The notes under the pieces were generated by a model. It worked only from the letters and a program-made list of their open reading frames with translations, was not told the origin of the DNA and did not search any database. Of a stretch of DNA of 64,000 bases, positions 1 through 64,000 are shown in pieces (the stretch's first letter is position 1; each line of letters starts with the position of its first letter). This DNA is from an uncultured Actinomycetes bacterium (lineage in GTDB: Bacteria; Actinomycetota; Thermoleophilia; Solirubrobacterales; 70-9). A program made the translations under genes and the position numbers. The stretch spans positions 166,872 through 230,871 of the forward strand of contig CAWJJU010000002.1 of NCBI GenBank assembly GCA_963843315.1, in the 5' to 3' direction.

Positions 1-794
1 ATCTGCTTGCGAAACGCCTCGAGGTCGGTGATGTCGGCCTCGTCGTCGTGGGTGACGTGCGGGATGTAGACCCAGTTGCGCGCGAGGTTGGGGCCGCTGA
101 TGCGCTTGATGCGAGAGAGCGGGACGCGCTCGACCTCGCCGTACTTGGAGAAGTCGATGGCGGGCCACGGTGCGATCTCCAGGCCGGGGAGCCCGGCGCC
201 ACCGGCCGCGGGCGCGCCGCCGGCCTGGACGGCCTTCTTGACGTCCTCGCGGGTGATTCGCCCCTTGCGCCCGGAGCCCGTGACGCCGGAGAGGTCGACG
301 TCCATCTCGCGGGCCAGACGGCGGACGGACGGCGAGGCGTAGATCGAGTCTGAGGCCGCGTCGCCTGTGGGGTCAGACCCCGGTTGCGTGGGGCCGTCAC
401 CCTGGGGGTCAGGCACCTGAGTTGACTCGGGCTCCGGCGTTTCGGAAGCGAGGGTGCCTGACCCCTTTGCATTCGCGTAATCCTCATCCCCTGCCTGCTC
501 CTCGGCCTCGACCGCGGCGAACGCCACCTCGGCCTGGGTCGAGACCGCCCCGTCCTCGGAGCGGTCGAGCACCAGCAGGGCGTCGCCCTGCGAGACCTTG
601 TCGCCGACCGCCACCTTCAGCTCGACGATCGTGCCCGCGTAGGGCGAGGGCACGTCCATCGTCGCCTTGTCGGACTCGAGCGTGACCAGCGGGGCGTCGG
701 CTGAGACCTCCTCGCCGGGGCTCACCAGCACCTCGATGACGGGGACCTCCTCGAAGTCGCCGATGTCGGGAACGTCTACCTGGTACTCGCTCAT
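1..794 (-). CDS. aceF: 2-oxo acid dehydrogenase E2 (dihydrolipoamide acyltransferase); only the 5' part is present because the gene runs off the window
   Basis: My own translation from the ATG at 794 gives MSEYQVDVPDIGDFEEVPVIEVLV..LESDKATMDVPSPYAGTIVELKV (lipoyl domain), then a Pro/Gly/Asp linker, then IYASPSVRRLAREMDVDLSGVTGSGRKGRITREDV (E3-binding domain), then the start of the catalytic domain. The start forms an ATGA overlap with the aceE stop. It is absent from the ORF track because it is open at the window edge. Confidence 0.85.
   Translation of the reverse strand, partial: MSEYQVDVPDIGDFEEVPVIEVLVSPGEEVSADAPLVTLESDKATMDVPSPYAGTIVELKVAVGDKVSQGDALLVLDRSEDGAVSTQAEVAFAAVEAEEQAGDEDYANAKGSGTLASETPEPESTQVPDPQGDGPTQPGSDPTGDAASDSIYASPSVRRLAREMDVDLSGVTGSGRKGRITREDVKKAVQAGGAPAAGGAGLPGLEIAPWPAIDFSKYGEVERVPLSRIKRISGPNLARNWVYIPHVTHDDEADITDLEAFRKQ
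370..382. repeat. 13-bp palindrome GGGGTCAGACCCC inside the E2 linker coding region
   Basis: Exact copy of the dispersed palindrome family. It is read as Gly-Ser-Asp-Pro in the E2 frame. Confidence 0.9.
406..466. repeat. Inverted pair GGGGTCAGGCACC (406-418) and GGTGCCTGACCCC (454-466), variants of the palindrome family
   Basis: The two 13-mers are exact reverse complements separated by 35 nt, and both lie inside the E2 linker coding region. Confidence 0.85.
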
Positions 795-3433
795 GAGACG
801 GCGGGGTCGGGGGCTTCGGTGTCCACTTCGTACTTCGCGATCGCCTCGCTGACGACCTTGGCGTCGACGCCGCCCTCCACCGCGAGCGCTCTCAGCGCCG
901 CGACGGCGACGTGGTGGCGGTCGACCTCGAAGAAGCGTCGCAAATGCCGGCGGTAGTCGGAGCGCCCGAAGCCATCGGTTCCCAGCACCTCGAAGCGTCC
1001 GGGCACCCACGCGCGGATGCCGTCGGGCAGGGCCTTGACGTAGTCGGTCGCGGCCACCACCGGGGCGTCGCTGCCGCCCAGGCACTGCTCGACCCAGGTC
1101 GCCGGCGCCTCCCTGCCCAGGCGCTCCAGGCGGTCGTGCTCCAGGCCGTCGCGGCGCAGCTCGGTGAAGCTCGTCGCGCTCCACACCTCGGCCTCGACGC
1201 CGAAGTCGGAGGCCAGCAGGTCGGCTGCGGCCAGCACCTCGCGCAGGATGGTGCCGGAGCCCAGCAACCGCACCTTCGCAGTGCCCCCGTCCGCCTCGCG
1301 CACGCGGTGCAACCCGCGCAGGATTCCCTCCTCGGCACCGTCGGGAAGCGCCGGGTGCGAGTAGTTCTCGTTCATCACCGTGAGGTAGTAGAAGACGTCC
1401 TCCTGCTCGCCGATCATCCGCCGCAGGCCGTCGTGGACGATCACCGCGAGCTCGTAGGAGTAGGCGGGGTCGTAGGCGACGCAGTTGGGGATCATCGAGC
1501 CGAGCACGTGGCTGTGGCCGTCCTCGTGCTGAAGGCCCTCACCGTTCAGCGTCGTGCGGCCGGCGGTGCCGCCGATGAGGAAGCCGCGCGCGCGGTTGTC
1601 GCCGGCAGCCCAGGCCAGGTCCATCACCCGCTGGAAGCCGAACATCGAGTAGAAGGCGTAGAAGGGCACCATCTGCACCGCGTGGTTGGAGTAGGCGGTC
1701 GCGGCGGCGATCCACGACGAGAAGGCGCCCGCCTCGGTGATCCCCTCCTGAAGCACCTGGCCCTTGCGGTCCTCGCGGTAGACCATCAGCTGCTCGGAGT
1801 CCTCGGGCTCATACAGCTGGCCCACGTGCGAATAGATGCCGAGCTGGCGGAACATCCCCTCCATCCCGAAGGTCCGCGACTCGTCGGGGACGATCGGCAC
1901 GACCCGCGGACCCAGCTCCTTGTCGCGGATCAGCGCGGCCAGGATCCGCACGAACGCCATCGTGGTGGAGATCTCGCGCTCGCCCGTGCCCTCGAGCTGG
2001 GAGGAGAACACCTCCAGGCTCGGCACGGGCAGCGGCTCGTCGACCTTCCGCCTGCGCGCGGGGAGGGAGCCGCCGAGCGCCTCGCGGCGCTCGCGCAGAT
2101 AGCGCATCTCGGGCGAGTCCTCGGCGGGCCGGTGGAACGAGACGTCGGCGATCTCCTCGTCGGAGATGTCCAGCTCGAAGCGGTCGCGGAAGGCGTGCAG
2201 CGCCTCCTCGTTCATCTTCTTCTGCTGGTGGGTGATGTTGCGGCCCTCGCCTGCTTCGCCCATTCCGTAGCCCTTGATCGTCTTGGCGAGGATCACCGTG
2301 GGGCGGCGGCTCGCCCCCTGGGCGGCGGCGTAGGCGGCGTAGACCTTGCGCGCGTCGTGGCCGCCGCGGTTGAGCGCCCAGATGTCGGCGTCGCTCATGC
2401 CCTTCACGCGCTCGGCCAGCTCCGGGTACTTGCCGAAGAAGTGGTCGCGCACGTACTTGCCGTCGCGGGCCTTGTAGACCTGGTACTCGCCGTCGACCGC
2501 CTCCTCCATGCGCCGCACCAGCAGGCCGTCGTGGTCGGCCTCCAGGAGCGGATCCCAGCGGTCGCCCCAGATCACCTTGATCACGTTCCAGCCGGCGCCG
2601 CGGAAGATCGTCTCGAGCTCCTGGATGATCTTGCCGTTGCCGTGAACTGGCCCGTCGAGGCGCTGCAGGTTGCAGTTGACGACGAAGACGAGGTTGGAGA
2701 GCTTCTCGCGCCCGGCGAGGGCGATCGCGCCCAGCGACTCGGGCTCGTCGGTCTCGCCGTCGCCCAAAAACGCCCAGACCTTGCGCTTGCTGGTGTCGGT
2801 GACACCGCGATCGGTCAGGTAGCGCATGAACCGCGCCTGGTAGATGGCCATGATCGGCCCGAGCCCCATCGAGACCGTGGGGAACTGCCAGAAGTCCGGC
2901 ATCAGCCAGGGGTGCGGGTACGAGCTGAGGCCGCTGGGCCTCGAGACCTCCTGGCGGTAGCCCTCGAGCTGCTCCTCGGTGATGCGCCCCTCGAGATAGG
3001 CGCGGGCGTAGACGCCGGGCGAGGAGTGGCCCTGGATGTAGACGAGGTCGCCCCCGTGCGAGTCCGACGGCGCGTGCCAGAAGTGGTTGAAGCCGATCTC
3101 GTAGAGCAGCGCGGCCGATTGGAAGCTGGCGATGTGGCCGCCCAGCTCGGACGACTCCTTGTTGGCGCGCAGCACCATCGCGATCGCGTTCCAGCGGATG
3201 AGCGAGCGCACGCGCCGCTCCATCGCCGGGTCGCCCGGCAGCGGCGGCTCGTCGGCGCGCGGGATCGTGTTGACGTACGGGGTCGGGCCGACGTACTCGA
3301 TCGCGGCGCCGCGATGGCGCGCCCGCTCGACGACGCGCTCGACCAGGTCGTGCGCGCGGCGCGGCCCGTCGTTCTCGACTACGGCGTCAAGAGCCTCGAG
3401 CCATTCCTCGGTTTCGACTGCGTCGATGTCCAC
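791..3433 (-). CDS. aceE: Pyruvate dehydrogenase E1 component, homodimeric AceE type
   Basis: The 880-aa ORF contains ..RWNAIAMVLRANKESSELGGHIASFQSAALLYEIGFNHFW..GDLVYIQGHSSPGVYARAYLEGR.., typical of AceE. It is translationally coupled to the E2 gene. Confidence 0.93.
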   Translation of the reverse strand: MDIDAVETEEWLEALDAVVENDGPRRAHDLVERVVERARHRGAAIEYVGPTPYVNTIPRADEPPLPGDPAMERRVRSLIRWNAIAMVLRANKESSELGGHIASFQSAALLYEIGFNHFWHAPSDSHGGDLVYIQGHSSPGVYARAYLEGRITEEQLEGYRQEVSRPSGLSSYPHPWLMPDFWQFPTVSMGLGPIMAIYQARFMRYLTDRGVTDTSKRKVWAFLGDGETDEPESLGAIALAGREKLSNLVFVVNCNLQRLDGPVHGNGKIIQELETIFRGAGWNVIKVIWGDRWDPLLEADHDGLLVRRMEEAVDGEYQVYKARDGKYVRDHFFGKYPELAERVKGMSDADIWALNRGGHDARKVYAAYAAAQGASRRPTVILAKTIKGYGMGEAGEGRNITHQQKKMNEEALHAFRDRFELDISDEEIADVSFHRPAEDSPEMRYLRERREALGGSLPARRRKVDEPLPVPSLEVFSSQLEGTGEREISTTMAFVRILAALIRDKELGPRVVPIVPDESRTFGMEGMFRQLGIYSHVGQLYEPEDSEQLMVYREDRKGQVLQEGITEAGAFSSWIAAATAYSNHAVQMVPFYAFYSMFGFQRVMDLAWAAGDNRARGFLIGGTAGRTTLNGEGLQHEDGHSHVLGSMIPNCVAYDPAYSYELAVIVHDGLRRMIGEQEDVFYYLTVMNENYSHPALPDGAEEGILRGLHRVREADGGTAKVRLLGSGTILREVLAAADLLASDFGVEAEVWSATSFTELRRDGLEHDRLERLGREAPATWVEQCLGGSDAPVVAATDYVKALPDGIRAWVPGRFEVLGTDGFGRSDYRRHLRRFFEVDRHHVAVAALRALAVEGGVDAKVVSEAIAKYEVDTEAPDPAVS

Positions 3434-3493
3434 CCCGAGCGAGCCTATCGAGCCAGGCGCTCCGGCCCCGGCGCTGCGCGGCGAGGGCTTCGC

Positions 3494-4084
3494 CTAGGCC
3501 GCGGCGGCCGCCACCGCCTCGTCGAGCATGTCGTCTCCCCAGAAGACGCGGCCGTTGACGACGAAGCTGGGCGCGCCGGTGACGCCCAGCTCGGCGACCC
3601 GGTCGGTGGCCTCGCGCAGCCGGTCCTTGATCGACTGCCGCTCGACCGCCGCGAGGATCGCACGCGGGTGCATCTCGGCCGCGGCGGCGGCGATCAGGAC
3701 GTTGTCGGGGTCGGCGAGGTCGCGCCCGCCGACGAAGGCCTGACGGAAGGCCGCCAGCGAGAACGACACTGTCTTGCCCAGCTCCTTCGCGAACGTCGCC
3801 ACCCGCATGGCGAAGAGGTAGTTGTCCGGCCAGGGGTCGGGCCAGGCGAGCGGCGGCAGCCCGTAGGCCGAGGCCCGGCGCTCGCACTCGGCCATGCCCT
3901 CCTCGCGATCGGGGCCGAGGCCCCATGATGAGCGGCCGAAGCGCTGGAAGAGACCGCCGAGCAGGACCGGCTGCCACTCGGGGACCTCGGCGCCGGCGCC
4001 GGCGAACGCGGCGTTGATCCTCTCCGCGGAGAGGTAGGCGTAGGGCGAGCCGAGGTCGTAGACGAATAGGGCGCGATCAGCCAT
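3494..4084 (-). CDS. DsbA-family thioredoxin-fold protein (2-hydroxychromene-2-carboxylate isomerase-like)
   Basis: Starts at the in-frame ATG at 4084 (MADRALFVYDLGSPYAYLSAERI..) and ends ..GVTGAPSFVVNGRVFWGDDMLDEA, a typical DsbA/HCCA-isomerase C-terminus. Confidence 0.7.
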   Translation of the reverse strand: MADRALFVYDLGSPYAYLSAERINAAFAGAGAEVPEWQPVLLGGLFQRFGRSSWGLGPDREEGMAECERRASAYGLPPLAWPDPWPDNYLFAMRVATFAKELGKTVSFSLAAFRQAFVGGRDLADPDNVLIAAAAAEMHPRAILAAVERQSIKDRLREATDRVAELGVTGAPSFVVNGRVFWGDDMLDEAVAAAAA

Positions 4085-4227
4085 GGGCGGTGGGAAGACT
4101 ATTCGCGGGCCCACCCGCAGCAGGTCACGCTGCGCGCCTCGCGAGGGTGATGACCGACGGCGACCCGTCGATGGACTACGGCATCGCGACCATCGAGGGC
4201 CTGACGGCAAAGCTCGTGCGCTGAGGC

Positions 4228-5727
4228 CTACGGATCGAGGCCGCGCCAGGGCGCGGCGTGCACCCTGCGATGCCCGCGCTTCCCGCCCAACCGGATCCGG
4301 CGGACGACCGAGTTGTTGGCGCGCGAGGCCTCGGTGAGCAGGCCCAGCGGGTTCACCTCCACCTTGATCAGGTAGCGGCCGTTCGGGACGTGGGTGATGT
4401 CGAAGGCCTGCCCGGCGACGATCTGCGTGTAGGTGTCGCCCCAGCCCACCGGCAGCAGCTCGCGGATCCACAGCGCGGTCGAGTCGCCGCATGAGCTGCC
4501 GAGGAAGGCTGGCTCGGTCATCCAGTCGGCGCCGGGCAGCCGCAGATCCACCAGGTCGGTCGGCGCGACGCAGAACGACTGCTTGCGGCTGGCGACGACC
4601 TTGCTGCCGTTGCGATGGCGAAGCGTGTAGCGGGCGAACTGCTCGACGTGCCAGTGGTGGTGGCCGTGGCGGCGATCGAACTCGAAGTGCCCGGCCGGGC
4701 GCCGGCCGATCACGTGCCCGCGCGAATTGTGGAAGTACTCGAACGCCCGCATGCGATCGTGGCCCGGCCGGCGAAAGCCCTCGAGGTCGAGGGGCGCCGG
4801 CCCTGCGTTCCACTCCGTCGCCGCGAACGTGAGCAGGTCGTGCCCGCGCTGCCTCTCCGCGTCGACGTTCCAGGCCGGCAGCGCCGCCAGGTCGGGCCGA
4901 AAGCGCCGCGGCGGGCGGTCCACCTTCGGCACGCCGGCCGGCACGGAGGCCGCTGCCGGGGTCGTGGCCTTCCCGCCGCCGCCGATGCCACGGCCGCCTC
5001 CCCGGACATACGCGCGCAGGTGGACCGACGCCGCAGCGCGGGAGATGCCGAACAGGCGGCGATATGGCTTCTCGATCCGAGCCGTGACGTTGTAGCGGCC
5101 CTTGTCGATCTTCACGCGAGGGTCGGGGCCGCCGAAGTCGAGCACCGGCGCAGCCCAGTCGCGGTCGATCCCCCAGACCAGGCCCTTGACGAACGGCGAG
5201 GTCGAGCTGCAGGTGGGCGGAAAGCGGGAGTTCTCGGGGCCGTGGCCGCCCAGCCGCTGGCGGGCGCCCGACGGGCAGAACGGCATCTCGGCGGCCGCCA
5301 CGAGCTTGCCGCGCCGGTGGAAGCGGACGGAGACGAAGTCGCGCAGTCGTGGGAAGGGAGCGAGCATCTGCCGAGGGGGACCCAGGCCGCGGCCCTGGAA
5401 GCCGCCGCCCTGGACGGAGCGCGAGGCCACCAGCCGCCGGGGGATCGGCCGGATCACCCTTCCGCTCGCGGGCCTCACCTGGGCGGCTCGGAAGCCGTGG
5501 GAATAGCGCTGACGCCAGGCGTCGATGCGAAGCGGGGCGCCCTTGCTGCCCACCTCCAGGCCCAGCTGCGTGAGCGCGACCGAGTGCGAGAACGCGCGCA
5601 CGCCGATGCGCGCCGTGGGCGCGATCAGGCTCAGCCGCGGCGAGCGGGCCTGGGCGACGGCCGGAGCGAGCACCGCAACGGCGAGGGCGGCGAGCGCAAA
5701 GGCGGTGAGCGTGGGGTTACGGCGCAT
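4228..5727 (-). CDS. Secreted lysyl oxidase (LOX)-family copper amine oxidase homologue
   Basis: Signal peptide MRRNPTLTAFALAALAVAVLAPAVAQA from the ATG at 5727. The C-terminal region is ..FEFDRRHGHHHWHVEQFARYTLR..SFCVAPTD..GWGDTYTQIVAGQAFDITHVPNGRYLIKVEVNPLGLLTEASRANNSVVRRIRL. It parallels the animal LOX catalytic domain ([74 protein letters not shown]). Confidence 0.75.
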   Translation of the reverse strand: MRRNPTLTAFALAALAVAVLAPAVAQARSPRLSLIAPTARIGVRAFSHSVALTQLGLEVGSKGAPLRIDAWRQRYSHGFRAAQVRPASGRVIRPIPRRLVASRSVQGGGFQGRGLGPPRQMLAPFPRLRDFVSVRFHRRGKLVAAAEMPFCPSGARQRLGGHGPENSRFPPTCSSTSPFVKGLVWGIDRDWAAPVLDFGGPDPRVKIDKGRYNVTARIEKPYRRLFGISRAAASVHLRAYVRGGGRGIGGGGKATTPAAASVPAGVPKVDRPPRRFRPDLAALPAWNVDAERQRGHDLLTFAATEWNAGPAPLDLEGFRRPGHDRMRAFEYFHNSRGHVIGRRPAGHFEFDRRHGHHHWHVEQFARYTLRHRNGSKVVASRKQSFCVAPTDLVDLRLPGADWMTEPAFLGSSCGDSTALWIRELLPVGWGDTYTQIVAGQAFDITHVPNGRYLIKVEVNPLGLLTEASRANNSVVRRIRLGGKRGHRRVHAAPWRGLDP

Positions 5728-5779
5728 GGGCAGGCGGACGGTAGAGCTACGGGCGGGCGCCCGCACTGTCACGCCCCGG

Positions 5780-7151
5780 CTACTGGTGGGTGGCCCAGCC
5801 GTCGACCGCGCGCGCCGCGTCGAGGATGGCCTCGGAGATCGTGGGATGCGGGTGGACGATCCGGGCGAGCTCCTGGTAGCCGCCCTCGAGGGCCATGACG
5901 TCGACGAGCTCGGAGATCATGTCGCAGGCCCGGTTGCCGACGATGTGGGCGCCCACGATCTCGCCGTACTTGGAGTCGGCCACGATCTTGACCATGCCGT
6001 CGCGGTCGTCGTAGACCGCCGAGGCGCCGACGCCGCCGAGCTTGAACTTGCCGACCTTGACGTCGTGCCCGGCCTCCTTGGCCTGCGCCTCGGTGAGGCC
6101 GACGCTCGCGACCTGGGGATGGCAGAAGGTCGCGCCCGGGACGAGGTCGATGTCGATCGCGTGCGTGTCGGCCCCGGCGATGGTCTCGGCCGCGACGACG
6201 CCCTCCTCGGAGGCCTTGTGCGCAAGCGCGGGCCCGCGCACGAGGTCGCCGATCGCGAACACCTTCTGGTTGGTGGTCCGCTGGAAGTCGTCGATCTTGA
6301 CCTTGCCGTTCTCCTCGACCTCGACCCCCGCCTCGGCGAGGCCGAGCGGGTCGGTGTCGGGACGGCGGCCGCCGGCGATCACCAGATAGTCGACCTCGGC
6401 GGAGCTGCTCGCCGTAGGTGAGCTTCACCGACTTGCCGGTGTCCTCGACGTTCTCGACCGGGTTGCCGGTGGCGACCTCGATGTTCTGCTTCTTGAAGGC
6501 GCGCTCGACCACGCGGGCCATGTCCTTGTCCTCGAGGGGGAGGATCTGGCCGAGCATCTCGATCAGGTGGACCTGGGTGCCGTAGCGCCCGTAGGCGGAG
6601 GCGATCTCCGAGCCCGAGGCGCCCGCGCCCACGACCGCCAGCGACTTCGGCTGTTCGGGCAGCGACCAGGCGCCCCACGTGTCGACGATGCGCCCGCCGA
6701 ACTCGACGCCCGGGATCGGCATGGCGACGGACCCGGTGGCGAGGATCACGGACTTCGCCTCGTACGTCTCGTCGCCGACCTTGACGTTGGCGTCGGCGGT
6801 GAGGGTGGCCTCGCCCTCGATCTGCTCGACCTTGTTCTTCTGCCAGAGCATCTTCACGCCGTCGGAGAGCCCCTGGCTGACGTTCGCGCGGCGTTCGCCG
6901 AGCGCCTTCCAGTCGAGCGAGGGCTTCTGCACCTTGATCCCCAGCTCGGCGCCGCCGTTGGCGACGTGGTCGTAGATCTCCGCCGTGTAGAGCATCGTCT
7001 TCGCCGGGATGCAGGCGTAGTTGAGGCACCGCCCGCCCGCCTTGTCCTTCTCCATAACAGCGGTGCGCTGCCCGAGCTGGGCGGCGCGGATCGCCGCGAC
7101 GTACCCGCCCGGGCCGCCGCCGATGACGATGACGTCGAATGGTTCAGCCAT
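5780..7151 (-). CDS. lpdA: Dihydrolipoamide dehydrogenase (E3), with an apparent +1 frame break near 6392-6410
   Basis: The N-terminal part, MAEPFDVIVIGGGPGGYVAAIRAAQLG..GGRCLNYACIPAK, lies in the frame of ORF 5769..7313. The C-terminal part, ..AGGRRPDTDPLGL..FAIGD..HPHPTISEA, lies in ORF 5780..6382. The total length is 1372 nt, which is 3n+1. Confidence 0.85.
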
Positions 7152-7182
7152 GGCGGCCGACTTTATATGAGGCGCTAGTTGT

Positions 7183-7707
7183 TCAGAGGGGCGGGCGCGA
7201 GGGGCGGTCGGGCATCTGGATGCGCGCCATCGCCCTGACCATGAACCAGAACAGCGTCCCCGAAACCCCGGCCAGCGCCACGAACACGAGGGCTGCGACG
7301 ACGCTCTCGGCACCGATCGCCCCGAGCGCTCCGATGAGGATGAAGAAGGCGAGCACGACGTCGAAGCCGAGCACGGCCCAGTAGCGCACGCGGAACATCC
7401 CGTAGGCGGCCATCCCCATCAGGAACGTGGGCCAGAAGACGTCGATCAGCGGAGGCTTGTCGCCGTTGATCTGTGCCCCCGCCAGCCAGGCGACGGGCGA
7501 GGCGAGCGCGATCAGCCCCGCCACCACCGCACACACCGTCACGACCAGGGGGCGCTCGTTCTCCTCCAGCGGCTCCAGGCGGTCGCGGGCCGCGCGGTTC
7601 TTCGCCTCGTAGCCCGACTCCATGCGCGAGACGAGCTCGGCCTTGCGCTGCGCGCCGCGCTCCTTTCGCTTGCGGCGCTCGACGCGCTTTTGCTCTCGGT
7701 TCGGCAT
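7183..7707 (-). CDS. Hypothetical membrane protein with a basic N-terminus and 3-4 TM helices
   Basis: Starts at the in-frame ATG at 7707 ([25 protein letters not shown]..) and is followed by hydrophobic segments. I recognise no family. Confidence 0.5.
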
Positions 7708-7712
7708 GAGGT

Positions 7713-8771
7713 CTACGAGCTCCGGGCCGTCAAGGTAGGCGAGTCGGCGCTCGCCGCCGTCAGCGCAGCCCTCAGGGCACGCGCCACCGCCTCGGGCTCG
7801 TCCGCGTCGCGGATGGCTCGCACCACGACGGCGCGCTGCGCTCCCGCCGCTGCGACGTCGCCCACGTTCGACTCGTCGATGCCGCCGATCGCGAACCACG
7901 GCAGGGTCGCCGTCGCGGCCGCGTTGCGCACGTACTCGAGGCCGGCGGCGGGGCGACCGGGCTTGGTGGGCGTCTCCCACACGGGCCCGACGCTGACGTA
8001 GTCGGGGCGGGCGAGCCCGCTCGCGCCCTCGGCGCCGGCGAGCTGGTCGGGCGCGTGGCTGGACAGGCCGACCAGGACGCCCTCCCCCGCCTCGGCGCGG
8101 GCCGCGGCGACGGGCGTGTCGTCCTGGCCCACGTGGACCCCGTCGGCGCCGGTGGCGGCGACCAGGTCGGGGCGGTCGTTCAGCACGAAGAGCGCGCCGT
8201 GGCTGTCGGCGAGCCGCCGGAACGGCTCGGCGAGCGACACCAGCTCCTCCGCGCAGCGAGGAGCCTTCTCGCGCAGTTGGATCACGTCGACTCCTCCGCG
8301 CAGCGCCGCGTCGAGGATTCCCTCGACCCCCGGTACGCCCTCGCAGACGAAGTACAGGCGCGCGTCGCCGAGGCGGCCCAGGCGAACCCATCGCCGAGAC
8401 TCATCGAGCGTCCGGAACACCTTGAGGATGGAGACTCGCCCACCCTCCAGCTCGATGCCCATCCCGGTGCCCGCGCGAACCGCCGCGCCGCTGGCCTGTC
8501 CGCGCTGGAGCGTCTCCCCGAAGAGCGCCATCCGGGAGCCGATCTCGAAGGGATCCGACCAATGCAGCTCCCGCGAGGTGAACGCCTGAGCCCGGGAGGC
8601 AAAGAAGGCGGCGAAGCTGTCCGGGCCCTCGTAGAAACCGCGGTCGGGGGCGTCCGAGAGCCTCCAATCCAGCACCACGCTCGGCGTCAGCAGCTCGTTG
8701 AGAGCCGTGAAGTCGCCCGTCTGGAAGCTGAGGCGCATGGCGTCGAGCGCGCGGGTCGTGGCGGCGTCCAT
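7713..8771 (-). CDS. thiE: Thiamine-phosphate synthase fused to an N-terminal NTF2/SnoaL-like domain
   Basis: The C-terminal ~210 aa (..[63 protein letters not shown]) is ThiE. The N-terminal ~140 aa (..[28 protein letters not shown]) looks SnoaL-like. The start could be the ATG at 8771 or the GTG at 8804. Confidence 0.8.
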
Positions 8772-8803
8772 GCCGGAATTATCGCGCCCACTACCATGGA
8801 TCA

Positions 8804-8905
8804 CGCAACGGGAGCCCGCGTACGAGCATGGGCTGAGAGGGCGGCAACGCGGCCGCCGACCGTCAGAACCTGATCCGGGTCATGCCGGCGCAGGGATTGG
8901 TGGCC
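8804..8905 (+). promoter_or_regulatory. TPP (THI-box) riboswitch upstream of thiO-thiS-thiG
   Basis: Contains ..GGGCTGAGAGGGC.. and ..CAGAACCTGATCCGGGTCATGCCGGCGCAGGGA.., matching the conserved CUGAGA and ACCUGAUCUGGxUAAUxCCAGCGUAGGGA cores. It sits just upstream of the AAGGAG ribosome-binding site and the thiO ATG. The boundaries are approximate. Confidence 0.85.
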
Positions 8906-8934
8906 AACGCGGCCCTCCCGGTGACAAGGAGAGC

Positions 8935-10127
8935 ATGGCCAGCAACGACAACACCAGCGGAGGCGACCTCGTCGCCCTGCCCGCCCGCCGGGGCGAGGAG
9001 CTGGACCTGGTCGTGGTCGGCGGCGGCATCGTCGGACTGGCGATCGCCTGGAGGGCCTCCCTTCGCGGACTGCGCGTGCGGGTGCTGGAGCGCGAGCGCC
9101 CCGGCGCGGGCGCGTCCGGTGTGGCCGCCGGGATGCTCGCCCCCGCCGGCGAGGCGAGCTGGGGCGAGGAGGCGCTGCTGGGGCTGGGGCTGCGCTCCGC
9201 CGAGGCCTGGCCGGAGTTCGCCACCGAGCTCGAGCGCTCGTCGGGCATGGAGGTGGGCTACCGCCGCTGCGGCGCCCTGCACGTGGCCGTCGACCCCGAC
9301 GAGGCCGCAGAGCTGCGCCGCCGCCACGAGCTGATGCGCGAGCAGGGCCTCGACGCCGAATGGATGCTGCCCAGCCGGGCGCGCGAGGCCGAGCCGGGGC
9401 TCGCGCCGGCCTGCGCCGGCGCGGTGCTCGCCCCGGGCGACGGAACCGTCGACCCTCAGGCTGCCCTCGACGCCCTGCACGCGGCGGTGATCGCCGAGGG
9501 GGGCGAGGTGATGGAGGGCAGTGAGGCCGTGCAGGCGATCATCGAGGGCCCTGCGCTTCGCGGCGTTCGAACCGCCGACGACACGATCCACCGCGCGCCG
9601 GCCACGGTGCTCGCGACCGGCTGCTGGTCGGGGGCGCTGGGCTGGCTGCCCGCCGAGGCCCGCCCGCCCGTGCGGCCGGTCAAGGGGCAGGTGCTGACCC
9701 TGCTCGGCTCGGCCGAGGAGCCCGCGTGCGAGCGCATCGTCGTCACCGAGCGCGTCTACCTGGTCCCGCGGGCCGACGGGCGCCTGATCGTCGGCGCGAC
9801 CGTGGAGGAGCGCGGCTTCGACCTGAGGGTCACCGCGGGCGGAGTGCACGAGCTGCTGCGCGAGGCCTACCGGGTGCTGCCCGACATCTCCGAGCTGGAG
9901 CTCACCGAGGCGCAGGCCGGGATGCGCCCGGGCACGCCCGACAACGCGCCCATCATCGGCGCGGGTGCCCTCGACGGCCTGTACGTGGCGACGGGGCATT
10001 TCCGCAACGGCGTCCTCCAGGCCCCGTTGACCGCCGAGGCCGGCGCTGCATGGGCGGCGGGAGACCCGCCGCCGCCGGGCCTCGAGGCCTTCGCGCCCAG
10101 CCGCTTCGCGCCGTCGGAGGCGACGCT

Positions 10128-10131
<4 letters not shown>
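8935..10131 (+). CDS. thiO: FAD-dependent glycine oxidase
   Basis: The ATG at 8935 follows an AAGGAGAG ribosome-binding site. DLVVVGGGIVGLAIAW is a dinucleotide-binding fold, and the gene sits in thiO-thiS-thiG context downstream of the TPP riboswitch. Confidence 0.85.
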
Positions 10132-11118
<987 letters not shown>

Positions 11119-11147
11119 AGATCGGCCGGTGCGGGTAGGGCACCGGA

Positions 11148-12791
11148 ATGGCTGATCTCGTCCTGGGCCCGATCCTGCGCCACGTGGGGGAGCACGACGC
11201 CACCGTCTGGGTGGAGACCGACGCCGAGTGCAAGGTGGAGGTTCTCGGGTGCACGGCGACGACCTTCTGCGTCGCGGGCCATCACTACGCCCTGGTCCTC
11301 GTGGACGGCCTGGATCCGAGGGCCCGCACGGAGTACGACGTGAAGCTCGACGGCGAGAGGCGCTGGCCCGAGGACGGCTCTGATCTCCCGGCGCCCGTAA
11401 TCAACACCCTCGACCCCGAGCGCCCGCTGCGGATTCTCTACGGCTCCTGCCGTGTCGCCCTCCCCCACGAGCCGCCCTACACGCTGGAGAAGGACGAGGA
11501 CGAGCGGGGTCGCGGGCACGACGCCCTGTGGGTGCTCGCGCAGGAGATGCTGGCCGACGCCGACCACCACTGGCCCGACCTGATGATGCTGCTGGGCGAC
11601 CAGGTGTATGCGGACGAGGTGTCGCCGGACACCAGGGAGTACATCGAGCGAACGCGTGGGACGGATACGCCGCCGGGCGAGGAGGTCGCCAACTTCGAGG
11701 AGTACACGCGGCTCTACCAGGAGTCCTGGGCCGACCCGCTGATCCGCTGGCTGCTCTCGACCGTGCCGTCGTGCATGGTCATCGACGACCACGACATGCG
11801 CGACGACTGGAACATCTCGGCCTCCTGGTGCGAGGACATCCAGAAGGAGGACTGGTGGGAGGAGCGGGTCCTCGGCGGGCTCGCCAGCTACTGGCTGTAC
11901 CAGCACCTCGGCAACCTCAGCCCCCGCGAGCTCGAGCGCAGCGAGCTGTACGAGCGCGTGCGCAGCGCGGAGGACGGGTTCGAGGAGCTGCGGCAGTTCG
12001 CCGCCGACGACGAGGGCCGTCACAGGGGCGTCCGCTGGAGCTACACCCGCGAACTGGGGCCGGCGAAGCTGATCGTTCTCGACGACCGCACGAGCAGGGT
12101 GCTGAAGGAGGGCGAACGGGAGATCATCGACTCGGAGACCTGGGCCTGGGTGGTCGAGGAGGCGAACGCCGACTTCGAGCACCTGGTCATCGGCGTCTCC
12201 GACCCGGCGATCATGACCCAGGGGCTGAGCTACATCGAGAACTGGGGCGAGGCCGTTTGCGAGGGCCGGTGGGGCAAGACGGCGGCGAGGCTGGGTGAGA
12301 AGCTGCGCCGGGGCGTCGACTTCGACCACTGGCCCGCGTTTCGCAAGTCGTTTCGCGGCCTGGCGGATCTGCTGCGCGACGTCGGCTCGCGTGGGAACGC
12401 CCCGGCCTCGATCACGCTTCTGTCGGGCGACGTCCACCACGCCTACCTGGCGCAGCTCGGCTTCCCCAAGGGGTGGGGGGTGAAGAGCGCGGTGCACCAG
12501 GCGGTGTGCTCGCCATTCCGAAACGCCCTGGACAGCCGCGAGCAGCGGGTCATCCGGCTGACCCGCACTCGGCCCGTCATCGGGCTGGCCCGATTCCTGG
12601 CACGGGCCGCCGGCGTCGGCGAACCGCCGTTCGGCTGGCGCTTCGTGCAGGGGCCCTTCTTCGACAACCAGGCCGGCACGCTGGTGCTCGACGGCCCCAG
12701 GGCGACCGCGGTGCTCGACAAGACGGTGAGCGACGACAGCGTCGACGGAGGCGCGCGACTCAAGCGCACCTACGAGCACCGCCTGGCCTAA
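11148..12791 (+). CDS. PhoD-like alkaline phosphatase / metallophosphoesterase family protein
   Basis: The 547-aa ORF contains ..LGDQVYADE.. and ..VIDDHDMRDDWNIS.., motifs of PhoD-type metallophosphatases. No obvious signal peptide. Confidence 0.6.
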   Translation: MADLVLGPILRHVGEHDATVWVETDAECKVEVLGCTATTFCVAGHHYALVLVDGLDPRARTEYDVKLDGERRWPEDGSDLPAPVINTLDPERPLRILYGSCRVALPHEPPYTLEKDEDERGRGHDALWVLAQEMLADADHHWPDLMMLLGDQVYADEVSPDTREYIERTRGTDTPPGEEVANFEEYTRLYQESWADPLIRWLLSTVPSCMVIDDHDMRDDWNISASWCEDIQKEDWWEERVLGGLASYWLYQHLGNLSPRELERSELYERVRSAEDGFEELRQFAADDEGRHRGVRWSYTRELGPAKLIVLDDRTSRVLKEGEREIIDSETWAWVVEEANADFEHLVIGVSDPAIMTQGLSYIENWGEAVCEGRWGKTAARLGEKLRRGVDFDHWPAFRKSFRGLADLLRDVGSRGNAPASITLLSGDVHHAYLAQLGFPKGWGVKSAVHQAVCSPFRNALDSREQRVIRLTRTRPVIGLARFLARAAGVGEPPFGWRFVQGPFFDNQAGTLVLDGPRATAVLDKTVSDDSVDGGARLKRTYEHRLA

Positions 12792-12820
12792 CCCCCGCCC
12801 ACCTAGCGCCCCCCCGCCCG

Positions 12821-12868
12821 ATGAACGTCCCTCACTGCCCTGCATAGGCATCAGTGCGGGACGTTCAT
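12821..12868 (+). repeat. 48-nt conserved stem-loop element, copy 1
   Basis: The sequence is ATGAACGTCCCTCACTGCCCTGCATAGGCATCAGTGCGGGACGTTCAT, with 11-bp terminal arms ATGAACGTCCC/GGGACGTTCAT. It lies between convergent genes. A second copy is at 43548-43595. Confidence 0.9.
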
Positions 12869-12915
12869 GTGGTGCGGCCATTCTTCCCCGAGCCGCCCTG
12901 CTCGTCAGCCGGCGG

Positions 12916-13490
12916 TCAGTGGCCGAGCAGGACCGAGACGGTCTCGTCCTGAGAGTTCGGGACCACGAGATCGACCTTGCGGTCGCCGTTGAGGTTTCCC
13001 TGCGCGATCCCGTAGGGCTGATCGCCGACGTCGAAGGTGATCGGCTTCGCCAGCTTTCCGCCTCGCTTGCCGCGAACGACCGAGACGGTGCCGACGGGCC
13101 CGAACGCGTCGGAGGCGGCAAAGTCGAGATGGCTGTCGTGGTTGTAGTCGATTGGGACCACGGTTGCCGGAGTAGTCGGCGAGGACGAGGTCGGGGCGAG
13201 AATCGGAGTCGACCTTCGCGATGCAGAGGTTGTTCAGCCCCACTCCGGCCGGCTTGAACTTCGGCGCCTTGAACTTTCCGTTGCCCTTGCCGTAGAGGAC
13301 CGCGACGCGGTACGGCGAGTCGACGACACCGGCCAGGTCGACCTTCCCGTCGCCGTTGAGGTCGCCGGAGTCGATGCCGAAAACGTCGCTCAGCCCATGG
13401 ATGTCGTGCGGCGCAGCGAGGTGGCACGGCAACGGCAGCTGCCGCCGTTACCACCGCGATTCCCGCTCGACGTGTCCTCCCCGACACCAT
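12916..13490 (-). pseudogene. FG-GAP/VCBS repeat secreted protein split over three frames by two +1 breaks
   Basis: Signal-like start MVSGRTRRAGIAVVTAAAAVA at 13490. Frame 2 follows with ..GIDSGDLNGDGKVDLAGVV..DSDSRPDLVLADYSGN, then frame 3 with VVPIDYNHDSHLDFAASD..GNLNGDRKVDLVVPN. The length is 575 nt, which is 3n+2. Confidence 0.6.
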
Positions 13491-13500
13491 CGCAGCAAAG

Positions 13501-14949
13501 TCATTGCTGATCGCGGCTGACCTGGGCGGGGTCGATGTCGTCGCGAAGGCCCTTGAAGGAAGGCGCGCGCAGGGTCCCTGCCTGGGTCCACTCGCGGAAC
13601 TCGACGGTGGCGACCAGGGTTGGCTCGACGAAGATCGCCTCCTTCGGAGGCTTGCGGCCGGTGAAAGGGCTGGCGGCGGTCTCCAGGGGCTTCAGCATCC
13701 GCATGAGGTCGGCGAGGGTGGCGGCGTTGAAGCCGGTGCCAACCCGGCCGGCGTAGCGGAGGCCCTCGTCGCCGGGCTCGGCGTGATAGCCGACGGCCAG
13801 GGCGCCGAGCGTGTTGGCGCGCCCGCCCTGACCCGGAAGCCAGCCGCCGATCACCATCTCGGCAGTCGTGACGTTCTTGACCTTGATCCAGGACTTCGAG
13901 CGGCCGCCGGGGACGTAGCGGGAGTCCAGCCGCTTGGCGACCAGGCCTTCGAGGTCGCGGGCGCGGGTGAGCTCCAGAAGCGAGCCGCCGTCGCCCAGGT
14001 GGTTGGCGGGAACCTGGAGGCTCTCGTGGCGGAGGTCGAGCGACTCGAGCGCTTCGCGGCGCTCGGTGTAAGGCTTCTCCATGAGGCTGTGGCCCTCGGC
14101 GTAGAGGACGTCGAAGATCATGTAGCTGACGGGCGTGTCCGCCATTCGGCGCCGCACCGCGCTCTCCGAGCCCAGGTGCATCCGCCGCTGCAGGCGCTGG
14201 AAGTCGGGGCGGCCCTTCTCGTCGAAGGCGACGACCTCGCCGTCGAGGATGGCCTCGCGCGAGCCCATCGCCTCACGCAGCGCGCGGGTGACCTCCGGGT
14301 ACTGCGAGGTGATGTCGCGGAGGTTGCGACTCTCCAGGCGGATGTGGCCGGGCTCGCAGTAGGCAAGCGCGCGGACGCCGTCCCACTTCAGCTCGAAGGC
14401 CCACCCCGACTCGTCGCGAGGGACCTTGCCGAGAACGGCGAGCATTGGCTTGACCGCGCTCGGCATCGACTCGCGCCCCGGGTCCTGGGGCGGGTCCATG
14501 CGGTGGATCATCCAGTTCCTGCCCTTCGTCGGGAAGAGGGCGTAGCGGCCCCTCACGCGCTCGCCGAGAAGAGCGACCTCGATCTTGCGGTCCTCCCACT
14601 TCTCGACGGCGTAGACGCCGGAGTCCCAGATCGTCATGGAGCCGGCTCCGTACTGGCCCGCGGGGATCTCACCGTGGAAGCCGATGTACTCGAGGGGGTG
14701 ATCCTCGGTGCGGACCGCGAGGCGATTGTCCTTGGGCGCGGGCGGGAGGCCGCGAGGCAGGGCAAAGGAGACGAGCACCCCGTCGCGCTCCAGGCGCAGG
14801 TCCCAGTGAAGGCGGCGGGCGTGGTGCTCCTGGATGACGAAGCGCGAGATCTCGGCGTCGTCCTCGCCGGCGCCCTCGCCCCCCTTCGGCTCGGGCGTCT
14901 TCGCAAACGACCGCTTGGACTCGTACTCCTCGAGCTTGCGCTTGGGCAT
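13501..14949 (-). CDS. ligD: ATP-dependent DNA ligase LigD with phosphoesterase and ligase domains and no polymerase domain
   Basis: The N-terminus FVIQEHHARRLHWDLRLE..LAVRTEDHPLEY is the 3'-phosphoesterase domain. It is followed by ..FELKWDGVRAL (ligase motif I, KxDG)..EGLVAKR..WIKVK. Confidence 0.88.
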   Translation of the reverse strand: MPKRKLEEYESKRSFAKTPEPKGGEGAGEDDAEISRFVIQEHHARRLHWDLRLERDGVLVSFALPRGLPPAPKDNRLAVRTEDHPLEYIGFHGEIPAGQYGAGSMTIWDSGVYAVEKWEDRKIEVALLGERVRGRYALFPTKGRNWMIHRMDPPQDPGRESMPSAVKPMLAVLGKVPRDESGWAFELKWDGVRALAYCEPGHIRLESRNLRDITSQYPEVTRALREAMGSREAILDGEVVAFDEKGRPDFQRLQRRMHLGSESAVRRRMADTPVSYMIFDVLYAEGHSLMEKPYTERREALESLDLRHESLQVPANHLGDGGSLLELTRARDLEGLVAKRLDSRYVPGGRSKSWIKVKNVTTAEMVIGGWLPGQGGRANTLGALAVGYHAEPGDEGLRYAGRVGTGFNAATLADLMRMLKPLETAASPFTGRKPPKEAIFVEPTLVATVEFREWTQAGTLRAPSFKGLRDDIDPAQVSRDQQ

Positions 14950-15006
14950 CTCCGCCGAAGGCTAGAGGCGGCAACCGAACGGCGGCCGGGGCCGTAGTAA
15001 GGGGCG

Positions 15007-15180
15007 ATGATCGCGCTTCTGTTTGCCTGGCCCTCGGGAATGATCGCCGGCGGCCTCTCCTATGCAACGGGCATACGCAGTCACCGCCGGGCCCTTCGAA
15101 TCGCCGGGGCCGCACTGATGCTCGTACCACCCGCGGCACTGCTCGCCGTCGCAACGTTCTGGGGTATCGGAAGCCACTGA
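15007..15180 (+). CDS. Possible small (57 aa) two-TM membrane protein
   Basis: My own translation is MIALLFAWPSGMIAGGLSYATGIRSHRRALRIAGAALMLVPPAALLAVATFWGIGSH. It is below the ORF-track size cut-off, and the only support is the open frame and its hydrophobicity. Confidence 0.25.
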   Translation: MIALLFAWPSGMIAGGLSYATGIRSHRRALRIAGAALMLVPPAALLAVATFWGIGSH

Positions 15181-15197
15181 CCGCGTCCGACAGGTAT

Positions 15198-15213
15198 ACG
15201 AACATATGTTCGT
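15198..15213. promoter_or_regulatory. Perfect LexA SOS (Cheo) box ACGAACATATGTTCGT overlapping the start codon of the HTH/HNH gene
   Basis: A 16-bp perfect palindrome containing CGAAC-N4-GTTCG, the Gram-positive/actinobacterial LexA operator consensus. The ATG at 15206 lies at its centre. Confidence 0.75.
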
Positions 15214-16108
15214 GCCGGGAGCAAAGGTCCACGAACGCGGAAGGGCACGTGAGCTCCGCGCCGAGGGGCAATCCCTCCGCCGGATCGCGCAAGAGCTCGG
15301 TGTTGCCCTGAGCTCAGTGAGCGTCTGGGTGCGGGATGTGGAGCGCCCGGTCGCCGAAGCCGCACCTCGAGCGTTGCTGCGATTGCCCGTGCTGAGGCCC
15401 ACCGCCTTTCGGACCTGCGGGAGCTGCAGGACGCTCCTCCCGATCACGAGGTTCAACCGAAACAAGGGCGGCTATCAGCATTGGTGCCGAGAGTGCTATG
15501 CCGCGTACTTCAAGGCGCGCGGTCAACTACATCGGGACCAGGTCCAGCGGGCGAAGGCAAAGCGGCGAGTCGAAGCCAGGAAGTTGGTAACGAGTCATCT
15601 GACGAGTCACCCATGTCAGGACTGCGGTGAATCCGACCCCCGGGTGCTCGAGTTCGACCACGTCGGGATCAAGGCAAGGGAGATCTCCCTCATGGTCGTC
15701 GACGGTGCAAGTTGCCGGGCTATCCGGCGTGAGATTGCTCAATGCGAGGTCGTGTGCGTCAACTGCCATCGCAAGCGGACCTACGAGCGCCTCGGCTCGT
15801 GGCGAGTTAACCCGAGTGTGCTCGATGCCCATCCACGCGTGCTGGACGGCCGGGCAAGAAACATGCTGTTCGTCCGCGACCTGCTGCTCGAGTCGGAGTG
15901 TGTGGACTGCAACACCCGAGAGCTTTCCGTTCTCGAATTCGATCACGTTCGCGGCAAGAAGCTGGCGAATATCACGGCCCTTACCCGAATGGGTCACAGC
16001 CTCTCCCGACTCCAGGCTGAGATCTCCAAATGCGAGGTTCGGTGCGCGAATTGCCACCGGCGCCGCACGCGCGCCACGCCTGCTCAACTGAGCTTGGACG
16101 CCGCGTAA
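15206..16108 (+). CDS. HTH-containing protein with two tandem HNH-type zinc/nuclease modules
   Basis: N-terminal HTH (RARELRAEGQSLRRIAQELGVALSSVSVWV). Two repeats of C-x2-C..VLEFDHV..(Q/K)CEV(V/R)C(V/A)NCHR(K/R)RT follow. Confidence 0.7.
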   Translation: MFVPGAKVHERGRARELRAEGQSLRRIAQELGVALSSVSVWVRDVERPVAEAAPRALLRLPVLRPTAFRTCGSCRTLLPITRFNRNKGGYQHWCRECYAAYFKARGQLHRDQVQRAKAKRRVEARKLVTSHLTSHPCQDCGESDPRVLEFDHVGIKAREISLMVVDGASCRAIRREIAQCEVVCVNCHRKRTYERLGSWRVNPSVLDAHPRVLDGRARNMLFVRDLLLESECVDCNTRELSVLEFDHVRGKKLANITALTRMGHSLSRLQAEISKCEVRCANCHRRRTRATPAQLSLDAA

Positions 16109-16117
16109 GCTGCCTGA

Positions 16118-16189
16118 GCCCCCGTAGCTCAGTGGTAGAGCAGTCGGCTTTTAACCGATCGCGCGCCAGTTCGATCCTGGCCGGGGGCA
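16118..16189 (+). tRNA. tRNA-Lys (anticodon UUU)
   Basis: Folded by hand: acceptor GCCCCCG/CGGGGGC, D arm GCTC/GAGC, anticodon stem GTCGG/CCGAT with loop CTTTTAA, T arm GCCAG/CTGGC with loop TTCGATC. It is 72 nt and CCA is not encoded. Confidence 0.93.
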
Positions 16190-16202
16190 TGTCGCACCGC
16201 CG

Positions 16203-17687
16203 ATGCGAAAGACTGCGGCCGTGGCAGAGAGTGGAAGGAGCCAGTCTCGGGGCATCACCCGACGGGGGCTCGTCGGGAGTGCCGCCGCGGGGACCGCGGG
16301 GCTCGCGCTCGGCGGGCTGCCGGGCGTCGCCTCTGCCGCCGGCCGAAGCGTCGACTGCATCGTCGTCGGCGCCGGGCTGGCCGGCCTGTCGGCGGCAACG
16401 GAGCTGAAGCGGGCGGGGAGGTCGTTCGTGGTGCTCGAGGCGCGCGACCGCGTCGGCGGGCGCACCCTCAACCACCACCTGGGCCACGGCAGGGTGGTCG
16501 AGATCGGCGGGCAGTGGGTCGGGCCGACGCAGAACTACGTGCTGCGGGAGATCAACCGCCAGGGCCTGAAGACCTTCAAGACGTTCGCGGACGGCGACAA
16601 CGTCTACTACCGCAACGGAACCCGCCAGACCTACACGGGGACGATCCCGCCGGCCAACGTCGCCTCCCTGATCGAGCTGCAGACGATCATCACCGAGATG
16701 GACAACATGGCGGCGACCATCGATCCCGCCAAGCCGTGGAAGGCCGCCAGCGCCCAGGACTGGGACGGCCAGACCTTTGAGACCTGGAAGCAGGGGCACG
16801 GCCTGGCACCCGAGACCCGCGACCTCGTCGACCTCGCGATCGAGTCGGTCTTCGCCGCAGAGCCGCGCGACCTCTCGCTCCTACACGTCCTCTTCTACAT
16901 CCGCGCGGCCGGGAGCTTCGAGAACCTGATCAACACCGGCGGCGGCGCCCAGGACAGCCGCGTCGTCGGGGGCTCCCAGGAGATCTCGATCCGCATGGCG
17001 CGCAGGCTCGGTGGCAGCGTCGTCCTCGGCGCGCCGGTCCACCGCATCGAGCACCACAACCGGAGCGTCGAGATCCGCACCGCCAAGGGCACCTTCACCG
17101 CCCGGCGCGTCATCGTCGCCGTGCCCCCCACCCTCGCCGGTCGCATCCGCTACTCGCCCGACCTCCCCGCCAAGCGCGACCAGCTGATGCAGCGGGTCCC
17201 GATGGGCACGGTCATGAAGTGCCTGGCGATCTACGACAAGCCGTTCTGGCGTGACGATGGCCTGAGCGGCATGGCGACCAGCACCAACGGCCCCATCAAG
17301 CTCACCTTCGACAACTCTCCGCCCGGCGGCAAGCCGGGCATCCTTCTCGGCTTCATCGAGGGCCAGGAGGCGCGCGACCTGCTGGGCGCCCCGCGCGCCA
17401 AGCGCCGCAAGAAGGTGCTCGACGCGATGGCCCGCTTCTTCGGCGAGAGGGTCCACCACACCGTCGACTACGCCGAGAAGAGCTGGGCGGAGGATCCCTG
17501 GACTCGGGGCTGCTACGTCGGCTACTACCCGCCCGGCGTGCTCACCGGCTACCGCAACGCCATCAACGCCCCGACCGGCGTGATCCACTGGGCCGGGACC
17601 GAGACGGCCAGCGAGTGGAACGGATACATGGACGGCGCCCTGCAGTCGGGAGAGCGGGCCGCCGGGGAAGTCCTGTCGAAGCTCTGA
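16203..17687 (+). CDS. Flavin-containing amine oxidase (MAO-like) with a Tat-type signal
   Basis: Tat-like RRGLVGSAAAGTAGLALGG, then DCIVVGAGLAGLSAATEL..VLEARDRVGGR (FAD fold), with a C-terminus typical of monoamine oxidases (..WAGTETASEWNGYMDGALQSGERAA). Confidence 0.8.
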   Translation: MRKTAAVAESGRSQSRGITRRGLVGSAAAGTAGLALGGLPGVASAAGRSVDCIVVGAGLAGLSAATELKRAGRSFVVLEARDRVGGRTLNHHLGHGRVVEIGGQWVGPTQNYVLREINRQGLKTFKTFADGDNVYYRNGTRQTYTGTIPPANVASLIELQTIITEMDNMAATIDPAKPWKAASAQDWDGQTFETWKQGHGLAPETRDLVDLAIESVFAAEPRDLSLLHVLFYIRAAGSFENLINTGGGAQDSRVVGGSQEISIRMARRLGGSVVLGAPVHRIEHHNRSVEIRTAKGTFTARRVIVAVPPTLAGRIRYSPDLPAKRDQLMQRVPMGTVMKCLAIYDKPFWRDDGLSGMATSTNGPIKLTFDNSPPGGKPGILLGFIEGQEARDLLGAPRAKRRKKVLDAMARFFGERVHHTVDYAEKSWAEDPWTRGCYVGYYPPGVLTGYRNAINAPTGVIHWAGTETASEWNGYMDGALQSGERAAGEVLSKL

Positions 17688-19231
17688 AGCGCCTCGTCCG
17701 CACCGCAGCCCTCGCCGCCGCGCTGACCGCGGCAGCCCTCGCCGCGCCGCCTGCTGGCGGTCAGACCCCGTCCGCCCAGGCCAAGCCCAAGGGCTGCGCC
17801 TCCACCAACGCCAGGACCCACCTCCCCCCGATCAAGGCCCTCGACCCCAAGCCGGGAGCCCCACGCGTCTTCGCGATGCAGTTCAAGCAGGAGCTGCGAA
17901 ACGTCACCACCTACGCGACCTTCCGGCACAAGATCGACTGCATGATCCGCGAGTACGTCGTGCCGGACATGGCGAAGCACCGCCCGAACGTGGTCGTCTT
18001 CAACGAGGACGTCGGCCTGATGACCCTCGGCACCGGCACCCGCGGCGACGCGGCCAGGTCGATCTTCCAGGACCCGAGCACCGTGCCCGGGTGCACCCCC
18101 GCCGGCGCTCCCTGCGGAGCCATCGGCGCCCTGGTCGCAATCGGCGGCGCCTACGCCCCGCAGGTGGCCGAGTACCAGTCCCGCTTCCCCGGGATGGGCC
18201 CGTTCGTCTCCGACTTCATCGGTCCCACCGACACCCTCGCCCGCGGCTGGATGCAGACCTTCTCCAACATGGCCCGCCGCTACGGCATCTACGTCGCCGG
18301 CTCTTCCACCCAGGCGCCCTTCAAGGAGTCCCGCAAGCCCGCCGACATCGCCCTCTTCGCCGACCCCGACCTGCCCAAACAGCCCAAGTCCGTATACGTC
18401 GCCACCCAGGGCGCGATCTACAACACGGCCTTCCTCTGGGGCCCGAAGACGATCCGCCCGCACGCCCCCAAGCCGCTGCGAAACGTGGTGCTGGAGAACC
18501 GGAAGGTGCCCGTGACCCCCATCGAGACCGCCCTCGGCGTCTCCAACGGCCCAGCGAGCGGCAGGGCCGCGAAGGACAACCTGCGCCCCTTCCACCTCCC
18601 GGGCACGAAGGCGCGGCTCGGCTTCGCCACCAGCCTGCCCGCATTCCAGTTCGGCAACGACCTCGGCGACCCGAAACCCGCCCACCCCTGCGCCGACGTC
18701 ACCGTCAGCTACATGAACTGCCTGTCGAGCCTGGGAACCAACGTCGTCCTCCAGGACGAGGCCAACCCGGGCCGCTGGGCGGCCAACGGCGGCGGCGGCT
18801 TCTGGCAGCCCCTGGAATGGATGGGCTCGACCTGGCGCTCGGTAGCGGATCGCTCGGTGGGGTTCGACTACAACGTCACGCCGATGATGACCGGCAACCT
18901 CGCCGATCTCCCCTTCGACGGCCAGAGCGCGATCACCCAGCGCGGCGGCGCCCGAACCGCCGGCTGCCACTACGCCGGCAACCGCCGCCTGCACCCCACC
19001 GCACCGAATCCCGATCCCGCCTACGCAAAGCCCTACGCGGGGGCGAAGCGCCAGTTCCTCGCCCTCGCCCCCTGGGCCACCGCGAACGCGCCGCGACCGC
19101 AGCTACGCGCCACCGGCGCCAAGCTCGACTCGGGGTCAGGAGATCCGCTGGAGAACGACTACGTCGAGACGGCGCTCGTCGCGGACCTGCCCTTCCCGGT
19201 CGACCGCTCGCGCCCGGGCTGCGCGCGCTAG
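17615..19231 (+). CDS. Secreted carbon-nitrogen hydrolase (nitrilase-superfamily)-like protein; start uncertain
   Basis: Signal-like KRLVRTAALAAALTAAALAAPPAGG, then ..RPNVVVFNEDVGL.. (possible catalytic Glu region). The only ATG/GTG/TTG start in frame is the GTG at 17615, which overlaps the amine oxidase gene by 73 nt. A CTG at 17683 or a frame error is also possible. Confidence 0.5.
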   Translation: MERIHGRRPAVGRAGRRGSPVEALKRLVRTAALAAALTAAALAAPPAGGQTPSAQAKPKGCASTNARTHLPPIKALDPKPGAPRVFAMQFKQELRNVTTYATFRHKIDCMIREYVVPDMAKHRPNVVVFNEDVGLMTLGTGTRGDAARSIFQDPSTVPGCTPAGAPCGAIGALVAIGGAYAPQVAEYQSRFPGMGPFVSDFIGPTDTLARGWMQTFSNMARRYGIYVAGSSTQAPFKESRKPADIALFADPDLPKQPKSVYVATQGAIYNTAFLWGPKTIRPHAPKPLRNVVLENRKVPVTPIETALGVSNGPASGRAAKDNLRPFHLPGTKARLGFATSLPAFQFGNDLGDPKPAHPCADVTVSYMNCLSSLGTNVVLQDEANPGRWAANGGGGFWQPLEWMGSTWRSVADRSVGFDYNVTPMMTGNLADLPFDGQSAITQRGGARTAGCHYAGNRRLHPTAPNPDPAYAKPYAGAKRQFLALAPWATANAPRPQLRATGAKLDSGSGDPLENDYVETALVADLPFPVDRSRPGCAR

Positions 19232-19413
19232 GCCTCACCTCGGATTTGTAGCCACCCGCACTAATGCCCACAGAGGACTAGTGTGCTTGGTGGAGCGACC
19301 GCGCCGCCGTCGGGCAGACCCCACGGTTCCCCGCGGCCGCTTCGACTCAGGGATGCCCAACTTGGGAGCGACTTGCTCCACCGGGGGCAGCCCACAATGG
19401 AAGGAAGTGGCTG

Positions 19414-19854
19414 ATGGCCACCACACAGGAGAACATCGCCGTCTCACGGCGGCTCCTCGAAGACGTGTTCAACGAGGGCAAAGTCGACCTGATCGACGAG
19501 CTCTGCACCGACGGATACGTCGGACACGACCCGGTGGTCGGCGACGACGACCGCGAGGCCTCGAAGCGGACGATCACGGGCTACCGCGCAGCATTCCCGG
19601 ACATCCATTTCACCGTCATCGACGCGTTTGGCGTCGACGACAAGGTCGTCATTCGCTGGAGCGGCGTCGGCACGTTCGAGAACGAGCTCATGGGCCAGAC
19701 GCCCACGGGCGAGAAGGGGGATCCGGTCGAGGGCATCAACATCGACCGTCTCGAGGACGGCAAGGTCGCCGAGTCGTGGACGCAGTGGGACACCCTGCGA
19801 TTCATGAAGAACATCGGCGCGATGCCCGAGCCGGCCGCAGCGACCAGCTCGTAA
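19414..19854 (+). CDS. SnoaL-like / ester cyclase (NTF2 fold) protein
   Basis: The 146-aa product, ..NIAVSRRLLEDVFNEGKVDLIDELCTDGYVGHDP..YRAAFPDIHFTVID.., shows the typical ester-cyclase pattern. Confidence 0.7.
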   Translation: MATTQENIAVSRRLLEDVFNEGKVDLIDELCTDGYVGHDPVVGDDDREASKRTITGYRAAFPDIHFTVIDAFGVDDKVVIRWSGVGTFENELMGQTPTGEKGDPVEGINIDRLEDGKVAESWTQWDTLRFMKNIGAMPEPAAATSS

Positions 19855-19912
19855 TCACGTAGCGACGAGGCGCGGACGGGCGGCCCCCCAGCGGCCGCAC
19901 GCTCCGTTGGTC

Positions 19913-21535
19913 CTAGTGCCGGAAGTGGCGGCGGCCGGTCATCACCATGACCCCGCCCGCCTCGTCGACGGCCGCGACCACCTCGTCGTCGCGCTTGGAG
20001 CCGCCGGGCTGGATGAAGGCCTTCGCCCCCGCGTCCATCGCCACGCGCGGGCCGTCGGCGAAGGGGTAGAACGCGTCGGAGGCGACGGCCGCGCCGTCGA
20101 GCATGGTTCTCGCCTCCTCCCCACGGGCCTCGTGGCACTTGTCGATGGCGATCTTCACCGAGTCGACCCGGCTCATCTGCCCAGCGCCGATGCCGAGCGT
20201 CGCGCCGTCGCGGGCGAGGACGATCGCGTTCGAGCGAACGTGGCGGCAGACCTTCCAGGCGAAGAGCATGTCCTCCCACTGCTGCTCGGTCGGCTGGCCC
20301 TTGCTGCCCACGGTCATGGTCTCGCGCGTCTCCTCGATCCGGTCGGGGTCCTGCGCCAGCAGGCCGCCGCGCACGCGCTTGACGTCGCGCTCGCGCGGCT
20401 CGTAGCCGCTGGGCTCGGTCTCCTCGAGGATCCGGATCGCCTCCTTGCGCTGAAGCACCGCGAGCGCGTCGGGGGCGTAGCCGGGCGCCAGCAGCACCTC
20501 GACGAAGTTCTCCGAGAGCCGCTCGCCGAGGGCGGCGTCGACCGGCCGGTTGAAGACGATCACGCCGCCGAAGGCCGACAGCGGATCGCAGGCGAGCGCC
20601 TTCTCGTAGGCCTCGGCCGCCGACTCGCCGATCGCCGCCCCGCACGGGTTGTTGTGCTTGACGATCACGCACGCAGGCTGGTCGAACTCGTCGAGCAGGC
20701 GCCTCGCCGAGTCGAGGTCGAGCACGTTGTTGAACGAGAGCTCCTTGCCGTGGTGCTTGGCGACGCGGGAGAGGACGTGCTCGCGGGCGCCGACCTCCAC
20801 GTAAAGCGCCGCCCCCTGGTGGGGGTTCTCGCCGTAGGAGAGCTCCATGAACTTCTCGTGGGCCATGGTCCAGTAGCTCGGGAAGTTCTCGTAGCGCATG
20901 CCGAACCAGCGGCTGATCGCCGCGTCGTAGCGCGCGGTCGCCGCGAACGCCTCGTTGGCGAGCCAGTGGCGGGTCTCCGCCGTGATCGACCCGGCGTTCT
21001 CCTCCAGCTCCGCGAGCACCGCGTCATAGCTCTCCGGCCTGACGACCACGGCCACGAAGCGATGGTTCTTGGCGGCGGCGCGGATCATCGTCGGCCCGCC
21101 GACGTCGATGTTCTCGACGGCCTCCTCCTCCGTGACGTCCTGACGAGCGACCGTCGCCTCGAAGGGATAGAGGTTCACGCACACGAGGTCGATGGGCTCG
21201 ATCCCCTCCGCGGCGAGCGTCTCGCTGTGCGCCGGGTCGTCGCGCACCGCGAGCAGCGCGGCGTGCAGGCGCGGGTGAAGCGTCTTCACGCGTCCGTCGA
21301 GGATCTCCGGCGAGCCCGTCATCTCCGCGACGTCGGTGACGTCGACGCCGCCGTCGCGAAGCGTCCCCGCAGTGCCTCCCGTGGAGACGATCTCGACCCC
21401 CAGCCCGGCCAGGCCGCGAGCGAACTCGACCACCCCGGTCTTGTCGGAGACCGAGATCAGCGCTCGGCGAATCCTGACCCCGCCGTCGGGGGACGCTGCC
21501 CCGCCGCCTTCCAGCTGCGTCGCGTGAGCGCTCAC
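19913..21535 (-). CDS. purH: Bifunctional AICAR transformylase / IMP cyclohydrolase
   Basis: Contains ..[32 protein letters not shown].. and ends ..[31 protein letters not shown]. The GTG start overlaps the purN stop. Confidence 0.95.
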
Positions 21536-22131
21536 GAGACGAGTCTATGCGCCGCGGTGGACTCGCCGCGGGCAATCGCGCGGACGGCCTCGGGCAGCAG
21601 CTCGTGCTCGACAGCGTGGATCTGCCGCTCCAGCTCCTCGCGGTCGCGACCCGCGGGCACCGGGACCTCTCGCTGCAACAGCGCGGGCCCGGTGTCGACT
21701 CCCTCGTCGACCCAATGCACCGTCACCCCGGTCACGGAAACCCCGGCCTCCAGCGCCTGCCCGACCGCGTCGAGCCCCGGGAAGTCGGGCAGGAGCGCCG
21801 GGTGGACGTTGATCACCCGGTCGCGAAACCTGGAGATGAAGGAGGCGGAGAGGATCTGCATGTAGCCGGCAAGCACGACCAGGTCGGCCGCCAGCGACTC
21901 CAGCCAGTCGGCGATGGCCGCGTCGCGCGCCTCGCGGTCAGGGAAGTCGGCGCGCGGAAAGGTCCGGGTGGGCACTCCGGCGCCGGCGGCCCGCTGCAGG
22001 GCGCGCGCGGCGGGCTTGTCGGAGCCCACGCCCACGACCTCGATGCCGTCGCGCCCGTGAACCGTGTCGAGGATCGCCTGGAGGTTGGTGCCTGACCCCG
22101 AGGCCAGGACCGCGACCCGAAACGAGCTCAC
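21532..22131 (-). CDS. purN: Phosphoribosylglycinamide formyltransferase
   Basis: Starts at the GTG at 22131: VSSFRVAVLASGSGTNLQAI..VVLAGYMQIL..INVHPALLP..GVTVHWVDEGVDTG. GTGA overlap with the recQ stop. Confidence 0.9.
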   Translation of the reverse strand: MSSFRVAVLASGSGTNLQAILDTVHGRDGIEVVGVGSDKPAARALQRAAGAGVPTRTFPRADFPDREARDAAIADWLESLAADLVVLAGYMQILSASFISRFRDRVINVHPALLPDFPGLDAVGQALEAGVSVTGVTVHWVDEGVDTGPALLQREVPVPAGRDREELERQIHAVEHELLPEAVRAIARGESTAAHRLVS

Positions 22132-23678
22132 GCCGCTTCCGCCGGCGCCAGCTTGGGGAACTTGCCTCCGGTGGAGCGCAGCCGTCCCGCCGCGATCAGG
22201 TCGTCGACCTCGGCGAGCACCTCGGCGTTGGAGTGGTGGTGGTAGTCGCCGTAGCCGGGGAGCTCGTCGTAGCCGTACCTGGCCACCACCTTCGAGCGCC
22301 CGCCGCGGAGGATCTCCACGCAGCGGGTGCGCCCGACGGCGGGCGAGGCGCTCTCCACGACCGTGAGGATGGCGTCGCGCACCGAGCCCGACTCGCTCGA
22401 GCCGGGCGCCGCGGCCCTCACCGGCGCGCCGCCGATCGCCAGCGGGCCGTCGCACACGTCGCAGCACCGCCCCTCCGCGCGCGGCGCGGTGCGGTCGCCG
22501 AAGTGGCGCAGGATCGACTCGCGGCGGCAGCGCTCGCCCTCCACGTAGCCCCACACCGATCGGTACTCGCCCCAGCGCGCACGCTTTGCGTCCTCGTCGT
22601 TGAGCTGGTTGATGAAGTAGACGTGCAGCCGCTTGTCGCGCTTGTCGTCGAGCAGCACGCAGCGGGCGGGCAGGCCGTCGCGGCCCGCCCTGCCGGCCTC
22701 CTGGTAGTAGGCCTCCAGCGACGAGGGGACCGCGACGTGCAGCACGGTGCGCACGTTTGCCTTGTCGACGCCCATGCCGAACGCGTTGGTCGCGACCACG
22801 ATGGGAGCCTCGCCGCTCATGAACAGGCGCTGCGCCTCGGCGCGAGGCTCGCGGTCCATGCCCGCGTGGTAGGCCGGCACCGGCACTCCCAGCTGCCGCC
22901 TCAACCACTGCGCGGTCTCGTCGGTCTTCTTGCGCGTGCCGGCGTAGACGATCGCGGGACGCGCCTCGGGGTCTCCCAGCAGCGCCAGTGCGGCCCGCCT
23001 GCGCGCCTCGTCGGAGCGCGCCGGGACGACGTCGTAGGACAGGTTCGGGCGCTCGAAGCCGGTGGCGATCCGCAGCGGATCGCGCAGGCCGAGCCGCCGG
23101 GCGACGTCGAGCGCGACCTGCGTGGTCGCGGTCGCAGTGGCCGCCAGCACCGAGCGTGCGCCCACTGCCCTCGCGACATCGCCCAGTCGCATGTAGTCGG
23201 GGCGGAAGTCGTGGCCCCACTGGCTGATGCAGTGCGCCTCGTCGACGACGAAGAGGCCGACATTCGCCTCCGCCAGCCGCTCGGTGAACCCCGGAACGCC
23301 GAAGCGCTCCGGCGCCACGTAGAGCATCCGGCACTCGCCGGCCAGCGCCCGCTCGAGAGAGGCCCGGTTGTCGGCGGGGTCGCGCTGGGCGTTGATCATC
23401 TCCGCCGCTCCTCCCAGGCTCTGAACCTGGTCGCTCATCAGCGCCACCAGAGGCGACACCACCACCGCCAGCCTCGAGTCCATGAGCGCCGGCAGCTGGT
23501 AGCAGAGCGACTTGCCGGCTCCCGTCGGCATCACGACGAGGACGTCGCGCCCGGCGATGGCCGCCTCGACGGCCTCGCGCTGACCCGGCCTGAAGGCCGG
23601 GTGGCCGAAGTGGGTCTTCAGCGCGGCGGCCGGGTCGGCGACTGTGGGGTCAGACCCCGAGGATGGAGGTTGCAACAT
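22128..23678 (-). CDS. recQ: RecQ-family ATP-dependent DNA helicase
   Basis: Starts at the ATG at 23678: MLQPPSSGSDPTVADPAAALKTHFGHPAFRPGQREA..VMPTGAGKSLCYQLPA..VVDEAHCISQWGHDFRPDY..YAGTRKK..ATNAFGMGVDK..YYQEAGRAGRDG, followed by zinc-binding and WH regions. Confidence 0.9.
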   Translation of the reverse strand: MLQPPSSGSDPTVADPAAALKTHFGHPAFRPGQREAVEAAIAGRDVLVVMPTGAGKSLCYQLPALMDSRLAVVVSPLVALMSDQVQSLGGAAEMINAQRDPADNRASLERALAGECRMLYVAPERFGVPGFTERLAEANVGLFVVDEAHCISQWGHDFRPDYMRLGDVARAVGARSVLAATATATTQVALDVARRLGLRDPLRIATGFERPNLSYDVVPARSDEARRRAALALLGDPEARPAIVYAGTRKKTDETAQWLRRQLGVPVPAYHAGMDREPRAEAQRLFMSGEAPIVVATNAFGMGVDKANVRTVLHVAVPSSLEAYYQEAGRAGRDGLPARCVLLDDKRDKRLHVYFINQLNDEDAKRARWGEYRSVWGYVEGERCRRESILRHFGDRTAPRAEGRCCDVCDGPLAIGGAPVRAAAPGSSESGSVRDAILTVVESASPAVGRTRCVEILRGGRSKVVARYGYDELPGYGDYHHHSNAEVLAEVDDLIAAGRLRSTGGKFPKLAPAEAA

Positions 23679-23707
23679 GATCGTTCGCGGTTGAGGGGTC
23701 AGACCCC
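23646..23707. repeat. Pair of exact GGGGTCAGACCCC palindromes (23646-23658 and 23695-23707)
   Basis: Two identical 13-mers with a 36-nt spacer bracket the recQ start codon. The first is read as GSDP in RecQ codons 8-11. Confidence 0.9.
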
Positions 23708-23734
23708 GGTGGCGATTGCTCGAACGCCATCTAT

Positions 23735-25175
23735 CTAAGAGACGGGGACGGTCGCAATCTCCTCCAGGGCGAACTTCCCGTTGCCGTCGCCGCCGTCGCC
23801 CAGCGGGTACTCGCCGGTGAAGCAGGCGTCGCAGTGGGCAGCGCGCGGAGTGCCGACGGCCTCGTAGACGCCCTCGAGCGAGAGGTAGGCGAGCGAGTCC
23901 GCGCCGAGCTCGGCGGCGATCTCGTCGACCGTGCGCTCGTGGGCGATCATCTCCTCGCTCGTCGACATGTCCACCCCGTAGTGGCAGGGGAAGCGGATCG
24001 GCGGCGCGGAGATCCGCAGGTGCACCTCGGACGCGCCGGCGTCGCGGAGCATCCCGATGATCTGCTTGGTGGTGTTGCCGCGCACGATCGAGTCGTCGAC
24101 GACGACGATTCGCTTGCCGGAGACGATCTCCGGCAGCGGGTTGAACTTCATCCGCAGGCCGTGCTTTCGGAGCTCCTGGCCGGGCTGGATGAAGGTGCGC
24201 TGCACGTAGCGGTTCTTGGTGAGCCCGTCGTCCTTGGGCAGGCCGCTCCCGCGGGCGAAGCCGCTGGCCGCCGGGTTGCCCGAGTCGGGCACGGAGATCA
24301 CGAGGTCGGCGTCCGCCGGCGCCTCGCGGGCGAGGATCTCGCCCATCTTCCCGCGCACGACCTGAAGGCGCCTGTCCTCCAGCTTGGTGTCGGGACGCGA
24401 GAAGTAGATGTGCTCGAAGACGCAGTGGGCCGTGCGGGTCGACGGGACGACCTGGCGCGACTCGAGCCCGTGATCGGTGAGCGAGACGGCCTCGCCCGGG
24501 CTCACCTCCCGCACGTACTCGGCGCCGATGATGTCGAAGGCGCAGCTCTCCGAGGCGACGCACCAATGCTCGCCCAGCTTGCCGAGTGCCAGCGGCCTGA
24601 CCCCGTAGGGATCGCGGAAGGCGACCACCGCGCGCTTGGTCATGACGACCGTGGAGAAGGCGCCCTCCAGCCGGGGGACCACCTCGGCCACCGCGTTCTC
24701 GATCGGGCGGCGCCTCGCAGATGGAAAGCGCGGCGGCGATGATCTCCGAGTCGGAGGTCCCGCGGAACTGCACGCCGCGCTCGCGAAGCTCGTTGTGCAT
24801 GGCGACCGCGTTGGTGAGGTTGCCGTTGTGCGCCAGCGCGACCTCGCGGCCGTCGTCGCGCCACACGGGCTGGCTGTTCTCCCACGAGCCGCCGCCGGTG
24901 GTGGAGTAGCGGACGTGCCCGATCGCCATGTCGCCCTCGAGGGCGCGGAGCTTCTGCTCGTCGAAGACCTGGGACACGAGCCCCTTCTCGCGAAGGGTCG
25001 TGATGTGCCCGCCCTCGCAGGTCGCGATGCCCGCCGACTCCTGACCGCGGTGCTGTAGCGCGTAGAGGGCGAAGTACGCCATCCGCGCGACGTCGTGGCC
25101 GGGCGCGTATATGCCGAAGACCCCGCATTCATCGCGCGGGCCGTCGCGATCCGGAAGATCGGGAGGGTCTGGCAA
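23735..25175 (-). CDS. purF: Amidophosphoribosyltransferase, with an apparent +1 frame break near 24700-24725
   Basis: The N-terminal part (TTG at 25175: ..DECGVFGIYAPGHD..YALQHRGQESAGI..HNGNLTN..TSDSEII) is in one frame. The C-terminal part (..PIENAVAEVVPRLEGAFSTVVMT..DPYGVRPL..SVPDSGNPAA..IVVVDDSIVRGNT..C-rich tail) is in ORF 23735..25132. The length is 1441 nt, which is 3n+1. Confidence 0.85.
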
Positions 25176-25293
25176 ACGCCGCTGAATCGGAGTCAGTTGC
25201 TGCGAGCCTCGGTCGCGGGGGAAGAGCCACCACGGGCTCCAAGTGCCCGTGCCCCGCAGGGTAGCAACGGGGGTGGATCGCCCCGGTCGCCGG

Positions 25294-26052
25294 CTACCGG
25301 TCGTAGTCGCGGATCGCGCGCAGCGAGAGGCCGGTGAGGACCAGGCCCATCGCGACGATCACGCCCACGCAGGCGGCCAGGTCGGCGGGCTTCCAGCCGT
25401 CGATGATCAGCGAGCGCAGGCCGACGATCACGTAGCTCACGGGATTGAGCCGCGCGAGCGTTTCCATCACCGGGCTCAGGCGGTCGAACGGGACGAAGTT
25501 CGGCGTGAGGAAGAGCAGGGGGAAGAACAGCAGGAAGCTCGTGTTGGTCGCCTGGATGTTGCGCGTGCGCAGGGCGATCAGCACCGCGAAGCCCGCGTAG
25601 GCCACGCCGAAGGCCGCCGCCAGCCCGACCAGGACGATCGCGCCCAGAACCCCGGCCTCAACGTGGGCGCCCAGCACGATCCCGAACACCAGCACCAGCA
25701 GCGACGCGCCCAGGCCGCGCACGAAGTCGGCGCAGAGCCGCCCGTAGATGATCGCCGTGCGGTGGATCGGGGCCACGAGGAGCTTGTCGAAGTAGCCGTT
25801 CTCGATCTCGGTGACAAGCGCGAGGCCCGAGGTCGCCGTCGCCACGGCGAACATCAGCGAGACCGGAAGCTGAAACGCCACGTAGCCCTGGCCGTTCAGG
25901 AACGGCGTGGTGGACGGGAAGGTCTTCGAGACCTGCCCGATGTTCACCGCCAGGAAGAACAGCGGGATGAACAGCGTCGGGATGGTGGCCTCGGGGTAGC
26001 GGATCGTCTCGCGGATCGCGCGCGCGCCGAGGAGGCGGATCTGGCCGATCAC
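25294..26052 (-). CDS. ABC-2 type transporter permease
   Basis: Starts at the GTG at 26052 (VIGQIRLLGARAIRETIRYPEATIP..), has six hydrophobic segments, and forms a GTGA overlap with the ATPase stop. Confidence 0.8.
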   Translation of the reverse strand: MIGQIRLLGARAIRETIRYPEATIPTLFIPLFFLAVNIGQVSKTFPSTTPFLNGQGYVAFQLPVSLMFAVATATSGLALVTEIENGYFDKLLVAPIHRTAIIYGRLCADFVRGLGASLLVLVFGIVLGAHVEAGVLGAIVLVGLAAAFGVAYAGFAVLIALRTRNIQATNTSFLLFFPLLFLTPNFVPFDRLSPVMETLARLNPVSYVIVGLRSLIIDGWKPADLAACVGVIVAMGLVLTGLSLRAIRDYDR

Positions 26053-27032
26053 CGGCCCTCCACCTGGCCGTCGTCGTGGTCCTCGCCGACCTCCAGCCGG
26101 CGGCCGGTGGCCTCCAGGAAGACGTCGTCGAGCGACGGGCGGGCGACGGAGATGGCCCCGACCTCGATGCCGGCGGCGTGGAGGCGACGCACGATCTCGG
26201 CGACCGAGCCTGCGCCGTCCTCGGTGAACAGGGCGATGGAGTCCTCGCCGTCGACGATCCGCTCCAGGCCCGGGAGCCCGTCGAGCGCCGACTTGGTGCG
26301 GTCGCGGTCGGCACCCTCGAGCCCCACGGAGACCACGTCGTTGCCGATCTCCGACTTCAGCTTCTCCGGCGTCCCCTCGGCGACGAGCCTGCCGTCGTCG
26401 ATGATCGCCAGGCGGCCGCACAGCGCGTCGGCCTCCTCGAGGTACTGGGTGGTGAGGAAGATCGTCCGGCCCTCGGCGTTGATGCGCTTGACCTCGTCCC
26501 AGATCGTCATGCGCGAGGACGGGTCCAGGCCGGTGGTCGGCTCGTCGAGGAACAGGATCTCTGGCTCGTGCACGAGCGAGGCCGCGAGGTCCAGGCGCCG
26601 CTTCATGCCGCCGGAGTAGCCCTTGATCCGGCGGTCGGCGGCCTCGGTGAGCTCGACCATCTCCAGCAGCTCGTTCGTGCGGGTCGTCGCGGCCTCCCCT
26701 CCGATTCCGTACAGGCCGCACTGAAGCTCCAAGAGCTCCCTGCCCGTCTGCACCGGGTCGAGGCCGATCTCCTGAAGGGCCACGCCGATCCGCCGCCGGA
26801 TCGCGCTCCCCTCGGATGCGACGTCGTGGCCGGCAACGGTCGCCGAGCCGCCGCTCGGGGGCAGCAGCGTGCAGAGCATCCGCACCGTCGTGGTCTTGCC
26901 GGCGCCGTTGGGCCCGAGAAAGCCGAAGATCTCGCCGCGCTCCACGGCCAGGTCGATGCCCCGCACGGCCTCGACCTCGTCGCCGAAGCGGCGCGCAAGG
27001 TCCTTCGTCTCGATTGCGATCGATTCGCTCAT
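26049..27032 (-). CDS. ABC transporter ATP-binding protein (DrrA-like exporter family)
   Basis: Walker A GPNGAGKTT, signature YSGGMKRRL, Walker B ILFLDEPTTGLD. Confidence 0.9.
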   Translation of the reverse strand: MSESIAIETKDLARRFGDEVEAVRGIDLAVERGEIFGFLGPNGAGKTTTVRMLCTLLPPSGGSATVAGHDVASEGSAIRRRIGVALQEIGLDPVQTGRELLELQCGLYGIGGEAATTRTNELLEMVELTEAADRRIKGYSGGMKRRLDLAASLVHEPEILFLDEPTTGLDPSSRMTIWDEVKRINAEGRTIFLTTQYLEEADALCGRLAIIDDGRLVAEGTPEKLKSEIGNDVVSVGLEGADRDRTKSALDGLPGLERIVDGEDSIALFTEDGAGSVAEIVRRLHAAGIEVGAISVARPSLDDVFLEATGRRLEVGEDHDDGQVEGR

Positions 27033-27089
27033 GTCTGCGTCGACCGGCGCGCCATCTTGACCTCATCGGCGGCGCCGGCCGGCCGCACG

Positions 27090-28538
27090 CTAGCGGTCGA
27101 GGTGGTCTCGAAGAAACCTGCGGATCTCGCGCGCGGGCGCCGACGAGCCGTCGTAGAGCGAGGCGACGTGACCGACCCCGTGAGCGACGTAGTGCCGGCC
27201 GTTCGGGAACTCGCGGGCGACCCACCTGCCCTCCAGCGGCGTCGTGGTGTCATCGAGCTCGCCCGACACCACGAGCACCGGTGCGGTCGTCGGCCGCGCG
27301 TCCTTGGGCACGGGTGGCTCGTAGTTGGCGTCCGGGCGTGGCCAGGTGATGCACTCGAGATAGGAGAGGTACGGCGAGTAGGCGATCTCGCGCGGGGTGA
27401 ACGGCTCGAACGCGTGCTTCGGGTAGTCGCGGATCTCACGCTCGAACTGGGCGCGTCGCTCGTCGGGAGAGGCGTCCTTGCTCCAGATCATCGGGTAGTC
27501 GTTGCAGCCCACGACCAGCTCGTCGGTGTGGGAGTAGTGGTTGGGGTGCTTGACGCCGGCGCTGCCGCTGTAGGTGAGGTTGCGCCAGGGCTTCGAGTTG
27601 CGGGCCAGGAGCGCGCGGCCCGCGCGATCGATCGCCAGGTACGACGCCGGCGGGCCGTAGGCGGCCTGCGCGATGGCGTCGATCAGCGGCTCCACCCCGC
27701 GCCCGGTTGCGCGCAGGTGCTGTGCGAGGCGGGCCAGGCGCGCGGCCGGATGAGGTGGGCAGGAGGGGTCGCGATTGCACGCCTTCGCGTAGGCGCGGAT
27801 GCCGGTGCGGGGCAGGCTGGGGTACCAGCCGCTCTCGCCGCGTGCCGGGTAGGCGGAGTCCAGCACCAGGGCCCGCAGCGAATCGGGGTGGCGGAAGGCG
27901 AACGACTGCCCGAGGAAGGTGCCGTACGAGTCGCCGTAGAGGGCGATCTTCCCGAAGCCGAGGGTGCGGCGGACCGCCTCGATGTCGTCGGCGGCCATCG
28001 CCGTCGTGAACTCGTCGACGCGCGCCCCGAGCCTCTTGGCGCACTCGCCGAGGGTGATCCACTCCGGGCCCAGCCCCGACTGCACGTCGGGGCAGTTGAG
28101 CCCCGGCGAGCGGCCGGTGCCGCGCATGTCCACCAGGACGAGGTCGTGCGTGCGCTGCAGGCCGCGGAACAGGTTGTTGTAGGCGGGCTCGGTGCGGGTG
28201 CTGCCGTAGCCCGGGCCGCCCTCGACCGCGAAGATCGGGGTCGCGTCCGGCTTGGCATGCGGCGCCGGCCGCACGGCGAACGCCACCTTCGTCGTGCCCA
28301 CCGAGGGGTCGGAGCGCACCCGCGGAACGCTGATCTCGCCACAGCGGAACTCGCGCAGGATCTTGCGAAAGCCGCAGCCATGCAGCTCGGCGACGTCGAG
28401 GTGAGCAGGCTGGATCGGGCCGATGCTCGACCCCTCCGCCGGTGTGCCCGGGCCTGAGCTGGTCGTGCTCGATCCCGTGCCGCCGCAGCCCGCAGCGGCG
28501 ACCAGCGCCAGGGCGACGGCTGCGCGAAGGGGCCTCAT
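27090..28538 (-). CDS. Secreted/lipoprotein alpha/beta hydrolase (tripeptidyl-aminopeptidase-like)
   Basis: Lipobox-like LVAAAGC, nucleophile elbow GDSYG, ..VVSGELDDTTP..GHV. The ATG overlaps the purL stop (ATGA). Confidence 0.7.
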   Translation of the reverse strand: MRPLRAAVALALVAAAGCGGTGSSTTSSGPGTPAEGSSIGPIQPAHLDVAELHGCGFRKILREFRCGEISVPRVRSDPSVGTTKVAFAVRPAPHAKPDATPIFAVEGGPGYGSTRTEPAYNNLFRGLQRTHDLVLVDMRGTGRSPGLNCPDVQSGLGPEWITLGECAKRLGARVDEFTTAMAADDIEAVRRTLGFGKIALYGDSYGTFLGQSFAFRHPDSLRALVLDSAYPARGESGWYPSLPRTGIRAYAKACNRDPSCPPHPAARLARLAQHLRATGRGVEPLIDAIAQAAYGPPASYLAIDRAGRALLARNSKPWRNLTYSGSAGVKHPNHYSHTDELVVGCNDYPMIWSKDASPDERRAQFEREIRDYPKHAFEPFTPREIAYSPYLSYLECITWPRPDANYEPPVPKDARPTTAPVLVVSGELDDTTTPLEGRWVAREFPNGRHYVAHGVGHVASLYDGSSAPAREIRRFLRDHLDR

Positions 28539-30655
28539 GCCACCACGACCGCCTCCATGCGCTCGCCGAGCGAGCGCCAGGCGGCCTCGGCGTCGGCCAC
28601 GGAGACGTCCAGCGACATGGCGCCCGCCCGGATCGCAATCGTCTCGCCCCCGGCGGCCCCGATCACGGCGAACTCGACACCCTCGGCGCCGGCCCGGGCG
28701 GCCAGGCGCCCGATCGCGGCGGGCTCACCGGCCAGCAGCACTCCCGCGGGCCCCTCGCCGAAGACCGCGTCCTCGCCGCCGCCGACCTCGACGCTCGCGC
28801 CCACGCGGCCGGCGATCGCCATCTCGGCGAGCGCACAGGCCAGGCCGCCGTCGCTGACGTCGTGCGCGGCGCCCACCTCACCGGCCCGCACGGCCTCGCG
28901 GACGAAGCCGAGGGCGCGGCGCGCGGCCTGGACGTCGACCTCGGGCAATCCGGCCGACAGCTCGCCGCGCTGCTTGGTCAGCTCCGACCCGGCCGCCGAG
29001 GGCGCGAAGGGGCCCGCGAGGGCGATCGCGTCGCCCTCGCGCAGGGCGGTGCCCGGAGCGCCGGCGGGATCCGGCAGCTCGCCGGCCATGCCGACCACCG
29101 GGGTGGGATAGATCGGGCCGGACTCGGTTTCGTTGTACAGGGAGACGTTGCCGCCCACCACCGGCACGCCGAGCGCTCGGCAGGCGTCGGCCAGGCCCCT
29201 CACGGACTGCGAGAGCTGCCAGGCGACGTGGGGCTTCTCGGGGTTGCCGAAGTTCAGGCAGTTGGTCAGGCCGAGCGGCTCGGCGCCGGCGCAGGCGAGG
29301 TTCGCCGCGCACTCCAGCACCGCCTCCACCGCCCCGCGGTAGGGATCGCAGGCGACGCGGCGGCCGTTGCCGTCGATTGCCAGCGCGACGCCCACCCCGG
29401 ACTCGTGGATATCGAGCACCGCCGCGTCGGCGGCCTCGGGACGGCGCAGGGTGCGCGAGCCCACGATCGAGTCGTACTGCTCGAAGGCCCAGCGCTTGCT
29501 CGCGATGTTGGGCGAGCCGAGCAGCGCCAGCAGGGTCTCCTCAGGGGAGGCGTCGGCCGCGAGGGTCGCGTCGTTGCCGTACAGCCAGCCGTCGGGCTCG
29601 GCGGGGTCGAGGTCGTACAGCGGGCACTCGTCGACCAGCGCCTTCACCGGCACCTCGCCCACCAGCTCCGAGCCGTCGAGCACGCGGATCGTCTCGCCCT
29701 CGGTGATCTGGCCGATCACCGCGGCGCTCGTCTGCCAGCGCTCGCAGACGGCGAGAACCTCGTCGACCCGCGACGGCTCGACCACCGCGAGCATCCGCTC
29801 CTGCGACTCGGACACCATCACCTCGAACGGCTCGAGGTCGGGGTTTCGAAGCGGGACCGCCGAAACGTCGATGTCGAGGCCGACCTCGCCCTTCGAGGCC
29901 ATCTCCCCCGCCGACGAGGTGAGCCCGGCCGCACCCAGGTCCTGAAGCGAGACCAGCAGGTCGCCCGCCAGCAGCTCCAGGCAGCACTCGAGCAGCTTGT
30001 GCTCCTCGAAGGGGTCGCCGATCTGCACGGTCGGACGCTTGGCGTCGCCCTCCTCCAGCTCGGCCGAGGCCAGCACCGAGGCGCCGCCGATGCCGTCGCG
30101 CCCGGTCGAGGCACCGAACAGGACCAGCGCGTTGCCGGGGCCGGCGGCCGCCGAGCGGATCATCTCGTCGGCCCTCGCCAGACCCGCGCACATGGCGTTG
30201 ACCAGGCAGTTCTGCTCGTACGGCGCCTCGAAGGCCACCTCGCCGCCCACCGTGGGGACGCCGATCGAGTTGCCGTAGTGCCCGATGCCGGCCACCACGT
30301 GGTCGAAGAGATAGCGCGAGCGCTCCGAGCTGAGCTCGCCGAAGCGCAGCGAGTCGAGCACCGCGATGGGTCGCGCGCCCACCGCGAAGACGTCGCGCAG
30401 GATCCCGCCGACGCCGGTGGCGGCGCCCTGGAAGGGCTCGACGGCGCTGGGGTGGTTGTGCGACTCGACCTTGAAGGCCAGGGCCCAGCCGCCCGGCAGG
30501 CTGACGGCCCCGGCGTTCTCGCCCGGGCCCATCACCACGCGCTCGCCCTCGGTGGGCAGCTGGCCCAGGAGCTTTCGCGAGTGCTTGTAGGCGCAGTGCT
30601 CGGACCACAGCAGCGAGAACATCGCCAGCTCGACCCCGTTGGGCTCGCGGCCCAT
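28535..30655 (-). CDS. purL: Phosphoribosylformylglycinamidine synthase II; the true start is probably upstream (near 30740) across a frame break
   Basis: Contains ..ELAMFSLLWSEHCAYKHSRK..ENAG..FKVESHNHPSAVEPFQGAATGVGG.. The homologous N-terminus (TPHRELGLTDREYELIVEH) continues upstream of the ATG at 30655 with no ATG/GTG/TTG before an in-frame TGA. An ATG at 30740 lies in another frame. Confidence 0.9.
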   Translation of the reverse strand: MGREPNGVELAMFSLLWSEHCAYKHSRKLLGQLPTEGERVVMGPGENAGAVSLPGGWALAFKVESHNHPSAVEPFQGAATGVGGILRDVFAVGARPIAVLDSLRFGELSSERSRYLFDHVVAGIGHYGNSIGVPTVGGEVAFEAPYEQNCLVNAMCAGLARADEMIRSAAAGPGNALVLFGASTGRDGIGGASVLASAELEEGDAKRPTVQIGDPFEEHKLLECCLELLAGDLLVSLQDLGAAGLTSSAGEMASKGEVGLDIDVSAVPLRNPDLEPFEVMVSESQERMLAVVEPSRVDEVLAVCERWQTSAAVIGQITEGETIRVLDGSELVGEVPVKALVDECPLYDLDPAEPDGWLYGNDATLAADASPEETLLALLGSPNIASKRWAFEQYDSIVGSRTLRRPEAADAAVLDIHESGVGVALAIDGNGRRVACDPYRGAVEAVLECAANLACAGAEPLGLTNCLNFGNPEKPHVAWQLSQSVRGLADACRALGVPVVGGNVSLYNETESGPIYPTPVVGMAGELPDPAGAPGTALREGDAIALAGPFAPSAAGSELTKQRGELSAGLPEVDVQAARRALGFVREAVRAGEVGAAHDVSDGGLACALAEMAIAGRVGASVEVGGGEDAVFGEGPAGVLLAGEPAAIGRLAARAGAEGVEFAVIGAAGGETIAIRAGAMSLDVSVADAEAAWRSLGERMEAVVVA

Positions 30656-30707
30656 GTGCTCGACGATCAGCTCGTACTCGCGATCGGTCAGCCCAAGCTC
30701 CCGATGC

Positions 30708-30754
30708 GGGGTCAGACCCCTTGAGTCGCCTCCGACTCATGGGGTCATGACCCC
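30708..30754. repeat. Palindrome pair GGGGTCAGACCCC (30708-30720) and GGGGTCATGACCCC (30741-30754)
   Basis: Located at the GT4/purL junction. The second palindrome contains the glycosyltransferase stop codon. The spacer carries the hairpin GAGTCGcctcCGACTC. Confidence 0.85.
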
Positions 30755-31875
30755 ATGACGGGGGTCCTGGGGGGCGCGGGGCGGCGGGCGGTGGCGGTGT
30801 CGACCAGCTCGCCCATGCCGTCGACCGTGTGCGACCAGGCTCGCTCAGAGCGCACCTCGCGCGCGCCGGCGGCCAGCCGCTCGCGCTCGGCGTCGTCGGC
30901 CACGCGCTCCATCAGCTCCGTGAGGTGACCGATGTCCGGGTCCCAGGCCGGGATGCCCGACTCGGCCGTGCCGTTTTGGATCGAGCGCACCAGCAGGCCG
31001 TTTCGCTCATGCTCGATCACCTCGTTCAGCGGCGCGAAGTCGCTGGTGATCACCGGCCTGCCGAACGCCATCGCCTCGAACAGGGGCAGGCCCAGGCCCT
31101 CCCAGCGGGCCGGCGTCAGCACCACGTCGGCGCCGGCGACGGTCGCGAGGTGGTCGCTCGTCGTCTGGTCCTCCAGAAGGAACTCGATGCGCGAGTCGCT
31201 CTCGGCCGCCTCGCGGGCGAGCTTGGTGCGCTTGTTGCGCTCGACCTGCGCCTTGATCAGCAGGCGAAGGCGCGGGTTCGTCGTCTTCTGGAACGCCTCG
31301 ATCGCCGGCGCGACGGGCTTGCGGTGGCCGATGAACCCGGCGGGGAAGATGAGCTGGACGACGTCGCCGGGCGCCGTGCGCTTGGGTGTCACGTCGAGTA
31401 GCTCGGGGTTGATGCCCCACGGCACGTACGGAGTCTCGAGGCCGAAGCTCCGGTAGCGCTCCTGCTCGCAGCGGGTCATCGAGTAGACGATGTCGAAGGC
31501 GTCACGGGCGCCGGGCACGTCGGCCTCGGTGAAGTGCTCCCAGACGAACCGGCCGATGGTCACGACCCCGCGGGCGCGCAGCGAGGCGAGCTCGTCGAAC
31601 TGGTAGTTCTGGTCGCACAGGATCACCTCGATGCCGCGGCGCTCGACCCAGCTCTCGTACTCCTCCGCGGTGATGTCGTAGGCCGCCGCCTCGTCGACGT
31701 TGGGCTGGTCCCACACGTCGTCGCGCTGAAGGCGGCCCTTCATCGGCCCCCGCTCCTTCTTGGGGCGGGCGAGGATGAACGTCTCGTGGCCCAGCTCGTC
31801 CATGGCCGAGCGCAGCTGGCGGGCGACCACGGGCTGGCCGCGGTTGAACCACTTCGTGACGAGGCCGACGCGCAC
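30745..31875 (-). CDS. GT4-family (group 1) glycosyltransferase, paralogue 1
   Basis: Starts at the GTG at 31875: VRVGLVTKWFNRGQPVVARQLRSAMDELGHETFILARP.. ..ARWEGLGLPLFEAMAFGRPVITSD (EX7E region). Paralogous to 37966..39063 and 54319..55407. Confidence 0.8.
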   Translation of the reverse strand: MRVGLVTKWFNRGQPVVARQLRSAMDELGHETFILARPKKERGPMKGRLQRDDVWDQPNVDEAAAYDITAEEYESWVERRGIEVILCDQNYQFDELASLRARGVVTIGRFVWEHFTEADVPGARDAFDIVYSMTRCEQERYRSFGLETPYVPWGINPELLDVTPKRTAPGDVVQLIFPAGFIGHRKPVAPAIEAFQKTTNPRLRLLIKAQVERNKRTKLAREAAESDSRIEFLLEDQTTSDHLATVAGADVVLTPARWEGLGLPLFEAMAFGRPVITSDFAPLNEVIEHERNGLLVRSIQNGTAESGIPAWDPDIGHLTELMERVADDAERERLAAGAREVRSERAWSHTVDGMGELVDTATARRPAPPRTPVMGS

Positions 31876-32792
31876 TACGTCGCGGAGTCGACCGGCACGC
31901 CGGTCTCGTAGCCGAGGTCGGCCAGCATGTCGCCGGCGATCGCCTCGAAGGCCTGGCGATCGGCCTCCGGCATCTGGCGCTTCCAGCGGCTGATGCGGTC
32001 GGTGTCGGGCGGCTTGGTGGTCATCGCGTGGGTCGCCATCCTGCGCTCGACGGTGAGGTCCTGCGCGCGGCCCTCGGCGGGCAGCGCTCGCGCCATCTCG
32101 CCGAGGCGGTCCGCCGAGCGCTCGTGGTAGCTCAGCATCGCGTCGTCCCAGGGAAGCTCGATGAACTCGCAGACCCTGCGCAGCACCGGCTCGGTGTCGG
32201 CGATCAGGTCCTCGTAGCGGACCTCGGTGTAGTACGCGAGCTTCGGGCCCATTCGCCGCGCCTTCTCGATCTTCTTCTTCCACCGCCCGCCGACGTGGGC
32301 GGCGTCGATGTCGCGGACCGTCCGGTCGAGCACCGAGAGCGCGACGTCGCGGCCGTCGCGGATGACGTGCACGAAGCGGGCCTCGGGCAGCGCCCTCTCG
32401 ATCTTCCGCATCTGCCCCACGTAGCGAGGGGTCTTCTCACCCCAGCGGGGCTTGCCCTGACGGGCTGCGTAGGCGCGATAGAAGGAGCGCACGGCCTCCC
32501 CGGCGTCGAGACCGTCGATGGCGGCCAGCCATCCCAGGGCCTCTTCGTCGGAGAAGTCGAAGTCGTTCCACTCGCGATGAGCCTTCATGGCCGCCAGCGC
32601 CGACTGCGGCGTCGCGCCGGCGGCGTTGCAGGCGTCGATCAGGTCCGGGACGAAGTGCGTCTCCGGCGGGATCGTCAGCTCGGGGTGAGCGTCGAGCATC
32701 ATCCGCAGCAGGGTCGTCCCCGAGCGGTTCATGCCGACGACGAACGGGAACGACGTGGCGGTGGTCTCGGGTCGGCGTCTGGTCAGCGGCAA
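31875..32792 (-). CDS. PAPS-dependent sulfotransferase family protein, ST1
   Basis: 5'-PSB-like loop VVGMNRSGTTLL and 3'-PB-like VHVIRDGRDVALS. The stop overlaps the downstream GT4 start by 1 nt. Confidence 0.75.
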   Translation of the reverse strand: MPLTRRRPETTATSFPFVVGMNRSGTTLLRMMLDAHPELTIPPETHFVPDLIDACNAAGATPQSALAAMKAHREWNDFDFSDEEALGWLAAIDGLDAGEAVRSFYRAYAARQGKPRWGEKTPRYVGQMRKIERALPEARFVHVIRDGRDVALSVLDRTVRDIDAAHVGGRWKKKIEKARRMGPKLAYYTEVRYEDLIADTEPVLRRVCEFIELPWDDAMLSYHERSADRLGEMARALPAEGRAQDLTVERRMATHAMTTKPPDTDRISRWKRQMPEADRQAFEAIAGDMLADLGYETGVPVDSAT

Positions 32793-32807
32793 GCTAGGCC
32801 TCCCGCG

Positions 32808-33482
32808 TCACGCCGCGAGCTTCTGCTCGGCGGCGACGGCGGCAAAGAGTCGCAGGCCGTCGGCGGATCCCGTCCGCTCGTCGACGGCGTGCTCGGGGTG
32901 GGGCATGAGGCCCATCACGTTGCCCGCGGCGTTGGTGACCCCGGCGATGTCGGCGGTCGAGCCGTTGGGGTTGTCTCCCGGGGCGTAGCGGAAGGCGATC
33001 TGCCCGGCGGCATCGAGCTCGGCCACCGTGGCGTCGTCGGCGAACCAGCGCCCGCAGGCGTGCTTGACGGGAATCGAGAGCACGTCGCCGGCCGTGAGGC
33101 CGTCGGCGAACGGGCCCGAGGCCGAGCCCGCGATCAGGTCGACCTGGCGGCAGACGAAGCGAAGCCCGTCGTTGGGCAGCAGCGCTCCGGGCAGGAGCCC
33201 TGCCTCGCAGAGCACCTGGAAGCCATTGCAGATGCCGAGCACGGGGGCGCCGCCCGACGCCATCTCGGAGACCGCGCCCATCGCCGGAGCAAAACGCGCG
33301 ATGGCGCCGGCGCGAAGGTAGTCGCCGTAGGAGAAGCCGCCGGGAACGACGACCGCGTCGAGGTCGTCGAGGTCCGTCTCCTCGTGCCAGACGAGGCGGG
33401 CGTCGCCCACCCGCGCGCACGCCGCGACGGCGTCGCGCTCGTCGCATGAGCCGGGGAACTGAAGGACGCCGAACCGCGTCAC
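32808..33482 (-). CDS. purQ: Phosphoribosylformylglycinamidine synthase, glutamine amidotransferase subunit
   Basis: Contains ..VVVPGGFSYGDYLRAGA..VLGICNGFQVL..MGLMPHPEHA. Confidence 0.93.
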   Translation of the reverse strand: MTRFGVLQFPGSCDERDAVAACARVGDARLVWHEETDLDDLDAVVVPGGFSYGDYLRAGAIARFAPAMGAVSEMASGGAPVLGICNGFQVLCEAGLLPGALLPNDGLRFVCRQVDLIAGSASGPFADGLTAGDVLSIPVKHACGRWFADDATVAELDAAGQIAFRYAPGDNPNGSTADIAGVTNAAGNVMGLMPHPEHAVDERTGSADGLRLFAAVAAEQKLAA

Positions 33483-33715
33483 GCGGCGGCCTCGTCGACC
33501 ATCTCGATCTCGTAGTCCTCCACAAGTGGGTTGGCGAGAAGCTGCTCGCAGAGCCGGCCGAGGGCCGACTCGTCGTCGGCCTCGAGCTCGACCAGACGGC
33601 CGACGCGGACGTCGGAGATCCCCTCGAAGCCGAGCGCCGGCAGCGCCCTCTCGACGGCCTTGCCCTGGGGGTCGAGGATGCCCTCCTTCGGGCGGATGAG
33701 CACGCGCGCCTTCAC
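33479..33715 (-). CDS. purS: Phosphoribosylformylglycinamidine synthase subunit PurS
   Basis: 78 aa: MKARVLIRPKEGILDPQGKAVERAL..LANPLVEDYEIE. Overlaps the purQ start. Confidence 0.9.
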   Translation of the reverse strand: MKARVLIRPKEGILDPQGKAVERALPALGFEGISDVRVGRLVELEADDESALGRLCEQLLANPLVEDYEIEMVDEAAA

Positions 33716-33752
33716 GCTCGGAGCGTAGATGATCGCCCCGAGCGAACCGGCG

Positions 33753-35207
33753 TCAGGGGGTGGTTGCCACGAGGGTCGGAGACTCGTTGAGCACGTACTC
33801 GCTGAGGCGAACAGGCGACACCGTGACCGGACGGCGAGAGCGGTACTTATCGAGTACGAAAGGCCTGGGCGCCGGCACCCGGGCGATCTCCCGGAGCCCG
33901 TGCCGCGGAGGATTGCCCGCTGCGCCCGCGCTCAGGACGTCGACCTCGCGAAGCCCCTTGGGGACGTCGCTCTTGCCCCGCACCCGAGTGGCCCCCAGGT
34001 AGTAGACGAGGCCCTGGTTGCCGTTGGCAGGGGCGACGATCAGCCTCGGCACCTCAGAAGGCCCGATCGCGGCGGCCGCGCCTCGCCAATCGGGTCGCTG
34101 CATCTGCGGGCTGCGGTAGACCGCCAGGTCGACGGCCGCGAACATGACGACGCCCAGCAGCGCCGCGAGCAGGCCGAGGCGCCCGGCGCCCGTGGCGCCG
34201 CAACCGACCGCCATGACCAGGAGCAGCGGGACCTCCGCAGCGATCGTGTTTCGCGGATCGAGGAAATCGAGGCCGATGTATGCGAGAACGACGGGGACGA
34301 GGAGGGCTGCGGCGCCAACCGAACCGAGAGCCAGCGCCCCGAATCGCTCAACCGCAAGGGGGCTGCGCGCGGCGAACAGGATCGAGCCGATGAGCAGAAG
34401 CGCACCGCCCGCCGCGGCGAGACCCTGGACGGCATCGATCGCTCCCGTCCCGGCGAAGGCGCCGGGTTCTTCGCTCGCAACGTAGTTGAGGGCGGACTCG
34501 CCGGCGCGCGAAACGACGGAGCGGTTAGTGAATTCGTTTCTGCGTCCCGACCCCTCCTGATGAAGGGCGAAGGGGGCAAGCGCCAGGCCCACCAGGCCCA
34601 CTACGGCGACGGCGGCGAGCGTCCCGCGTGGCCGGCGCGACCTCTGCGTCAGCAGCCACACCGCCTGGGGCGCGATCGCGAACACGGCGAAGTAGTGCGA
34701 GCACAGCGCGAGCCCCGAGGCAGCGGCCCAGAGGCCGAGCGAGCGTGGAGTCGGTTCCCGGAGCGACTCGGCGAAGTAGACGAGCGCGACCGCGCTGAAG
34801 AAGACGAGAAACGCGTACGAGCGCGCCTCCTGCGAGTACCAGAGGAGGAAGGGATTGAAGGCGACGAGCGCGGCTGCGATCAGGCCTGCGCGCCTCGAGC
34901 CGAACACCACGGCGGCCCGGTACGCAACCGGGATGGTCAGGGTTCCGGCGAGCGCCGACAGCGACCGCAGTCCCACCTCTCCGGTCCCGAAGAGCTTCGA
35001 CCACAGCCAGGCCGCGAGGTAGTAGAGCGGTGGGCTGCGCTCACCGCCGCCCACCACGTGCATCGTCGCGCCGAGGTTCGCGTGCAGGACGCGGCTGGCC
35101 GTCACCGCCTCGTCGTGGTCATAGGACTGATGGCCGAGGGTGAGGAAACGAAGCAAGCCGCCCGCAACGACGATCGCTCCAAGCAGGCACCAATCCCTGC
35201 GTCCCAT
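33753..35207 (-). CDS. GT-C fold membrane glycosyltransferase (GT39/GT83, PMT/ArnT-like)
   Basis: 484 aa and polytopic. The first loop carries SYDHDEAVTA (acidic DE motif), followed by ..SPPLYYLAAWLWSKLFG..FNPFLLWYSQEARSYA. Confidence 0.7.
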   Translation of the reverse strand: MGRRDWCLLGAIVVAGGLLRFLTLGHQSYDHDEAVTASRVLHANLGATMHVVGGGERSPPLYYLAAWLWSKLFGTGEVGLRSLSALAGTLTIPVAYRAAVVFGSRRAGLIAAALVAFNPFLLWYSQEARSYAFLVFFSAVALVYFAESLREPTPRSLGLWAAASGLALCSHYFAVFAIAPQAVWLLTQRSRRPRGTLAAVAVVGLVGLALAPFALHQEGSGRRNEFTNRSVVSRAGESALNYVASEEPGAFAGTGAIDAVQGLAAAGGALLLIGSILFAARSPLAVERFGALALGSVGAAALLVPVVLAYIGLDFLDPRNTIAAEVPLLLVMAVGCGATGAGRLGLLAALLGVVMFAAVDLAVYRSPQMQRPDWRGAAAAIGPSEVPRLIVAPANGNQGLVYYLGATRVRGKSDVPKGLREVDVLSAGAAGNPPRHGLREIARVPAPRPFVLDKYRSRRPVTVSPVRLSEYVLNESPTLVATTP

Positions 35208-35257
35208 GGGCCGACTCTACGCCGCCGAAGCTATGTCGAAGCTAAGGGCTGCGCCGC

Positions 35258-36145
35258 TCAGGCGTAGCCGGCGGCCGCCATCGGCTCGGCCAGGCCGAGT
35301 TTGTCGATCAGCCCGGCCCAGGCGGGCTCGCCGGCGGCGTAGACCTGCTCCGCCGGGCGAACCTTGTCACGCGTCCATTCGCGCACCGCGGCCGGGGTCT
35401 CGCGGCCGAGCACCGCGTAGACCTGGTCGAGCGCGGCGGGAACGCTAGTGCGCAGGTCCTCGTTTCGAAGCAGCAGGTAGCGGTCGCCGAAGAGCCGGCG
35501 GCCGTCCTCGTAGGCGCTCTCGAAGGAGAGCTTCCACACCAGCAGCACCCGCTCGACGTCGGTGAGGTCCTCGGCCCCGCGGCCCTCGCGATCCAGGATC
35601 GCCTGCGAGATCGCCCGGCTCGACCACAGCTTGCGATCGGTCCGGTCGGTGAACATCGCGGCGGGCGAGGAGTACTTCTGCGCGCGCCGCCGGTTGCGGC
35701 CGAGCACGATCGAGGCGACGACAGCGCGCGGATCGCGGACCACGTGCACCAGCGCCGCGCCCGGGTCGATGTCGTGGACGTCGGCGAGCTTGCAGTACAG
35801 GCGGGTCTCCTTGATGGCGACGGCGGGCGCGAGGGTGAGCAGGTGCTTCAGCAGCTCGCGGGCGTGCTCCGGAAGGTGGTCGGTGATCTCCACAGAGGGG
35901 TCCCGGGGACCGCCCCAGTTGAACTCGTCGATCGGGATGTCCGGATAGCGCTCGCGCTGGAAGTCCTGGCGGATGGCCCGCATCTCGGCGAAGGCGTCGC
36001 CCTCGCGCGCGCCGGAGCCGCCGCCCTCGGTGACCTTCTGCTCGCGAAGCGGCTCGTAGAACGAGCGCAGCTCGGGGTCCTCGACGATCGCGTCGTGGAG
36101 GATCGTCGTCCCCGAACGACGCATCCCCTGGATGAAGAGGTTCAC
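35258..36145 (-). CDS. PAPS-dependent sulfotransferase family protein, ST3
   Basis: Starts at the GTG at 36145: VNLFIQGMRRSGTTILHD (5'-PSB), with HVVRDPRAVVASI (3'-PB). GTGA overlap with the purC stop. Confidence 0.7.
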   Translation of the reverse strand: MNLFIQGMRRSGTTILHDAIVEDPELRSFYEPLREQKVTEGGGSGAREGDAFAEMRAIRQDFQRERYPDIPIDEFNWGGPRDPSVEITDHLPEHARELLKHLLTLAPAVAIKETRLYCKLADVHDIDPGAALVHVVRDPRAVVASIVLGRNRRRAQKYSSPAAMFTDRTDRKLWSSRAISQAILDREGRGAEDLTDVERVLLVWKLSFESAYEDGRRLFGDRYLLLRNEDLRTSVPAALDQVYAVLGRETPAAVREWTRDKVRPAEQVYAAGEPAWAGLIDKLGLAEPMAAAGYA

Positions 36146-37002
36146 GAGGAGGTGAAGTCTTTGCCCGAGAGGCGCTCGTACGCCTCCACGTAGCGGGCGC
36201 GCGTGCGCTCGACGACCTCGGCCGGGAGGTTCGGCCCCGGGGGCGAGTGGTCCCAGCCCGACTCGTCGAGCCAGTCGCGCACGTACTGCTTGTCGAAGGA
36301 GGGCTGCCCGTGGCCAGGCTCGTAGGAATCGGCGGGCCAGAAGCGCGAGGAGTCGGGGGTGAACACCTCGTCGCCCAGGACGATGTCCTCGCCGGCGCCG
36401 CGGCCAAACTCGAACTTGGTGTCGGCGAGGATGATCCCGCGCCCGGCCGCGTGCTCGGCCGCCCGGTTGTACAGCTCGATCGAGGTGTCGCGAAGGCGCG
36501 TCATCAGGTCGCGGTCGCCGACGACCTCGGCCGCGCGATCGAAGTCGATGTTCTCGTCGTGCTCGCCGATCTCGGCCTTGGTGGCCGGGGTGAAGATGGG
36601 CTCCGGGAGCTTCTGCGACTCCTGGAGGCCGTCCGGCAGCTCGATGCCGCAGACCGTGCCGTCGCGCTTGTACTCCTTCCAGCCGGAGCCGGTGATGTAG
36701 CCGCGCACCACGCACTCCACGGGATGCATGTCCAGCTTGCGGACGCGCATGCCCCGGCGCGCGGCCTCGGGCGGGACCTCCTCGGAGATGAAGTGGTTGG
36801 GGCAGACGTCGCCGAGCAGGTCGAACCAGAAGATCGACATCTGCGTGAGGACCGCCCCCTTGTCGGGGATGGGGTCGGGCAGGACGACGTCGTAGGCGGA
36901 GATCCGGTCGGAGGCGACCATGATGAGGTCGTCGCCGTCCGCGTAGATCTCGCGGACCTTGCCGCTGGAGAGCAGTTCGAGGTCGGAAAGAGCCTGGGCC
37001 AT
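36142..37002 (-). CDS. purC: SAICAR synthetase
   Basis: Contains ..SGKVREIYA..MVASDRISAYD..ILADTKFEFG..DEVFTPDSSRFW. Confidence 0.93.
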   Translation of the reverse strand: MAQALSDLELLSSGKVREIYADGDDLIMVASDRISAYDVVLPDPIPDKGAVLTQMSIFWFDLLGDVCPNHFISEEVPPEAARRGMRVRKLDMHPVECVVRGYITGSGWKEYKRDGTVCGIELPDGLQESQKLPEPIFTPATKAEIGEHDENIDFDRAAEVVGDRDLMTRLRDTSIELYNRAAEHAAGRGIILADTKFEFGRGAGEDIVLGDEVFTPDSSRFWPADSYEPGHGQPSFDKQYVRDWLDESGWDHSPPGPNLPAEVVERTRARYVEAYERLSGKDFTSS

Positions 37003-37105
37003 GAGGCGGCGATGCTAGCTATTGCGCCGGCCCAAGGCTGTAAGCGCTTCCAGTCGAAGGGACGGCCCTGTTGTTTGCGGCCGCATCGCCGGGTACCAGG
37101 GAGAT

Positions 37106-37969
37106 ATGGATCAGACCGAGACCGGCCGGGCGTCGATTCCTGACGAGCAGACGAACGAGCGCGTGCGCCTGCTCGTCGTTGCGGCCGATGAGCATGTTGC
37201 CGAGCCCCTCGAGCGCGAAATCGAGCGCGTCGCCAACGGCCGTGACCCCGAGGTCAAGATCGTCGCTCCGGCGCTCGCGCGGACACGATTCGAGCATTCC
37301 GCGGGGGCGGTCGACGAGGGAATGAGCGTGGCACAGACCCGCCTCGGGCGCGCCGAGGACCGGGTCGCCCACGACGCCCGGATCGCGGCCGGGACGCTCA
37401 CCGCCGAGGAGGTGGGCGACGCAGATCCGATCCTGGCGATCGACGATGCGCTGGCGAACTTCCACGCCGACGAGCTGCTGCTCGTCACCCACTCCCAGGG
37501 CGACGGCCGCTGGCTCGAGGACGACATGTTCGAGCAGGTCCGCAGGCGCTTCGCCATCCCCGTCACCCACTTCGAGATCCAGCAGGCGGGCGAGGCCGTC
37601 GAGACCGAGCGCGCCGACGGGACCGACGTCCCCGCTATGGAGAGCACGAGCCGGTCGGGCAACCTCGCCGGGCTGGACTGGCGCGAGCGCCTCGGCATCC
37701 TCGTCGCGATCGTCGGCACCATCGTCCTGATCGTCATCGCCTCGGCCGGCAACAGCCTGTCCGCCGACACCGACCTGGGTCAGCTGCATCTGTCCTCGCA
37801 GGTGATCCGCATCGCGATCGCCGGGCTCATGGCCCTGATCAACATCGGCAACGTGGTCGGGCTGATCCTGTTCTCGAGCGTCGGCTATCGCGGGTTCTGG
37901 CAGCGAGCCTTCGCCCACACGTCGCTGTGGGGAACGCTGATCGCGATCCCCGTCGCGCTGATCGTCTAG
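37106..37969 (+). CDS. Hypothetical protein with a cytoplasmic N-domain and three C-terminal TM helices
   Basis: The ATG at 37106 follows GGGAGA. The N-domain is vaguely USP-like (..LLVVAADEH..DADPILAIDDALANFHADELLLVTH). The C-terminus is hydrophobic. Confidence 0.5.
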   Translation: MDQTETGRASIPDEQTNERVRLLVVAADEHVAEPLEREIERVANGRDPEVKIVAPALARTRFEHSAGAVDEGMSVAQTRLGRAEDRVAHDARIAAGTLTAEEVGDADPILAIDDALANFHADELLLVTHSQGDGRWLEDDMFEQVRRRFAIPVTHFEIQQAGEAVETERADGTDVPAMESTSRSGNLAGLDWRERLGILVAIVGTIVLIVIASAGNSLSADTDLGQLHLSSQVIRIAIAGLMALINIGNVVGLILFSSVGYRGFWQRAFAHTSLWGTLIAIPVALIV

Positions 37970-39063
37970 CCGCCGAGCAGCTCGCGCAGGTCGGCGAGCG
38001 TGTTGTCCCAGCTCAGCCGCTCGCGAGCGGCGCGCGCTCCGCCGATCAGGTCGCGGCGCATACCGGGGTCGGCCAGGCGCTCGATCGCCGCCGTCAGCTC
38101 GCGCCCATCCGGATCCCACGCCGGGATCCCCGAGGGCGCCGGCTCGCGGAACTGCACCCCGCGCACAAGCAGGCCGTTCTCGCCGTCGCGGACGACCTCG
38201 TTCATGGGCGGGTTGTCGTTGGTGATCAGCGGCATCCCGAGCGCGGTCGCCTCGAAGAGGTGCAGCCCCAGGCCCTCCCAGCGGCTCGGCGCCAGGCAGA
38301 CGTCGGCCGCGGCGAACAGGCGCCGGTGCTCGGCCTCAGGGAGGTCGGCGAAGACCGGCTGGATGCGGGCGTCGCCCTTCGTCGCCTTCTGCACCATCCC
38401 CATGCGCTTCTCCACCTGACCCTTGAGCACTAGCCGGAGGTTCTCGCCGTGGGCGCGTGAGAACGCCTCCAGCGCGGGCTTCAGCGGCTTGCGCTTGGTC
38501 ATGTAGCCGCCGGGGAAGAAGAACGTCACCGGCGCGTCCTCCGGACGCGCATCGCGCTCGGCGTCGAGCGTGACCGCCTCCTCGACCAGCTCCGGGTGGA
38601 TGCCCCACCGCACGCGCGGGCTCTCTATCCCCATCTTCGCGTAGCGCTCGCGCTCGCAGGCCGTGACCGAATAGACCTCGTCGAAGGCCCGCTTGGCGCC
38701 CTCCACGTTCTCGGTGGCGAACTGCTCCCACACGAAGCGGCCGTAGGTGCGCACGCCGGATTCCCGAAGCCTCGCGATCTCGTCGAACTGGTAGTTCTGG
38801 TCGAACATGACGGCGTCGAGCTCGTGCTGGCGCGCCCAGCGCTCCATCTCCTCGTAGGGGATGAGGTAGTGCGAGGCGGCGGTGACACCGGGCTGGTCCC
38901 AGACGTCGTCGGTCTGCAGGTGTCCCGGCTTGGCGGCGGTGTCCTTGGCCGGTCGCGCCAGCACCCAGGTCTCGTGGCCGAGCGTCTCCAGCGCCGAACG
39001 CAGGTGCCTGCCCACCACCGCCTGGCCGCGGTTGAACCAGAAGCACGAGACGCCTACTCGCAT
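37966..39063 (-). CDS. GT4-family glycosyltransferase, paralogue 2
   Basis: MRVGVSCFWFNRGQAVVGRHLRSALETLGHETWVLARP....SRWEGLGLHLFEATALGMPLITNDNPPMNEVV...RLSWDNTLADLRELL. Very similar to 54319..55407. Confidence 0.8.
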   Translation of the reverse strand: MRVGVSCFWFNRGQAVVGRHLRSALETLGHETWVLARPAKDTAAKPGHLQTDDVWDQPGVTAASHYLIPYEEMERWARQHELDAVMFDQNYQFDEIARLRESGVRTYGRFVWEQFATENVEGAKRAFDEVYSVTACERERYAKMGIESPRVRWGIHPELVEEAVTLDAERDARPEDAPVTFFFPGGYMTKRKPLKPALEAFSRAHGENLRLVLKGQVEKRMGMVQKATKGDARIQPVFADLPEAEHRRLFAAADVCLAPSRWEGLGLHLFEATALGMPLITNDNPPMNEVVRDGENGLLVRGVQFREPAPSGIPAWDPDGRELTAAIERLADPGMRRDLIGGARAARERLSWDNTLADLRELLGG

Positions 39064-39070
39064 GGGCGGC

Positions 39071-39868
39071 TCAGGCCGGCGCGACGTCGGTGAAGTTGGG
39101 CCAGACCGAGAGGTCGAGCTCGGGCACCAGGCCCTTCAGCCGGGCCACGTCGTCGCGAAAGCGGCGCACCAGCTCGGCGTGGCGCTCGGGCGAGAGCTCC
39201 GGCTTGGTGCCCGGCGGCCGCTTGTGCTGGGCGAGCTTGTCGGGCATCTCCGTCAGCGGCTCGAGACCCAGGAACTCCTGGGTGCGGCGCATCTGGCCCA
39301 TCGCGTCGTTGCGACAGGCCTCGTGCTGGAGGATCAGGACGCGCTCGCGCGGATAGAGCTCGTAGATGCCCCTGACCTGCTCGTAGTAGAGGCCGCGGTA
39401 CACCGCCTCGGAGAGGTGGGACAGCGAAAAGGGCTCCCCCGCCTCGTCGGCGAGCATCCGCTCGCGCTGGATGCCCGACCGCAGGCGCTCGACTGGGTCG
39501 CGCAGCATCACCAGGATCTTGGCGTCGGGCGCCGCGTCGTGCAGCAGCTTCATCGCCCACCAGTCGACCATGTAGCGCGGGGTCCACTCGCCCGTGATCG
39601 CGCCCTCGGGCTTGGGGAAGAACGAGTGGTAGGTCTCCACGAGGTCGGGCGGCTCGGCGCCCTCCCAGAAGCGGTCGAAGTAGTGCAGCTCCTTGCCCGG
39701 CTTGGCGACGCGCACGACGTCCGGGTGCGAGCGGATCGTGCCGCGATACCACCACGACGTCCCGCAGCGCTGCGCGCCGACGCCCACGAAGTCGGGTGGG
39801 CCGGCGTTCCAGCCGGCGGGGGTCTCCGGGACCTCGATCCCCATGGTCCAGCGTTCCTGAGGGCTCAT
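39071..39868 (-). CDS. PAPS-dependent sulfotransferase family protein, ST2
   Basis: GVGAQRCGTSWW (5'-PSB) and VMLRDPVERLRSG (3'-PB). Lies 7 nt upstream of GT4 paralogue 2. Confidence 0.75.
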   Translation of the reverse strand: MSPQERWTMGIEVPETPAGWNAGPPDFVGVGAQRCGTSWWYRGTIRSHPDVVRVAKPGKELHYFDRFWEGAEPPDLVETYHSFFPKPEGAITGEWTPRYMVDWWAMKLLHDAAPDAKILVMLRDPVERLRSGIQRERMLADEAGEPFSLSHLSEAVYRGLYYEQVRGIYELYPRERVLILQHEACRNDAMGQMRRTQEFLGLEPLTEMPDKLAQHKRPPGTKPELSPERHAELVRRFRDDVARLKGLVPELDLSVWPNFTDVAPA

Positions 39869-39913
39869 CGTGCGCAGCAGCGTAGAAAGTCCGGCGCGCC
39901 CGCCGCGAAGCCG

Positions 39914-39930
39914 ATACCCCCACCCGGTAT
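39914..39930. promoter_or_regulatory. Candidate CsoR operator ATACCCCCACCCGGTAT
   Basis: A GC-tract-centred inverted repeat ATACC-N7-GGTAT ends 9 nt upstream of the csoR ATG. It resembles described CsoR operators (ATACC..GGTAT arms around a C/G tract). Confidence 0.55.
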
Positions 39931-39939
39931 GCTCTCAAC

Positions 39940-40242
39940 ATGGCAGATGCACCTCGTCCGCCGGGCTACGTCGCCGACAAGGAGGCTGTGCTGCGCCGGC
40001 TCTCGCGAGTCGAGGGACAGGTGCGCGGGATCCGGGGAATGGTCGACGACGAGGCCTACTGCATCGACGTCCTCACCCAGATCGCCGCCGCGACCAAGGC
40101 GCTGGACGGGGTCGCGCTGACCCTGCTGGCCGACCACACGAATCACTGTGTCCGCGACGCGGTCGCCGAGGGTGGCGACGCGGCCGACGAGAAGGTCGGC
40201 GAGCTGATCGCCGCGGTCGAGCGCTTCGCGCGGACGCGCTAG
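39940..40242 (+). CDS. csoR: CsoR/RcnR-family metal-sensing transcriptional repressor (Cu-type C-H-C fingerprint)
   Basis: RLSRVEGQVRGIRGMV, YCIDVLTQ and ..DHTNHC.. are the DUF156 hallmark motifs. Confidence 0.85.
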   Translation: MADAPRPPGYVADKEAVLRRLSRVEGQVRGIRGMVDDEAYCIDVLTQIAAATKALDGVALTLLADHTNHCVRDAVAEGGDAADEKVGELIAAVERFARTR

Positions 40243-41738
40243 CCCGGGGGCCCGGGGATCGCCGGCAGCGGGCGGCGGCAGGAGTCGCCGCTGCACTTGG
40301 CGAGCTGCACGAGGAGCGGGCGCAGGGCGTCGAGCGTGGCGGAGTACGTGGGATCGTGCGCGACGTTGTGGAGCTCGCCAGGGTCTCGCTGGAGGTCGAA
40401 GAGCTCCTGGGCACCGTTCAGGTAGTGCGTGTAGACGTAGCGCGGCGTACGGATCGAGTGGTAGCCGAGCCCCTCGACCGCGGCGCCCTCGTAGAGGATC
40501 GGCCGCCTGCTCCACGCGGAGGGGTCGTTCGCCTGCGCGACCAGCGACACGCCGTCGGTGCCTCGGCGCCAGGGGGCGCGGGCCAGGCTGAGGATGGTCG
40601 GCATCAGGTCCATGTTCCCCACGAGCTGGTCGCGCACGACGCCGGCCGGGAAGCCTGGGCCCCGGATCACGAGCGGGACCTTCACCGACTCCTCGTACGG
40701 GCGCTCCTTGCCCGCGGCCCGGTGCTCGCCGAGGAGGAAACCGTTGTCCGAGGTGAAGACGAAGACGGTGTTGTGCAGCTCGCCGGTGCTGCGCAGCGTG
40801 TCGACGAGGCTCCCCACGCCGCGGTCCACGGCCAGCAGGCTGGCCAGCCGGTCGCGGTATGCGGACGCGATCGCGGCTACAGGCCGGTCGGCGTGCTGCG
40901 GTGCCCGGAGCCGCTGAGGCTCCCCTGTGATCGGCGCCTCGAAGGACGGGGGACGAGGAAGCGGCCGATGCTCGAAGGCAGACTCATCCTGTGGCGCCGG
41001 CTGGGGGTTGCGCTGCCCCGGGACGACGGGAGCGTTGTGGGGGGCGGTTGGCGCGTAGGTGAGGAAGAACGGCTTGGGCCCTCCCGCGCTCTGCCGGATG
41101 AAGCCGGCGGCGAGGTTCGCGAGCGCGGTCGTCTGGTAGTCGGCGGGTCCCGCGGGCGGCTGGACCATCGTCCCGTTCTCATTGGCGCTCCAGCCGTACA
41201 TCAGGTACTCGGTGGGGCCGAACAGCCCGTCGAAGACATCCCACCCCCGCGGCATGTCCGTCGCCGGGTCCTCGGGCGCGTATTCGTTCAGGAACTTCCC
41301 CACGTATCCCGTTCGGTAGCCGGCGCTCTGCATCTCCGCGCCGATCGTGCGCCTCTGGTCGACGTGTGCGATGTACCCGACGTAGCCGCCATCCGGCGCA
41401 TCATTCGTGAGGATCCCGTGGTTGTGCGCGTACTCGCCGGTCATGAACGTGGTGCGGGAGGGGCAGCAGAGCGGGTAGGTGGCGAAGTTGTTCGCGAACG
41501 TGGTGCCGTGCCTGGCCAACTCGCGCCGGACCGCGGGCATGACGCTAAGGTCATCCGCTCGCTGGTCGTCGGTCATGACCACGACGACGTTCGGTTGACG
41601 CGCCGGCAGATGCGCCGTCAGGCTGGGGAACACCAACGGCCGGCCCGCGGGGGGGCCCTTCGCGTTGTCGGCGGAGCCGCACCCCGAGGCCATGGCCGGC
41701 ACAACGAGGAGCAACGGGATTAGGGCACGTCGGAACAT
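40239..41738 (-). CDS. Formylglycine-dependent sulfatase (arylsulfatase family), lipoprotein
   Basis: The ATG at 41738 gives MFRRALIPLLLVVPAMASGC (lipobox). Also NVVVVMTDDQRADD and LCCPSRTTFMTGEY (CxPxR FGly motif). Confidence 0.85.
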   Translation of the reverse strand: MFRRALIPLLLVVPAMASGCGSADNAKGPPAGRPLVFPSLTAHLPARQPNVVVVMTDDQRADDLSVMPAVRRELARHGTTFANNFATYPLCCPSRTTFMTGEYAHNHGILTNDAPDGGYVGYIAHVDQRRTIGAEMQSAGYRTGYVGKFLNEYAPEDPATDMPRGWDVFDGLFGPTEYLMYGWSANENGTMVQPPAGPADYQTTALANLAAGFIRQSAGGPKPFFLTYAPTAPHNAPVVPGQRNPQPAPQDESAFEHRPLPRPPSFEAPITGEPQRLRAPQHADRPVAAIASAYRDRLASLLAVDRGVGSLVDTLRSTGELHNTVFVFTSDNGFLLGEHRAAGKERPYEESVKVPLVIRGPGFPAGVVRDQLVGNMDLMPTILSLARAPWRRGTDGVSLVAQANDPSAWSRRPILYEGAAVEGLGYHSIRTPRYVYTHYLNGAQELFDLQRDPGELHNVAHDPTYSATLDALRPLLVQLAKCSGDSCRRPLPAIPGPPG

Positions 41739-43551
41739 CAAGCTTGGGCCACGCAAGAGAGCCGTTTGCCCTTTATGCGCGGTTGTCGCCGCCCTCGCTC
41801 TCACGGGATGCGGAGCGGGCGGGAGCGGATCGGCGGAATCGTCGCAGACCCCGCGGCCGCTCGGCTGCGCCAAGACGTACGGCATCCACCTCGGGAATCC
41901 CGACGAGGCTGAGCTGCGCGCCGCCCTGCACCACGAGTTCCGCGTGTTCAACCGCCGCGAACGGCTGGTCGTGCCGGTGAACTGGATGCAGGACCCCGAG
42001 CACAGCCATCGCTACCGCCAGAACCTCCAGAAGCTGCGGTTCCTGCGTCCGCTCCTCGACTCATACGAGGAGACCAGGGACATGCGGGCGTTGCGCGAGG
42101 CGCTGGGGCTGGGAATCGACTGGGTGCGCCAGAACCCGCGCGGAGGCCACGGGACTTCGCCCGACGCCTGGGAGGGGAAGGCGATCGGCGATCGTGTGCC
42201 GTTCCTCGGCGTTCTCGACTCCGCTGCTCACTGCGAGCACCTGCGGCGGCCGGCGCGGATCCTCGACGCGGCCCTCGTCGCGCACGGCAAGGCCCTTGCC
42301 GATCCGGCTGTCTACACGCCCAACAATCACGGCCTCTTCACCGACATCGGCCTCTATCTGGTCACCCGCTACGCCCCCGTGCTCCCGCAGGATCGATGGT
42401 GGCAGCGGCTCGCCACGACGCGATACGCGCAGACCCTCCAGGACCGCCTCTCACACGGCGTGTGGCTGGAGCACTCCTCCGCCTACCAGTTCCTGGTCGA
42501 GACCTCACTGGCGGGCTTCATCGAAGACGTCGGGCACAACCCGAGGCTGGAGCGGATCGACCGTCAAATGCGCCGCGCCGGCGGATGGTTCCTGGAACCC
42601 GACGGACGGATCTCGCTGCTGGGCGACTCCGACGAGAAGGACACCTCCGGATGGGCACACCGCCGGGCGGAGCGGACCTTCGGGCTGAAGCTCTTCCGCG
42701 GGGCTGGCTTCGCGTTCGTCCGCGCTCACGAGGACGGCGGCGGGACCGGCTACCTGACGGTCACCGACGGCTTCCACAACCTCACGCACAAGCACGCCGA
42801 CGAGCTCTCATTCGAGCTCTACGACCACGACCAGCGGCTGGTCGCCGACACCGGGCTCTACGACAAGGACCCGGGGCCCATCCGCGACTTCGACCTCTCG
42901 ACCCAGGCGCACTCGACGATCTCCGTCGACGGACGCAGCTACCCCATCGCCGATCCGAACGCGGTCTACGGCTCGGGACTGGAAGCGGCCGGCTCGACGG
43001 GGACCCTCTTCGCGATCGAGGGCCGCAACCGCATGCTCTCCCAGGAGGGCGTGAAGCAGCAGCGGCTGTTCCTCTACGAGCCCGGCGCCGGGCTGCAGGT
43101 GATCGACTGGCTCAGCTCACCGGCCGCTCACACCTACGACTCCTATCTCCAGCTCGGACCGAACGTCCAGGTGAGCCGCGACGGGCCGGGAGCCCTCTCC
43201 CTTTCCGCGGGCGTGCCCGAGGAAGGCGGCCTTCAGGGAGCCCTGTACGAGTGGGGAACCCCTCATCCCGCGACGAGCACGGTGCGGGGCAGCCGCCACC
43301 CGCTCGCCGGCTTCACGTCGCCTCAGTTCCGGGTGCTCATTCCCCGGACCACGGTTGACATGCGCACCCAGGGCACCGACGAAGTGCAGGCGTACTCGAT
43401 CGCGATGGACCCGACGGGCATTCACGTGGGGCGCGTAAGCGGCTCTCCCCGGCGAACCGATGTGCAGCTGGTCGATCGCACCGGCGAGCCCCAGGAAACG
43501 CTGCGGGTGACCCGCCGCGGCCACACGCTCACCATCCACCGCATCCCATGA
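41692..43551 (+). CDS. Heparinase II/III-like polysaccharide lyase family protein, lipoprotein; start uncertain
   Basis: Contains ..VVAALALTGCGAGG (lipobox) and ..NLTHKHADELSFELYDHDQRLVADTGLYDKD.. (Hepar_II_III signature region). A start at the ATG at 41692 overlaps the sulfatase 5' end. Alternatively, the ATG at 41777 could be the start if a +1 frame error is present. Confidence 0.65.
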   Translation: MAGTTRSNGIRARRNIKLGPRKRAVCPLCAVVAALALTGCGAGGSGSAESSQTPRPLGCAKTYGIHLGNPDEAELRAALHHEFRVFNRRERLVVPVNWMQDPEHSHRYRQNLQKLRFLRPLLDSYEETRDMRALREALGLGIDWVRQNPRGGHGTSPDAWEGKAIGDRVPFLGVLDSAAHCEHLRRPARILDAALVAHGKALADPAVYTPNNHGLFTDIGLYLVTRYAPVLPQDRWWQRLATTRYAQTLQDRLSHGVWLEHSSAYQFLVETSLAGFIEDVGHNPRLERIDRQMRRAGGWFLEPDGRISLLGDSDEKDTSGWAHRRAERTFGLKLFRGAGFAFVRAHEDGGGTGYLTVTDGFHNLTHKHADELSFELYDHDQRLVADTGLYDKDPGPIRDFDLSTQAHSTISVDGRSYPIADPNAVYGSGLEAAGSTGTLFAIEGRNRMLSQEGVKQQRLFLYEPGAGLQVIDWLSSPAAHTYDSYLQLGPNVQVSRDGPGALSLSAGVPEEGGLQGALYEWGTPHPATSTVRGSRHPLAGFTSPQFRVLIPRTTVDMRTQGTDEVQAYSIAMDPTGIHVGRVSGSPRRTDVQLVDRTGEPQETLRVTRRGHTLTIHRIP

Positions 43552-43595
43552 ACGTCCCTCACTGCCCTGTATAGGCATCAAGGAGGGACGTTCAT
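43548..43595 (+). repeat. 48-nt conserved stem-loop element, copy 2
   Basis: The sequence is ATGAACGTCCCTCACTGCCCTGTATAGGCATCAAGGAGGGACGTTCAT. It has the same length and orientation as 12821-12868, overlaps the heparinase-like stop codon, and ends 1 nt before the purB stop. Confidence 0.9.
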
Positions 43596-43596
43596 C

Positions 43597-44907
43597 TCAG
43601 GGGGCGAGGGCTTTCAGGCGCTCCATCACCTCGGGCACGTGGCTCAGGTAGTCGGTCCACTCCATCGCCGTGACCCTCTCGGCGACGCCCTCGGGCGCGT
43701 CGGGGCTCTCCCGAATGCTCGCGGCGAGCAGCTCCTTGAACGGCCGGCGCTCCTCCAGCGCCCGGTGGGCGGCGGCCTGGACCACCCGGTAGGCGTCGTC
43801 GCGGGGCATGCCCGCCTCGACGAGGGCGGTGAGCGCGCGCTGGCTGAAGAGCGCGCCGTGGGTCATGTCGAGGTTCTCGCGCATCCGGTGCGGGTCGATC
43901 GTCATGTCGGCGGCGATCCGCGCGGCGAGGTGCTGCATGTAGTCGAGGCCGATGGTCGCGTCGGGCAGGATCACCCGCTCGGCGCCGGAGTGGGAGATGT
44001 CGCGCTCGTGCCAGAGGGCGACGTTCTCGAGGCCGGCCTGGCCGTAGCCCCGCAGCACGCGGGCGAGCCCGGTGATGCGCTCGGCGAGGATCGGGTTGCG
44101 CTTGTGGGGCATCGCCGAGGAGCCCTTCTGGCCCGAGCCGAACGGCTCGCGCACCTCGCCGACCTCCGTGCGCTGAAGGTTGCGGATCTCCGTCGCGAAG
44201 CGCTCGAGGCCGGCGCCGGCCAGCGCGATTGCGCTCAGCACGGCCGCGTGGCGGTCGCGCGGGACGACCTGGGTCGAGACGTCGTCGGCGCGCAGCCCGA
44301 GCGTCTCCATCACCCGCCGCTCGATCGAGGGTGGCACCGTCGCGTAGGTGCCGACGGCGCCGGAGAGCTTGCCGACCGCCGCGGCATGGAAAGCGTCCGT
44401 GAGCCGCGTGAGGTTGCGGTCGGCCTCGAACGCGAAGCCGGCGAGGCGCAGGCCGAACGTGGTGGGCTCGGCATGGATGCCGTGCGTACGCCCGACGCAG
44501 AGCGTGTCGGCCTGCTCGACCGCGCGGGCGACCAGCGCGTCGCGGTACGCGCGGGCGCCGGCGACCACGATCTCCCCGGCGGCGCGCAGCTGCAACGCGA
44601 GCGCGGTGTCGAGCACATCCGAGGACGTCAGCCCGTAGTGGATCCATCGCCCCTCCTCCCCGCCGATCGAGGCCGAGACCACGTCGACGAACGCGGCGAC
44701 GTCGTGGCCCGTCGTGCGCTCGCGCTCGGCGACCTCCTCGATCGAGAATTTGGCGCGCTCGCGGCACGCCGTCGCCGCAATCTCGGGCACCACGCCCTCC
44801 GCCGCCCACGCGTCGGTCGCGGCGAGCTCCACCTCGAGCCATCCGGACATGCGCTGCTCGTCGGTCCAAACGGAACCGATCTCCGCGCGTGTGTAGCGAC
44901 GGATCAA
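43597..44907 (-). CDS. purB: Adenylosuccinate lyase
   Basis: Contains ..HYGLTSSDVLDT..GRTHGIHAEPTTFG..GSSAMPHKRNP. Confidence 0.93.
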   Translation of the reverse strand: MIRRYTRAEIGSVWTDEQRMSGWLEVELAATDAWAAEGVVPEIAATACRERAKFSIEEVAERERTTGHDVAAFVDVVSASIGGEEGRWIHYGLTSSDVLDTALALQLRAAGEIVVAGARAYRDALVARAVEQADTLCVGRTHGIHAEPTTFGLRLAGFAFEADRNLTRLTDAFHAAAVGKLSGAVGTYATVPPSIERRVMETLGLRADDVSTQVVPRDRHAAVLSAIALAGAGLERFATEIRNLQRTEVGEVREPFGSGQKGSSAMPHKRNPILAERITGLARVLRGYGQAGLENVALWHERDISHSGAERVILPDATIGLDYMQHLAARIAADMTIDPHRMRENLDMTHGALFSQRALTALVEAGMPRDDAYRVVQAAAHRALEERRPFKELLAASIRESPDAPEGVAERVTAMEWTDYLSHVPEVMERLKALAP

Positions 44908-44914
44908 GCGATCT

Positions 44915-45427
44915 CTAACTGTTGATGATCCGGGTGGCCAGCACGCCGGCGTTCTTGGCGCCGTCGATCGCCACGCAGGCGACAGGGATTCCGGGAGGCA
45001 TCTGCACGGCGGAGAGCAGCGCGTCCAGGCCGCCGAGGCTCTTGCCGAGGATCGGCACGCCGATGACGGGCAGGTCGGTATGCGCGGCGGCGACGCCCGG
45101 AAGGGCCGCCGACATCCCGGCGCCGGCGATGAGCACCCGCAGTCCGCGCATGCGCGCGTTGTGGCAGTACTCGCGGACCTTCTCGGGGTCGCGGTGAGCG
45201 CTCATGACGCGGACCTCGTAGCGGATGCCCGCGTCCTGGAGAGCCTGCCCGGCGGGCTGCATCTTGGGCTTGTCGTTCTTCGAGCCCATGATGATCCCGA
45301 CCAGCGGGGCGTCGACCTCGATCTCCTCGAAGGCCGCCTCGACCTCCGGCATCGGGATGGGGGCGGTGGCGGTGGTGGGCTGGGCCTCACCAGATCCCGG
45401 CGCCGGCATCTGTCCCTCTTGCTCCAT
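44915..45427 (-). CDS. purE: N5-CAIR mutase, with a ~40-aa N-terminal extension if the start is at 45427
   Basis: Contains ..VGIIMGSKNDKPKM..VRVMSAHRDP..IAGAGMSAALPGVAAAHT..PVIGVP. Confidence 0.9.
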   Translation of the reverse strand: MEQEGQMPAPGSGEAQPTTATAPIPMPEVEAAFEEIEVDAPLVGIIMGSKNDKPKMQPAGQALQDAGIRYEVRVMSAHRDPEKVREYCHNARMRGLRVLIAGAGMSAALPGVAAAHTDLPVIGVPILGKSLGGLDALLSAVQMPPGIPVACVAIDGAKNAGVLATRIINS

Positions 45428-45447
45428 TTGCGCTCAGTTCCTCTCGA

Positions 45448-46734
45448 TCAGTTGGCCGGGGCGCCCTGGGTCTCGACGGCGCGCGCCCCGATGTCGCGCC
45501 GCATCTGCTTGCCCTCGAATTCGATCATGCCCGCGGCCTGGTATGCGCACTCGCGCGCCTCGGCGGGCGTCGCGCCGATGCCAGTGACGTTCAAGACCCG
45601 CCCGCCGGCGGTCACGACCTCGTCGCCGCTGCGGGCCGTGCCCGCGTGGGTCACCTCGACGCCGTCCACGGCCGCGGCCTCCTCCAGTCCGGAGATCACG
45701 TCTCCCTTCGAGCTCGACTCCGGATAGCCGGCCGAGGCCAGCACCACGGTCACGGTCCAATCCTCGGCGAACTCGGCCCGAGCGCCCGCCAGGCCGCCGG
45801 GCACGCGGGCAGCCTCGAAGAGGCCGGCCAGGTCGCTGCGAAGGCGCGGCAGCACGGCCTGCGTCTCCGGATCGCCGAAGCGACAGTTGAACTCCAGCAC
45901 CTTCGGCCCCGACTCGGTGAGCATCAGCCCGGCGTAGAGCACGCCGTGGAAGGGCGTGCCGCGGCGGCGCATGAGCTCGACGATCGGACGGTGCACCTCG
46001 TCGGCGAGGCGCTCCACCAACTCGGGTGCGATCGCCGGCACCGGCGAGTAGCTGCCCATCCCGCCGGTGTTCGGGCCGGTGTCGCCCTCGCCGATCCGCT
46101 TGTAGTCCTGGGCCGGCGCCAGGCAGAGCACGTTCTCCCCGTCGCACAGCGCCAGCAGCGATAGCTCCTCACCCTCCAGGAACTCCTCCAGCACCACCTC
46201 GGTCTCGCCGAAGCGCTGCTCCACGAAGAAGGCCTCGATCGCCGCGCGAGCCGCGTCCTCGGACCCGCAGATCACCACGCCCTTGCCCGCTGCCAGGCCG
46301 TCGGCCTTCAGCACCAGCGGGTACGGAGCGCCCGCCACGGCCTCCAGGGCCTCGTCGTGCTCCCGCAGGATCTGGTGGCCCGCCGTGGCCACCCCGGCTT
46401 CGGCCATCAGCTCCTTGGCGTGAGCCTTCGAGCCCTCGATACGTGCCGCCGCCCCGCTGGGCCCGAACGCGGCCACGCCCGCTGCCTCGAGCGCGTCCAC
46501 CAGGCCCGCGACCAGCGGTGCTTCGGGACCGACGACGACCAGGTCGACCCCCTCCGCCACCGCCGCCTCCACCAGTCCGCCGACGTCGTCGGCGACGATG
46601 TCCAGACAGCGCGCGTCGGCGGCGATGCCCGCGTTCCCGGGCGCCGCCAGCAGTTCCGGCTCGCGAGGGGACCGCGCCAGGGCGCGGACGATCGCGTGCT
46701 CGCGCCCGCCCGCGCCAACGACGAGGATCCGCAA
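45448..46734 (-). CDS. purD: Phosphoribosylamine-glycine ligase
   Basis: [53 protein letters not shown]. Confidence 0.93.
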
Positions 46735-46735
46735 A

Positions 46736-47017
46736 CTAGAGGCCCTCGGTGAACGCCTTGGCGTCGATCGCTGTGAGGGTCTGGTTGCTGGTGGTCCCGC
46801 GCGAGCCGAGCTCGACGGAGAGCTTCGCCATCGTGGCCTCGTCGGGGGCCTCGACGACGCTCACGAAGTCGTACTGCCCGAGCGTGGCCCACTGGTTGAG
46901 GACCTTGACGCCGAGCTGCTCGACCTCGTTGTTGACCTCGTGGACGCGCGCCGGGTTGTTCTTGATGGTCTTCACCCCGTCCGCGGTGAGATTGGTGAGC
47001 ATGATGTAGGTGGGCAC
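46736..47017 (-). CDS. GYD-domain protein
   Basis: 93 aa: [39 protein letters not shown]. Lies 1 nt upstream of purD. Confidence 0.7.
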
Positions 47018-47067
47018 TTCTCCTCCTGTTTCGGTCGCCTGCGTCTGAGCCTATCTACCCTCGAATG

Positions 47068-47087
47068 AGCCGGGCGATCGCCCGGCT
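47068..47087 (-). terminator. 20-bp perfect palindrome AGCCGGGCGATCGCCCGGCT downstream of clpB
   Basis: GC-rich hairpin 17 nt after the clpB stop. It has no U tract, which is common in high-GC actinobacteria. Confidence 0.4.
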
Positions 47088-47103
47088 GCCCGCCGAGCGC
47101 GGT

Positions 47104-49650
<2,547 letters not shown>

Positions 49651-49658
49651 TGAGCTTC

Positions 49659-49687
49659 AGTCTACGGACCATGAGTCAGCATGTCAA
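49659..49687 (-). promoter_or_regulatory. Sigma-70-type promoter TTGACA-N17-TAGACT for clpB; the transcript is probably leaderless or nearly so
   Basis: On the minus strand, TTGACA (49687-49682), a 17-nt spacer and TAGACT (49664-49659). Only 8 nt and no Shine-Dalgarno sequence lie between the -10 element and the ATG at 49650. Confidence 0.6.
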
Positions 49688-49712
49688 GAAAATCTAAGTG
49701 ACTTCCTATCAA

Positions 49713-49725
49713 GGGGTCTGACCCC
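49713..49725. repeat. 13-bp palindrome GGGGTCTGACCCC upstream of the clpB promoter
   Basis: Exact family member, followed by a partial second copy (TCTGACCC). Confidence 0.85.
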
Positions 49726-49762
49726 CCCTCTGACCCAAGTTCACAGTCAAGAAGAAGTAGTC

Positions 49763-50134
49763 TCAGCCGAGGCGGTCGGCGAGCCACAGGCCGAACGCGG
49801 CCGCTCCAAGCGCGCCGGCAAGGCCCCCGGCCGCGGCGCGGTCGATCCCCTGGCGCCTCGCGAGCGCGACGGCGAACGTCGCGGCGTCGCCGGCGTCGAT
49901 CGCGGCGTTCATCCGCGCGACCCCCGCCGCCCGCTCGGGGTCGCCCGCCGTGGCGACGGCGAGCGCGCCCGTGGCGAGGTCGCGGGTGCCGGCCAGGCGC
50001 GCGAGCGCCATCACCTGAGGGTCGGCTCGGTCGAAACCGAGGGCCGGCATCGCGGCGCACGGGGCCAGCCAGATCCCGGCCCCCAGGGCCATCCGCCCCG
50101 CCCCGGCGAGCCTCGCCAGCGCGGCGGGGCTCAC
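49763..50134 (-). CDS. Hypothetical Ala/Gly-rich small membrane-associated protein, last gene of the hspR operon
   Basis: 123-aa ORF whose start overlaps the hspR stop by 4 nt. I recognise no family. Confidence 0.45.
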
Positions 50135-50637
50135 CGCGGGCGCTCGTCGTCGGGTCGCTCGACGGGAATCTGAACCGGCCCTGCCTCCACGGGCGGGGCC
50201 ATCGACCGGGTCTCGTAGGCGCCGTAGGGAACGATCTCCGTGCGCAGGGAGCGCCGGACGCGGTCCATCTCGTCGAGCATGCGCTGCTCGAGCTCGGCCG
50301 TGCGCTCGCGCATCTTCGCCAGCTCGGTTCGGGCGCGATCGAGCTGGGCCTCCAGTTGCAGGACGGTCTCGACGCCCGCCAGGTTGAGCCCGTTCTCGAC
50401 GGTCATCTCCTGGATGCGGCGCAGCCGCTCGACGTCGCGCTGTGAGTAGAGACGCGTGTTCTTCGGCGAGCGCTGCGGCGAGATCAGGCCGCGGGCCTCG
50501 TACATCCGCAGGGTTTGCGGGTGCATCTCGGCCAGCTCGGCGGCCACCGAGATCATGAACACGCCCCGCGTCTCGTCGAGCGCGCGTGCGGTCACGCGGC
50601 GAACGCGGCGAGGCCTGTTGCCCTCCTCGCTCATCAC
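50131..50637 (-). CDS. hspR: MerR-family heat-shock repressor HspR
   Basis: [48 protein letters not shown] (MerR HTH), positioned after dnaJ as in actinobacterial dnaK operons. The start is either the GTG at 50637 or the ATG at 50634. Confidence 0.85.
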
Positions 50638-50638
50638 C

Positions 50639-51745
50639 TCAAACCTTCGCGCTCCCGGCGGACGCGTCCCTCAGGAGCTGCTCGCGGGGGTCGTGGTCGT
50701 TCATGTGCTTCGCGAAGTCCTCGAGCGCGCGCTGCTGATCGCGGTTGAGGTCGCGCGGGATCTCGATCTCCAGCCGGTAGTGGATGTCGCCGCGGCCCTT
50801 CCCGCCCGGTCGGGGCGGCCCCTCGCCGCGAAGGCGCTGGATCGCGCCGTGCTCCGTGCCGGCGGGAACCCGGATCCGCTTGGTAGCCGTCAGCGTCGGC
50901 ACCTCCACGGTCGCGCCGCCGACCGCCTCGGAGATGGTGATCGGCACGTGCACGTCCAGATTGCCGTCCGCGCGCTGCTTGAACACGGGCGATGGAGCGA
51001 CCCGGACGACGACGTAGAGATCGCCCGAAGGGCCGCCCAGGGGCCCGTCCTCGCCCTTGCCGGCGATCCGGATCCTCGCGCCGTCGCGAACGCCGGCCGG
51101 GATCTTCACCCGGTAGCGCTTGGTCTGCGCGGTCAGCCCCGAGCCGCCGCACGTCTCGCACGGCGTCTCGATGATCTCCCCCCGCCCACCGCACTTCGAG
51201 CACGGCTGGCTGATGGAGAAGAATCCCTGGCTCTGTCCCTCGACGCCGCGCCCCTCGCAGCGGTCGCAGACCTTGGGGGCGGTCCCCGGCCTGGCCCCCG
51301 AGCCGCCGCAGGTGTTGCAGCGCGCCTGCTTGGGCACGGAAACCGCGACCTCGGTGCCGTCCATCGCCTGGGGAAAGCTCAGCGAGACCTCTGTCTGGAG
51401 GTCACGGCCGGGGATCGGCGCCGCGCCGCCGCCACCGCGGCGGTTGAAGATCGACGAGAAGATGTCCCCGAGGTCGGAGGTGAACCCCCCTCCTCCCCCG
51501 CCGCCGAAGCCGCGAGGGTCGAAGCCCCCGAAGGCGCCACCCGAGTCGAACTCGCGGCGCTTCTCCGGGTCGGAGAGGACGTCGTAGGCCTGCTGGATCT
51601 CCTTGAAGCGCTCCTCGGCCGCCTCATCGCCGGGGTTGCGGTCGGGATGGTGCTCGCGCACCAGCTTGCGGTAGGCCTTCTTGACGTCCTCGGCCGGCGC
51701 CTTGCGGTCGACGCCGAGGACGGTGTAGGGATCGCGGGCCGGCAT
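50639..51745 (-). CDS. dnaJ: Chaperone DnaJ
   Basis: J domain [22 protein letters not shown], a G/F region, and four CxxCxGxG repeats. Confidence 0.95.
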
Positions 51746-51748
51746 GGG

Positions 51749-52301
51749 CTACTCCGCGACGACGACCCGAGCCGGGCGGATCACCTGCCCGTCGAGCCGG
51801 TAGCCGAGCTCAAGCGTCTCGATCACCGAGCCCGAGCCGGCGTCCTCCTCGGCGCGGGTGGCCAGGGCCTCGTGGAAGTTCGGGTCGAAGGCCTCGCCCC
51901 TGGGGTCGTAGGCCTCGATGCCGGCGCGCTTCAGGGCCGAGACGAGGTCTGCTCGAACCAGCTCGACGCCCTTGCGCAGCGGGTCGTCCGCGGTCGCGGC
52001 CGCCAGGGCGCGATCGAGGTTGTCGATCACGGGGATCAGGTCGCGGGCGAGGCCGGCCTTGGCGCGCTTCTCCGCGTCGGCTGCCTCGCCGGCCGCGCGC
52101 TTGCGGAAGTTCTCGAAGTCCGCGCGGGCACGCTGCGCGAGCTCGAGGTACTCGTCGCGCTCGCGAGTGGCGTCGGCGAGCAGCGCATCCAGGTCGCTCT
52201 CGACGGCGGCGCTGTCGGCACTGGGGTCAGACCCCTCGTCGCTCTCGCCCCGGACAGCGTCCGGTGTGCGGGGGTCTGACCCCTGGGTCGCTGACCCCTC
52301 G

Positions 52302-52309
<8 letters not shown>
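51749..52309 (-). CDS. grpE: Nucleotide exchange factor GrpE
   Basis: Starts at the ATG at 52309 ([13 protein letters not shown]..). Contains ..[47 protein letters not shown]. Confidence 0.9.
52223..52283. repeat. Palindrome pair GGGGTCAGACCCC (52223-52235) and GGGGTCTGACCCC (52271-52283) inside the grpE N-terminal coding region
   Basis: Two exact family members separated by a 35-nt spacer. Both are translated as GSDP in GrpE. Confidence 0.9.
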
Positions 52310-54198
<1,889 letters not shown>

Positions 54199-54299
54199 TC
54201 AGTTTCTCCTTCTAATGTTCAAGCTCTGGAAATCTAAGCGGGACCGTAGCAGATATATGTATGCCGGGCAAGGGCTTCAGCCCTGAGGGAAAGCCAGAT

Positions 54300-54318
54300 G
54301 CCGCGGTGAGACCGCGGC
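54300..54318 (-). terminator. Hairpin GCCGCGGT-gag-ACCGCGGC immediately after the GT4 paralogue 3 stop
   Basis: An 8-bp perfect stem adjacent to the stop at 54319. A second hairpin, AGGGCttcaGCCCT, is at 54272-54285, and both lie upstream of the dnaK promoter region. Confidence 0.45.
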
Positions 54319-55407
54319 TCAGGCGAGGAGCTCGCGCAGGTCCGCGAGCGTGTTGTCCCAGGACAGGCGCTGCTGGGATCGCAGCGTGCCCTCGGCGAGG
54401 CCGGCGCGCACGCGGCTGTCGCCGATCCGCTCGATCGCCTTCGCCAGGGCCTTCACGTCGGGGTCGAAGGCGGCGATTCCGGAGTCTGCCGGCTGGTCGC
54501 GCTCGACGCCGGGCACCAGCAGCCCGTTCTCCCCATCGAAGACCACCTCGTTCATCGGCGGGTTGTCGTTGGCGATCTGGGGGAGGCCGAGGCCGACGGC
54601 CTCGAAGAGGTGCAGGCCGAGGCCCTCCCAGCGGCTCACCGACAGGCACGCGTCGGAGGCGGCGAACAGGCGCTGGTAGCCCTCGTTGGGCATGTCCTCG
54701 AAGATCAGCTCGACGCGGGGGTCGTCGGCCGCGAGCTTTCGCAGGAAGCCCTCGCGGCCGTCGATCTGGGCCTTGAGGCGCAGGCGCAGGTGGTCGCCCT
54801 TCGCCCTGTGGAAGGCCTTGAACATCGGCCGCAGGGGCTTGCGCTTGTCGACGTGGCCGCCGGGGAAGAAGAGGACGCAGGTGCCGTCGTCGGCGCGGCC
54901 CTCGGCGCGGTAGCGCTCGCCCGCCTCGATCAGCTCCGGGTGGCATCCCCAGCGAACGCGCGGGCTGTCGATGCCCATCGTCGAATACCGCGACTGCTCG
55001 CAGGCGAGCACCGAGTAGACGACGTCGAAGGCGCCCTTGGCGGCCTCGACGTGCTCATCGGAGAAGGTCTCCCAGACGAAGCGGCCGATCGTCCGCACGC
55101 CGGCCGCGCGCAGCTTGGCGATCTCGTCGAACTGGTAGTTCTGATCGAAGAAGACGGCCTCGAGCTCATGGCTGCGCGCGAACTCGAGCATCTCCTCGGC
55201 CGGGATCAGATAGTGGGACGCCTCGGTGATGCCCGGCTGGTCCCAGATGTCGGTGCGGTCGATGAAGCCGGGGCGAGCGGCGGTGAGCTTCGTGGGCCGG
55301 GCCAGCACGAACGTCTCATGGCCCAGCGCGTCGAGCGCCGAGCGCAGATGCCGGCCGACGATCGCCTGGCCGCGGTTGTGCCAGTAGCTGCAGACCCCGA
55401 GGCGCAT
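54319..55407 (-). CDS. GT4-family glycosyltransferase, paralogue 3
   Basis: MRLGVCSYWHNRGQAIVGRHLRSALDALGHETFVLARP...SRWEGLGLHLFEAVGLGLPQIANDNPPMNEVV..RLSWDNTLADLRELLA. Confidence 0.8.
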   Translation of the reverse strand: MRLGVCSYWHNRGQAIVGRHLRSALDALGHETFVLARPTKLTAARPGFIDRTDIWDQPGITEASHYLIPAEEMLEFARSHELEAVFFDQNYQFDEIAKLRAAGVRTIGRFVWETFSDEHVEAAKGAFDVVYSVLACEQSRYSTMGIDSPRVRWGCHPELIEAGERYRAEGRADDGTCVLFFPGGHVDKRKPLRPMFKAFHRAKGDHLRLRLKAQIDGREGFLRKLAADDPRVELIFEDMPNEGYQRLFAASDACLSVSRWEGLGLHLFEAVGLGLPQIANDNPPMNEVVFDGENGLLVPGVERDQPADSGIAAFDPDVKALAKAIERIGDSRVRAGLAEGTLRSQQRLSWDNTLADLRELLA

Positions 55408-55444
55408 CAGCCTGGGCTACCCCGCTCGATCCTCGGGCGAACGA

Positions 55445-56041
55445 TCAGCCGCCCGACGTCGCCGAGCCGGAGCTGCTGCTCGAGCTCGACGAGGAGCTGC
55501 TCGACGCGCCGCTGGAGCTCGAGGAGCTCGACCCGGTGTCGCAGGTGGTCGAGTCGGCGGTGATCGGCGCGTTGGCGTCCGTGGTGGTCTGCGAGCCCGC
55601 GCCGGTGGCCGACGAGGCCGCCGGCGTCTGCTGAGCCGGGGGCGCCTCGCCGAGGTAGTTGACGTTGCGGGCGACGAAGTTGGCAACCGTCTCGGCCTGT
55701 CCGCCGGTCAGGATGCCCTTCGGCATCCGGCCGCCGATGCCGCCGAGCACGGCGTTCAGCACCCTGGAGCAGTTTCCGTCGACGGTGTCCTGCGACTCGG
55801 TCGCGGAGCCGGCGAGAAGGACATCGAGGTTGGGGCCGACGACGCCGTCGGTGCCCGCGGCTGACAGCGTGTGGCAGGCGCCGCAGTTGGTCTGAAACAG
55901 CTGCTGCGCATGGTGGTCTGACGACGCGATCGGCTTGGCCGCCGCGCCCTCGCTGCCCTTCGACTGGAGGACCCAGAACGGGATGACGATGGCGAAGATC
56001 ACCGCGAAGGTGCCGAATATGGAAATCGCGTTTTTGCTCAT
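55445..56041 (-). CDS. Membrane-anchored c-type cytochrome with a Ser-rich C-terminal tail
   Basis: N-terminal TM helix, heme motif CGACH, a distal Met region GGRMPKG, and the C-terminus ..GSSSSSSSGASSSSSSSSSSSSGSATSGG. Confidence 0.75.
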   Translation of the reverse strand: MSKNAISIFGTFAVIFAIVIPFWVLQSKGSEGAAAKPIASSDHHAQQLFQTNCGACHTLSAAGTDGVVGPNLDVLLAGSATESQDTVDGNCSRVLNAVLGGIGGRMPKGILTGGQAETVANFVARNVNYLGEAPPAQQTPAASSATGAGSQTTTDANAPITADSTTCDTGSSSSSSSGASSSSSSSSSSSSGSATSGG

Positions 56042-56098
56042 CTGACGCTCCGCGCGGCGCAGGCCACGCGGGCGCGGATACTACCTAGATGCCCGGGG

Positions 56099-57301
56099 TC
56101 ACTTCCGCATGCTCAGCGTGCTGAAGAGCCCCGCGTGGTCCGAGTCCCAGAACCCGTTCACCGGCGCGCGGCCCGTGACTGACGAGTTCGCGAGCTTCAC
56201 GCCCTTCGGATCGTCGGTCATGACGTGGTCGACCTGGTGGTCGAAGTCGGTGACGCTCCCCATGTCGTCCGTGAGGATCCCCGTGTTGAGGCAGCAGCCG
56301 AGCGGATTCGCCGTGCTGCGCTCCGTGTAGCCGCGCCCGCGCAGCGCGTTGTAGGCGAGGCGATCGTCGCCGCTCACGGTGTCGTCGTCGGAGTTGCAGT
56401 CGCACACGAGCACCACCGGGAGCTTGCCCTTGGGGTCGGCGACGCTTCCCTTCTTCGTGAGCTCCTTCGCCTGCGCCTCGCGGATCGCCGGATCGCCGAA
56501 CGCCTCGAGGTGCGTGTCGACGAATCGGAACTTCGGCGACTTGCCGACCTTCGCGTCGACGCTCAGCCAGCCCCTGATCACGTGGACCTGAAGCGCGCCA
56601 CCGACCAAGGGCTCGTAAAGGGTGTGGTAGTGGCCGGTCTCGACATTCGACGTCTTGACCCGGCTTCCGACCTTGGCGAGGATGACGTCGCGCATCGTCA
56701 GGCGGTCGTTCTCCTCGCCGTCGCACTGCACGGGACAGGCGTCTCCGTCCCCGGCGATGTCGTTGTAGTCGGCCGGCGCCTCGAAGTCGAACTCCTGGTT
56801 CGCCTTGACCACCCGGTAGCGCTTCTTGCCGGCGTTGAGCTGGCCCAGGAGCTCCTTCAGGTAGTCGTAGCGGACATCGCTGGCAGTGAACGCGCAGTCA
56901 TACGGCGGGTCGCTGTCGACCGAGTCGCCCGTGCAGGTGAAGGGCGCGCCATCGCTGAGCGGTCCCTTGCGCCACAGGGCAACCTCCTGGAGGCCGACGA
57001 GATCGGGGGACTTCGAGCGGATCTCCTTGGCGAGGCCCTTCGCCCGGACGGGGAAGTTGTTGGTGTCGACATCGCGGACGATCTGCCCGTTGGCGTCGAC
57101 GAACTCGTTCGTGGCCGAGGAGTTGATCGCCAGGCCCAGGTCCGCGCCCAGGTAGACGTTGCGGCTCATCACCTTGACCTTCGCCGGCTTCGGCTTGTGG
57201 TGGTGATGGTGATGGTGATGGTGGCCCTTGGCGGCGGCGCCTGCGGCCAGCGCGAGGCTCAGCGCGCCCGCCAGCGCGACGACGCGTCCCATGAACGACA
57301 T
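56099..57301 (-). CDS. Secreted endonuclease/exonuclease/phosphatase (EEP) family protein with a native His9 tract
   Basis: Signal peptide, then KGHHHHHHHHHKPKP, then VMSRNVYLG..VGLQEV..VDTHLEA..DHVMT..WDSDHAG (EEP catalytic motifs). Confidence 0.7.
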   Translation of the reverse strand: MSFMGRVVALAGALSLALAAGAAAKGHHHHHHHHHKPKPAKVKVMSRNVYLGADLGLAINSSATNEFVDANGQIVRDVDTNNFPVRAKGLAKEIRSKSPDLVGLQEVALWRKGPLSDGAPFTCTGDSVDSDPPYDCAFTASDVRYDYLKELLGQLNAGKKRYRVVKANQEFDFEAPADYNDIAGDGDACPVQCDGEENDRLTMRDVILAKVGSRVKTSNVETGHYHTLYEPLVGGALQVHVIRGWLSVDAKVGKSPKFRFVDTHLEAFGDPAIREAQAKELTKKGSVADPKGKLPVVLVCDCNSDDDTVSGDDRLAYNALRGRGYTERSTANPLGCCLNTGILTDDMGSVTDFDHQVDHVMTDDPKGVKLANSSVTGRAPVNGFWDSDHAGLFSTLSMRK

Positions 57302-57337
57302 CTAGTCTCTCCTCCTGGTTGCTCTCTCTCGGCGGGA

Positions 57338-58057
57338 TCACCCTTGCCGATCCCGCCGGGACCGTAGCACTCGCCAGTAGGGGCACATCCGCCGAAGCTC
57401 GCACTCCCCGCATCGCGGCTTCGGGCGGCAGACCCGCCGCCCGTGGGTGATCAGGTTGATGTGGAACTCGTACGCGTCCTCGGGATCGACGATGCGAAGC
57501 ATCTGGTCGTGCTCTTCCTCGAACGAGGAGCCGGGGCGAAACAGGCCAAGCCTTCCGCCCACCCGGTGGACGTGGGTGTCGACCGGGATCTCGGGGCGGC
57601 CGAGGGCGAAGATCATCACGCAGGCCGCGGTCTTGCGCCCGACGCCCCCGAGGCTCGTGAGGAACTCCAGGGCCTCCTCGCGCGGAGCCTGGGCCAGCCA
57701 GTCGAGGGTCGGCTCGCCGCCGTCCTCCGGCAGCTCGCGCAGCGCCTCCTGGATGCGCGGGCCCTTGATGTTCGACAGGCCGCCGGGCCTGATCGCCTCG
57801 ATCACCTCCTCGGTCGGGGCGTCGCGGACGTCGACCCAGGTAGGGAAGCGCTCGCGCAGGCGGTCGTAGGCGCGGTCGCGGTTGAGGTCGGAGGTGTTCT
57901 GGGAGAGGATCGTGCGGACGAGCTCGGCGATCGGGTGGCCGTGCGGGCGGTTGACCGGCCTGCCGTAGAGCTTGCGAAGGCGATCGCGGATCGCCCGGAC
58001 CCGCCGGCGCTCGGGCCGGCGCCAGCTCGCCTCGCCACTCGCCCGCGTCGCCGCCAC
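57338..58057 (-). CDS. nth: Endonuclease III (HhH-GPD DNA glycosylase with a 4Fe-4S cluster)
   Basis: Starts at the GTG at 58057. Contains ..LVRTILSQNTSD.., the HhH LGGVGRKTAACV, ..VDTHVHRV.., and the cluster motif CRPKPRCGECELRRMCPY. Confidence 0.85.
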   Translation of the reverse strand: MAATRASGEASWRRPERRRVRAIRDRLRKLYGRPVNRPHGHPIAELVRTILSQNTSDLNRDRAYDRLRERFPTWVDVRDAPTEEVIEAIRPGGLSNIKGPRIQEALRELPEDGGEPTLDWLAQAPREEALEFLTSLGGVGRKTAACVMIFALGRPEIPVDTHVHRVGGRLGLFRPGSSFEEEHDQMLRIVDPEDAYEFHINLITHGRRVCRPKPRCGECELRRMCPYWRVLRSRRDRQG

Positions 58058-58081
58058 GCCGCCAGGATATGTTCTTGCGCC

Positions 58082-58903
58082 ATGGGCGCGATCGAGGAAC
58101 GACACGTCGAGGCTGGAGGGATCCGCACCTTCCTGCGCAGCTCTCCGGGCGAGGGCGTACCCGCCGTGTTCGTCCACGGCAATCCCACGAGCTCGCTGGA
58201 CTGGGTGCCGTTCCTGGAGCGCCTGACGGTGCCGGGCCTCGCGCCCGACCTGCCCTGCTTCGGCCGCTCCGAGCGCCCGGCGGGCGATCGCTTCAACCCC
58301 ACGATGAGGTCCTACGCCCGCTGGTTTCGCAGGTTCACCGACGCCATGGAGCTCGAGCGCTACTCGCTCGTGGTCCACGACTGGGGCAGCGTCGCCCTGG
58401 CAGGCGCTCTCGCGGCGCCGGAGCGTCTGCACCGGCTCGTCCTGGTGAACGCCGTGGCACTGCTGCCTGGATACCGGTGGCATTGGGTGGCGCGGATCTG
58501 GCGCCGCCGCGGCCTCGGCGAATTCTTCAACGCGATCACCACCGAGCAGGCGACCCGCCTGCTGATGCGCCAGGGGCGGCCGGGGTTCAAGAGGATGCCG
58601 GCGGGCTTCGTCGAGGACCTGTGGCCGCTGTGGGATCGCGATACGCGCCGGGCGGTCCTGCGCCTGTATCGCTCGGCCAACCCGGACAAGCTCGCCGCGG
58701 CCGGCCTGCGACTCGGGCGGGTCGAGTGCCCGTCGCTCGTCGTGTGGGGCGCCCGCGATCCCTACCTGCCGGCCCGCTTCGGGCGCGCCTACGCGGAGCG
58801 CCTGCCGCACTCGCGGTTGGTCGAGCTCGACCGGGCCGGCCACTGGCCCTGGCTCGACGAGCCGGGCGCAATCCGGCTCGTTGCGGACTTCGTCGGCGCC
58901 TGA
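58082..58903 (+). CDS. Alpha/beta hydrolase (haloalkane dehalogenase / epoxide hydrolase-like)
   Basis: VFVHGNPTSS, the nucleophile region VVHDWGS, and ..AGHWPWLDEP. Confidence 0.75.
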   Translation: MGAIEERHVEAGGIRTFLRSSPGEGVPAVFVHGNPTSSLDWVPFLERLTVPGLAPDLPCFGRSERPAGDRFNPTMRSYARWFRRFTDAMELERYSLVVHDWGSVALAGALAAPERLHRLVLVNAVALLPGYRWHWVARIWRRRGLGEFFNAITTEQATRLLMRQGRPGFKRMPAGFVEDLWPLWDRDTRRAVLRLYRSANPDKLAAAGLRLGRVECPSLVVWGARDPYLPARFGRAYAERLPHSRLVELDRAGHWPWLDEPGAIRLVADFVGA

Positions 58904-58954
58904 GCGCGAATTACTTGAGCGTCCGCCACACCGCCTTTACAATCCCGCAACTTG

Positions 58955-59728
58955 ATGTCTCGGCCAATTCGCTTCGCGCACCGCCGTCTCCCGAACGGCC
59001 TGCCCGACGCTCTGCGGCAGGTTCTCCTGTTTGCGCTCGCGTATGGGCTCTACCAGCTCGTCCGTGGCCTGGTCCACTCCGAGCGCGCGCTCGCGTTCGC
59101 CAACACCGAGCACGTCGTCCACATCGAGCGCTCGCTGGGCGCCTTCTTCGAGCCCGGGCTGCAGCAGGCGATGATGACCCACCGCTGGATCATCGACTTC
59201 GCGGACTTCATGTACCTGAACAGCCACTTCATCCTGACCGCGTCGTTCCTGATCTGGCTCTACATGCGCCGCAACGACAACTTCTACTTCGTGCGCAACA
59301 TGTTCATGGTGGCGATGGGGCTGGCGCTGGTCGGCTACGCGCTCTTCCCCACCGCGCCGCCGCGCGTGCTGCCCTCGCTCGGGTTCACCGACACGGTCGC
59401 CGCGGTCGCGCACGTGAACGACAACTCGTCGATCTCCAGCGTCTTCGTCAACCAGTACGCGGCTGTGCCCTCGATGCACATCGCCTTCGCGCTGCTGATC
59501 GCAGTACCTGGCATGCTCGTGTCGCGCTCCCTCGGCGCGCGCCTGTGGTGGTCGGCCTACCCGATGCTCGTCTTCTTCGTGATCGTCGTCACCGCGAACC
59601 ACTTCTGGTTCGACGCGGCGTGCGGGGCGGCCGTGGCCTGCATGGCGGCGGTCGCAGCGCGGCAGCTCGCCCGAGTTCGCCCCGAGGCATGGGCCTGGCG
59701 CGAGCCGCAGGGCGAGATCGCGGCCTAG
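58955..59728 (+). CDS. PAP2-superfamily membrane protein (inositolphosphotransferase/Aur1-like)
   Basis: Polytopic. Carries PSMH and NHFWFD (HxxxD), the PAP2 C2/C3-like motifs. Confidence 0.6.
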   Translation: MSRPIRFAHRRLPNGLPDALRQVLLFALAYGLYQLVRGLVHSERALAFANTEHVVHIERSLGAFFEPGLQQAMMTHRWIIDFADFMYLNSHFILTASFLIWLYMRRNDNFYFVRNMFMVAMGLALVGYALFPTAPPRVLPSLGFTDTVAAVAHVNDNSSISSVFVNQYAAVPSMHIAFALLIAVPGMLVSRSLGARLWWSAYPMLVFFVIVVTANHFWFDAACGAAVACMAAVAARQLARVRPEAWAWREPQGEIAA

Positions 59729-59752
59729 CCAAAGCGGCTACCGTCAGCCACC

Positions 59753-60385
59753 GTGGAGAGTGAGTCCGGGCAGCTGCGCGACGTTCGCACCGCCGCGGAG
59801 CTTCGCGGCTTCGCGCGCAACCGGCTGATCGAGTCGCGGCTGACCCCGAACGCCATCTCGCTCACCGGCTTCGTGCTGAACGTCGTCGCCGCCGTCCTGG
59901 TGGTCGAGCGCCTCTTTTTCCTTGCCGGCGTCGCGTTCATCGTCGGCTCGGTCATGGACACGCTCGACGGCCGCTACTCGCGGATGTCTGGCAAGGGGAC
60001 GCAGTTCGGGGCCTTCCTGGACTCCACCCTCGACCGCGTCGAGGAGGGCGTCGTCCTCACCGCGGCGGCCTGGTACTTCGCGGACACGGGAGACGCAATT
60101 CCCGCGGCGGCCTGCGTCGCGGCGGTCGTCGGGTCACTCATGGTCAGCTACACGCGGGCCCGCGCCGAGGCCCTCGGGGTGGAGTGCAAGGTCGGCATCG
60201 CCACCAGGCCCGTGCGCGTCGTCGTGCTCTCGGCGGGGCTGATCTTCGCGAAGGGCGCTAGCCTTGGCTCCTTCGAGCTGCTCGCTCCCTCCATCTACGT
60301 GATGGTCGGATTGACCGCCGTGACGGTCGTCCAGCGCGTTTGGCACGTGCGTGGGGAGCTCAGGCGAGTGTCTGAGGGGCTTTAG
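59753..60385 (+). CDS. CDP-alcohol phosphatidyltransferase (probable phosphatidylinositol-phosphate synthase)
   Basis: Motif DTLDGRYSRMSGKGTQFGAFLDSTLDRVEE, which fits D-x2-DG-x2-AR..G-x3-D-x3-D. The gene lies directly upstream of ino1. Confidence 0.8.
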   Translation: MESESGQLRDVRTAAELRGFARNRLIESRLTPNAISLTGFVLNVVAAVLVVERLFFLAGVAFIVGSVMDTLDGRYSRMSGKGTQFGAFLDSTLDRVEEGVVLTAAAWYFADTGDAIPAAACVAAVVGSLMVSYTRARAEALGVECKVGIATRPVRVVVLSAGLIFAKGASLGSFELLAPSIYVMVGLTAVTVVQRVWHVRGELRRVSEGL

Positions 60386-60425
60386 CCCCGAAAGGAGCAT
60401 GTAAAGGACGGCGAAGCCGTCCGCA
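60372..60425 (+). repeat. Modular hairpin repeat, copy 1 (module A 60372-60400, module B 60406-60425)
   Basis: Module A is CTGAGGGGCTTTAGCCCCGAAAGGAGCAT, and the gene's TAG stop sits in the loop of its hairpin. Module B is GGACGGCGAAGCCGTCCGCA. Both recur after ino1. Confidence 0.85.
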
Positions 60426-60505
60426 AGAGATGTTCGACCGATGTAACCAGGGTGTGAATCCGGCATATATTCGGTTCCCCACCCGCCGAGGAGGCTTTCG
60501 CACGC

Positions 60506-61705
60506 ATGAGCACGGACAACGGACTTAACGGAAGCGCGGCCACCGGGGCCGCCGCCGGCAACGGGCGCCGCGTCGACGACGGCAAGGTCCGCGTCGCGAT
60601 CGTCGGCGTCGGCAACTGCGCCAACAGCTTCATCCAGGGCGTCACCTACTACAAGGACGCCGATCCTGCCGAGCAGGTCCCGGGCCTCATGCACGTCGAT
60701 CTCGGCGGCTACCACGTCCGCGACATCGAGTTCGTCGCCGCCTTCGACATCGATGCCGAGAAGGTCGGCAAGGACCTCTCCGAGGCGATCTGGTCGGGCC
60801 AGAACGACACGATCAAGTTCGCCGACGTCGATCACATGGGCGTCGAGGTGCACCGCGGGATGACCCACGACGGGCTCGGCAAGTATCTCAAGCAGAAGAT
60901 CAAGAAGGCCCCGGGCGAGACCGCAGACATCGTCGGGATCCTCAAGGAGACGAAGGCCGACGTCCTCGTCTGTTACCTGCCGGTGGGCTCGGAGCAGGCC
61001 ACCAAGTGGTACGTCGAGCAGGCCCTGAAGGCCGGCGTCGGCTTCGTCAACTGCCTCCCCGTCTTCATCGCCCGCGAGGACTACTGGGACGAGCGCTTCC
61101 AGAAGGCCGGCCTGCCGATCATCGGCGACGACATCAAGTCGCAGGTGGGCGCCACGATCGTCCATCGCCAGCTGGCTCGCCTCTTCCACGAGCGCGGCGT
61201 GCAGCTCGAGCACACCTCGCAGCTGAACGTGGGCGGCAACATGGACTTCTTCAACATGCTCGAGCGCGAGCGCCTGGACTCGAAGAAGATCTCGAAGACC
61301 AACGCCGTCACCTCGGTCATGGGCACCGAGCTCCCCGAGCGCGACGTCCACGTCGGTCCCTCCGACTACGTGCCGTGGCTGACCGACCGCAAGTGGGCGC
61401 ACATCCGCCTCGAGGGCAAGGCCTTCGGCGACGTGCCGCTCACGGCTGAGCTGAAGCTCGAGGTCTGGGACTCGCCGAACTCGGCCGGGGTCGTCATCGA
61501 CGCCGTCCGGACGATCAAGCTCGCCCTGAACAACGGCATCGCGGGGCAGCTCGACGGGCCCTCGAGCTACCTGATGAAGTCACCGCACACGCAGCGGCCC
61601 GACGACGAGGCTCGCCTGCAGACCGAGCACTTCATCGCCGATCACGCGCGCAAGCCCGCCGGCGAGCGCGCGGAGGAGTTGGCGGAGAGTCCTGAGGGGC
61701 TTTAG
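60506..61705 (+). CDS. ino1: myo-Inositol-1-phosphate synthase
   Basis: Contains ..[58 protein letters not shown].., typical of bacterial/archaeal Ino1. Confidence 0.9.
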
Positions 61706-61821
61706 CCCCGAAAGCAGCATTTGTTCGGATGAGGAGCTTTAGCTCCGAAACGAGCAGGTAAGGCGCGCAGCGCCGCATGTTCTGGACGGCGAAGCCGTCC
61801 GCATGTGCTTTCGGGGCTGAG
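61692..61821 (+). ncRNA. Candidate structured RNA / composite repeat downstream of ino1
   Basis: Module A is at 61692-61720, an A-like variant TGAGGAGCTTTAGCTCCGAAACGAGCAG at 61730-61757, the hairpin GGCGCgcaGCGCC at 61763-61775, and module B at 61784-61803. ATGTGCTTTCGGGGC (61803-61817) can pair back to GCCCCGAAAGCAGCAT (61705-61720). Confidence 0.4.
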
Positions 61822-61839
61822 ACCCGGTCTGGGACCAGC

Positions 61840-62436
61840 TCAGCAGGGGTTGCCGGTAAAGCTCGCCTGCGACTCCCCGGCGACGATGTCGCCGGCGGGC
61901 GTCGCCACGCGCAGCGCGCGGAACGTGCCGCTGTGCGCGTCGGAGACCGACTCGTTCAGGAAGACGACGTTGCCGACGTTGAGCGGGGTCTGCTGGCGTT
62001 CACCGGCGGCAGCTCCGAGCTGGCGTCGACGCCCGCGATCTGAGGCTGCGCCGACGACGACGGGCTTGCCGCCCTGGCAGCTGACATAGGCGTCGGAGCC
62101 AGCAGGCGAGGTTCGCCGGGCCCTCGACGCCGGTATCGGAGCCGGGCGACGTCGGCGGAGGCCTGTCCCGCCCGTCGGCGAGACGGTCGTCTGGCTGCGC
62201 AGGATGCCGCCGGTGTCGAACTGGCTCCACCGGGTCTGCTGGACGCCCGAGGCGGTGCGGCACGGAGTTCCGGCGGCGTTGGCCACGGACGGCTCGATCG
62301 AGCCGATCCGAAGCGCCGAGGCGCGGCACGAGACCGTCGAAGCGGCGCCGGCGCCGGCCGGCAAGATCGCGGCTGTCGCGGCCACTGCGGCGCACGCGAC
62401 CAGCCCTCTACTGAACGAATCCCTACCCATTCCCAT
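61840..62436 (-). CDS. Hypothetical secreted protein, probably carrying compensating frame breaks
   Basis: Signal peptide ..LVACAAVAATAAILPAGAGAAS. Arg-rich nonsense-looking stretches (GLRRRRPAPIPASRARR and DRGRRRQLGAAAGER) read more plausibly in other frames, for example PQIAGVDASSELPPVNAS. Confidence 0.35.
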   Translation of the reverse strand: MGMGRDSFSRGLVACAAVAATAAILPAGAGAASTVSCRASALRIGSIEPSVANAAGTPCRTASGVQQTRWSQFDTGGILRSQTTVSPTGGTGLRRRRPAPIPASRARRTSPAGSDAYVSCQGGKPVVVGAASDRGRRRQLGAAAGERQQTPLNVGNVVFLNESVSDAHSGTFRALRVATPAGDIVAGESQASFTGNPC

Positions 62437-62525
62437 GAGATTCCTTCCGTCTAGATGCGGGTTGCGGCCATCTTAGCCACCCAGCCAGCCCGGCGGCGCA
62501 GGGCGGGCCGCAACTATCCTGGGCC

Positions 62526-64000
62526 GTGCCTTCCGAGCGCCTGCGGATCGCCCACGTGTCGCCTCACACATGGGGGCCATACAACGAGGTGAACGAGTTC
62601 GTCGGCCACGCCGCTGCCGAGCTCGCCGACGCCACGACGTGGTCATCGCGGCGCCATCGGACTCACGGACCGCGATCCGCGCCTCGCGCGCCGCGATCAG
62701 GGAGATCCGCGGCGGTGGCCGGACCGGCGCCTTCTCGGGCTGGCGCGGTGAGCGCGCGGGCGGCGAACGGGCCGCCGGTGCTGGCCGTCGGGCAGGGGCT
62801 GCCGCTGCCGCGAGGGCCGCGGCCGCGCGCGGCGCCGGTGCCCCTGGACCTCAGCCGGACCCTCGAGGAGCTGCTCAGCGGCGTCGCCTTCGACGTCGTC
62901 CACGTGCACGACCCCTACGCGCCGAGCGCCTCGTCGATCGCCCTGCGCCATTCGCGCTCGCTGAACGTCGGCAGCTTTCACGAGCCAACCGAGCGCATCC
63001 TCTCGACGCAGGTTGCCCGTCCGCTGGTGGAGATCTTCTTCGGCCGCCTCGACTCCCGCACGGCCTCGAGCGCGGCCACGGGTGACGCTCCTCGACCGCT
63101 ACTTCCCCGGCGCCTACACGCTGGTGGAGCCGGGCGCCGGAGCGAAGGGCGTCTGGCCCGGGCTCGCGCGCGCGGCGACGGGCGGTCCGCGCGGATCGCG
63201 TTCTGCGCCGTCGAGGAGCGCGGGGCGATGCGCCTCTTTCTGCGTGCGCTGCGGCGGATCGACCCCGGCTCGACTGGGAAGCGGCGATCTGGCTGCAGCA
63301 GGCGGATCCGCCGCCAGCGCGCCTCGCGCGGTCGCTCCGCGACCGGGTGCACATCACCGGGCCGCGCGAGGCTTCAGCCGGCCGAGCTGATCGCGGGGGC
63401 CGACGTGCTGGTCCTGGCCTCCGGCGGGCCCGACCATCGCGCCCTCGCTGATCCGCGAGGCACTCGCTGCCGGGAGTGAACGGTGGTGGCGTCGCGCACG
63501 CCGGTCATACGCCGAGGCCCTCGGCGACGGCGAGCTTGGCGCGCTGTTCCCGGCAGGCGACGCAATCACGCTCGCGGGACAGCTCGAACGCGGGCAATCG
63601 CCGGCGAGCGCAGGACCGCGCGGCCGCGCGCCGGCGCGCGAACCTGGGAGGACGTCGCGAGCGAGCTCGACGAGATCTACCGGGCGGATCGCCGCCCGCC
63701 GCCACGACCCTGCCGGCGATCCGGCGGTGCGGCGGCGGATCTCGCGACGGCGCACGATCGACATCGATCTGCACATGCACACCGACCACTCGCCGGACTG
63801 CGCGACGCCGGTGGAGGTTCTGCTCGAGACCGCCAAGGAGCAGCGGGCTCGGGGCGATCGCGATCACCGACCACAACGAGGTCTCAGGCGCGCTCGCCGC
63901 GCGCGAGGTCGCGGAGCGGATCGGCGGCATCAAGGTGATCGTCGCGGAGGAGGTGAAGACGGCCGAGCAGGGCGAGGTGATCGGCCTGTTCATCGAGGAG
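62526..64000 (+). pseudogene. GT4 (PimA-like) glycosyltransferase fused or adjacent to a PHP-domain phosphoesterase; heavily frame-shifted and running off the window
   Basis: Recognisable pieces are spread over all three frames: LRIAHVSPHTW..AAELA / RRHDVVIAAPSDS / FDVVHVHDPYAPSAS..SFHEP / LLDRYFPGAYTLVEPGAG / RIAFCAVEERG..LFLRAL / AELIAGADVLVLAS / VVASRTPV / YAEALGDGELGALFPAGD / IDIDLHMHTDHSPDCATPVEVLLETAKEQ / GLGAIAITDHNEVSGA..KVIVAEEV..GEVIGLFIEE. Confidence 0.6.

Follow-up and report, generated by a model that had tools for sequence, protein, structure and literature searches.

The region analysed here, part of a 64,000-nucleotide stretch of DNA from an uncultured bacterium (the window), is the Solirubrobacterales purine-synthesis backbone, purD-E-B ... 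purC-S-Q-L ... purF ... purN-H, on a single strand. Its gaps hold sulfotransferase (ST) and glycosyltransferase (GT) genes, retained over many species in a group of uncultured soil actinobacteria; judging from gene arrangement and promoter-like motifs, these are probably passengers using pur promoters with no purine-linked metabolic circuit, the string being a chain of short units with an embedded accessory island. The part that we found undescribed is a clade which keeps ST and GT4 genes within the purC-S-Q-L block, at junctions often overlapping by 4 nt and with a CsoR-type repressor gene alongside.

As Table 1 shows, GC3 frame analysis and Pfam matches agree with the initial annotation: between 37002 and 19913 the minus strand carries 15 genes, all co-directional, in the order purC/ST3/GT-C/purS/purQ/ST1/GT4/purL/hydrolase/ABC ATPase/ABC permease/purF/recQ/purN/purH. 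The pur string runs on upstream, past a second ST/GT4/sulfatase/heparinase-like group, to purB, purE and purD (43597-46734), and GYD-purD-purE-purB is kept in relatives. Single-base frameshifts in purF, dnaK and the 5' end of purL are probably assembly errors. When purF is aligned with the intact gene of locus L003, one gap of 1 nt appears. In purL, the annotated ATG at 30655 cuts off the conserved N-terminus, and the ancestral ATG at 30740 is one base out of frame, a one-base deletion restoring MSGGDSRGLTPHRELGLTD..., which matches relatives.

Table 1. Features of the pur region, in window coordinates and in minus-strand order. Promoter and hairpin entries are predictions.
Feature	Position	Strand	Basis
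purD (GAR synthetase), first backbone gene	45448-46734	-	Pfam GARS_N/A/C
purE (AIR carboxylase)	44915-45352	-	Pfam AIRC 3e-53
purB (adenylosuccinate lyase)	43597-44850	-	Pfam Lyase_1 + ADSL_C
Heparinase II/III-like protein, cargo in purB/purC gap	41944-43551	+	Pfam Hepar_II_III_C 1.5e-26
Sulfatase with SGSH_C domain, cargo	40239-41702	-	Pfam Sulfatase 6e-47, SGSH_C 4e-18
CsoR-family metal-sensing repressor, start ATG 39940	39940-40242	+	Pfam Trns_repr_metal 3e-28
CsoR-type candidate operator ATACCCCCACCCGGTAT, overlaps csoR -10 box TATGCT (39928-39933)	39914-39930		Palindrome motif
STup sulfotransferase	39071-39868	-	Pfam Sulfotransfer_1
GT4up glycosyltransferase	37966-39063	-	Pfam Glycos_transf_1
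Hypothetical protein between GT4up and purC, opposite strand	37106-37969	+	High GC3 + coding score
purC -10 box TAGCAT, leaderless-type, 9 nt before ATG	37012-37017	-	TAGCATCG in 36/48 relatives' purC upstream regions
purC (SAICAR synthetase)	36142-37002	-	Pfam 2e-77
ST3 sulfotransferase, GTG start overlaps purC stop	35258-36145	-	Pfam Sulfotransfer_3
GT-C -10 box TAGAGT	35214-35219	-	Motif
GT-C fold glycosyltransferase (PMT_2), own -10 box	33753-35207	-	Pfam
Strong hairpin GT-C/purS, includes purS -10 box and first base of purS GTG	33707-33752	-	dG -30.5 kcal/mol, z -3.8
purS -10 box TACGCT, inside GT-C/purS hairpin	33722-33727	-	Motif
purS	33479-33715	-	Pfam PurS 1e-24
purQ, start overlaps purS stop	32808-33482	-	Pfam GATase_5
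ST1 sulfotransferase (TPST-like), 15 nt after purQ	31875-32792	-	Pfam Sulfotransfer_3 3e-36; PDB TPST 1e-19
GT4 glycosyltransferase, 1-nt overlap with ST1	30745-31875	-	Pfam Glycos_transf_1
Two GGGGTC(A/AT)GACCCC palindromes flanking ancestral purL start, jointly one long hairpin	30708-30754	-	Folding
purL, first in-frame ATG 30655, ancestral ATG 30740	28535-30655 (or to 30740)	-	Pfam AIRS/AIRS_C, linker domain truncated
Alpha/beta hydrolase (TAP-like), overlaps purL	27090-28538	-	Pfam
DrrA-like ABC ATPase	26049-27032	-	Pfam + NCBIfam
DrrB-like ABC-2 permease, overlaps ATPase	25294-26052	-	Pfam + NCBIfam
purF conserved promoter motif TTGCTACCCT, then 5' hairpin leader	25258-25267	-	TGCTACCCT in 28/58 relatives
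purF, split by one extra base near 24704	23735-25175	-	GATase_6 and Pribosyltran in different frames (Pfam)
recQ-family helicase	22128-23678	-	NCBIfam recQ_fam 9e-117
purN, overlaps recQ	21532-22131	-	Pfam Formyl_trans_N 3e-55
purH -10-like TAGACT	21542-21547	-	Motif
purH, overlaps purN	19913-21535	-	Pfam AICARFT_IMPCHas 4e-119

The gene order had not been recognised among described pur operons, but the backbone follows the Bacillus-type C-S-Q-L-F-N-H order. The B. subtilis operon, purEKBCSQLFMNHD (PMC8789054), shares with the window the relative order purE-B-C-S-Q-L-F-N-H, all co-directional, a split purS/purQ/purL-type PurL and stop/start overlaps between adjacent pur genes. The window cluster differs in lacking purK and purM, in having purD first rather than last, in the 14 non-pur genes between purB and purH and in several internal promoters, mostly leaderless, predicted from motifs; nor was a purine riboswitch detected in the window.

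The backbone is present in all 80 of the related Solirubrobacterales genome loci compared, 67 of which carry unrelated cargo in its gaps (389 cargo genes, among them P450, TetR and sugar ABC transporter genes). In the synteny comparison that had been proposed to show whether the inserts are lineage-specific, non-pur cargo in the backbone gaps proves to be the rule for the order; by the PurL tree, ST/GT cargo occurs only in clades that are neighbours. A reciprocal search from ST1 homologues found pur genes adjoining STs, in the same order, on 9 of 13 metagenome contigs of at least 10 kb, and recQ lies between purF and purN in L003, L067, L070, L075, L077, L083 and L160. Other Actinobacteria have loosely clustered pur regions, an example being that of Mycobacterium tuberculosis, purC ... 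purQ ... purL ... purF-purM. There, as in the 67 loci, pur order and orientation are kept with unrelated genes between; the window's cargo, by contrast, is a functionally coherent, clade-conserved ST/GT/sulfatase set, which meets the pur genes in 4-nt overlaps instead of across ordinary intergenic gaps.

Within the clade, ST3 sits between purC and purS in nine loci (L003, L083, L086, L110, L121, L128, L135, L160 and L161), and its 5'-PSB motif RRSGTT and 3'-PB motif VRDPRxVxxS are invariant across nine orthologues. Independent gene calls place the orthologues of 83, 66 and 59% identity within a pur cluster in every case; the family gave 1086 hits at E ≤ 1e-5, with at least 58% identity among the 120 matches listed. 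ST1, with conserved PAPS-binding motifs, has one to seven paralogues in arrays ahead of purL across the clade. STup resembles heparan sulfate 3-O-sulfotransferases (PDB 1t8u, 2e-10), and in both L003 and L160 ST, GT4 and purC follow one another in the same direction. Sulfatases recur within the clade's pur gaps, as do homologues of the heparinase-like protein (L003, L014, L113 and L160). The three closest genomes already differ in cargo: GT-C and the ABC pair are found only in the window, and in their stead L160 carries genes for a methyltransferase and an S26 peptidase. No homologue of GT-C was found in any related locus, its position being held by an antisense methyltransferase in L160 and by an unannotated antisense gene of similar size in L003; the DrrA/DrrB-like ABC-2 exporter pair has no close homologue in the same gap of relatives, and the hydrolase position is taken by other genes in L160 and elsewhere. 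The hypothetical protein at 37106-37969, without a match in Pfam or NCBIfam, has no counterpart at that position in L003 or L160.

ST/GT genes are indeed tied to pur genes by stop/start overlaps. All six overlaps in the initial annotation are real (GTGA at purC-ST3, purS-purQ, recQ-purN and purN-purH, ATGA at purL-hydrolase and 1 nt at ST1-GT4), and a seventh, GTGA, joins the ABC ATPase and permease genes. Overlaps of 4 or 1 nt occur at 7 of the 14 junctions. Among 923 co-directional pairs of genes from related loci the share is 23.6%, and a naive binomial test gives a P of about 0.03; the string is compact, yet for this lineage not extraordinarily so. The arrangement recurs in relatives. In the closest of these, L160, 4-nt overlaps join purC to ST3, purS to purQ, purQ to ST1 and GT4 to purL, with 1 nt shared by ST1 and GT4. 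The 4-nt purC-ST3 overlap is also seen in L161 and L110 (1 nt in L003), that of an ST or GT4 gene with purL in L003, L090, L094 and L160, that of recQ with purN in L067 and L160, and that of purL with the hydrolase in L003. Judged by this recurrence, the overlapping cargo-pur junctions are conserved and not accidental.

The motif-based promoter and terminator predictions do not support reading the 17 kb as one unit. The leaderless -10 signature, TANNNT, is sharply concentrated 6-8 nt ahead of start codons and is found at 69% of purC, 39% of purS, 1% of ST1 (1/94) and 5% of GT4 genes (1/22), compared with 0.24% of random sites. Within the window's string it stands ahead of purC, GT-C, purS and purH only; the purS box recurs at equal spacing in L003, L083, L086, L094, L110, L121, L128 and L160. 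Variants of the purF motif, together with the hairpin, were found in 51 loci. The leaderless signature and the conserved purF promoter together point to at least five putative transcription starts in the string. Upstream of it, a TACGCT -10-like box lies 10 nt ahead of the STup ATG and is kept in L160. The leaderless -10 scan gave no promoter signature for ST3, ST1 or GT4 in the window; ST3, ST1-GT4 and the hydrolase, for none of which a separate promoter is predicted, probably depend on those of the pur genes. The purC promoter would then serve purC-ST3, and that of GT-C would serve GT-C, ending at the hairpin. The purS promoter would drive purS-purQ-ST1-GT4-purL-hydrolase, perhaps with the ABC pair too, the purF promoter would drive purF-recQ-purN, and that of purH would add extra purH expression. 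Expressed by read-through and stop/start coupling from pur genes, ST3, ST1-GT4 and the hydrolase would inherit housekeeping, growth-linked expression. That the cargo has stayed so long within an essential operon, in every case in the direction of the pur genes, could be due to selection for joint expression rather than to mere hitch-hiking.

It is unlikely that the adjacency is purely historical, with each cargo block its own transcription unit, the GT-C/purS and GT4/purL hairpins terminators, and the overlaps high-GC actinobacterial compaction without regulatory meaning. GT-C, preceded by a -10 box of its own and with a strong hairpin behind it, suits such an account, as do the own -10 signatures of 3 of 8 ST3 genes, the 50-95 nt between purQ and ST1 in several relatives, which leave space for promoters, and the background rate at which co-directional neighbours overlap regardless. 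The 115-nt region around the purL-start palindromes folds strongly (dG -59, z -4.4); these palindromes are absent at that position in L003 and L160, where the purL start overlaps the GT4 stop. However, the window leaves no promoter space at purC-ST3 (-4), purQ-ST1 (15 nt) or GT4-purL (4 nt, frame-corrected), the leaderless signature is nearly absent from ST1 and GT4 genes, and the L160 overlap chain is unbroken from purS to purL, so that essential purL would be reachable only by transcription through ST1 and GT4.

More doubtful still is a selected metabolic or regulatory coupling, in which the ST and GT genes stay in the pur operon because they have to be expressed in step with the supply of purine, ATP or PAPS or, in a stronger form, the substrate of ST3 is itself a nucleotide or a metabolite of the purine pathway. 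The embedding is conserved over the whole clade, the ST3 family is large, 4-nt overlaps often flank ST3 on both sides (L110, L161), the purS-purQ-ST1-GT4-purL chain is wholly overlapped in L160, and the majority of ST1-family relatives reached from the ST side adjoin pur genes. Nevertheless, the island, the window and the sampled relatives' cargo yielded no APS kinase, ATP sulfurylase or CysQ-type gene, nor was any purine, ZTP or PRPP riboswitch found, which leaves the initial annotation's PAPS-purine rationale unsupported. PAP is recycled to AMP, so that sulfation carries no net purine cost and purine rings are not consumed. Moreover, P450, TetR, sugar ABC transporter and nitronate monooxygenase genes fill the same gaps in sister lineages. 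In roughly half of the clade (L008, L012, L020, L048, L050, L083 and L086) an antisense gene lies between the ST array and purL, so co-transcription with purL is not universally conserved. All members come from one lineage, and their conservation may be plain vertical inheritance.

The repressor gene raises the matter of metal response. CsoR-family proteins are copper-sensing repressors with GC-rich pseudo-palindromic operators. The window's csoR shares with them the Trns_repr_metal domain, the C/H/C ligands, an ATACC...GGGGTAT operator over its own promoter and a divergent arrangement, but adjoins purC and sulfotransferase genes (a P450 gene in relatives), not copZA-type efflux genes. Of 12 loci with purC and ST genes, 8 have a csoR gene, as against 0 of 64 with purC and no ST genes, in counts uncorrected for phylogeny. 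An ATACC-N(6-7)-GGGGTAT palindrome adjoins csoR in eight related loci; five of these have it in the divergent gap between csoR and purC (50-89 nt in L083, L086, L121 and L135; 305 nt in L134); such a candidate operator in the purC promoter region of relatives hints at regulation beyond simple housekeeping. That CsoR controls the divergent promoter (of STup-GT4up in the window, of purC-ST3 in relatives), so that the sulfated product and, in relatives, purC answer to copper or a related signal, is the least probable reading in spite of this co-occurrence, the canonical operators and a C...H-x3-C pattern like that of Cu(I)-sensing CsoR, since the operator extends over the -10 box of csoR and may control no more than csoR itself (with the P450 gene that comes after csoR in L083 and L161), lies in the window upstream of the expected -35 of the STup promoter, has no copper-efflux gene adjacent, and in the window an antisense gene parts STup-GT4up from purC.

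If, as we favour, the ST/GT genes are passengers on pur promoters, an island of PAPS-dependent sulfotransferases, GT4/GT2/GT-C glycosyltransferases, a sulfatase, a heparinase-like protein and a CsoR-type repressor would have become embedded in the backbone gaps in the ancestor of one clade. Its product would most likely be a sulfated surface glycoconjugate. The synechan xss cluster of Synechocystis, a bacterial sulfated-exopolysaccharide cluster (PMC8205485), likewise has several PAPS-type sulfotransferases and glycosyltransferases in one locus, which is rare in bacteria. Unlike it, the window shows no Wzx/Wzy, PCP or OPX genes and no dedicated regulator pair, and its genes are spread over three gaps of a housekeeping operon instead of forming a stand-alone cluster. 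A further difference is that the window's ST1 resembles tyrosine sulfotransferases; as its nearest solved relatives act on protein tyrosine, the ST1 substrate could be a protein, not a glycan.

With a G+C content of about 70%, the window yields raw ORF lists that are, as a result, crowded with spurious frames. The gene chain was delineated from third-position GC profiles and from a codon-usage gene caller trained on the window, and these give a single clear minus-strand chain running from 37002 down to 19913. Pfam confirmed each of the identities named in the initial annotation (see the table), placing eight non-pur genes between purC and purH. Beyond purC the string continues on the same strand with purB, purE and purD (43597-46734), and six more non-pur genes separate purB from purC, encoding a heparinase II/III-like protein, a sulfatase, a CsoR-family repressor, a sulfotransferase (ST), a glycosyltransferase (GT4) and one antisense hypothetical protein. 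All six start/stop overlaps that had been claimed are present, and a seventh, a GTGA between the ABC ATPase and permease genes, had been missed. At these seven junctions the start codon overlaps the upstream stop (ATGA, GTGA or TAGTG), making each a candidate for translational coupling; the remaining gaps measure 15 to 118 nt. The starts of ST3 and GT4 were confirmed by full-length alignment to two related loci, L003 and L160.

Overlaps of 4 or 1 nt are seen in 23.6% of 923 co-directional neighbours in related loci, compared with 7 of the 14 junctions of the string (naive P of about 0.03). The string is thus compact, yet the overlaps by themselves would not be remarkable for this lineage; the weight rests on the recurrence of the same overlaps between pur and non-pur genes in independent genomes. 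As a whole the observation stands, with the corrections given here.

Features of the purine gene string and associated elements in the window
Feature	Position	Strand	Basis
purC	36142-37002	-	Pfam
ST3, Sulfotransfer_3 protein	35258-36145	-	Pfam
GT-C glycosyltransferase, PMT_2	33753-35207	-	Pfam
purS	33479-33715	-	Pfam
purQ	32808-33482	-	Pfam
ST1, second sulfotransferase	31875-32792	-	Pfam
GT4 glycosyltransferase	30745-31875	-	Pfam
purL	28535-30655 (annotated ATG; ancestral start 30740)	-	Pfam
TAP-like alpha/beta hydrolase	27090-28538	-	Pfam
DrrA-like ABC ATPase	26049-27032	-	Pfam
ABC-2 permease	25294-26052	-	Pfam
purF	23735-25175	-	Pfam; frame broken
RecQ-family helicase	22128-23678	-	Pfam
purN	21532-22131	-	Pfam
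purH	19913-21535	-	Pfam
Predicted purC -10, TAGCAT	37012-37017	-	TANNNT signature
Predicted GT-C -10, TAGAGT	35214-35219	-	TANNNT signature
Predicted purS -10, TACGCT	33722-33727	-	TANNNT signature
Predicted purH -10, TAGACT	21542-21547	-	TANNNT signature
Predicted csoR -10	39928-39933		TANNNT signature
CsoR-family repressor and putative operator	39914-40242		Pfam, motif
Palindrome copies	369, 23646, 23695, 30708, 30741, 49713, 52223, 52271		

The pur backbone was compared across the order using a PurL scan with one genome per species, which gave 80 loci (L001-L080) 64-79% identical to the query, their source labels being nearly all Solirubrobacterales or, more broadly, Actinomycetes/Actinomycetota. 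Genes were called on these loci and all window proteins searched against them. An exact look-up of the window PurC in the contig index gave no match. A co-directional backbone, GYD-purD-purE-purB ... purC-purS-purQ-purL ... purF ... purN-purH, is kept across the order, with purM and purK missing from the cluster. The Bacillus subtilis operon has the order purEKBCSQLFMNHD (PMC8789054), and purC-S-Q-L-F-N-H with purE/B upstream is found co-directionally in the window and the 80 related loci just as in Bacillus-type operons. The earlier statement that the gene order is unknown from described pur operons is therefore wrong for the backbone, which follows the same relative order. It differs in lacking purK and purM and in carrying purD at the front; in the window, foreign genes also break the contiguity of the pur genes. 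Further, where the Bacillus-type operon has a single promoter and a purine-responsive leader (PurR box, guanine riboswitch), at least five promoter-like sites are seen here and no Rfam leader. In Rfam scans, run at the gathering score over the whole window and at E ≤ 1 over 19000-47500, the pur region matched neither a purine, ZTP or PRPP riboswitch nor any other RNA element; the sole matches were a TPP riboswitch and a tRNA, both outside it, and one chance-level match to a CRISPR repeat.

Between the first and last pur genes, 67 of the 80 loci contain non-pur genes, here called cargo, 389 in all (235 co-directional with the backbone, 154 antisense). The largest shares fall between purL and purF (180) and between purB and purC (125). 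Commonest are a small GST-N-like protein and an antisense cytochrome P450 in the purB-purC gap, a four-gene sugar ABC transporter between purL and purF, an antisense nitronate monooxygenase between purF and purN, and a TetR regulator. Interleaving in itself is nothing out of the ordinary in this lineage, and recalls the loose pur clusters of other Actinobacteria. The ST/GT inserts are restricted to one part of the order, where they are strongly conserved. Cargo also turns over, since among related loci the GT-C gene and the ABC pair are confined to the window and the hydrolase to the window and L003.

On a neighbour-joining tree of PurL, cargo of the ST/GT, sulfatase or heparinase-like kind marks neighbouring clades (the window with L003; L002, L008, L020, L048, L050 and L068; L012 with L014, L033, L037 and L065), and the remaining loci on the tree have none. 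L057, left off the tree because its purL is too short, also has cargo of this kind. Reciprocally, when metagenome contigs were searched with an alignment of 12 ST1 paralogues, pur genes lay beside sulfotransferases in 9 of 13 matching loci of at least 10 kb. The recurrent order there is purD-purE-purB, an antisense csoR, then purC-ST3-purS-purQ, three to six ST1 and two GT4 genes, and purL-purF. Database relatives of ST3 number 1086 (E ≤ 1e-5), and the top 120 are all at least 58% identical and bear no source name beyond 'sulfotransferase [Solirubrobacterales bacterium]'; three relatives at 83, 66 and 59% identity all lie inside a pur cluster according to the collection's own independent gene calls.

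The closest relative, L160 (GCA_038237625.1, JBBRYM010000001.1:187269-208162; protein identity to the window 82-93%), combines a 4-nt purC-ST3 overlap, an antisense methyltransferase gene, and a run of purS, purQ, ST1, GT4 and purL in which every junction overlaps by 4 nt except ST1-GT4 (1 nt); an S26 peptidase gene, an intact purF and recQ-purN with a 4-nt overlap follow. Two further loci (L161 and L110) have purC, ST3 and purS joined by successive 4-nt overlaps, and in three (L003, L090 and L094) an ST or GT4 gene overlaps purL by 4 nt. Misassembly was rejected as the cause of the interleaving, since the same order appears in three other assemblies whose genes were called independently. Antisense genes part the ST array from purL in about half of the clade, so that there is no conserved need for co-transcription with purL. 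As far as literature searches show, a multi-sulfotransferase island conservedly embedded in a pur operon is undescribed. It clearly illustrates how accessory genes can become fixed within an essential biosynthetic operon and persist across many species, which bears on operon growth and on the ways in which passenger genes come to be expressed. Just upstream of purL, several loci (L002, L008, L048, L050 and L068, at about 7000-9900; L162, at 10105-13910) carry double-length ST genes of about 610-645 aa, which may be fusions or tandem-domain sulfotransferases.

A consensus scan for sigma-70 promoters and terminators was uninformative, its one promoter-like and four terminator-like sites equalling the shuffled expectation. 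A few bases before the purC ATG, TAGCATCG is common to 36 of 48 relatives (window copy at 37017). More generally, a TANNNT hexamer whose last base lies 5-9 nt ahead of the start codon, taken as a leaderless signature, occurs at 0.24% of random positions and at 14.5% of all called starts across all loci. Its rate is 69% for purC, 39% for purS and 88% for csoR, compared with 0-7% for purQ, purD, purE, purB, purF, purL and purN, 1% for ST1 and 5% for GT4. The spacing has a sharp maximum at 6-8 nt, as expected if transcription begins at the start codon. Leaderless mRNAs are common in Actinobacteria; the signature indicates that they are probably widespread in Solirubrobacterales too, and that TANNNT may serve as a promoter predictor. 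In the string the signature stands before purC, GT-C, purS and purH; over its 15 genes, about 0.04 sites would be expected by chance.

The upstream region of purF (25176-25267) is conserved order-wide, as seen on aligning 50 related loci. It comprises an order-wide -10-like motif, TTGCTACCCT, at 25258-25267, a hairpin fixed in position and variable in sequence, and a purine-rich SD-like region. The leader has no Rfam match and RNAalifold found no consensus structure in a MAFFT alignment of 51 leaders, which we attribute to hairpin sequences too different for MAFFT to align. By eye, a hairpin directly after a -10 box is more suggestive of a 5' stem-loop on the mRNA than of a riboswitch. Another, very stable hairpin (33707-33752; dG -30.5 kcal/mol, z -3.8) comes directly after the GT-C stop, and within it lie the purS -10 box and the opening base of the purS start codon. 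Its role could be to terminate transcription of the GT-C insert; alternatively, it could block initiation at purS when transcripts read through. The GT4/purL junction is likewise predicted to form a very stable structure (dG -59, z -4.4).

Read from these motifs, the string would most economically have at least five transcription start points. ST3, ST1-GT4 and the hydrolase would lack starts of their own and depend on purC, purS-purQ and purL, respectively. Co-expression of some ST and GT genes with pur genes, as originally proposed, is likely and evolutionarily conserved, but by the same motifs the string is not one operon. The five promoter positions, the leaderless starts and a CsoR operator adjoining purC are testable predictions.

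The initial annotation had further suggested that expression of the sulfotransferases, as consumers of PAPS, may be coupled to purine synthesis. We regard such a selected metabolic coupling as possible but unlikely, and its rationale finds no support. ATP sulfurylase, APS kinase and PAP phosphatase are absent from the island (the ST/GT/sulfatase/heparinase-like/CsoR cargo set), as judged from the Pfam-scanned genes of the window (most of those called) and the sampled cargo of relatives. The Rfam scans showed no purine-responsive RNA in the pur region, and sulfation carries no net purine cost because PAP is recycled to AMP. These points, together with the antisense breaks before purL, lead us to prefer a passenger model, in which accessory genes would have become locked into an essential, steadily expressed gene string. 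The original interpretation is supported in part: for the likely co-expression, and not for a single operon, an unfamiliar backbone order or a metabolic rationale. The clade carrying the island is abundant, uncultured and from soil.

The CsoR-family gene accompanies the island: of 12 loci having both purC and ST genes, 8 contain it, against none of the 64 that have purC but lack ST, counts which ignore phylogeny. The window protein matches Pfam Trns_repr_metal (2.8e-28), and its ...AYCIDV... and ...DHTNHC... segments were assigned by inspection to the C-H-C ligand pattern. A putative operator, ATACCCCCACCCGGTAT, lies at 39914-39930, overlapping the csoR -10 box, and equivalent sites are seen in eight related loci (L083, L086, L094, L121, L134, L135, L144 and L148). 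These GC-rich pseudo-palindromes, of the canonical form ATACC-N(6-7)-GGGGTAT, adjoin the csoR start in every case. In five loci the operator is within the divergent csoR-purC gap, of 50-89 nt in L083, L086, L121 and L135 and 305 nt in L134, while that of the window faces the upstream ST-GT4 pair. A cytochrome P450 gene follows csoR in L083 and L161, confirmed by Pfam in those two only.

A further reading is that the sulfotransferases would be true purine-operon members, selected for co-expression with purC-S-Q-L and tied in activity to nucleotide status, and that CsoR would give purC expression a metal or sulfur signal. The tie might be PAPS/PAP homeostasis, or ST3 might act on a purine-pathway or nucleotide substrate. 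Were this true, sulfation and de novo purine synthesis would be joined by a regulatory link of a new kind; we consider this reading improbable. Metal control through CsoR of purC-ST3 in relatives, or of the ST-GT4 pair in the window, is very doubtful, as the putative operator may serve autoregulation only and the neighbours are a sulfatase and an ST (window) or a P450 and purC (relatives), unlike the copper-efflux and chaperone genes of CsoR regulons.

The sulfotransferases of the island score above the curated Pfam cut-offs (ST3 54.7 bits, cut-off 27; ST1 126.4 bits; STup, another ST of the window, 55.1 bits, cut-off 22). The 5'-phosphosulfate-binding loop RRSGTT and the 3'-phosphate-binding VRDPRxVxxS of ST3 are invariant in 9 orthologues, as are their ST1 equivalents, RSGTTLLR and IRDGRD..LS, in 12 paralogues. 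These conserved PAPS-binding motifs argue that ST3 and ST1 are functional genes under purifying selection. That ST3 is a mis-annotated pur enzyme replacing purK or purM was rejected, both on these canonical motifs and because relatives that have no ST3 likewise lack purK and purM in the cluster. Among solved structures, ST1 is nearest to protein-tyrosine sulfotransferases (TPST, 1e-19), then to sulfotransferase domains of curacin (CurM) and a related polyketide synthase, and STup to heparan sulfate 3-O-sulfotransferases; ST3 matches none, nor any NCBIfam entry.

The window holds three STs, two GT4 and one GT-C in one locus, and relatives up to seven STs with GT2 and GT4. Given these genes together with the heparinase II/III-like protein and the sulfatase, which has an N-sulfoglucosamine-sulfohydrolase C-terminal domain, our best guess from gene content is a sulfated surface glycoconjugate. 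Since relatives' cargo includes secreted RTX-repeat (as in L121) and FG-GAP proteins, sulfated or glycosylated proteins are a possible alternative target. As for polymerisation and export machinery, the sole candidate is the DrrAB-like ABC-2 pair, unique to the window, and no Wzx, Wzy or PCP domains are found among its Pfam-scanned genes. The best-described bacterial precedent found, the cyanobacterial synechan cluster (PMC8205485), likewise combines sulfotransferases and glycosyltransferases in one locus, but the ATP sulfurylase or APS kinase of a synechan-like cluster has no counterpart among the same window genes or relatives' cargo. Full-text literature searches on sulfated polymers found makers only in cyanobacteria and a few other groups, and a search combining Solirubrobacterales and sulfotransferase found no paper. 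The island is thus a pointer to a multi-sulfotransferase/glycosyltransferase system in Solirubrobacterales of which we found no description.

Three genes of the window show single-base frame disruptions. In purF, Pfam places the N-terminal amidotransferase and C-terminal parts in separate frames, and alignment with the intact L003 gene reveals one extra base near 24704 and no further indel. The dnaK gene is likewise split at 52916/52933, into HSP70 residues 2-415 and 431-599. For purL, the annotated ATG leaves out a conserved N-terminal stretch (HRELGLTD...), and a disruption at 30734-30740 puts the ancestral ATG one base out of frame. Deleting one base after that ATG restores an intact reading frame and reduces the GT4-purL gap from 89 to 4 nt. 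As three essential genes are hit by single-base changes within 64 kb, the frameshifts are likely indel errors of assembly rather than pseudogenes, and a warning to annotators of this assembly.

A 13-14 bp palindrome, GGGGTC(A/T/AT)GACCCC, has eight copies in the window where 0.07 would be expected. Copies lie at or inside the 5' ends of purL, recQ and grpE and upstream of clpB, often paired 33-49 nt apart such that pairs could form long hairpins. Three copies occur in L003 (19378-19469); the other 78 of the 80 PurL-anchored loci, and L160-L162, including the closest relative, have none. This absence, and its presence at grpE, clpB and an unrelated gene, led us to reject GGGGTCNGACCCC as a site for a pur regulator; its appearance is that of a mini-element spreading in a lineage-specific way, or else of a site bound by a protein.

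Directly upstream of GYD-purD is a heat-shock block (47104-54198, minus strand) of dnaK, grpE, dnaJ, a MerR-family (HspR-like) regulator, a small hypothetical gene and clpB, a neighbourhood conserved in L067, L134 and L148. The TPP riboswitch (8798-8913, plus strand; 61 bits, above the gathering score) precedes genes for a DAO-family oxidase (probably thiO), thiS and thiG (8935-11118, plus strand), and is divergent from a thiE-like gene fused to a SnoaL_2 domain (7713-8771). Unrelated to the pur string are the tRNA gene (16118-16189, plus strand), which lies beside an amine oxidase gene, and a LigD-like ATP-dependent DNA ligase with a 3'-phosphoesterase domain (13501-14949, minus strand).

Follow-up and report, generated by a model that had tools for sequence, protein, structure and literature searches.

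The 13-mer GGGGTCWGACCCC occurs in seven exact copies in a 64-kb stretch of a Solirubrobacterales genome (the window, which is part of a 735-kb contig), and we read these copies, with a probability of about 70%, as short, non-autonomous hairpin repeats of the REP/REPIN kind, namely the "TIR repeats" of a TIRYT-type Y1/HUH transposase. Most likely, the family is a known kind of element whose host is undescribed and whose locations are unusual. Its functional unit would be the inverted pair with the outer ends GGGGTCAG...CTGACCCC, whose arms are predicted to pair into one long hairpin, usually around a second small stem.

Copies of the 13-mer in the window

A sequence scan placed the exact copies at 369–381, 23646–23658, 23695–23707, 30708–30720, 49713–49725, 52223–52235 and 52271–52283. 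An initial annotation of the window had also counted seven, with the first placed one base off, and had judged this number to be far above chance; the judgement holds, as about 0.01 copies are expected in the 64-kb window from dinucleotide shuffles and 0.0007–0.03 from Markov models of order 1–5, with the copies masked or unmasked. The variants it had listed (a 14-mer, an inverted variant pair and a partial copy, here a one-mismatch copy at 17757–17769) are all present, with the variant pair located at 405–417 and 453–465 instead of 406 and 454, and its gene contexts (the E2 linker, the recQ 5′ end, the glycosyltransferase/purL junction, the region upstream of clpB and the grpE N-terminus) are right. 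The elements and single copies are:

369–381, an apparently solitary exact copy (GGGGTCAGACCCC) in the linker of the E2 acyltransferase (gene on the − strand), reading Gly-Ser-Asp-Pro, 23 nt from the nearest arm
405–465, a 61-bp hairpin element in the same linker, with the arms GGGGTCAGGCACC (405–417) and GGTGCCTGACCCC (453–465)
17757–17769, a one-mismatch copy (GCGGTCAGACCCC) in the low-complexity N-terminal region of a + strand open-reading frame, reading Gly-Gln-Thr-Pro; possibly a decayed family member, of uncertain membership
23646–23707, a pair of exact 13-mers 49 bp apart at the purF/recQ junction, spanning the called recQ start
30708–30754, a 47-bp element between a glycosyltransferase gene and purL, made of a 13-mer (30708–30720) and the 14-mer GGGGTCATGACCCC (30741–30754)
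49713–49725, a solitary exact 13-mer that precedes the clpB −35 by 25 nt, in a spacer of 112 bp separating clpB from a small DUF4267-like gene
52223–52283, a 61-bp hairpin element in the N-terminal disordered region of grpE, with exact 13-mers 48 bp apart
52284–52297, a degenerate copy (TGGGTCGCTGACCCC) whose core is broken by 2 nt, adjoining the grpE element; membership uncertain

Half of the window copies lie within called coding sequence, and most are inside coding sequence or at its edge, in unrelated genes. The flanks of the seven copies have no tetranucleotide in common and carry no GT[AG]G or CGTC tag, no direct duplications of the target-site type were seen at the element edges, and Rfam returned only a tRNA and a TPP riboswitch across the window. 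A two-mismatch match at 22087 was rejected as a family copy, being the conserved PurN motif GSGTNLQ.

Paired arms and hairpins

Paired arms in the window are 33–49 bp apart and fold at −25 to −43 kcal/mol (z −2.1 to −6.9), around spacers whose sequences are mutually unrelated. Three inverted doublets (405/453, 52223/52271 and 30708/30741) each give one long hairpin at −38 to −43 kcal/mol: the E2 element folds at −38 kcal/mol (z −4.4), the glycosyltransferase/purL element at −39.9 kcal/mol (z −6.9) and the grpE element, which has an A-centred copy followed by a T-centred one, at −42.8 kcal/mol (z −3.4), whilst the pair at the recQ junction folds at −24.8 kcal/mol (z −2.1). The two E2 arms are perfect mutual reverse complements, neither of them is palindromic, and the outer ends of the element are GGGGTCAG...CTGACCCC. 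The 47-bp element contains an inner hairpin with a 7-bp stem (ca. 30721–30740, CTTGAGT...ACTCA); this was considered as a HAIR/HspR operator and rejected, as it has the wrong spacing and its sequence recurs in the repeat unit of two other loci (L030 and L071). Across 114 loci the pairs were inverted in 72 and direct in 42 (37% direct), some copies were solitary, and among the inverted pairs the A...T arrangement, which puts GGGGTCAG outermost, outnumbered the reverse by 47 to 25. A universal arm spacing was discarded, as values of 17–58 bp occur across taxa.

One relative (L215) carries an orthologue of the grpE pair, with the same 48-bp spacing and the arms GGTGTCAGGCACC...GGTGCCTGACCCC. Between the two genomes there are two compensatory double changes, which keep the pairing of arm to arm and abolish the self-palindromy of each arm; the orthologous pair folds at −51 kcal/mol, and 18 of 35 spacer positions are identical by manual count. 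By this sequence comparison, pairing between the arms, not self-palindromy, is the conserved trait.

The same observation bears on whether the 13-mers are operators of a homodimeric DNA-binding protein, serving a regulon or as nucleoid-organising sites; binding sites of a dimeric protein had been the second reading of the initial annotation. In size, the perfect, odd-centred palindrome resembles an operator, the clpB copy, 25 nt ahead of the −35, adjoins an HspR-type operator half, and in the relative L217 a tandem pair lies upstream of dnaK. However, arms that are not themselves palindromic remain mutual complements, arrays reach 14 copies, most window copies lie in or at the edge of unrelated coding sequences with no coherent set of regulon promoters, the same promoters in relatives are without copies, and the identical 13-mer is found in at least nine phyla; we regard this explanation as very unlikely.

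The hairpins could instead be selected cis-elements (mRNA stabilisers, terminators or insulators separating genes of an operon, or attenuators of translation initiation) whose link to a transposase is incidental or historical. The stem kept by compensatory changes between the window and L215, with about 50% divergence in the spacer, would suit such a role, as would the placement of copies at start codons and gene junctions; in other taxa copies directly follow stop codons, with A-runs and T-runs on either side in the manner of bidirectional terminators, and exapted roles of Escherichia coli REPs are documented (reviewed in PMC3733652). Yet the same genes function without the element in most close relatives, the window copies have no T-runs 3′, the host genes are functionally unrelated, and compensatory change is equally expected from upkeep by a transposase or by hairpin-templated repair. 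We hold selected cis-elements to be an unlikely account, if the least weak of those we weighed against a mobile hairpin repeat.

Reading frame of the coding copies

The four exact copies inside called coding sequence read Gly-Ser-Asp-Pro (GSDP), as had been annotated, including both arms of the grpE pair. Since TCA and TCT both encode serine, this frame gives GSDP in either orientation. When the spacing of an inverted pair is a multiple of three, TGA occurs in one of the two remaining frames, and a shared GSDP frame is therefore only about a one-in-two event per pair and not significant alone. Selection at the protein level for GSDP in disordered regions, with the DNA pattern as its by-product, would account for four of four such copies. 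Against it, the copy at 30708 reads GLTP, those at 49713 and 23695 are non-coding or in another frame, and codon choice is invariant. Homologues generally lack the peptide, which is present in 2 of 120 RecQ, 0 of 120 ClpB and 1 of 120 E2 matches, with the window's own proteins included in these counts. The non-coding copies effectively refute this explanation.

Presence and absence in related genomes

Eight close relatives (84–89% ClpB identity, ca. 172 kb in total) hold two exact copies between them, and the family shows presence/absence polymorphism at orthologous sites, the insertion-like pattern that the initial annotation had proposed to look for. At the purF/recQ junction a stretch of ca. 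78 nt (ca. 23646–23725) is missing from the nearest orthologous junctions (L221, L219 and L220), and in the E2 linker no copy was found among 119 homologues. RecQ and PurL homology both begin exactly at a 13-mer edge (at 23645 and from 30706, respectively); the called recQ ATG (23678) lies inside the spacer of its pair, and the stop codon of the glycosyltransferase lies within the 14-mer GGGGTCATGACCCC. Measured against orthologues, the recQ, purL and clpB copies occupy former intergenic spacers, and those in E2 and grpE are truly intragenic; in-frame insertion is confined to these two genes. The clpB copy adjoins the site at which a conserved inverted repeat of the relatives (ATCTAAG...CTTAGAT) has its left half. 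No 13-mer was present in 80 metagenome GrpE loci (369 kb), a set which serves as a negative control only, its best member being 64% identical with unalignable N-termini. Tandem arrays occur in related genomes, and the 13-mer pair upstream of dnaK in L217 is itself in tandem.

Distribution and association with transposase genes

The same 13-mer occurs in pairs in ca. 100 genomes from at least nine phyla, with arrays of up to 14 copies within 2.3 kb (L048); Solirubrobacteraceae MAGs such as SMAG_U6491, MFD06742.bin.2.117 and MFD01275.bin.2.67 are rich in it. As a control, viral contigs were searched in paired scans, in which GGGGTCAG-type pairs gave nine matches and GGGGACAG-type pairs four, and four other palindromes of the G4..C4 form gave 0–1. 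An HMM search for RAYT genes in 120 loci selected only by their 13-mer pairs found a Y1_Tnp gene in four, none of them actinobacterial, and in three of the four (L080, L115 and L078) 13-mers directly flank the gene. The flanked genes match Pfam PF01797 at E-values of 1e-8 to 1e-15, their top NCBIfam match is REP_Tyr_transpos at 64–76 bits, under the curated cut-off of 80, and they carry the Y1_Tnp core with the motifs NH[TVF]H and YI[ED]LNP; no domain match to a C-terminal HTH was found in them even at E-values of up to 5.

The converse test took seven plasmid loci selected by protein similarity alone. In one of them, on a plasmid of Rhodospirillum rubrum ATCC 11170, the transposase gene (protein WP_011387744) lies between two exact 13-mers, the upstream one at a distance of 49 bp and the downstream one at 4 bp. 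Four others have inverted ends beginning GGGGTCAGAG, GGGTCAGAG or GGGGACAGA; those with GGGGTCAGAG or GGGGACAGA fit the GGGGWSAS motif published for TIRYT transposases. The hosts in which 13-mers directly flank a RAYT-type Y1/HUH gene are Marinobacter, Halomonas (H. getboli), a Comamonadaceae MAG and the R. rubrum plasmid; if ends of the form GGGG[TA]CAGA are counted as well, Y1/HUH genes are flanked in Marinobacter, Halomonas, Comamonadaceae, R. rubrum, Iodobacter, Skermanella and Pseudomonas aeruginosa. No Y1/HUH gene was found in the 64-kb window, in the ca. 172 kb of close relatives or in ca. 45 actinobacterial 13-mer loci.

This distribution also speaks to whether errors of long-read assembly or polishing produced the copies. 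The window does show signs of such errors: dnaK has a probable indel or frameshift at ca. 52968, there are frame breaks beside two elements, one of them in PurL, and the 49-nt spacing of the recQ pair may be affected. But the same pairs are present in MEGAHIT and SPAdes short-read assemblies, in isolates and in the completed plasmid of R. rubrum ATCC 11170, and an artefact is scarcely credible. Hairpin pairs, presence and absence in relatives, tandem arrays and RAYT-type genes flanked by the repeat elsewhere all favour the REP/MITE-like reading that had been the first suggestion for this motif; the binding-site reading given beside it does not fit the non-palindromic complementary arms, the arrays of up to 14, the unrelated genes or the many phyla.

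Comparison with known repeat families

The closest likeness is to the terminal inverted repeats of TIRYT genes (Di Nocera, De Gregorio & Rocco 2013), a class equivalent to TnpA_REP subclass 2.1 (Quentin et al. 2018). The inverted repeats beside these tyrosine transposase genes have the common motif GGGGWSAS (GGGG[AT][CG]A[CG]; PMC3733652, PMC6006769), they are found singly, as dimers or in clusters, with self-complementary ones among them (PMC3733652). The outer GGGGTCAG, which is present in all exact copies and kept in the hybrid arms, fits this motif, and the 13-mer likewise forms singles, closely spaced dimers and clusters that are patchy across phyla. Subclass 2.1 is found in ca. 15% of strains, with a patchy spread of subgroup 2.1.2 across phyla, and automatic searches had found no repeats adjoining its genes (PMC6006769). 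The window departs from the published families in that no TIRYT gene was found in it or in the actinobacterial loci examined, in that those families are only moderately abundant and mostly extragenic, with neither the 13-mer nor Actinomycetota hosts reported, and in that the C-terminal HTH reported for subclass 2.1 was not detected in the 13-mer-flanked transposases. The initial annotation had not recognised the motif as a described element, which is right for the exact 13-mer, absent from the searchable literature in its DNA, RNA and degenerate forms, and wrong for the outer GGGGTCAG, which has the published TIRYT motif.

With the REP, BIME and REPIN families of E. coli and Pseudomonas fluorescens and their RAYTs, the 13-mer shares short, dispersed palindromes in many copies, here far above chance in the 64-kb window, inverted doublets that form long hairpins, tandem clusters, sites between genes of one operon and a lineage-specific copy number; the REPtron layout, a transposase gene flanked by its own repeats, is matched by the 13-mer in other genomes. 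In contrast, classical REPs are 20–40 bp long, not a 13-bp perfect palindrome, the 13-mer has no GTAG, GTGG or CGTC tag, and copies of a REPIN typically have the whole unit in common, whereas the doublet spacers in the window are unrelated. Half of the 13-mer copies are within called coding sequence, unlike REPs in general, although REPs within genes, notably near N-termini, are known (PMC3733652).

Other families agree with the window copies in single traits. A classical DDE-derived MITE is not indicated, given the missing target-site duplication and the unrelated spacers. Rickettsia palindromic elements, reportedly described by Ogata et al. in 2000, are likewise palindromic repeats in frame within protein-coding genes, where surface or disordered segments tolerate them and housekeeping proteins gain a peptide. 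They are 100–150 bp long, exclusive to Rickettsia, conserved internally and members of the CGTC/GTAG-tagged families, with no transposase known to us, whereas the elements here are 13–61 bp long with no internal conservation. HIP1 of cyanobacteria (GCGATCGC), an 8-bp repeat with thousands of evenly spread copies linked to methylation, is also a very short, exact and strongly over-represented palindrome found inside and outside genes, but is not known to form inverted doublets or to be linked to hairpin pairs or a transposase. HAIR/HspR operators are inverted repeats too, which these operons carry close to their clpB and dnaK promoters; the operator-like repeat in the window has a sequence unlike the 13-mer, ATCTAAG-N-CTTAGAT (CTTAGATTT at 49690 and 54230), and the 13-mer is also in unrelated genes. 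Tn3 ends (GGGGTCTGAC...) were considered and rejected, with only 10 bases in common and the inner transposase-binding part absent.

Proposed mechanism and implications

By analogy with IS200/IS605 and RAYT systems, the element, folded as single-stranded DNA, would be recognised and cut by one transposase encoded elsewhere in the genome, which would then insert it again without duplicating the target, and it is on this analogy that we infer mobilisation in the Solirubrobacterales genome; we know of no demonstration that TIRYT-type repeats transpose. The family probably expanded recently in this genome, with copies persisting where harm is small. Those in operon spacers (purF/recQ, glycosyltransferase/purL and upstream of clpB) would have overrun old start and stop codons and would now supply new ones, whilst those in disordered segments (the E2 linker and the GrpE N-terminus) would be tolerated, one frame giving Gly-Ser-Asp-Pro in either orientation. 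As a predicted side effect, hairpins that fold this strongly (−25 to −43 kcal/mol) would be likely to affect translation or mRNA stability.

A more far-reaching version, which we put forward tentatively and consider rather doubtful, is that this is the first REPIN-like population described in Thermoleophilia (Actinomycetota), that GGGGTCAG...CTGACCCC is the TIRYT substrate across at least nine phyla, and that the elements were exapted to rebuild 5′ ends, with stems that tune translation. If so, the enigmatic, widespread TIRYT/TnpA_REP subclass 2.1 would be tied to a defined mobile substrate, the rebuilt 5′ ends of housekeeping genes would owe start codons, stop codons and a GSDP peptide to the elements, and compensatory evolution would keep the stems for their tuning of recQ, purL and grpE translation. 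On the main reading, the 13-mer already offers an exact candidate substrate for a domesticated-looking class of HUH transposases present in ca. 15% of sequenced strains, and the host range of REP/REPIN-type repeats would now include a lineage deep within the actinobacteria. That elements lie at the starts of essential genes also matters for annotation, with the recQ and purL starts defined by the element, and would explain recurrent GSDP-type peptides in disordered segments. Their presence and absence among close relatives could serve strain typing.

A palindromic 13-mer is over-represented in the window

The palindrome GGGGTCWGACCCC, with A or T at its centre by orientation, is a real repeat: seven exact copies are present in the window, where dinucleotide shuffles predict 0.01 and Markov models of order 1-5, with the copies masked or unmasked, predict 0.0007-0.03, at a G+C content of ~70% along the whole window. 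The initial annotation had listed these seven copies, a 14-mer, a variant pair and a partial copy, and had suspected an excess over chance; all are present, the partial one as a one-mismatch copy, the excess is borne out, and its coordinates 370 and 406/454 are each one base off (true 369, 405/453). A two-mismatch match at 22087 is a coincidence and no copy: it codes for GSGTNLQ, a conserved PurN motif. All host genes of the copies are on the minus strand:

369 (exact), 405 and 453 (variant pair GGGGTCAGGCACC / GGTGCCTGACCCC): linker of pyruvate dehydrogenase E2, read as GSDP, VPDP and GSGT respectively
17757: one-mismatch copy
23646 (exact): codons 8-11 of the called RecQ
23695 (exact): upstream of the recQ ATG (23678), downstream of the purF stop
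30708 (exact) and 30741-30754 (14-mer variant GGGGTCATGACCCC): element filling the gap between a GT4 glycosyltransferase gene (GT) and purL
49713 (exact): 25 nt upstream of the clpB -35
52223 and 52271 (both exact): GrpE N-terminus

The GSDP frame yields GSDP in both orientations because TCA and TCT both encode Ser, one of the two remaining frames of an inverted pair contains TGA, and the common use of this frame carries less weight than it seems to.

Copies at two gene junctions coincide with edges of homology

In ~172 kb of syntenic loci from eight relatives (L215-L224; ClpB 84-89% and RecQ 78-85% identical), just two exact 13-mers were present, in tandem upstream of the L217 dnaK gene. At the purF/recQ junction conservation runs to CTTAGATA, after which the window has ~78 extra nt containing the pair, and RecQ homology resumes at ancestral codon 2, position 23645, the very edge of the 13-mer; the present recQ start codon lies within the element's spacer. 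From an older ATG at 23730 the first arm is read as GSDP; since the arms are spaced 49 apart and not 48, the second arm then presents a TGA in this frame. This ATG opens a 26-codon ORF (MAFEQSPPGSDPSTANDHVATSILGV, then stop; window 23678-23730) that overlaps the called recQ start and ends in the second 13-mer, and with 48-nt spacing it would be a RecQ N-terminus with two GSDP motifs.

At the GT/purL junction the GT stop codon is inside the 14-mer and PurL homology begins at 30706. The conserved PurL N-terminus HRELGLTD is not preceded by a canonical start codon: the only ATG (30740) reads MSRRRLKGSDP, one base out of frame, and CTG is the sole start option in the in-frame stretch (30655-30740). 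The C-run of the 13-mer may contain an indel, translation may begin at a non-canonical codon, or the protein may be truncated and start at 30655.

The E2 linker triple was absent from 119 of 119 E2 homologues, the 13-mer was missing from all 80 soil-metagenome GrpE loci (369 kb), and GSDP occurred in only one other RecQ homologue, built from a different codon string (GGGATCCGACCCC). ClpB, RecQ and E2 homologues were from Solirubrobacterales wherever a name is given. The repeat is thus polymorphic in presence between close relatives and, given its scarcity there and the homology edges at its copies, we regard the family as a recent lineage-specific expansion, whilst comparison of the junctions shows that several "coding" copies actually occupy former tiny intergenic spacers.

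Pairs form hairpins whose stems are conserved

The 13-mer pairs fold as single long hairpins in which the arms make a 13-bp outer stem enclosing a smaller inner stem, with energies of -24.8 to -42.8 kcal/mol (z -2.1 to -6.9) for the pairs in the window. Although neither E2 arm (405, 453) is itself palindromic, each is the perfect reverse complement of the other. In L215 (ClpB 89% identical), GGTGTCAGGCACC...GGTGCCTGACCCC stands at the orthologous grpE place with the same 48-bp spacing, and differs from GGGGTCAGACCCC...GGGGTCTGACCCC in the window by two compensatory double substitutions (A-T to G-C, C-G to A-T) and one unpaired change, the spacer being just 18/35 identical. The constant part of the pair is its outer eight bases, GGGGTCAG...CTGACCCC. 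What is kept is arm-to-arm pairing, with the stem conserved through compensatory change. The initial annotation had also proposed a binding site for a dimeric protein; pairing kept between non-palindromic arms, together with the compensatory changes, speaks against recognition by a homodimeric DNA-binding protein and favours a structure folded from a single strand, so that this half of the interpretation is rejected.

The 13-mer recurs across phyla and flanks transposase genes

Scanning for 13-mer pairs, with one genome per species, returned at least 120 loci from at least about 100 genomes. Hosts among the loci listed include Solirubrobacteraceae, Thermoleophilia, Gaiellales, Acidimicrobiales and Coriobacteriia on the actinobacterial side, and Acidobacteriota, Planctomycetota, Gemmatimonadota, Omnitrophota, Spirochaetota, Bacteroidales, alpha-, beta- and gamma-Proteobacteria and low-G+C Bacillota. 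Copies in these genomes are chiefly intergenic, frequently right after stop codons, and are arranged either as inverted doublets enclosing a palindromic spacer or as tandem arrays with up to 14 copies, the core often being lengthened to a longer palindrome by lineage-specific flanks. Counting one pair per locus among the loci listed, 72 were inverted and 42 direct, and 47 inverted pairs had the A-centre arm first vs. 25 with the T-centre arm first (p=0.013). L030, a relative whose shared DNA is 80-84% identical to the window, carries four 13-mers with a 33-bp period, then four copies of GGTGCCTGGCACC. This second short palindrome (L030 5687-5770, ~23 bp period) directly follows the array, and its half-site is that of the hybrid arms in the window and L215. 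Rectinema subterraneum (L012, 1604-7041) has seven 13-mers in 8 kb, roughly one to each intergenic region. Every one of these copies is embedded in an A/T-rich unit (aatttaagaaaaGGGGTCTGACCCCgagatttaaaaa), and an ISL3-type transposase gene lies among them.

As a control for core specificity, paired scans of viral contigs gave 9 loci for the 13-mer core and 4 for GGGGACWGTCCCC; a further four G4...C4 palindromes gave 0, 0, 0 and 1. In viral contigs L130-L133 GGGGACWGTCCCC also occurs as paired and tandem repeats, and GGGGACAGA... forms the end of the inverted repeats around a gene like those of REP-associated tyrosine transposases (RAYT) on a P. aeruginosa plasmid (L229); this type looks like a sister repeat family.

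Transposase genes were sought as ORFs between 13-mer clusters, then by tblastn and HMM, among 120 listed loci of 8 kb. Marinobacter (L080) and Halomonas getboli (L115) each have one ~210-aa gene with 13-mers directly on both flanks, matching Pfam Y1_Tnp (E 1.7e-15 and 1.4e-8) and, as best NCBIfam match, REP-associated tyrosine transposase at 76 and 64 bits, below the cut-off of 80. Searches by tblastn and HMM added Y1 genes in a Comamonadaceae locus (L078), with a 13-mer pair 42 bp upstream, and in Oribacterium (L072), without an adjoining 13-mer. Four of 120 is far above chance for a roughly single-copy gene. For an independent test, plasmids were searched with the L078 protein and seven loci taken on protein similarity alone: the Rhodospirillum rubrum ATCC 11170 gene has an exact A-centre 13-mer 49 bp upstream and an exact T-centre one 4 bp downstream, ends begin (G)GGGTCAGAG in Skermanella, Iodobacter and Pseudoalteromonas and GGGGACAGA in P. 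aeruginosa, and two of the seven had no visible flanking repeat ends. There are four other genomes in which a Y1/HUH transposase gene has the identical 13-mer at its flanks; the window and the actinobacterial loci examined yielded no such gene.

Relationship to TIRYT and REP systems

'TIRYT' genes are RAYT-like and lie between inverted repeats sharing GGGGWSAS, and their repeat families are moderately abundant, occur as singles, dimers and clusters, and are in some cases self-complementary and closely spaced; REPs are found within genes too, more frequently near N-termini (Di Nocera et al., PMC3733652). TIRYT corresponds to TnpA_REP subclass 2.1, present in ~15% of strains, part of it patchy across phyla, for which an automatic search gave no adjacent REPs (Quentin et al., PMC6006769). 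Both GGGGTCAG of the window and GGGGACAG, the control palindrome with viral matches, fit GGGGWSAS. Unlike a REP, the 13-mer has no GTAG tag and, unlike in REPINs (inverted REP doublets), pairs in the window have mutually unrelated spacers; with these differences, and no Y1/HUH gene in the window or actinobacterial loci, we therefore file it as REPIN/TIR-like in its working. The REP-like reading of the initial annotation is borne out by the hairpins, compensatory stems, presence/absence and transposase flanks, and the repeat probably works like a REPIN/TIR repeat and probably belongs to a TIRYT system. IS200/IS605 elements are known to be mobilised as single-stranded DNA without target duplication, and the same has been proposed for RAYT. 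The host genome would hold a Y1/HUH transposase of the class flanked elsewhere by the 13-mer, which would mobilise the hairpins in this way, and these may alter expression of the genes they invade. The interest lies in the host lineage of the repeat and its reshaping of gene starts, and in a core shared across phyla, a candidate TIRYT substrate that lends itself to testing.

Other features of the window

The chaperone operon is of the actinobacterial dnaK-grpE-dnaJ-hspR type. CTTAGATTT occurs exactly twice in the window (49690-49698 and 54230-54238), a short way upstream of the promoters of clpB and dnaK, and in relatives is the right half of the inverted repeat ATCTAAG-N-CTTAGAT, probably the HspR operator of this clade; the clpB 13-mer adjoins the site where the left half is missing. 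On the minus strand dnaK is broken into two ORFs (54198-52966 and 52970-52302) by one extra G in ttcccGacccgc relative to orthologues, at the conserved IPT[RK]KSE motif (window 52940-53000), so that this essential chaperone gene either has a true frameshift or carries an indel from assembly. Rfam matched the window at only two places, a TPP riboswitch (8798-8913; 61 bits) and a tRNA gene (16118-16189). The longest inverted repeat (12812-12877; 26-nt arms, 81% complementary, 14 nt apart) has no relation to the 13-mer, lies between convergent ORFs and is probably a terminator.

Follow-up and report, generated by a model that had tools for sequence, protein, structure and literature searches.

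Sulfotransferase and glycosyltransferase genes interleaved with purine-synthesis genes in a soil Solirubrobacterales bacterium: a candidate island for a sulfated glycoconjugate

What might a soil actinobacterium of the order Solirubrobacterales make with sulfotransferase (ST) and glycosyltransferase genes threaded among its purine-synthesis genes? The question is raised by a stretch of 64,000 nucleotides (the window), in which an earlier note had described repeated modules of an ST gene followed by a GT4 glycosyltransferase gene, read as a system for a sulfated glycan or glycoprotein. The ORFs that it had delimited are all present at those positions on the minus strand, with a coding-type GC3 of 0.84-0.96. 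Pfam bore out its assignments of GT4, ST, GT-C, sulfatase and heparinase genes, and the GT-C, the sulfatase, the heparinase II/III-like protein and a Ser-rich cytochrome c lie where it had placed them. Its protein families and the co-conservation of STs with GT4s withstood our analysis; the module as the repeated unit, the adjacency to cytochrome c and the completeness of the gene set did not. The purine context was absent from that note: these genes are interspersed among purL, purQ, purS, purC, purB, purE and purD.

The three GT4 genes, all on the minus strand, are GT4-a (30745..31875; Pfam Glycos_transf_1, 1e-18), a soluble retaining-type GT-B enzyme encoded by the final gene ahead of purL; GT4-b (37966..39063; Glycos_transf_1, 3e-17), the focal gene of the earlier note; and GT4-c (54319..55407; Glyco_trans_1_4, 4e-11), between the cytochrome c gene and dnaK. 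They are indeed paralogous, with pairwise identities of 49-50% (a/b), 44% (a/c) and 63% (b/c). Alignment recovered both the N-terminus W-x-NRGQ ... LGHET..LARP claimed for all three and the C-terminus RLSWDNTLADLRELL claimed for GT4-b and GT4-c, and gave RWEGLGLPLFEA as the EX7E motif of GT4-a. The GT4-a orthogroup was found in 50 of 80 related genome loci; GT4-c clusters in the orthogroup of GT4-b, and in relatives its orthogroup is located between clpB and GYD-purD. The proximity of GT4-c to the cytochrome c gene (55445..56041; an N-terminal transmembrane segment and 22 Ser among the last 45 residues) is not a conserved feature: the cytochrome c gene of relatives adjoins dnaK with no GT4. 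More than 2000 homologs of GT4-b were retrieved, and Solirubrobacterales was the only organism named among the 120 matches listed. The N-terminal (acceptor) domain of these enzymes belongs to a rare, lineage-restricted family.

All three STs carry both PAPS-binding motifs, which the earlier note had named for ST-a and ST-c, and they come from three different clades. ST-a (31875..32792, minus strand; Sulfotransfer_3, 3e-36; motifs GMNRSGTT and RDGRDVALS) is a predicted PAPS-dependent sulfotransferase of a TPST/NoeE-like clade. ST-b (35258..36145, minus strand; Sulfotransfer_3, 2e-14; GMRRSGTT and RDPRAVVAS) is very divergent; its AF2 model (pLDDT 90.3) has the ST fold. ST-c (39071..39868, minus strand; Sulfotransfer_1, 9e-15; GAQRCGTS and RDPVERLRS) falls in a carbohydrate clade resembling heparan-sulfate 3-OST and NST, and its PDB matches include 3rnl (4e-14), HS 3-OST-3A (2e-10) and NST (1e-3). 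Across 359 ST genes from the 80 loci, the 5'-PSB motif is kept in 90% and the 3'-PB motif in 96%. The 257 ST-a-like paralogs divide into 14 or more orthogroups, which each occupy a position of their own in the island, and keep R23, E44, K120, R145 and S153 of ST-a in 96-100% of cases; these are the residues that bind PAPS plus the putative catalytic Glu and Lys.

The best solved relatives of ST-a sulfate tyrosine rather than sugars, which counts against a glycan as the product. Enzymes of the ST-a type could instead be phenol or tyrosine O-sulfotransferases, and the island would then sulfate and glycosylate a protein, peptide or aromatic small molecule. Protein-tyrosine sulfotransferase structures match ST-a from end to end (1e-19), its catalytic Glu and Lys being in place, and TPST is the top Foldseek match of ST-b as well, ahead of Mtb Stf1 and M. 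avium Stf9. In 12 of the 80 loci the island carries a catechol/CCoA-type O-methyltransferase (5e-55 to 5lhm), and some islands also hold a P450 or FAD amine-oxidase-like gene, so that an aromatic small-molecule substrate fits as well. We nevertheless judge this explanation improbable. We saw no gene for a precursor peptide and no RiPP, NRPS or PKS core gene in the islands; the sole curated bacterial family matched by ST-a is NoeE, a carbohydrate (Nod-factor fucose) sulfotransferase, with a partial match of 3e-10; ST-c belongs to the heparan-sulfate clade and the sulfatase described below resembles carbohydrate 6-O-sulfatases; and nine paralogous tyrosine sulfotransferases per substrate would be unprecedented.

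The purine scaffold that carries the island spans 28535..37002 on the minus strand, co-directional with the ST and GT genes, and comprises, by Pfam and NCBIfam, purL (28535-30655), purQ (32808-33482), purS (33479-33715) and purC (36142-37002). Gaps within this run range from -4 to 89 bp, and terminator-like sites are no more frequent than chance would give. The claim that two ST genes directly precede GT4 genes is correct: the ST-a stop and the GT4-a start share 1 nt, and ST-c ends 7 bp upstream of GT4-b. The start of ST-b likewise shares 4 nt with the purC stop. The overlap or near abutment of ST and GT frames in the ancient purC-purS-purQ-purL slots indicates that they are probably co-transcribed with the purine genes, and the overlapping or abutting ST/GT4 pairs fit translational coupling.

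The pattern is far beyond chance, with 80 further loci from genomes and 80 from metagenomes showing it. A lack of co-conserved ST and GT4 pairs in other genomes had been proposed as a refuting observation; we found an ST in 74 of the 80 GT4-anchored loci (mean 4.7 STs per locus, maximum 11) and an ST within 300 bp of 107 of the 158 GT4 genes. Reverse retrieval with ST-a from metagenomes, counting 39 loci of at least 6 kb each, recovered a GT4 in 34 and pur genes in 26. In all 35 related loci holding both purQ and purL, the interval between them contains 3-9 STs and 1-4 GT4s. The conserved unit is an ST-rich island with 2-9 STs to each GT4, rather than the ST-then-GT4 module. With one ST and one GT4 in this slot, the window holds a pared-down form of a chromosomal biosynthetic island typical of Solirubrobacterales. 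ST-b is the island member most conserved in position, occupying the purC-purS slot in 44 of 48 loci, and the ST-c/GT4-b pair is kept in four loci (L073, L077, L082 and L083). One library protein, P0371, fuses a full-length ST-b-like domain to a full-length GT4-a-like domain; the ORF may have been called across a stop codon that was lost.

Near ST-c lie two genes for predicted extracytoplasmic proteins. One (40239..41738, minus strand; Sulfatase, 1e-46, plus SGSH_C) codes for a formylglycine-type carbohydrate sulfatase with a CCPSR motif, a predicted lipoprotein (lipobox-like LVVPAMASGC) whose best PDB matches are GlcNAc-6-sulfatase (2e-34) and a mucin-desulfating sulfatase, its best solved relatives being carbohydrate 6-O-sulfatases. 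The other (41692..43551, plus strand, start codon uncertain; Hepar_II_III_C, 2e-26) codes for a heparinase II/III-like protein of polysaccharide-lyase fold, also a predicted lipoprotein (LALTGC), with a weak match to heparinase III (8e-4). The block of sulfatase, heparinase-like, ST-c and GT4-b genes is preserved in the closest relatives, the closest of which has the gene order of the window, CsoR included; the heparinase-like gene adjoins the sulfatase gene in L082 and L083. In a second architecture (e.g. L033), sulfatase and heparinase-like genes lie inside the purQ-purL island, and heparinase-like homologs occur within the islands of L003, L011, L016 and L033.

Other neighbours are less constant. 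A PMT_2/GT39-like GT-C membrane glycosyltransferase (33753..35207, minus strand; PMT_2 9e-15, PMT 1e-7), encoded between ST-b and purS, has about nine hydrophobic segments and an HDE motif in its first loop; among the 80 loci it was seen in L073 alone, and the closest relative has a methyltransferase in its place, making it a lineage-specific accessory gene. The only transporter is an ABC-2 exporter pair similar to DrrA/DrrB and NodI/NodJ (25294..27032, minus strand; ABC2_membrane, 6e-24), whose ATPase matches the drrA subfamily above that family's cut-off (2e-106) and NodI below the NodI cut-off (6e-70). Pumps of the DrrABC type export mycobacterial lipids. The islands of L003 and L011 contain a homologous pair, and the corresponding position in L082 has none; the pair in the window is a possible exporter, weakly linked to the island. 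A protein with three C-terminal hydrophobic segments (37106..37969, plus strand), convergent with GT4-b, has no Pfam, NCBIfam or PADLOC match and no homolog among the 80 loci; it is absent from L082, and is probably outside the system.

Such variability raises the alternative that there is no common pathway, the pur slots being permissive insertion sites in which unrelated ST, GT, sulfatase and lyase genes hitch-hike, with the sulfatase and heparinase-like protein merely scavenging environmental sulfated glycans. One slot is variously filled by lineage (GT-C, methyltransferase, ABC pump plus hydrolase, S26 peptidase), and only about 10 of the 80 loci have sulfatase and heparinase-like genes. 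Moreover, loosely clustered pur genes with unrelated genes interspersed are common in Actinobacteria (e.g. M. tuberculosis Rv0780-Rv0809), hence embedding alone is no proof of a functional link. Yet STs and GT4s co-occur whichever of the two is used for retrieval, and do so in two collections; the ST orthogroups, ancient and fixed in position, retain their catalytic residues; and ST/GT4 pairs overlap or abut. STs also accompany GT4-b-type genes away from the purQ-purL slot (L062, L071 and L073), and the GT4 N-domain family, which numbers 251 of 1.84 billion cluster representatives, is tiny and essentially restricted to this context. Hitch-hiking is accordingly a quite improbable account.

The earlier note held that the window contains most of what is needed. 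Neither in the window nor in the islands did we find PAPS-synthesis genes, an initiating polyprenyl-phosphate transferase, a Wzx/Wzy system or other flippase, or a polymerase. The product could therefore stay in the cytoplasm as a small sulfated (in relatives also methylated) oligosaccharide or glycoside, e.g. a compatible solute, or a carrier comparable to mycobacterial polymethylated polysaccharides, with sulfate esters replacing or supplementing methyl ethers. The STs, GT4s and methyltransferases are all soluble, a core metabolite would be in keeping with genes embedded in a housekeeping operon, and 2-9 STs per GT is unlike repeat-unit clusters such as xss (synechan) of Synechocystis PCC 6803, with 8 GTs and 2 STs (PMC8205485). 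The AF2 model of GT4-b (pLDDT 92.4, GT-B fold) has as its nearest Foldseek structures MshA, sucrose-phosphate synthase (SPS), GlgM, BshA and PimA, the first four taking small anionic acceptors, and methylmannose-polysaccharide mannosyltransferase (7qsg) is also among its matches; these scores, however, barely separate GT4 subfamilies, all identities being 12-20%. Against a cytoplasmic product, an extracytoplasmic lipoprotein sulfatase and a lyase-like protein accompany the island in two architectures, an ABC-2 exporter lies within some islands and a GT-C in the window, and distant homologs of the GT4 N-domain occur within large TPR and multi-GT proteins typical of polymer synthesis. We regard it as unlikely.

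On balance we lean towards a sulfated glycoconjugate as the product of the island in the window, assembled in the cytoplasm and later exported and trimmed outside. With nucleotide sugars as donors, soluble cytoplasmic GT4s would assemble or lengthen a short glycan on an acceptor, and PAPS-dependent STs of three clades would place sulfate esters at different positions; sulfation would have to occur in the cytoplasm, because PAPS is located there. The product would then probably be exported, possibly via the DrrAB/NodIJ-type pump; in this lineage the GT-C may glycosylate it further or attach it on the outer side of the membrane, and the two lipoproteins would trim or recycle it outside the cell. 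This proposal draws on the conservation of the ST/GT4/pur pattern, the retained motifs, the P0371 fusion, the carbohydrate-linked relatives of ST-a, ST-c and the sulfatase, and the contrast between STs and GT4s devoid of hydrophobic segments and the lipobox-like N-termini of the sulfatase and heparinase-like protein. Counted against it are the absent PAPS-synthesis and Wzx/Wzy genes, a generic DrrAB pump that is not conserved here, the confinement of the GT-C to one lineage, a GT4 acceptor domain without match to characterised proteins and the chance that P0371 is a lost-stop ORF. If co-transcription with purine genes is true, the product would be a constitutive cell component, not a facultative secondary metabolite. 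A literature search returned no paper describing the system and no chemical evidence of a sulfated product in this group; recurrence in a total of more than 100 related genomes and metagenome contigs points to a sulfated product containing sugar that has yet to be described, in a group from which none is known.

Among known enzymes, animal TPST1/2 share with ST-a the 5'-PSB Arg, a Glu 21 residues downstream, the Lys and the 3'-PB Arg and Ser. ST-a differs in being cytoplasmic, without a signal anchor, and in having His in place of the substrate-binding Arg that follows the catalytic Glu; nothing points to a peptide substrate. Mycobacterial Stf1 (2zq5) and Stf9 (2z6v), actinobacterial cytoplasmic STs on glycolipid-type acceptors, rank second and fifth among the structural neighbours of ST-b, albeit with TM-scores of only 0.40-0.48 and 13-14% identity. 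Unlike mycobacterial sulfoglycolipid pathways, the island lacks polyketide synthase, acyltransferase and MmpL genes, and its STs do not match the trehalose-sulfotransferase (Stf0-type) family. Like xss and the proposed wps-1 of Actinoplanes missouriensis, the island clusters cytoplasmic PAPS-type STs of different subfamilies with several glycosyltransferases, has a glycan-degrading enzyme in or near the cluster and is proposed to make a sulfated carbohydrate (PMC8205485; PMC13390465). Each of those clusters combines 2 STs with many GTs and a full Wzx/Wzy/PCP system (PMC8205485; PMC13390465), whereas the island sets 1-4 GT4s against 3 STs (in the window) or as many as 9-11 (in relatives), lacks Wzx/Wzy/PCP, is chromosomal and threaded through a purine operon, and belongs to Thermoleophilia. 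Compared with the rhizobial Nod-factor system (NoeE, NodH, NodIJ), matches fall far under equivalog cut-offs (NoeE 39.6 vs 500 bits; NodI 236 vs 521 bits), NodABC chitin-oligomer genes are absent, the glycosyltransferases are GT4 rather than GT2 and the pump does not travel with the island. The likeness lies in ST-a matching NoeE and the neighbouring ABC ATPase matching NodI, and in a scheme whereby cytoplasmic sulfation of a small glycoconjugate would be followed by its export through an ABC-2 pump.

Because the G+C content of the window is approximately 70%, we called genes by GC content at third codon positions (GC3). All of the open reading frames named in the earlier note proved to be real and coding-like, with GC3 values of 0.84 to 0.96. 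Three of them code for glycosyltransferases, GT4-a (30745-31875), GT4-b (37966-39063) and GT4-c (54319-55407), the first two matching Pfam Glycos_transf_1 (1e-18 and 3e-17, respectively) and the third Glyco_trans_1_4 (4e-11). Three others code for PAPS-type sulfotransferases, ST-a (31875-32792; Sulfotransfer_3, 3e-36), ST-b (35258-36145; Sulfotransfer_3, 2e-14) and ST-c (39071-39868; Sulfotransfer_1, 9e-15), and GT-C (33753-35207; PMT_2, 9e-15) codes for a membrane glycosyltransferase. All of these genes lie on the minus strand, as do a sulfatase gene (40239-41738; Sulfatase, 1e-46, plus SGSH_C) and a cytochrome c gene (55445-56041; Cytochrom_C); a heparinase II/III-like gene (41692-43551; Hepar_II_III_C, 2e-26) lies on the plus strand. 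Pfam thus upheld every one of these family assignments, which had been made by reading the sequence without database searches. The three GT4 proteins are indeed paralogs sharing the unusual N-terminus W-x-NRGQ (49-50% identity between GT4-a and GT4-b, 44% between GT4-a and GT4-c, and 63% between GT4-b and GT4-c), and a 5′-PSB loop and a 3′-PB motif were found in each of the three window sulfotransferases. With reading frames, families, paralogy and motifs all upheld, the observation of the earlier note is confirmed.

A context absent from the earlier note is that the sulfotransferase and glycosyltransferase genes are interleaved with purine-biosynthesis genes on the minus strand, in the order purC, ST-b, GT-C, purS, purQ, ST-a, GT4-a and purL. 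ST-b overlaps purC by 4 nt, its start in the window lying over the purC stop, and is separated from GT-C by 50 bp, with a further 37 bp between GT-C and purS. purQ overlaps purS by 4 nt and is followed after 15 bp by ST-a, which GT4-a overlaps by 1 nt; 89 bp separate GT4-a from purL. purD, purE and purB lie upstream and are followed by the heparinase-like gene, the sulfatase gene, a CsoR-like repressor gene, ST-c and GT4-b; downstream lie genes for an alpha/beta hydrolase and a DrrAB-type ABC-2 pump, followed by purF, purN and purH. A scan for internal terminators (at 25-44 kb) or sigma-70 promoters splitting the operon, which is weak at 70% GC, gave nothing above chance. We infer that the sulfotransferase and glycosyltransferase genes are likely co-transcribed with the pur genes, and their placement in this scaffold suggests constitutive expression. 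The repressor gene between ST-c and the sulfatase gene (39988-40242, plus strand) codes for a metal sensor of the CsoR/RcnR type, and its position is kept in the closest relatives, L082 and L083.

GT4-b has more than 2000 homologs, and Solirubrobacterales is the only organism named among the 120 matches listed; the contig bearing the window is 735 kb long. When genomes were scanned, one for each species, 80 loci emerged, onto which we mapped the window proteins by tblastn; almost all of the loci carry the label Solirubrobacterales, Conexibacteraceae or Thermoleophilia. The recurrent gene order runs from purB to purC, ST-b, purS and purQ, then through several ST-a-like sulfotransferase genes and GT4 paralogs, sometimes with ST-c, to purL and purF. 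At least one sulfotransferase gene lies within 10 kb of a GT4 gene in 74 of the 80 loci (mean 4.7, maximum 11), and one lies within 300 bp of 107 of their 158 GT4 genes. The interval from purQ to purL contains 3-9 sulfotransferase and 1-4 GT4 genes in every locus holding both purQ and purL (35/35), and the slot between purC and purS is occupied by ST-b in 44 of 48 loci. Since these loci had been chosen through GT4, we removed that bias by fetching 80 metagenome loci with ST-a: among the 39 of at least 6 kb, 34 contain a GT4 gene of this family and 26 contain pur genes. The co-occurrence of the two gene types in other genomes, proposed in the earlier note as a check, therefore holds whichever of the two is used for retrieval. 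Among Actinobacteria, it is normal for pur clusters to be interspersed with other genes, so the embedding alone is no proof of a link to purine metabolism. A reading in which unrelated genes hitch-hike in slots of the pur cluster that permit insertion has to be set beside these counts, and we regard it as very unlikely. That one sulfotransferase gene, ST-b, should be fixed between two genes of a housekeeping operon poses a small puzzle of operon evolution.

The window is a reduced version of this island, with one sulfotransferase and one GT4 gene in the purQ-purL slot. In the closest long relative, GCA_038237625.1, GT4-b is 83% identical and the gene order is that of the window, including the heparinase-like, sulfatase, CsoR, ST-c and GT4-b genes; a methyltransferase gene takes the place of GT-C, and the window's membrane protein of no assigned family is missing. 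Other island genes found in relatives code for a GT2-like protein, two families of SAM methyltransferases, a secreted 416-aa protein, a P450 and an FAD oxidase.

Pfam scores of ST-a, ST-b and ST-c (126, 54.7 and 55.1 bits) are above the respective cut-offs of 27, 27 and 22, and the window sulfotransferases are only 28-30% identical to ST-a in alignment. Across the 359 sulfotransferase genes of the 80 loci, GxxRSGTT is kept in 90% and the 3′-PB pattern (RDx...S) in 96%. Alignment of 257 ST-a-like proteins revealed 96-100% conservation of the 5′-PSB Arg, Ser, Gly and Thr, of a Glu 21 residues downstream of the 5′-PSB Arg, of a Lys, and of the 3′-PB Arg and Ser. The ST-a-like proteins fall into at least 14 orthogroups present in at least seven loci, with 66-79% identity within groups, and every orthogroup has its own characteristic island neighbours. 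The GT4 proteins form at least six orthogroups, one of which contains both GT4-b and GT4-c and is located between clpB and GYD-purD in relatives. Both families consist of old paralogs that look functional, and their orthogroup pattern fits regiospecific enzymes with different jobs rather than a recent tandem amplification.

The closest relatives of ST-a with solved structures are tyrosylprotein sulfotransferases (TPSTs; TPST/RaxST family), which it matches over its full length (residues 2-298, 1e-19), followed by CurM and olefin-synthase sulfotransferase domains. The TPST catalytic Arg, Glu and Lys are conserved as R23, E44 and K120. In TPST2, we take a Ser to be the fourth catalytic residue and an Arg two residues past the catalytic Glu to touch the peptide substrate. 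The column aligned to TPST S268 holds Gly or Ala in most ST-a-like paralogs, and the position of the peptide-contacting Arg is His46 in ST-a and His in 221 of the 257 paralogs. No candidate precursor peptide offering a Tyr acceptor was seen in the islands. Sulfation of a phenol or tyrosine in a peptide or aromatic compound, the activity to which the full-length TPST match would point, appears distinctly unlikely. The sole curated bacterial family matched by ST-a is NoeE, the Nod-factor fucose sulfotransferase, far under its cut-off, and ST-c matches 3rnl, a bacterial sulfotransferase from structural genomics, as well as heparan-sulfate 3-O-sulfotransferases and an N-sulfotransferase. Against the PDB, ST-b returned nothing in a single-sequence search and a mere 27-residue P-loop match in a profile search. 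We therefore turned to a fold search: the ST-b model (pLDDT 90.3) adopts a sulfotransferase fold and retrieved 35 sulfotransferase structures at E≤1e-3, the nearest being TPST, Stf1 of M. tuberculosis and Stf9 of M. avium, with low TM-scores of 0.40-0.48.

As retaining GT-B glycosyltransferases (CAZy GT4), GT4-a, GT4-b and GT4-c score 68, 63 and 38.8 bits for a C-terminal Glycos_transf_1 domain against a cut-off of 26.4. The EX7E motif RWEGLGLxLFEA of the donor-binding domain is invariant across the three proteins, and 136 of the 147 members of the family that come from the loci have the E-x7-E pattern. The AF2 model of GT4-b (pLDDT 92.4, pTM 0.90) has a GT-B fold of two Rossmann domains and matches MshA, SPS, BshA and PimA in Foldseek with a probability of 1.0 and TM-scores of 0.65-0.73. 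Its structural neighbours, among them MshA, sucrose-phosphate synthase, GlgM, BshA and PimA, are all 12-20% identical and thus do not discriminate between substrates. Sequence and profile searches of the PDB aligned only residues ~153-356 of GT4-b, the C-terminal donor-binding half, bar one weak match starting at residue 72. The N-terminal acceptor domain could not be placed in any characterised GT4 subfamily, all NCBIfam matches falling far under their cut-offs, and this 170-residue half has 251 relatives among 1.84 billion cluster representatives. A few of these relatives are fusions with GT2 domains or large proteins combining TPR repeats with multiple glycosyltransferase domains. Five such proteins of 955-1774 aa (P0458, P0460, P0478, P0484 and P0487), distant homologs of the domain at 30-36% identity, carry TPR repeats and two or three GT4/GT2 domains, sometimes with a methyltransferase, an architecture that resembles that of polymerising glycosyltransferases. 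Another cluster representative, P0371 (708 aa), joins a full-length ST-b-like domain (46% identity to ST-b) through ~46 residues to a full-length GT4-a-like domain (51%); either the fusion is real or the open reading frame was called through a lost stop codon. A role in anti-phage defence as a "GT4-conflict" system (PF20706) was considered and rejected: matches to PF20706 are weak and lie beneath stronger Glycos_transf_1 matches, and no PADLOC model matches any of the sulfotransferases, any of the GT4 proteins or the membrane protein of no assigned family in the window.

The sulfatase has the features of a type I (formylglycine) S1 enzyme, with a Sulfatase domain, a predicted export signal in a lipobox-like N-terminus and a C-x-P-x-R motif (CCPSR, residue 91 in the 499-aa form). 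Among solved structures, those closest to it are GlcNAc-6-sulfatase, a mucin-desulfating sulfatase and galactose-6-sulfatases. A lipobox-like N-terminus is likewise present in the heparinase II/III-like protein. In another group of genomes, whose arrangement differs, homologs of both lie within the purQ-purL island, and one island (locus L033) combines a sulfatase gene, nine sulfotransferase genes, a GT4 gene and a heparinase-like gene. In the window, the two genes are divergent, and calling them from the longest starts bearing a signal peptide makes their 5′ ends overlap by 46 bp (41692-41738). At least one of the start codons probably lies further downstream; in the closest relative, the sulfatase call is 440 aa long. 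An alternative product, a sulfated oligosaccharide or solute that never leaves the cell, has to be weighed against the predicted export signals of the two proteins, and we consider it unlikely.

No PAPS-synthesis genes were found in the window, and no Pfam family of Wzx flippases, Wzy polymerases or co-polymerases is represented in the window or among the island accessory genes. Six island proteins lacking a family assignment were checked for hydrophobic segments and none had more than one, hence no hidden Wzx/Wzy-like protein was found. Nor did the unannotated island genes yield any other membrane assembly protein, their unassigned clusters coding for soluble proteins or ones with just one hydrophobic segment. 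A DrrA/DrrB-type ABC-2 pair lies in the window 1.5 kb past purL, and the islands of loci L003 and L011 contain a homologous pair; the closest relative lacks the pair at the position past purL. The ATPase has a strong but sub-threshold score for NodI, and no Wzt- or KpsT-type match is present among the best 25 of the 175 families that it matches.

Several islands code for a cation-dependent catechol/CCoA-type O-methyltransferase (5e-55 to PDB 5lhm; loci L021, L037, L072 and at least ten others), together with a second SAM methyltransferase and, in some, a P450 or an FAD amine-oxidase-like protein; examples of methyltransferase genes are L072:11075-11740 and L077:9238-9987. The methyltransferases, P450 and FAD oxidase hint that parts of the product may be methylated or aromatic. 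There was no support for a link, through these methyltransferases, to the enzymes of mycobacterial methylmannose polysaccharides, since the Methyltransf_3 protein is of the generic catechol/CCoA type and the second one is similar to CmoB, a tRNA methyltransferase.

A functional link of GT4-c to the neighbouring cytochrome c gene was rejected as a conserved trait: in relatives, the cytochrome c gene adjoins dnaK without a GT4 gene. The cytochrome has an N-terminal hydrophobic segment and 22 Ser among its last 45 residues, and this Ser-rich tail of a membrane-anchored c-type cytochrome could be an O-glycosylation target for GT-C. Its best NCBIfam match, under the cut-off, is the SorU sulfite-dehydrogenase cytochrome subunit. 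dnaK itself (52302-54198, minus strand) is split into two open reading frames covering HSP70 positions 2-415 and 431-599, with one extra G relative to the frame at the junction near 52955 (ATT CCC G ACC CGC AAG); either an error of assembly or sequencing has caused a +1 frameshift, or dnaK is a pseudogene. Close to GT4-c, genes for a PAP2_3 phosphatase, a CDP-alcohol phosphatidyltransferase and a myo-inositol-1-phosphate synthase follow in a row (59171-61705, plus strand), a predicted pathway for a phosphatidylinositol-type lipid or an inositol-phosphate solute. Elsewhere, a 514-aa protein (4228-5772, minus strand) has a C-terminal lysyl-oxidase domain (1.5e-12), a domain unusual in bacteria.

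The best-supported reading, which we hold to be somewhat more probable than all others together, is a cytoplasmic GT4/sulfotransferase pathway to a sulfated glycoconjugate whose acceptor would be a short glycan, a glycolipid or a polymer. In this pathway, the lineage-specific GT4 proteins and PAPS-dependent sulfotransferases of three clades would build the conjugate in the cytoplasm, the product would meet the carbohydrate-type sulfatase and the lyase-fold protein outside the cell, and GT-C may add an extracytoplasmic glycosyl transfer step in this lineage. A bolder version, which we advance only tentatively, is that Solirubrobacterales, and probably the wider Thermoleophilia, constitutively make an envelope or extracellular glycan that is heavily sulfated at specific positions. 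A GT4 family restricted to the lineage and up to ~10 fixed sulfotransferase paralogs would assemble it wholly within the cytoplasm and without Wzx/Wzy, and its genes would have become locked into the purine operon before the order diversified. If this is true, Actinomycetota would gain their first documented system for a sulfated glycan, and no bacterial glycan locus known would be more densely packed with sulfotransferase genes. At the genomic level, the pattern is striking and lends itself to testing.

Solirubrobacterales are abundant, poorly cultured actinobacteria of soils and deserts, and to our knowledge almost nothing is known about their envelope chemistry. An order-wide island of 3-11 sulfotransferase genes apparently expressed with housekeeping genes offers a concrete, testable entry to that chemistry, and at least 14 positionally fixed sulfotransferase orthogroups, along with a GT4 family whose acceptor domain is new, are candidate tools for making sulfated sugars. 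Our literature search found no paper linking sulfotransferases to Thermoleophilia, Conexibacter or Solirubrobacter. According to two papers (PMC8205485, PMC13390465), cyanobacteria are the only bacteria for which sulfated polysaccharides have been reported, and one of the papers makes a tentative 2026 proposal for Actinoplanes. The closest known kind of system is the sulfated-exopolysaccharide cluster, represented by xss (synechan) and the proposed wps-1 of Actinoplanes, in which sulfotransferase genes are clustered with glycosyltransferase genes as they are in the island. However, xss and wps-1 feature two sulfotransferases, many glycosyltransferases and a Wzx/Wzy/PCP system whose components were not found here, and the island is therefore no member of that family. 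Nod-factor tailoring, the mycobacterial Stf enzymes and the TPSTs each resemble single parts of the island only.
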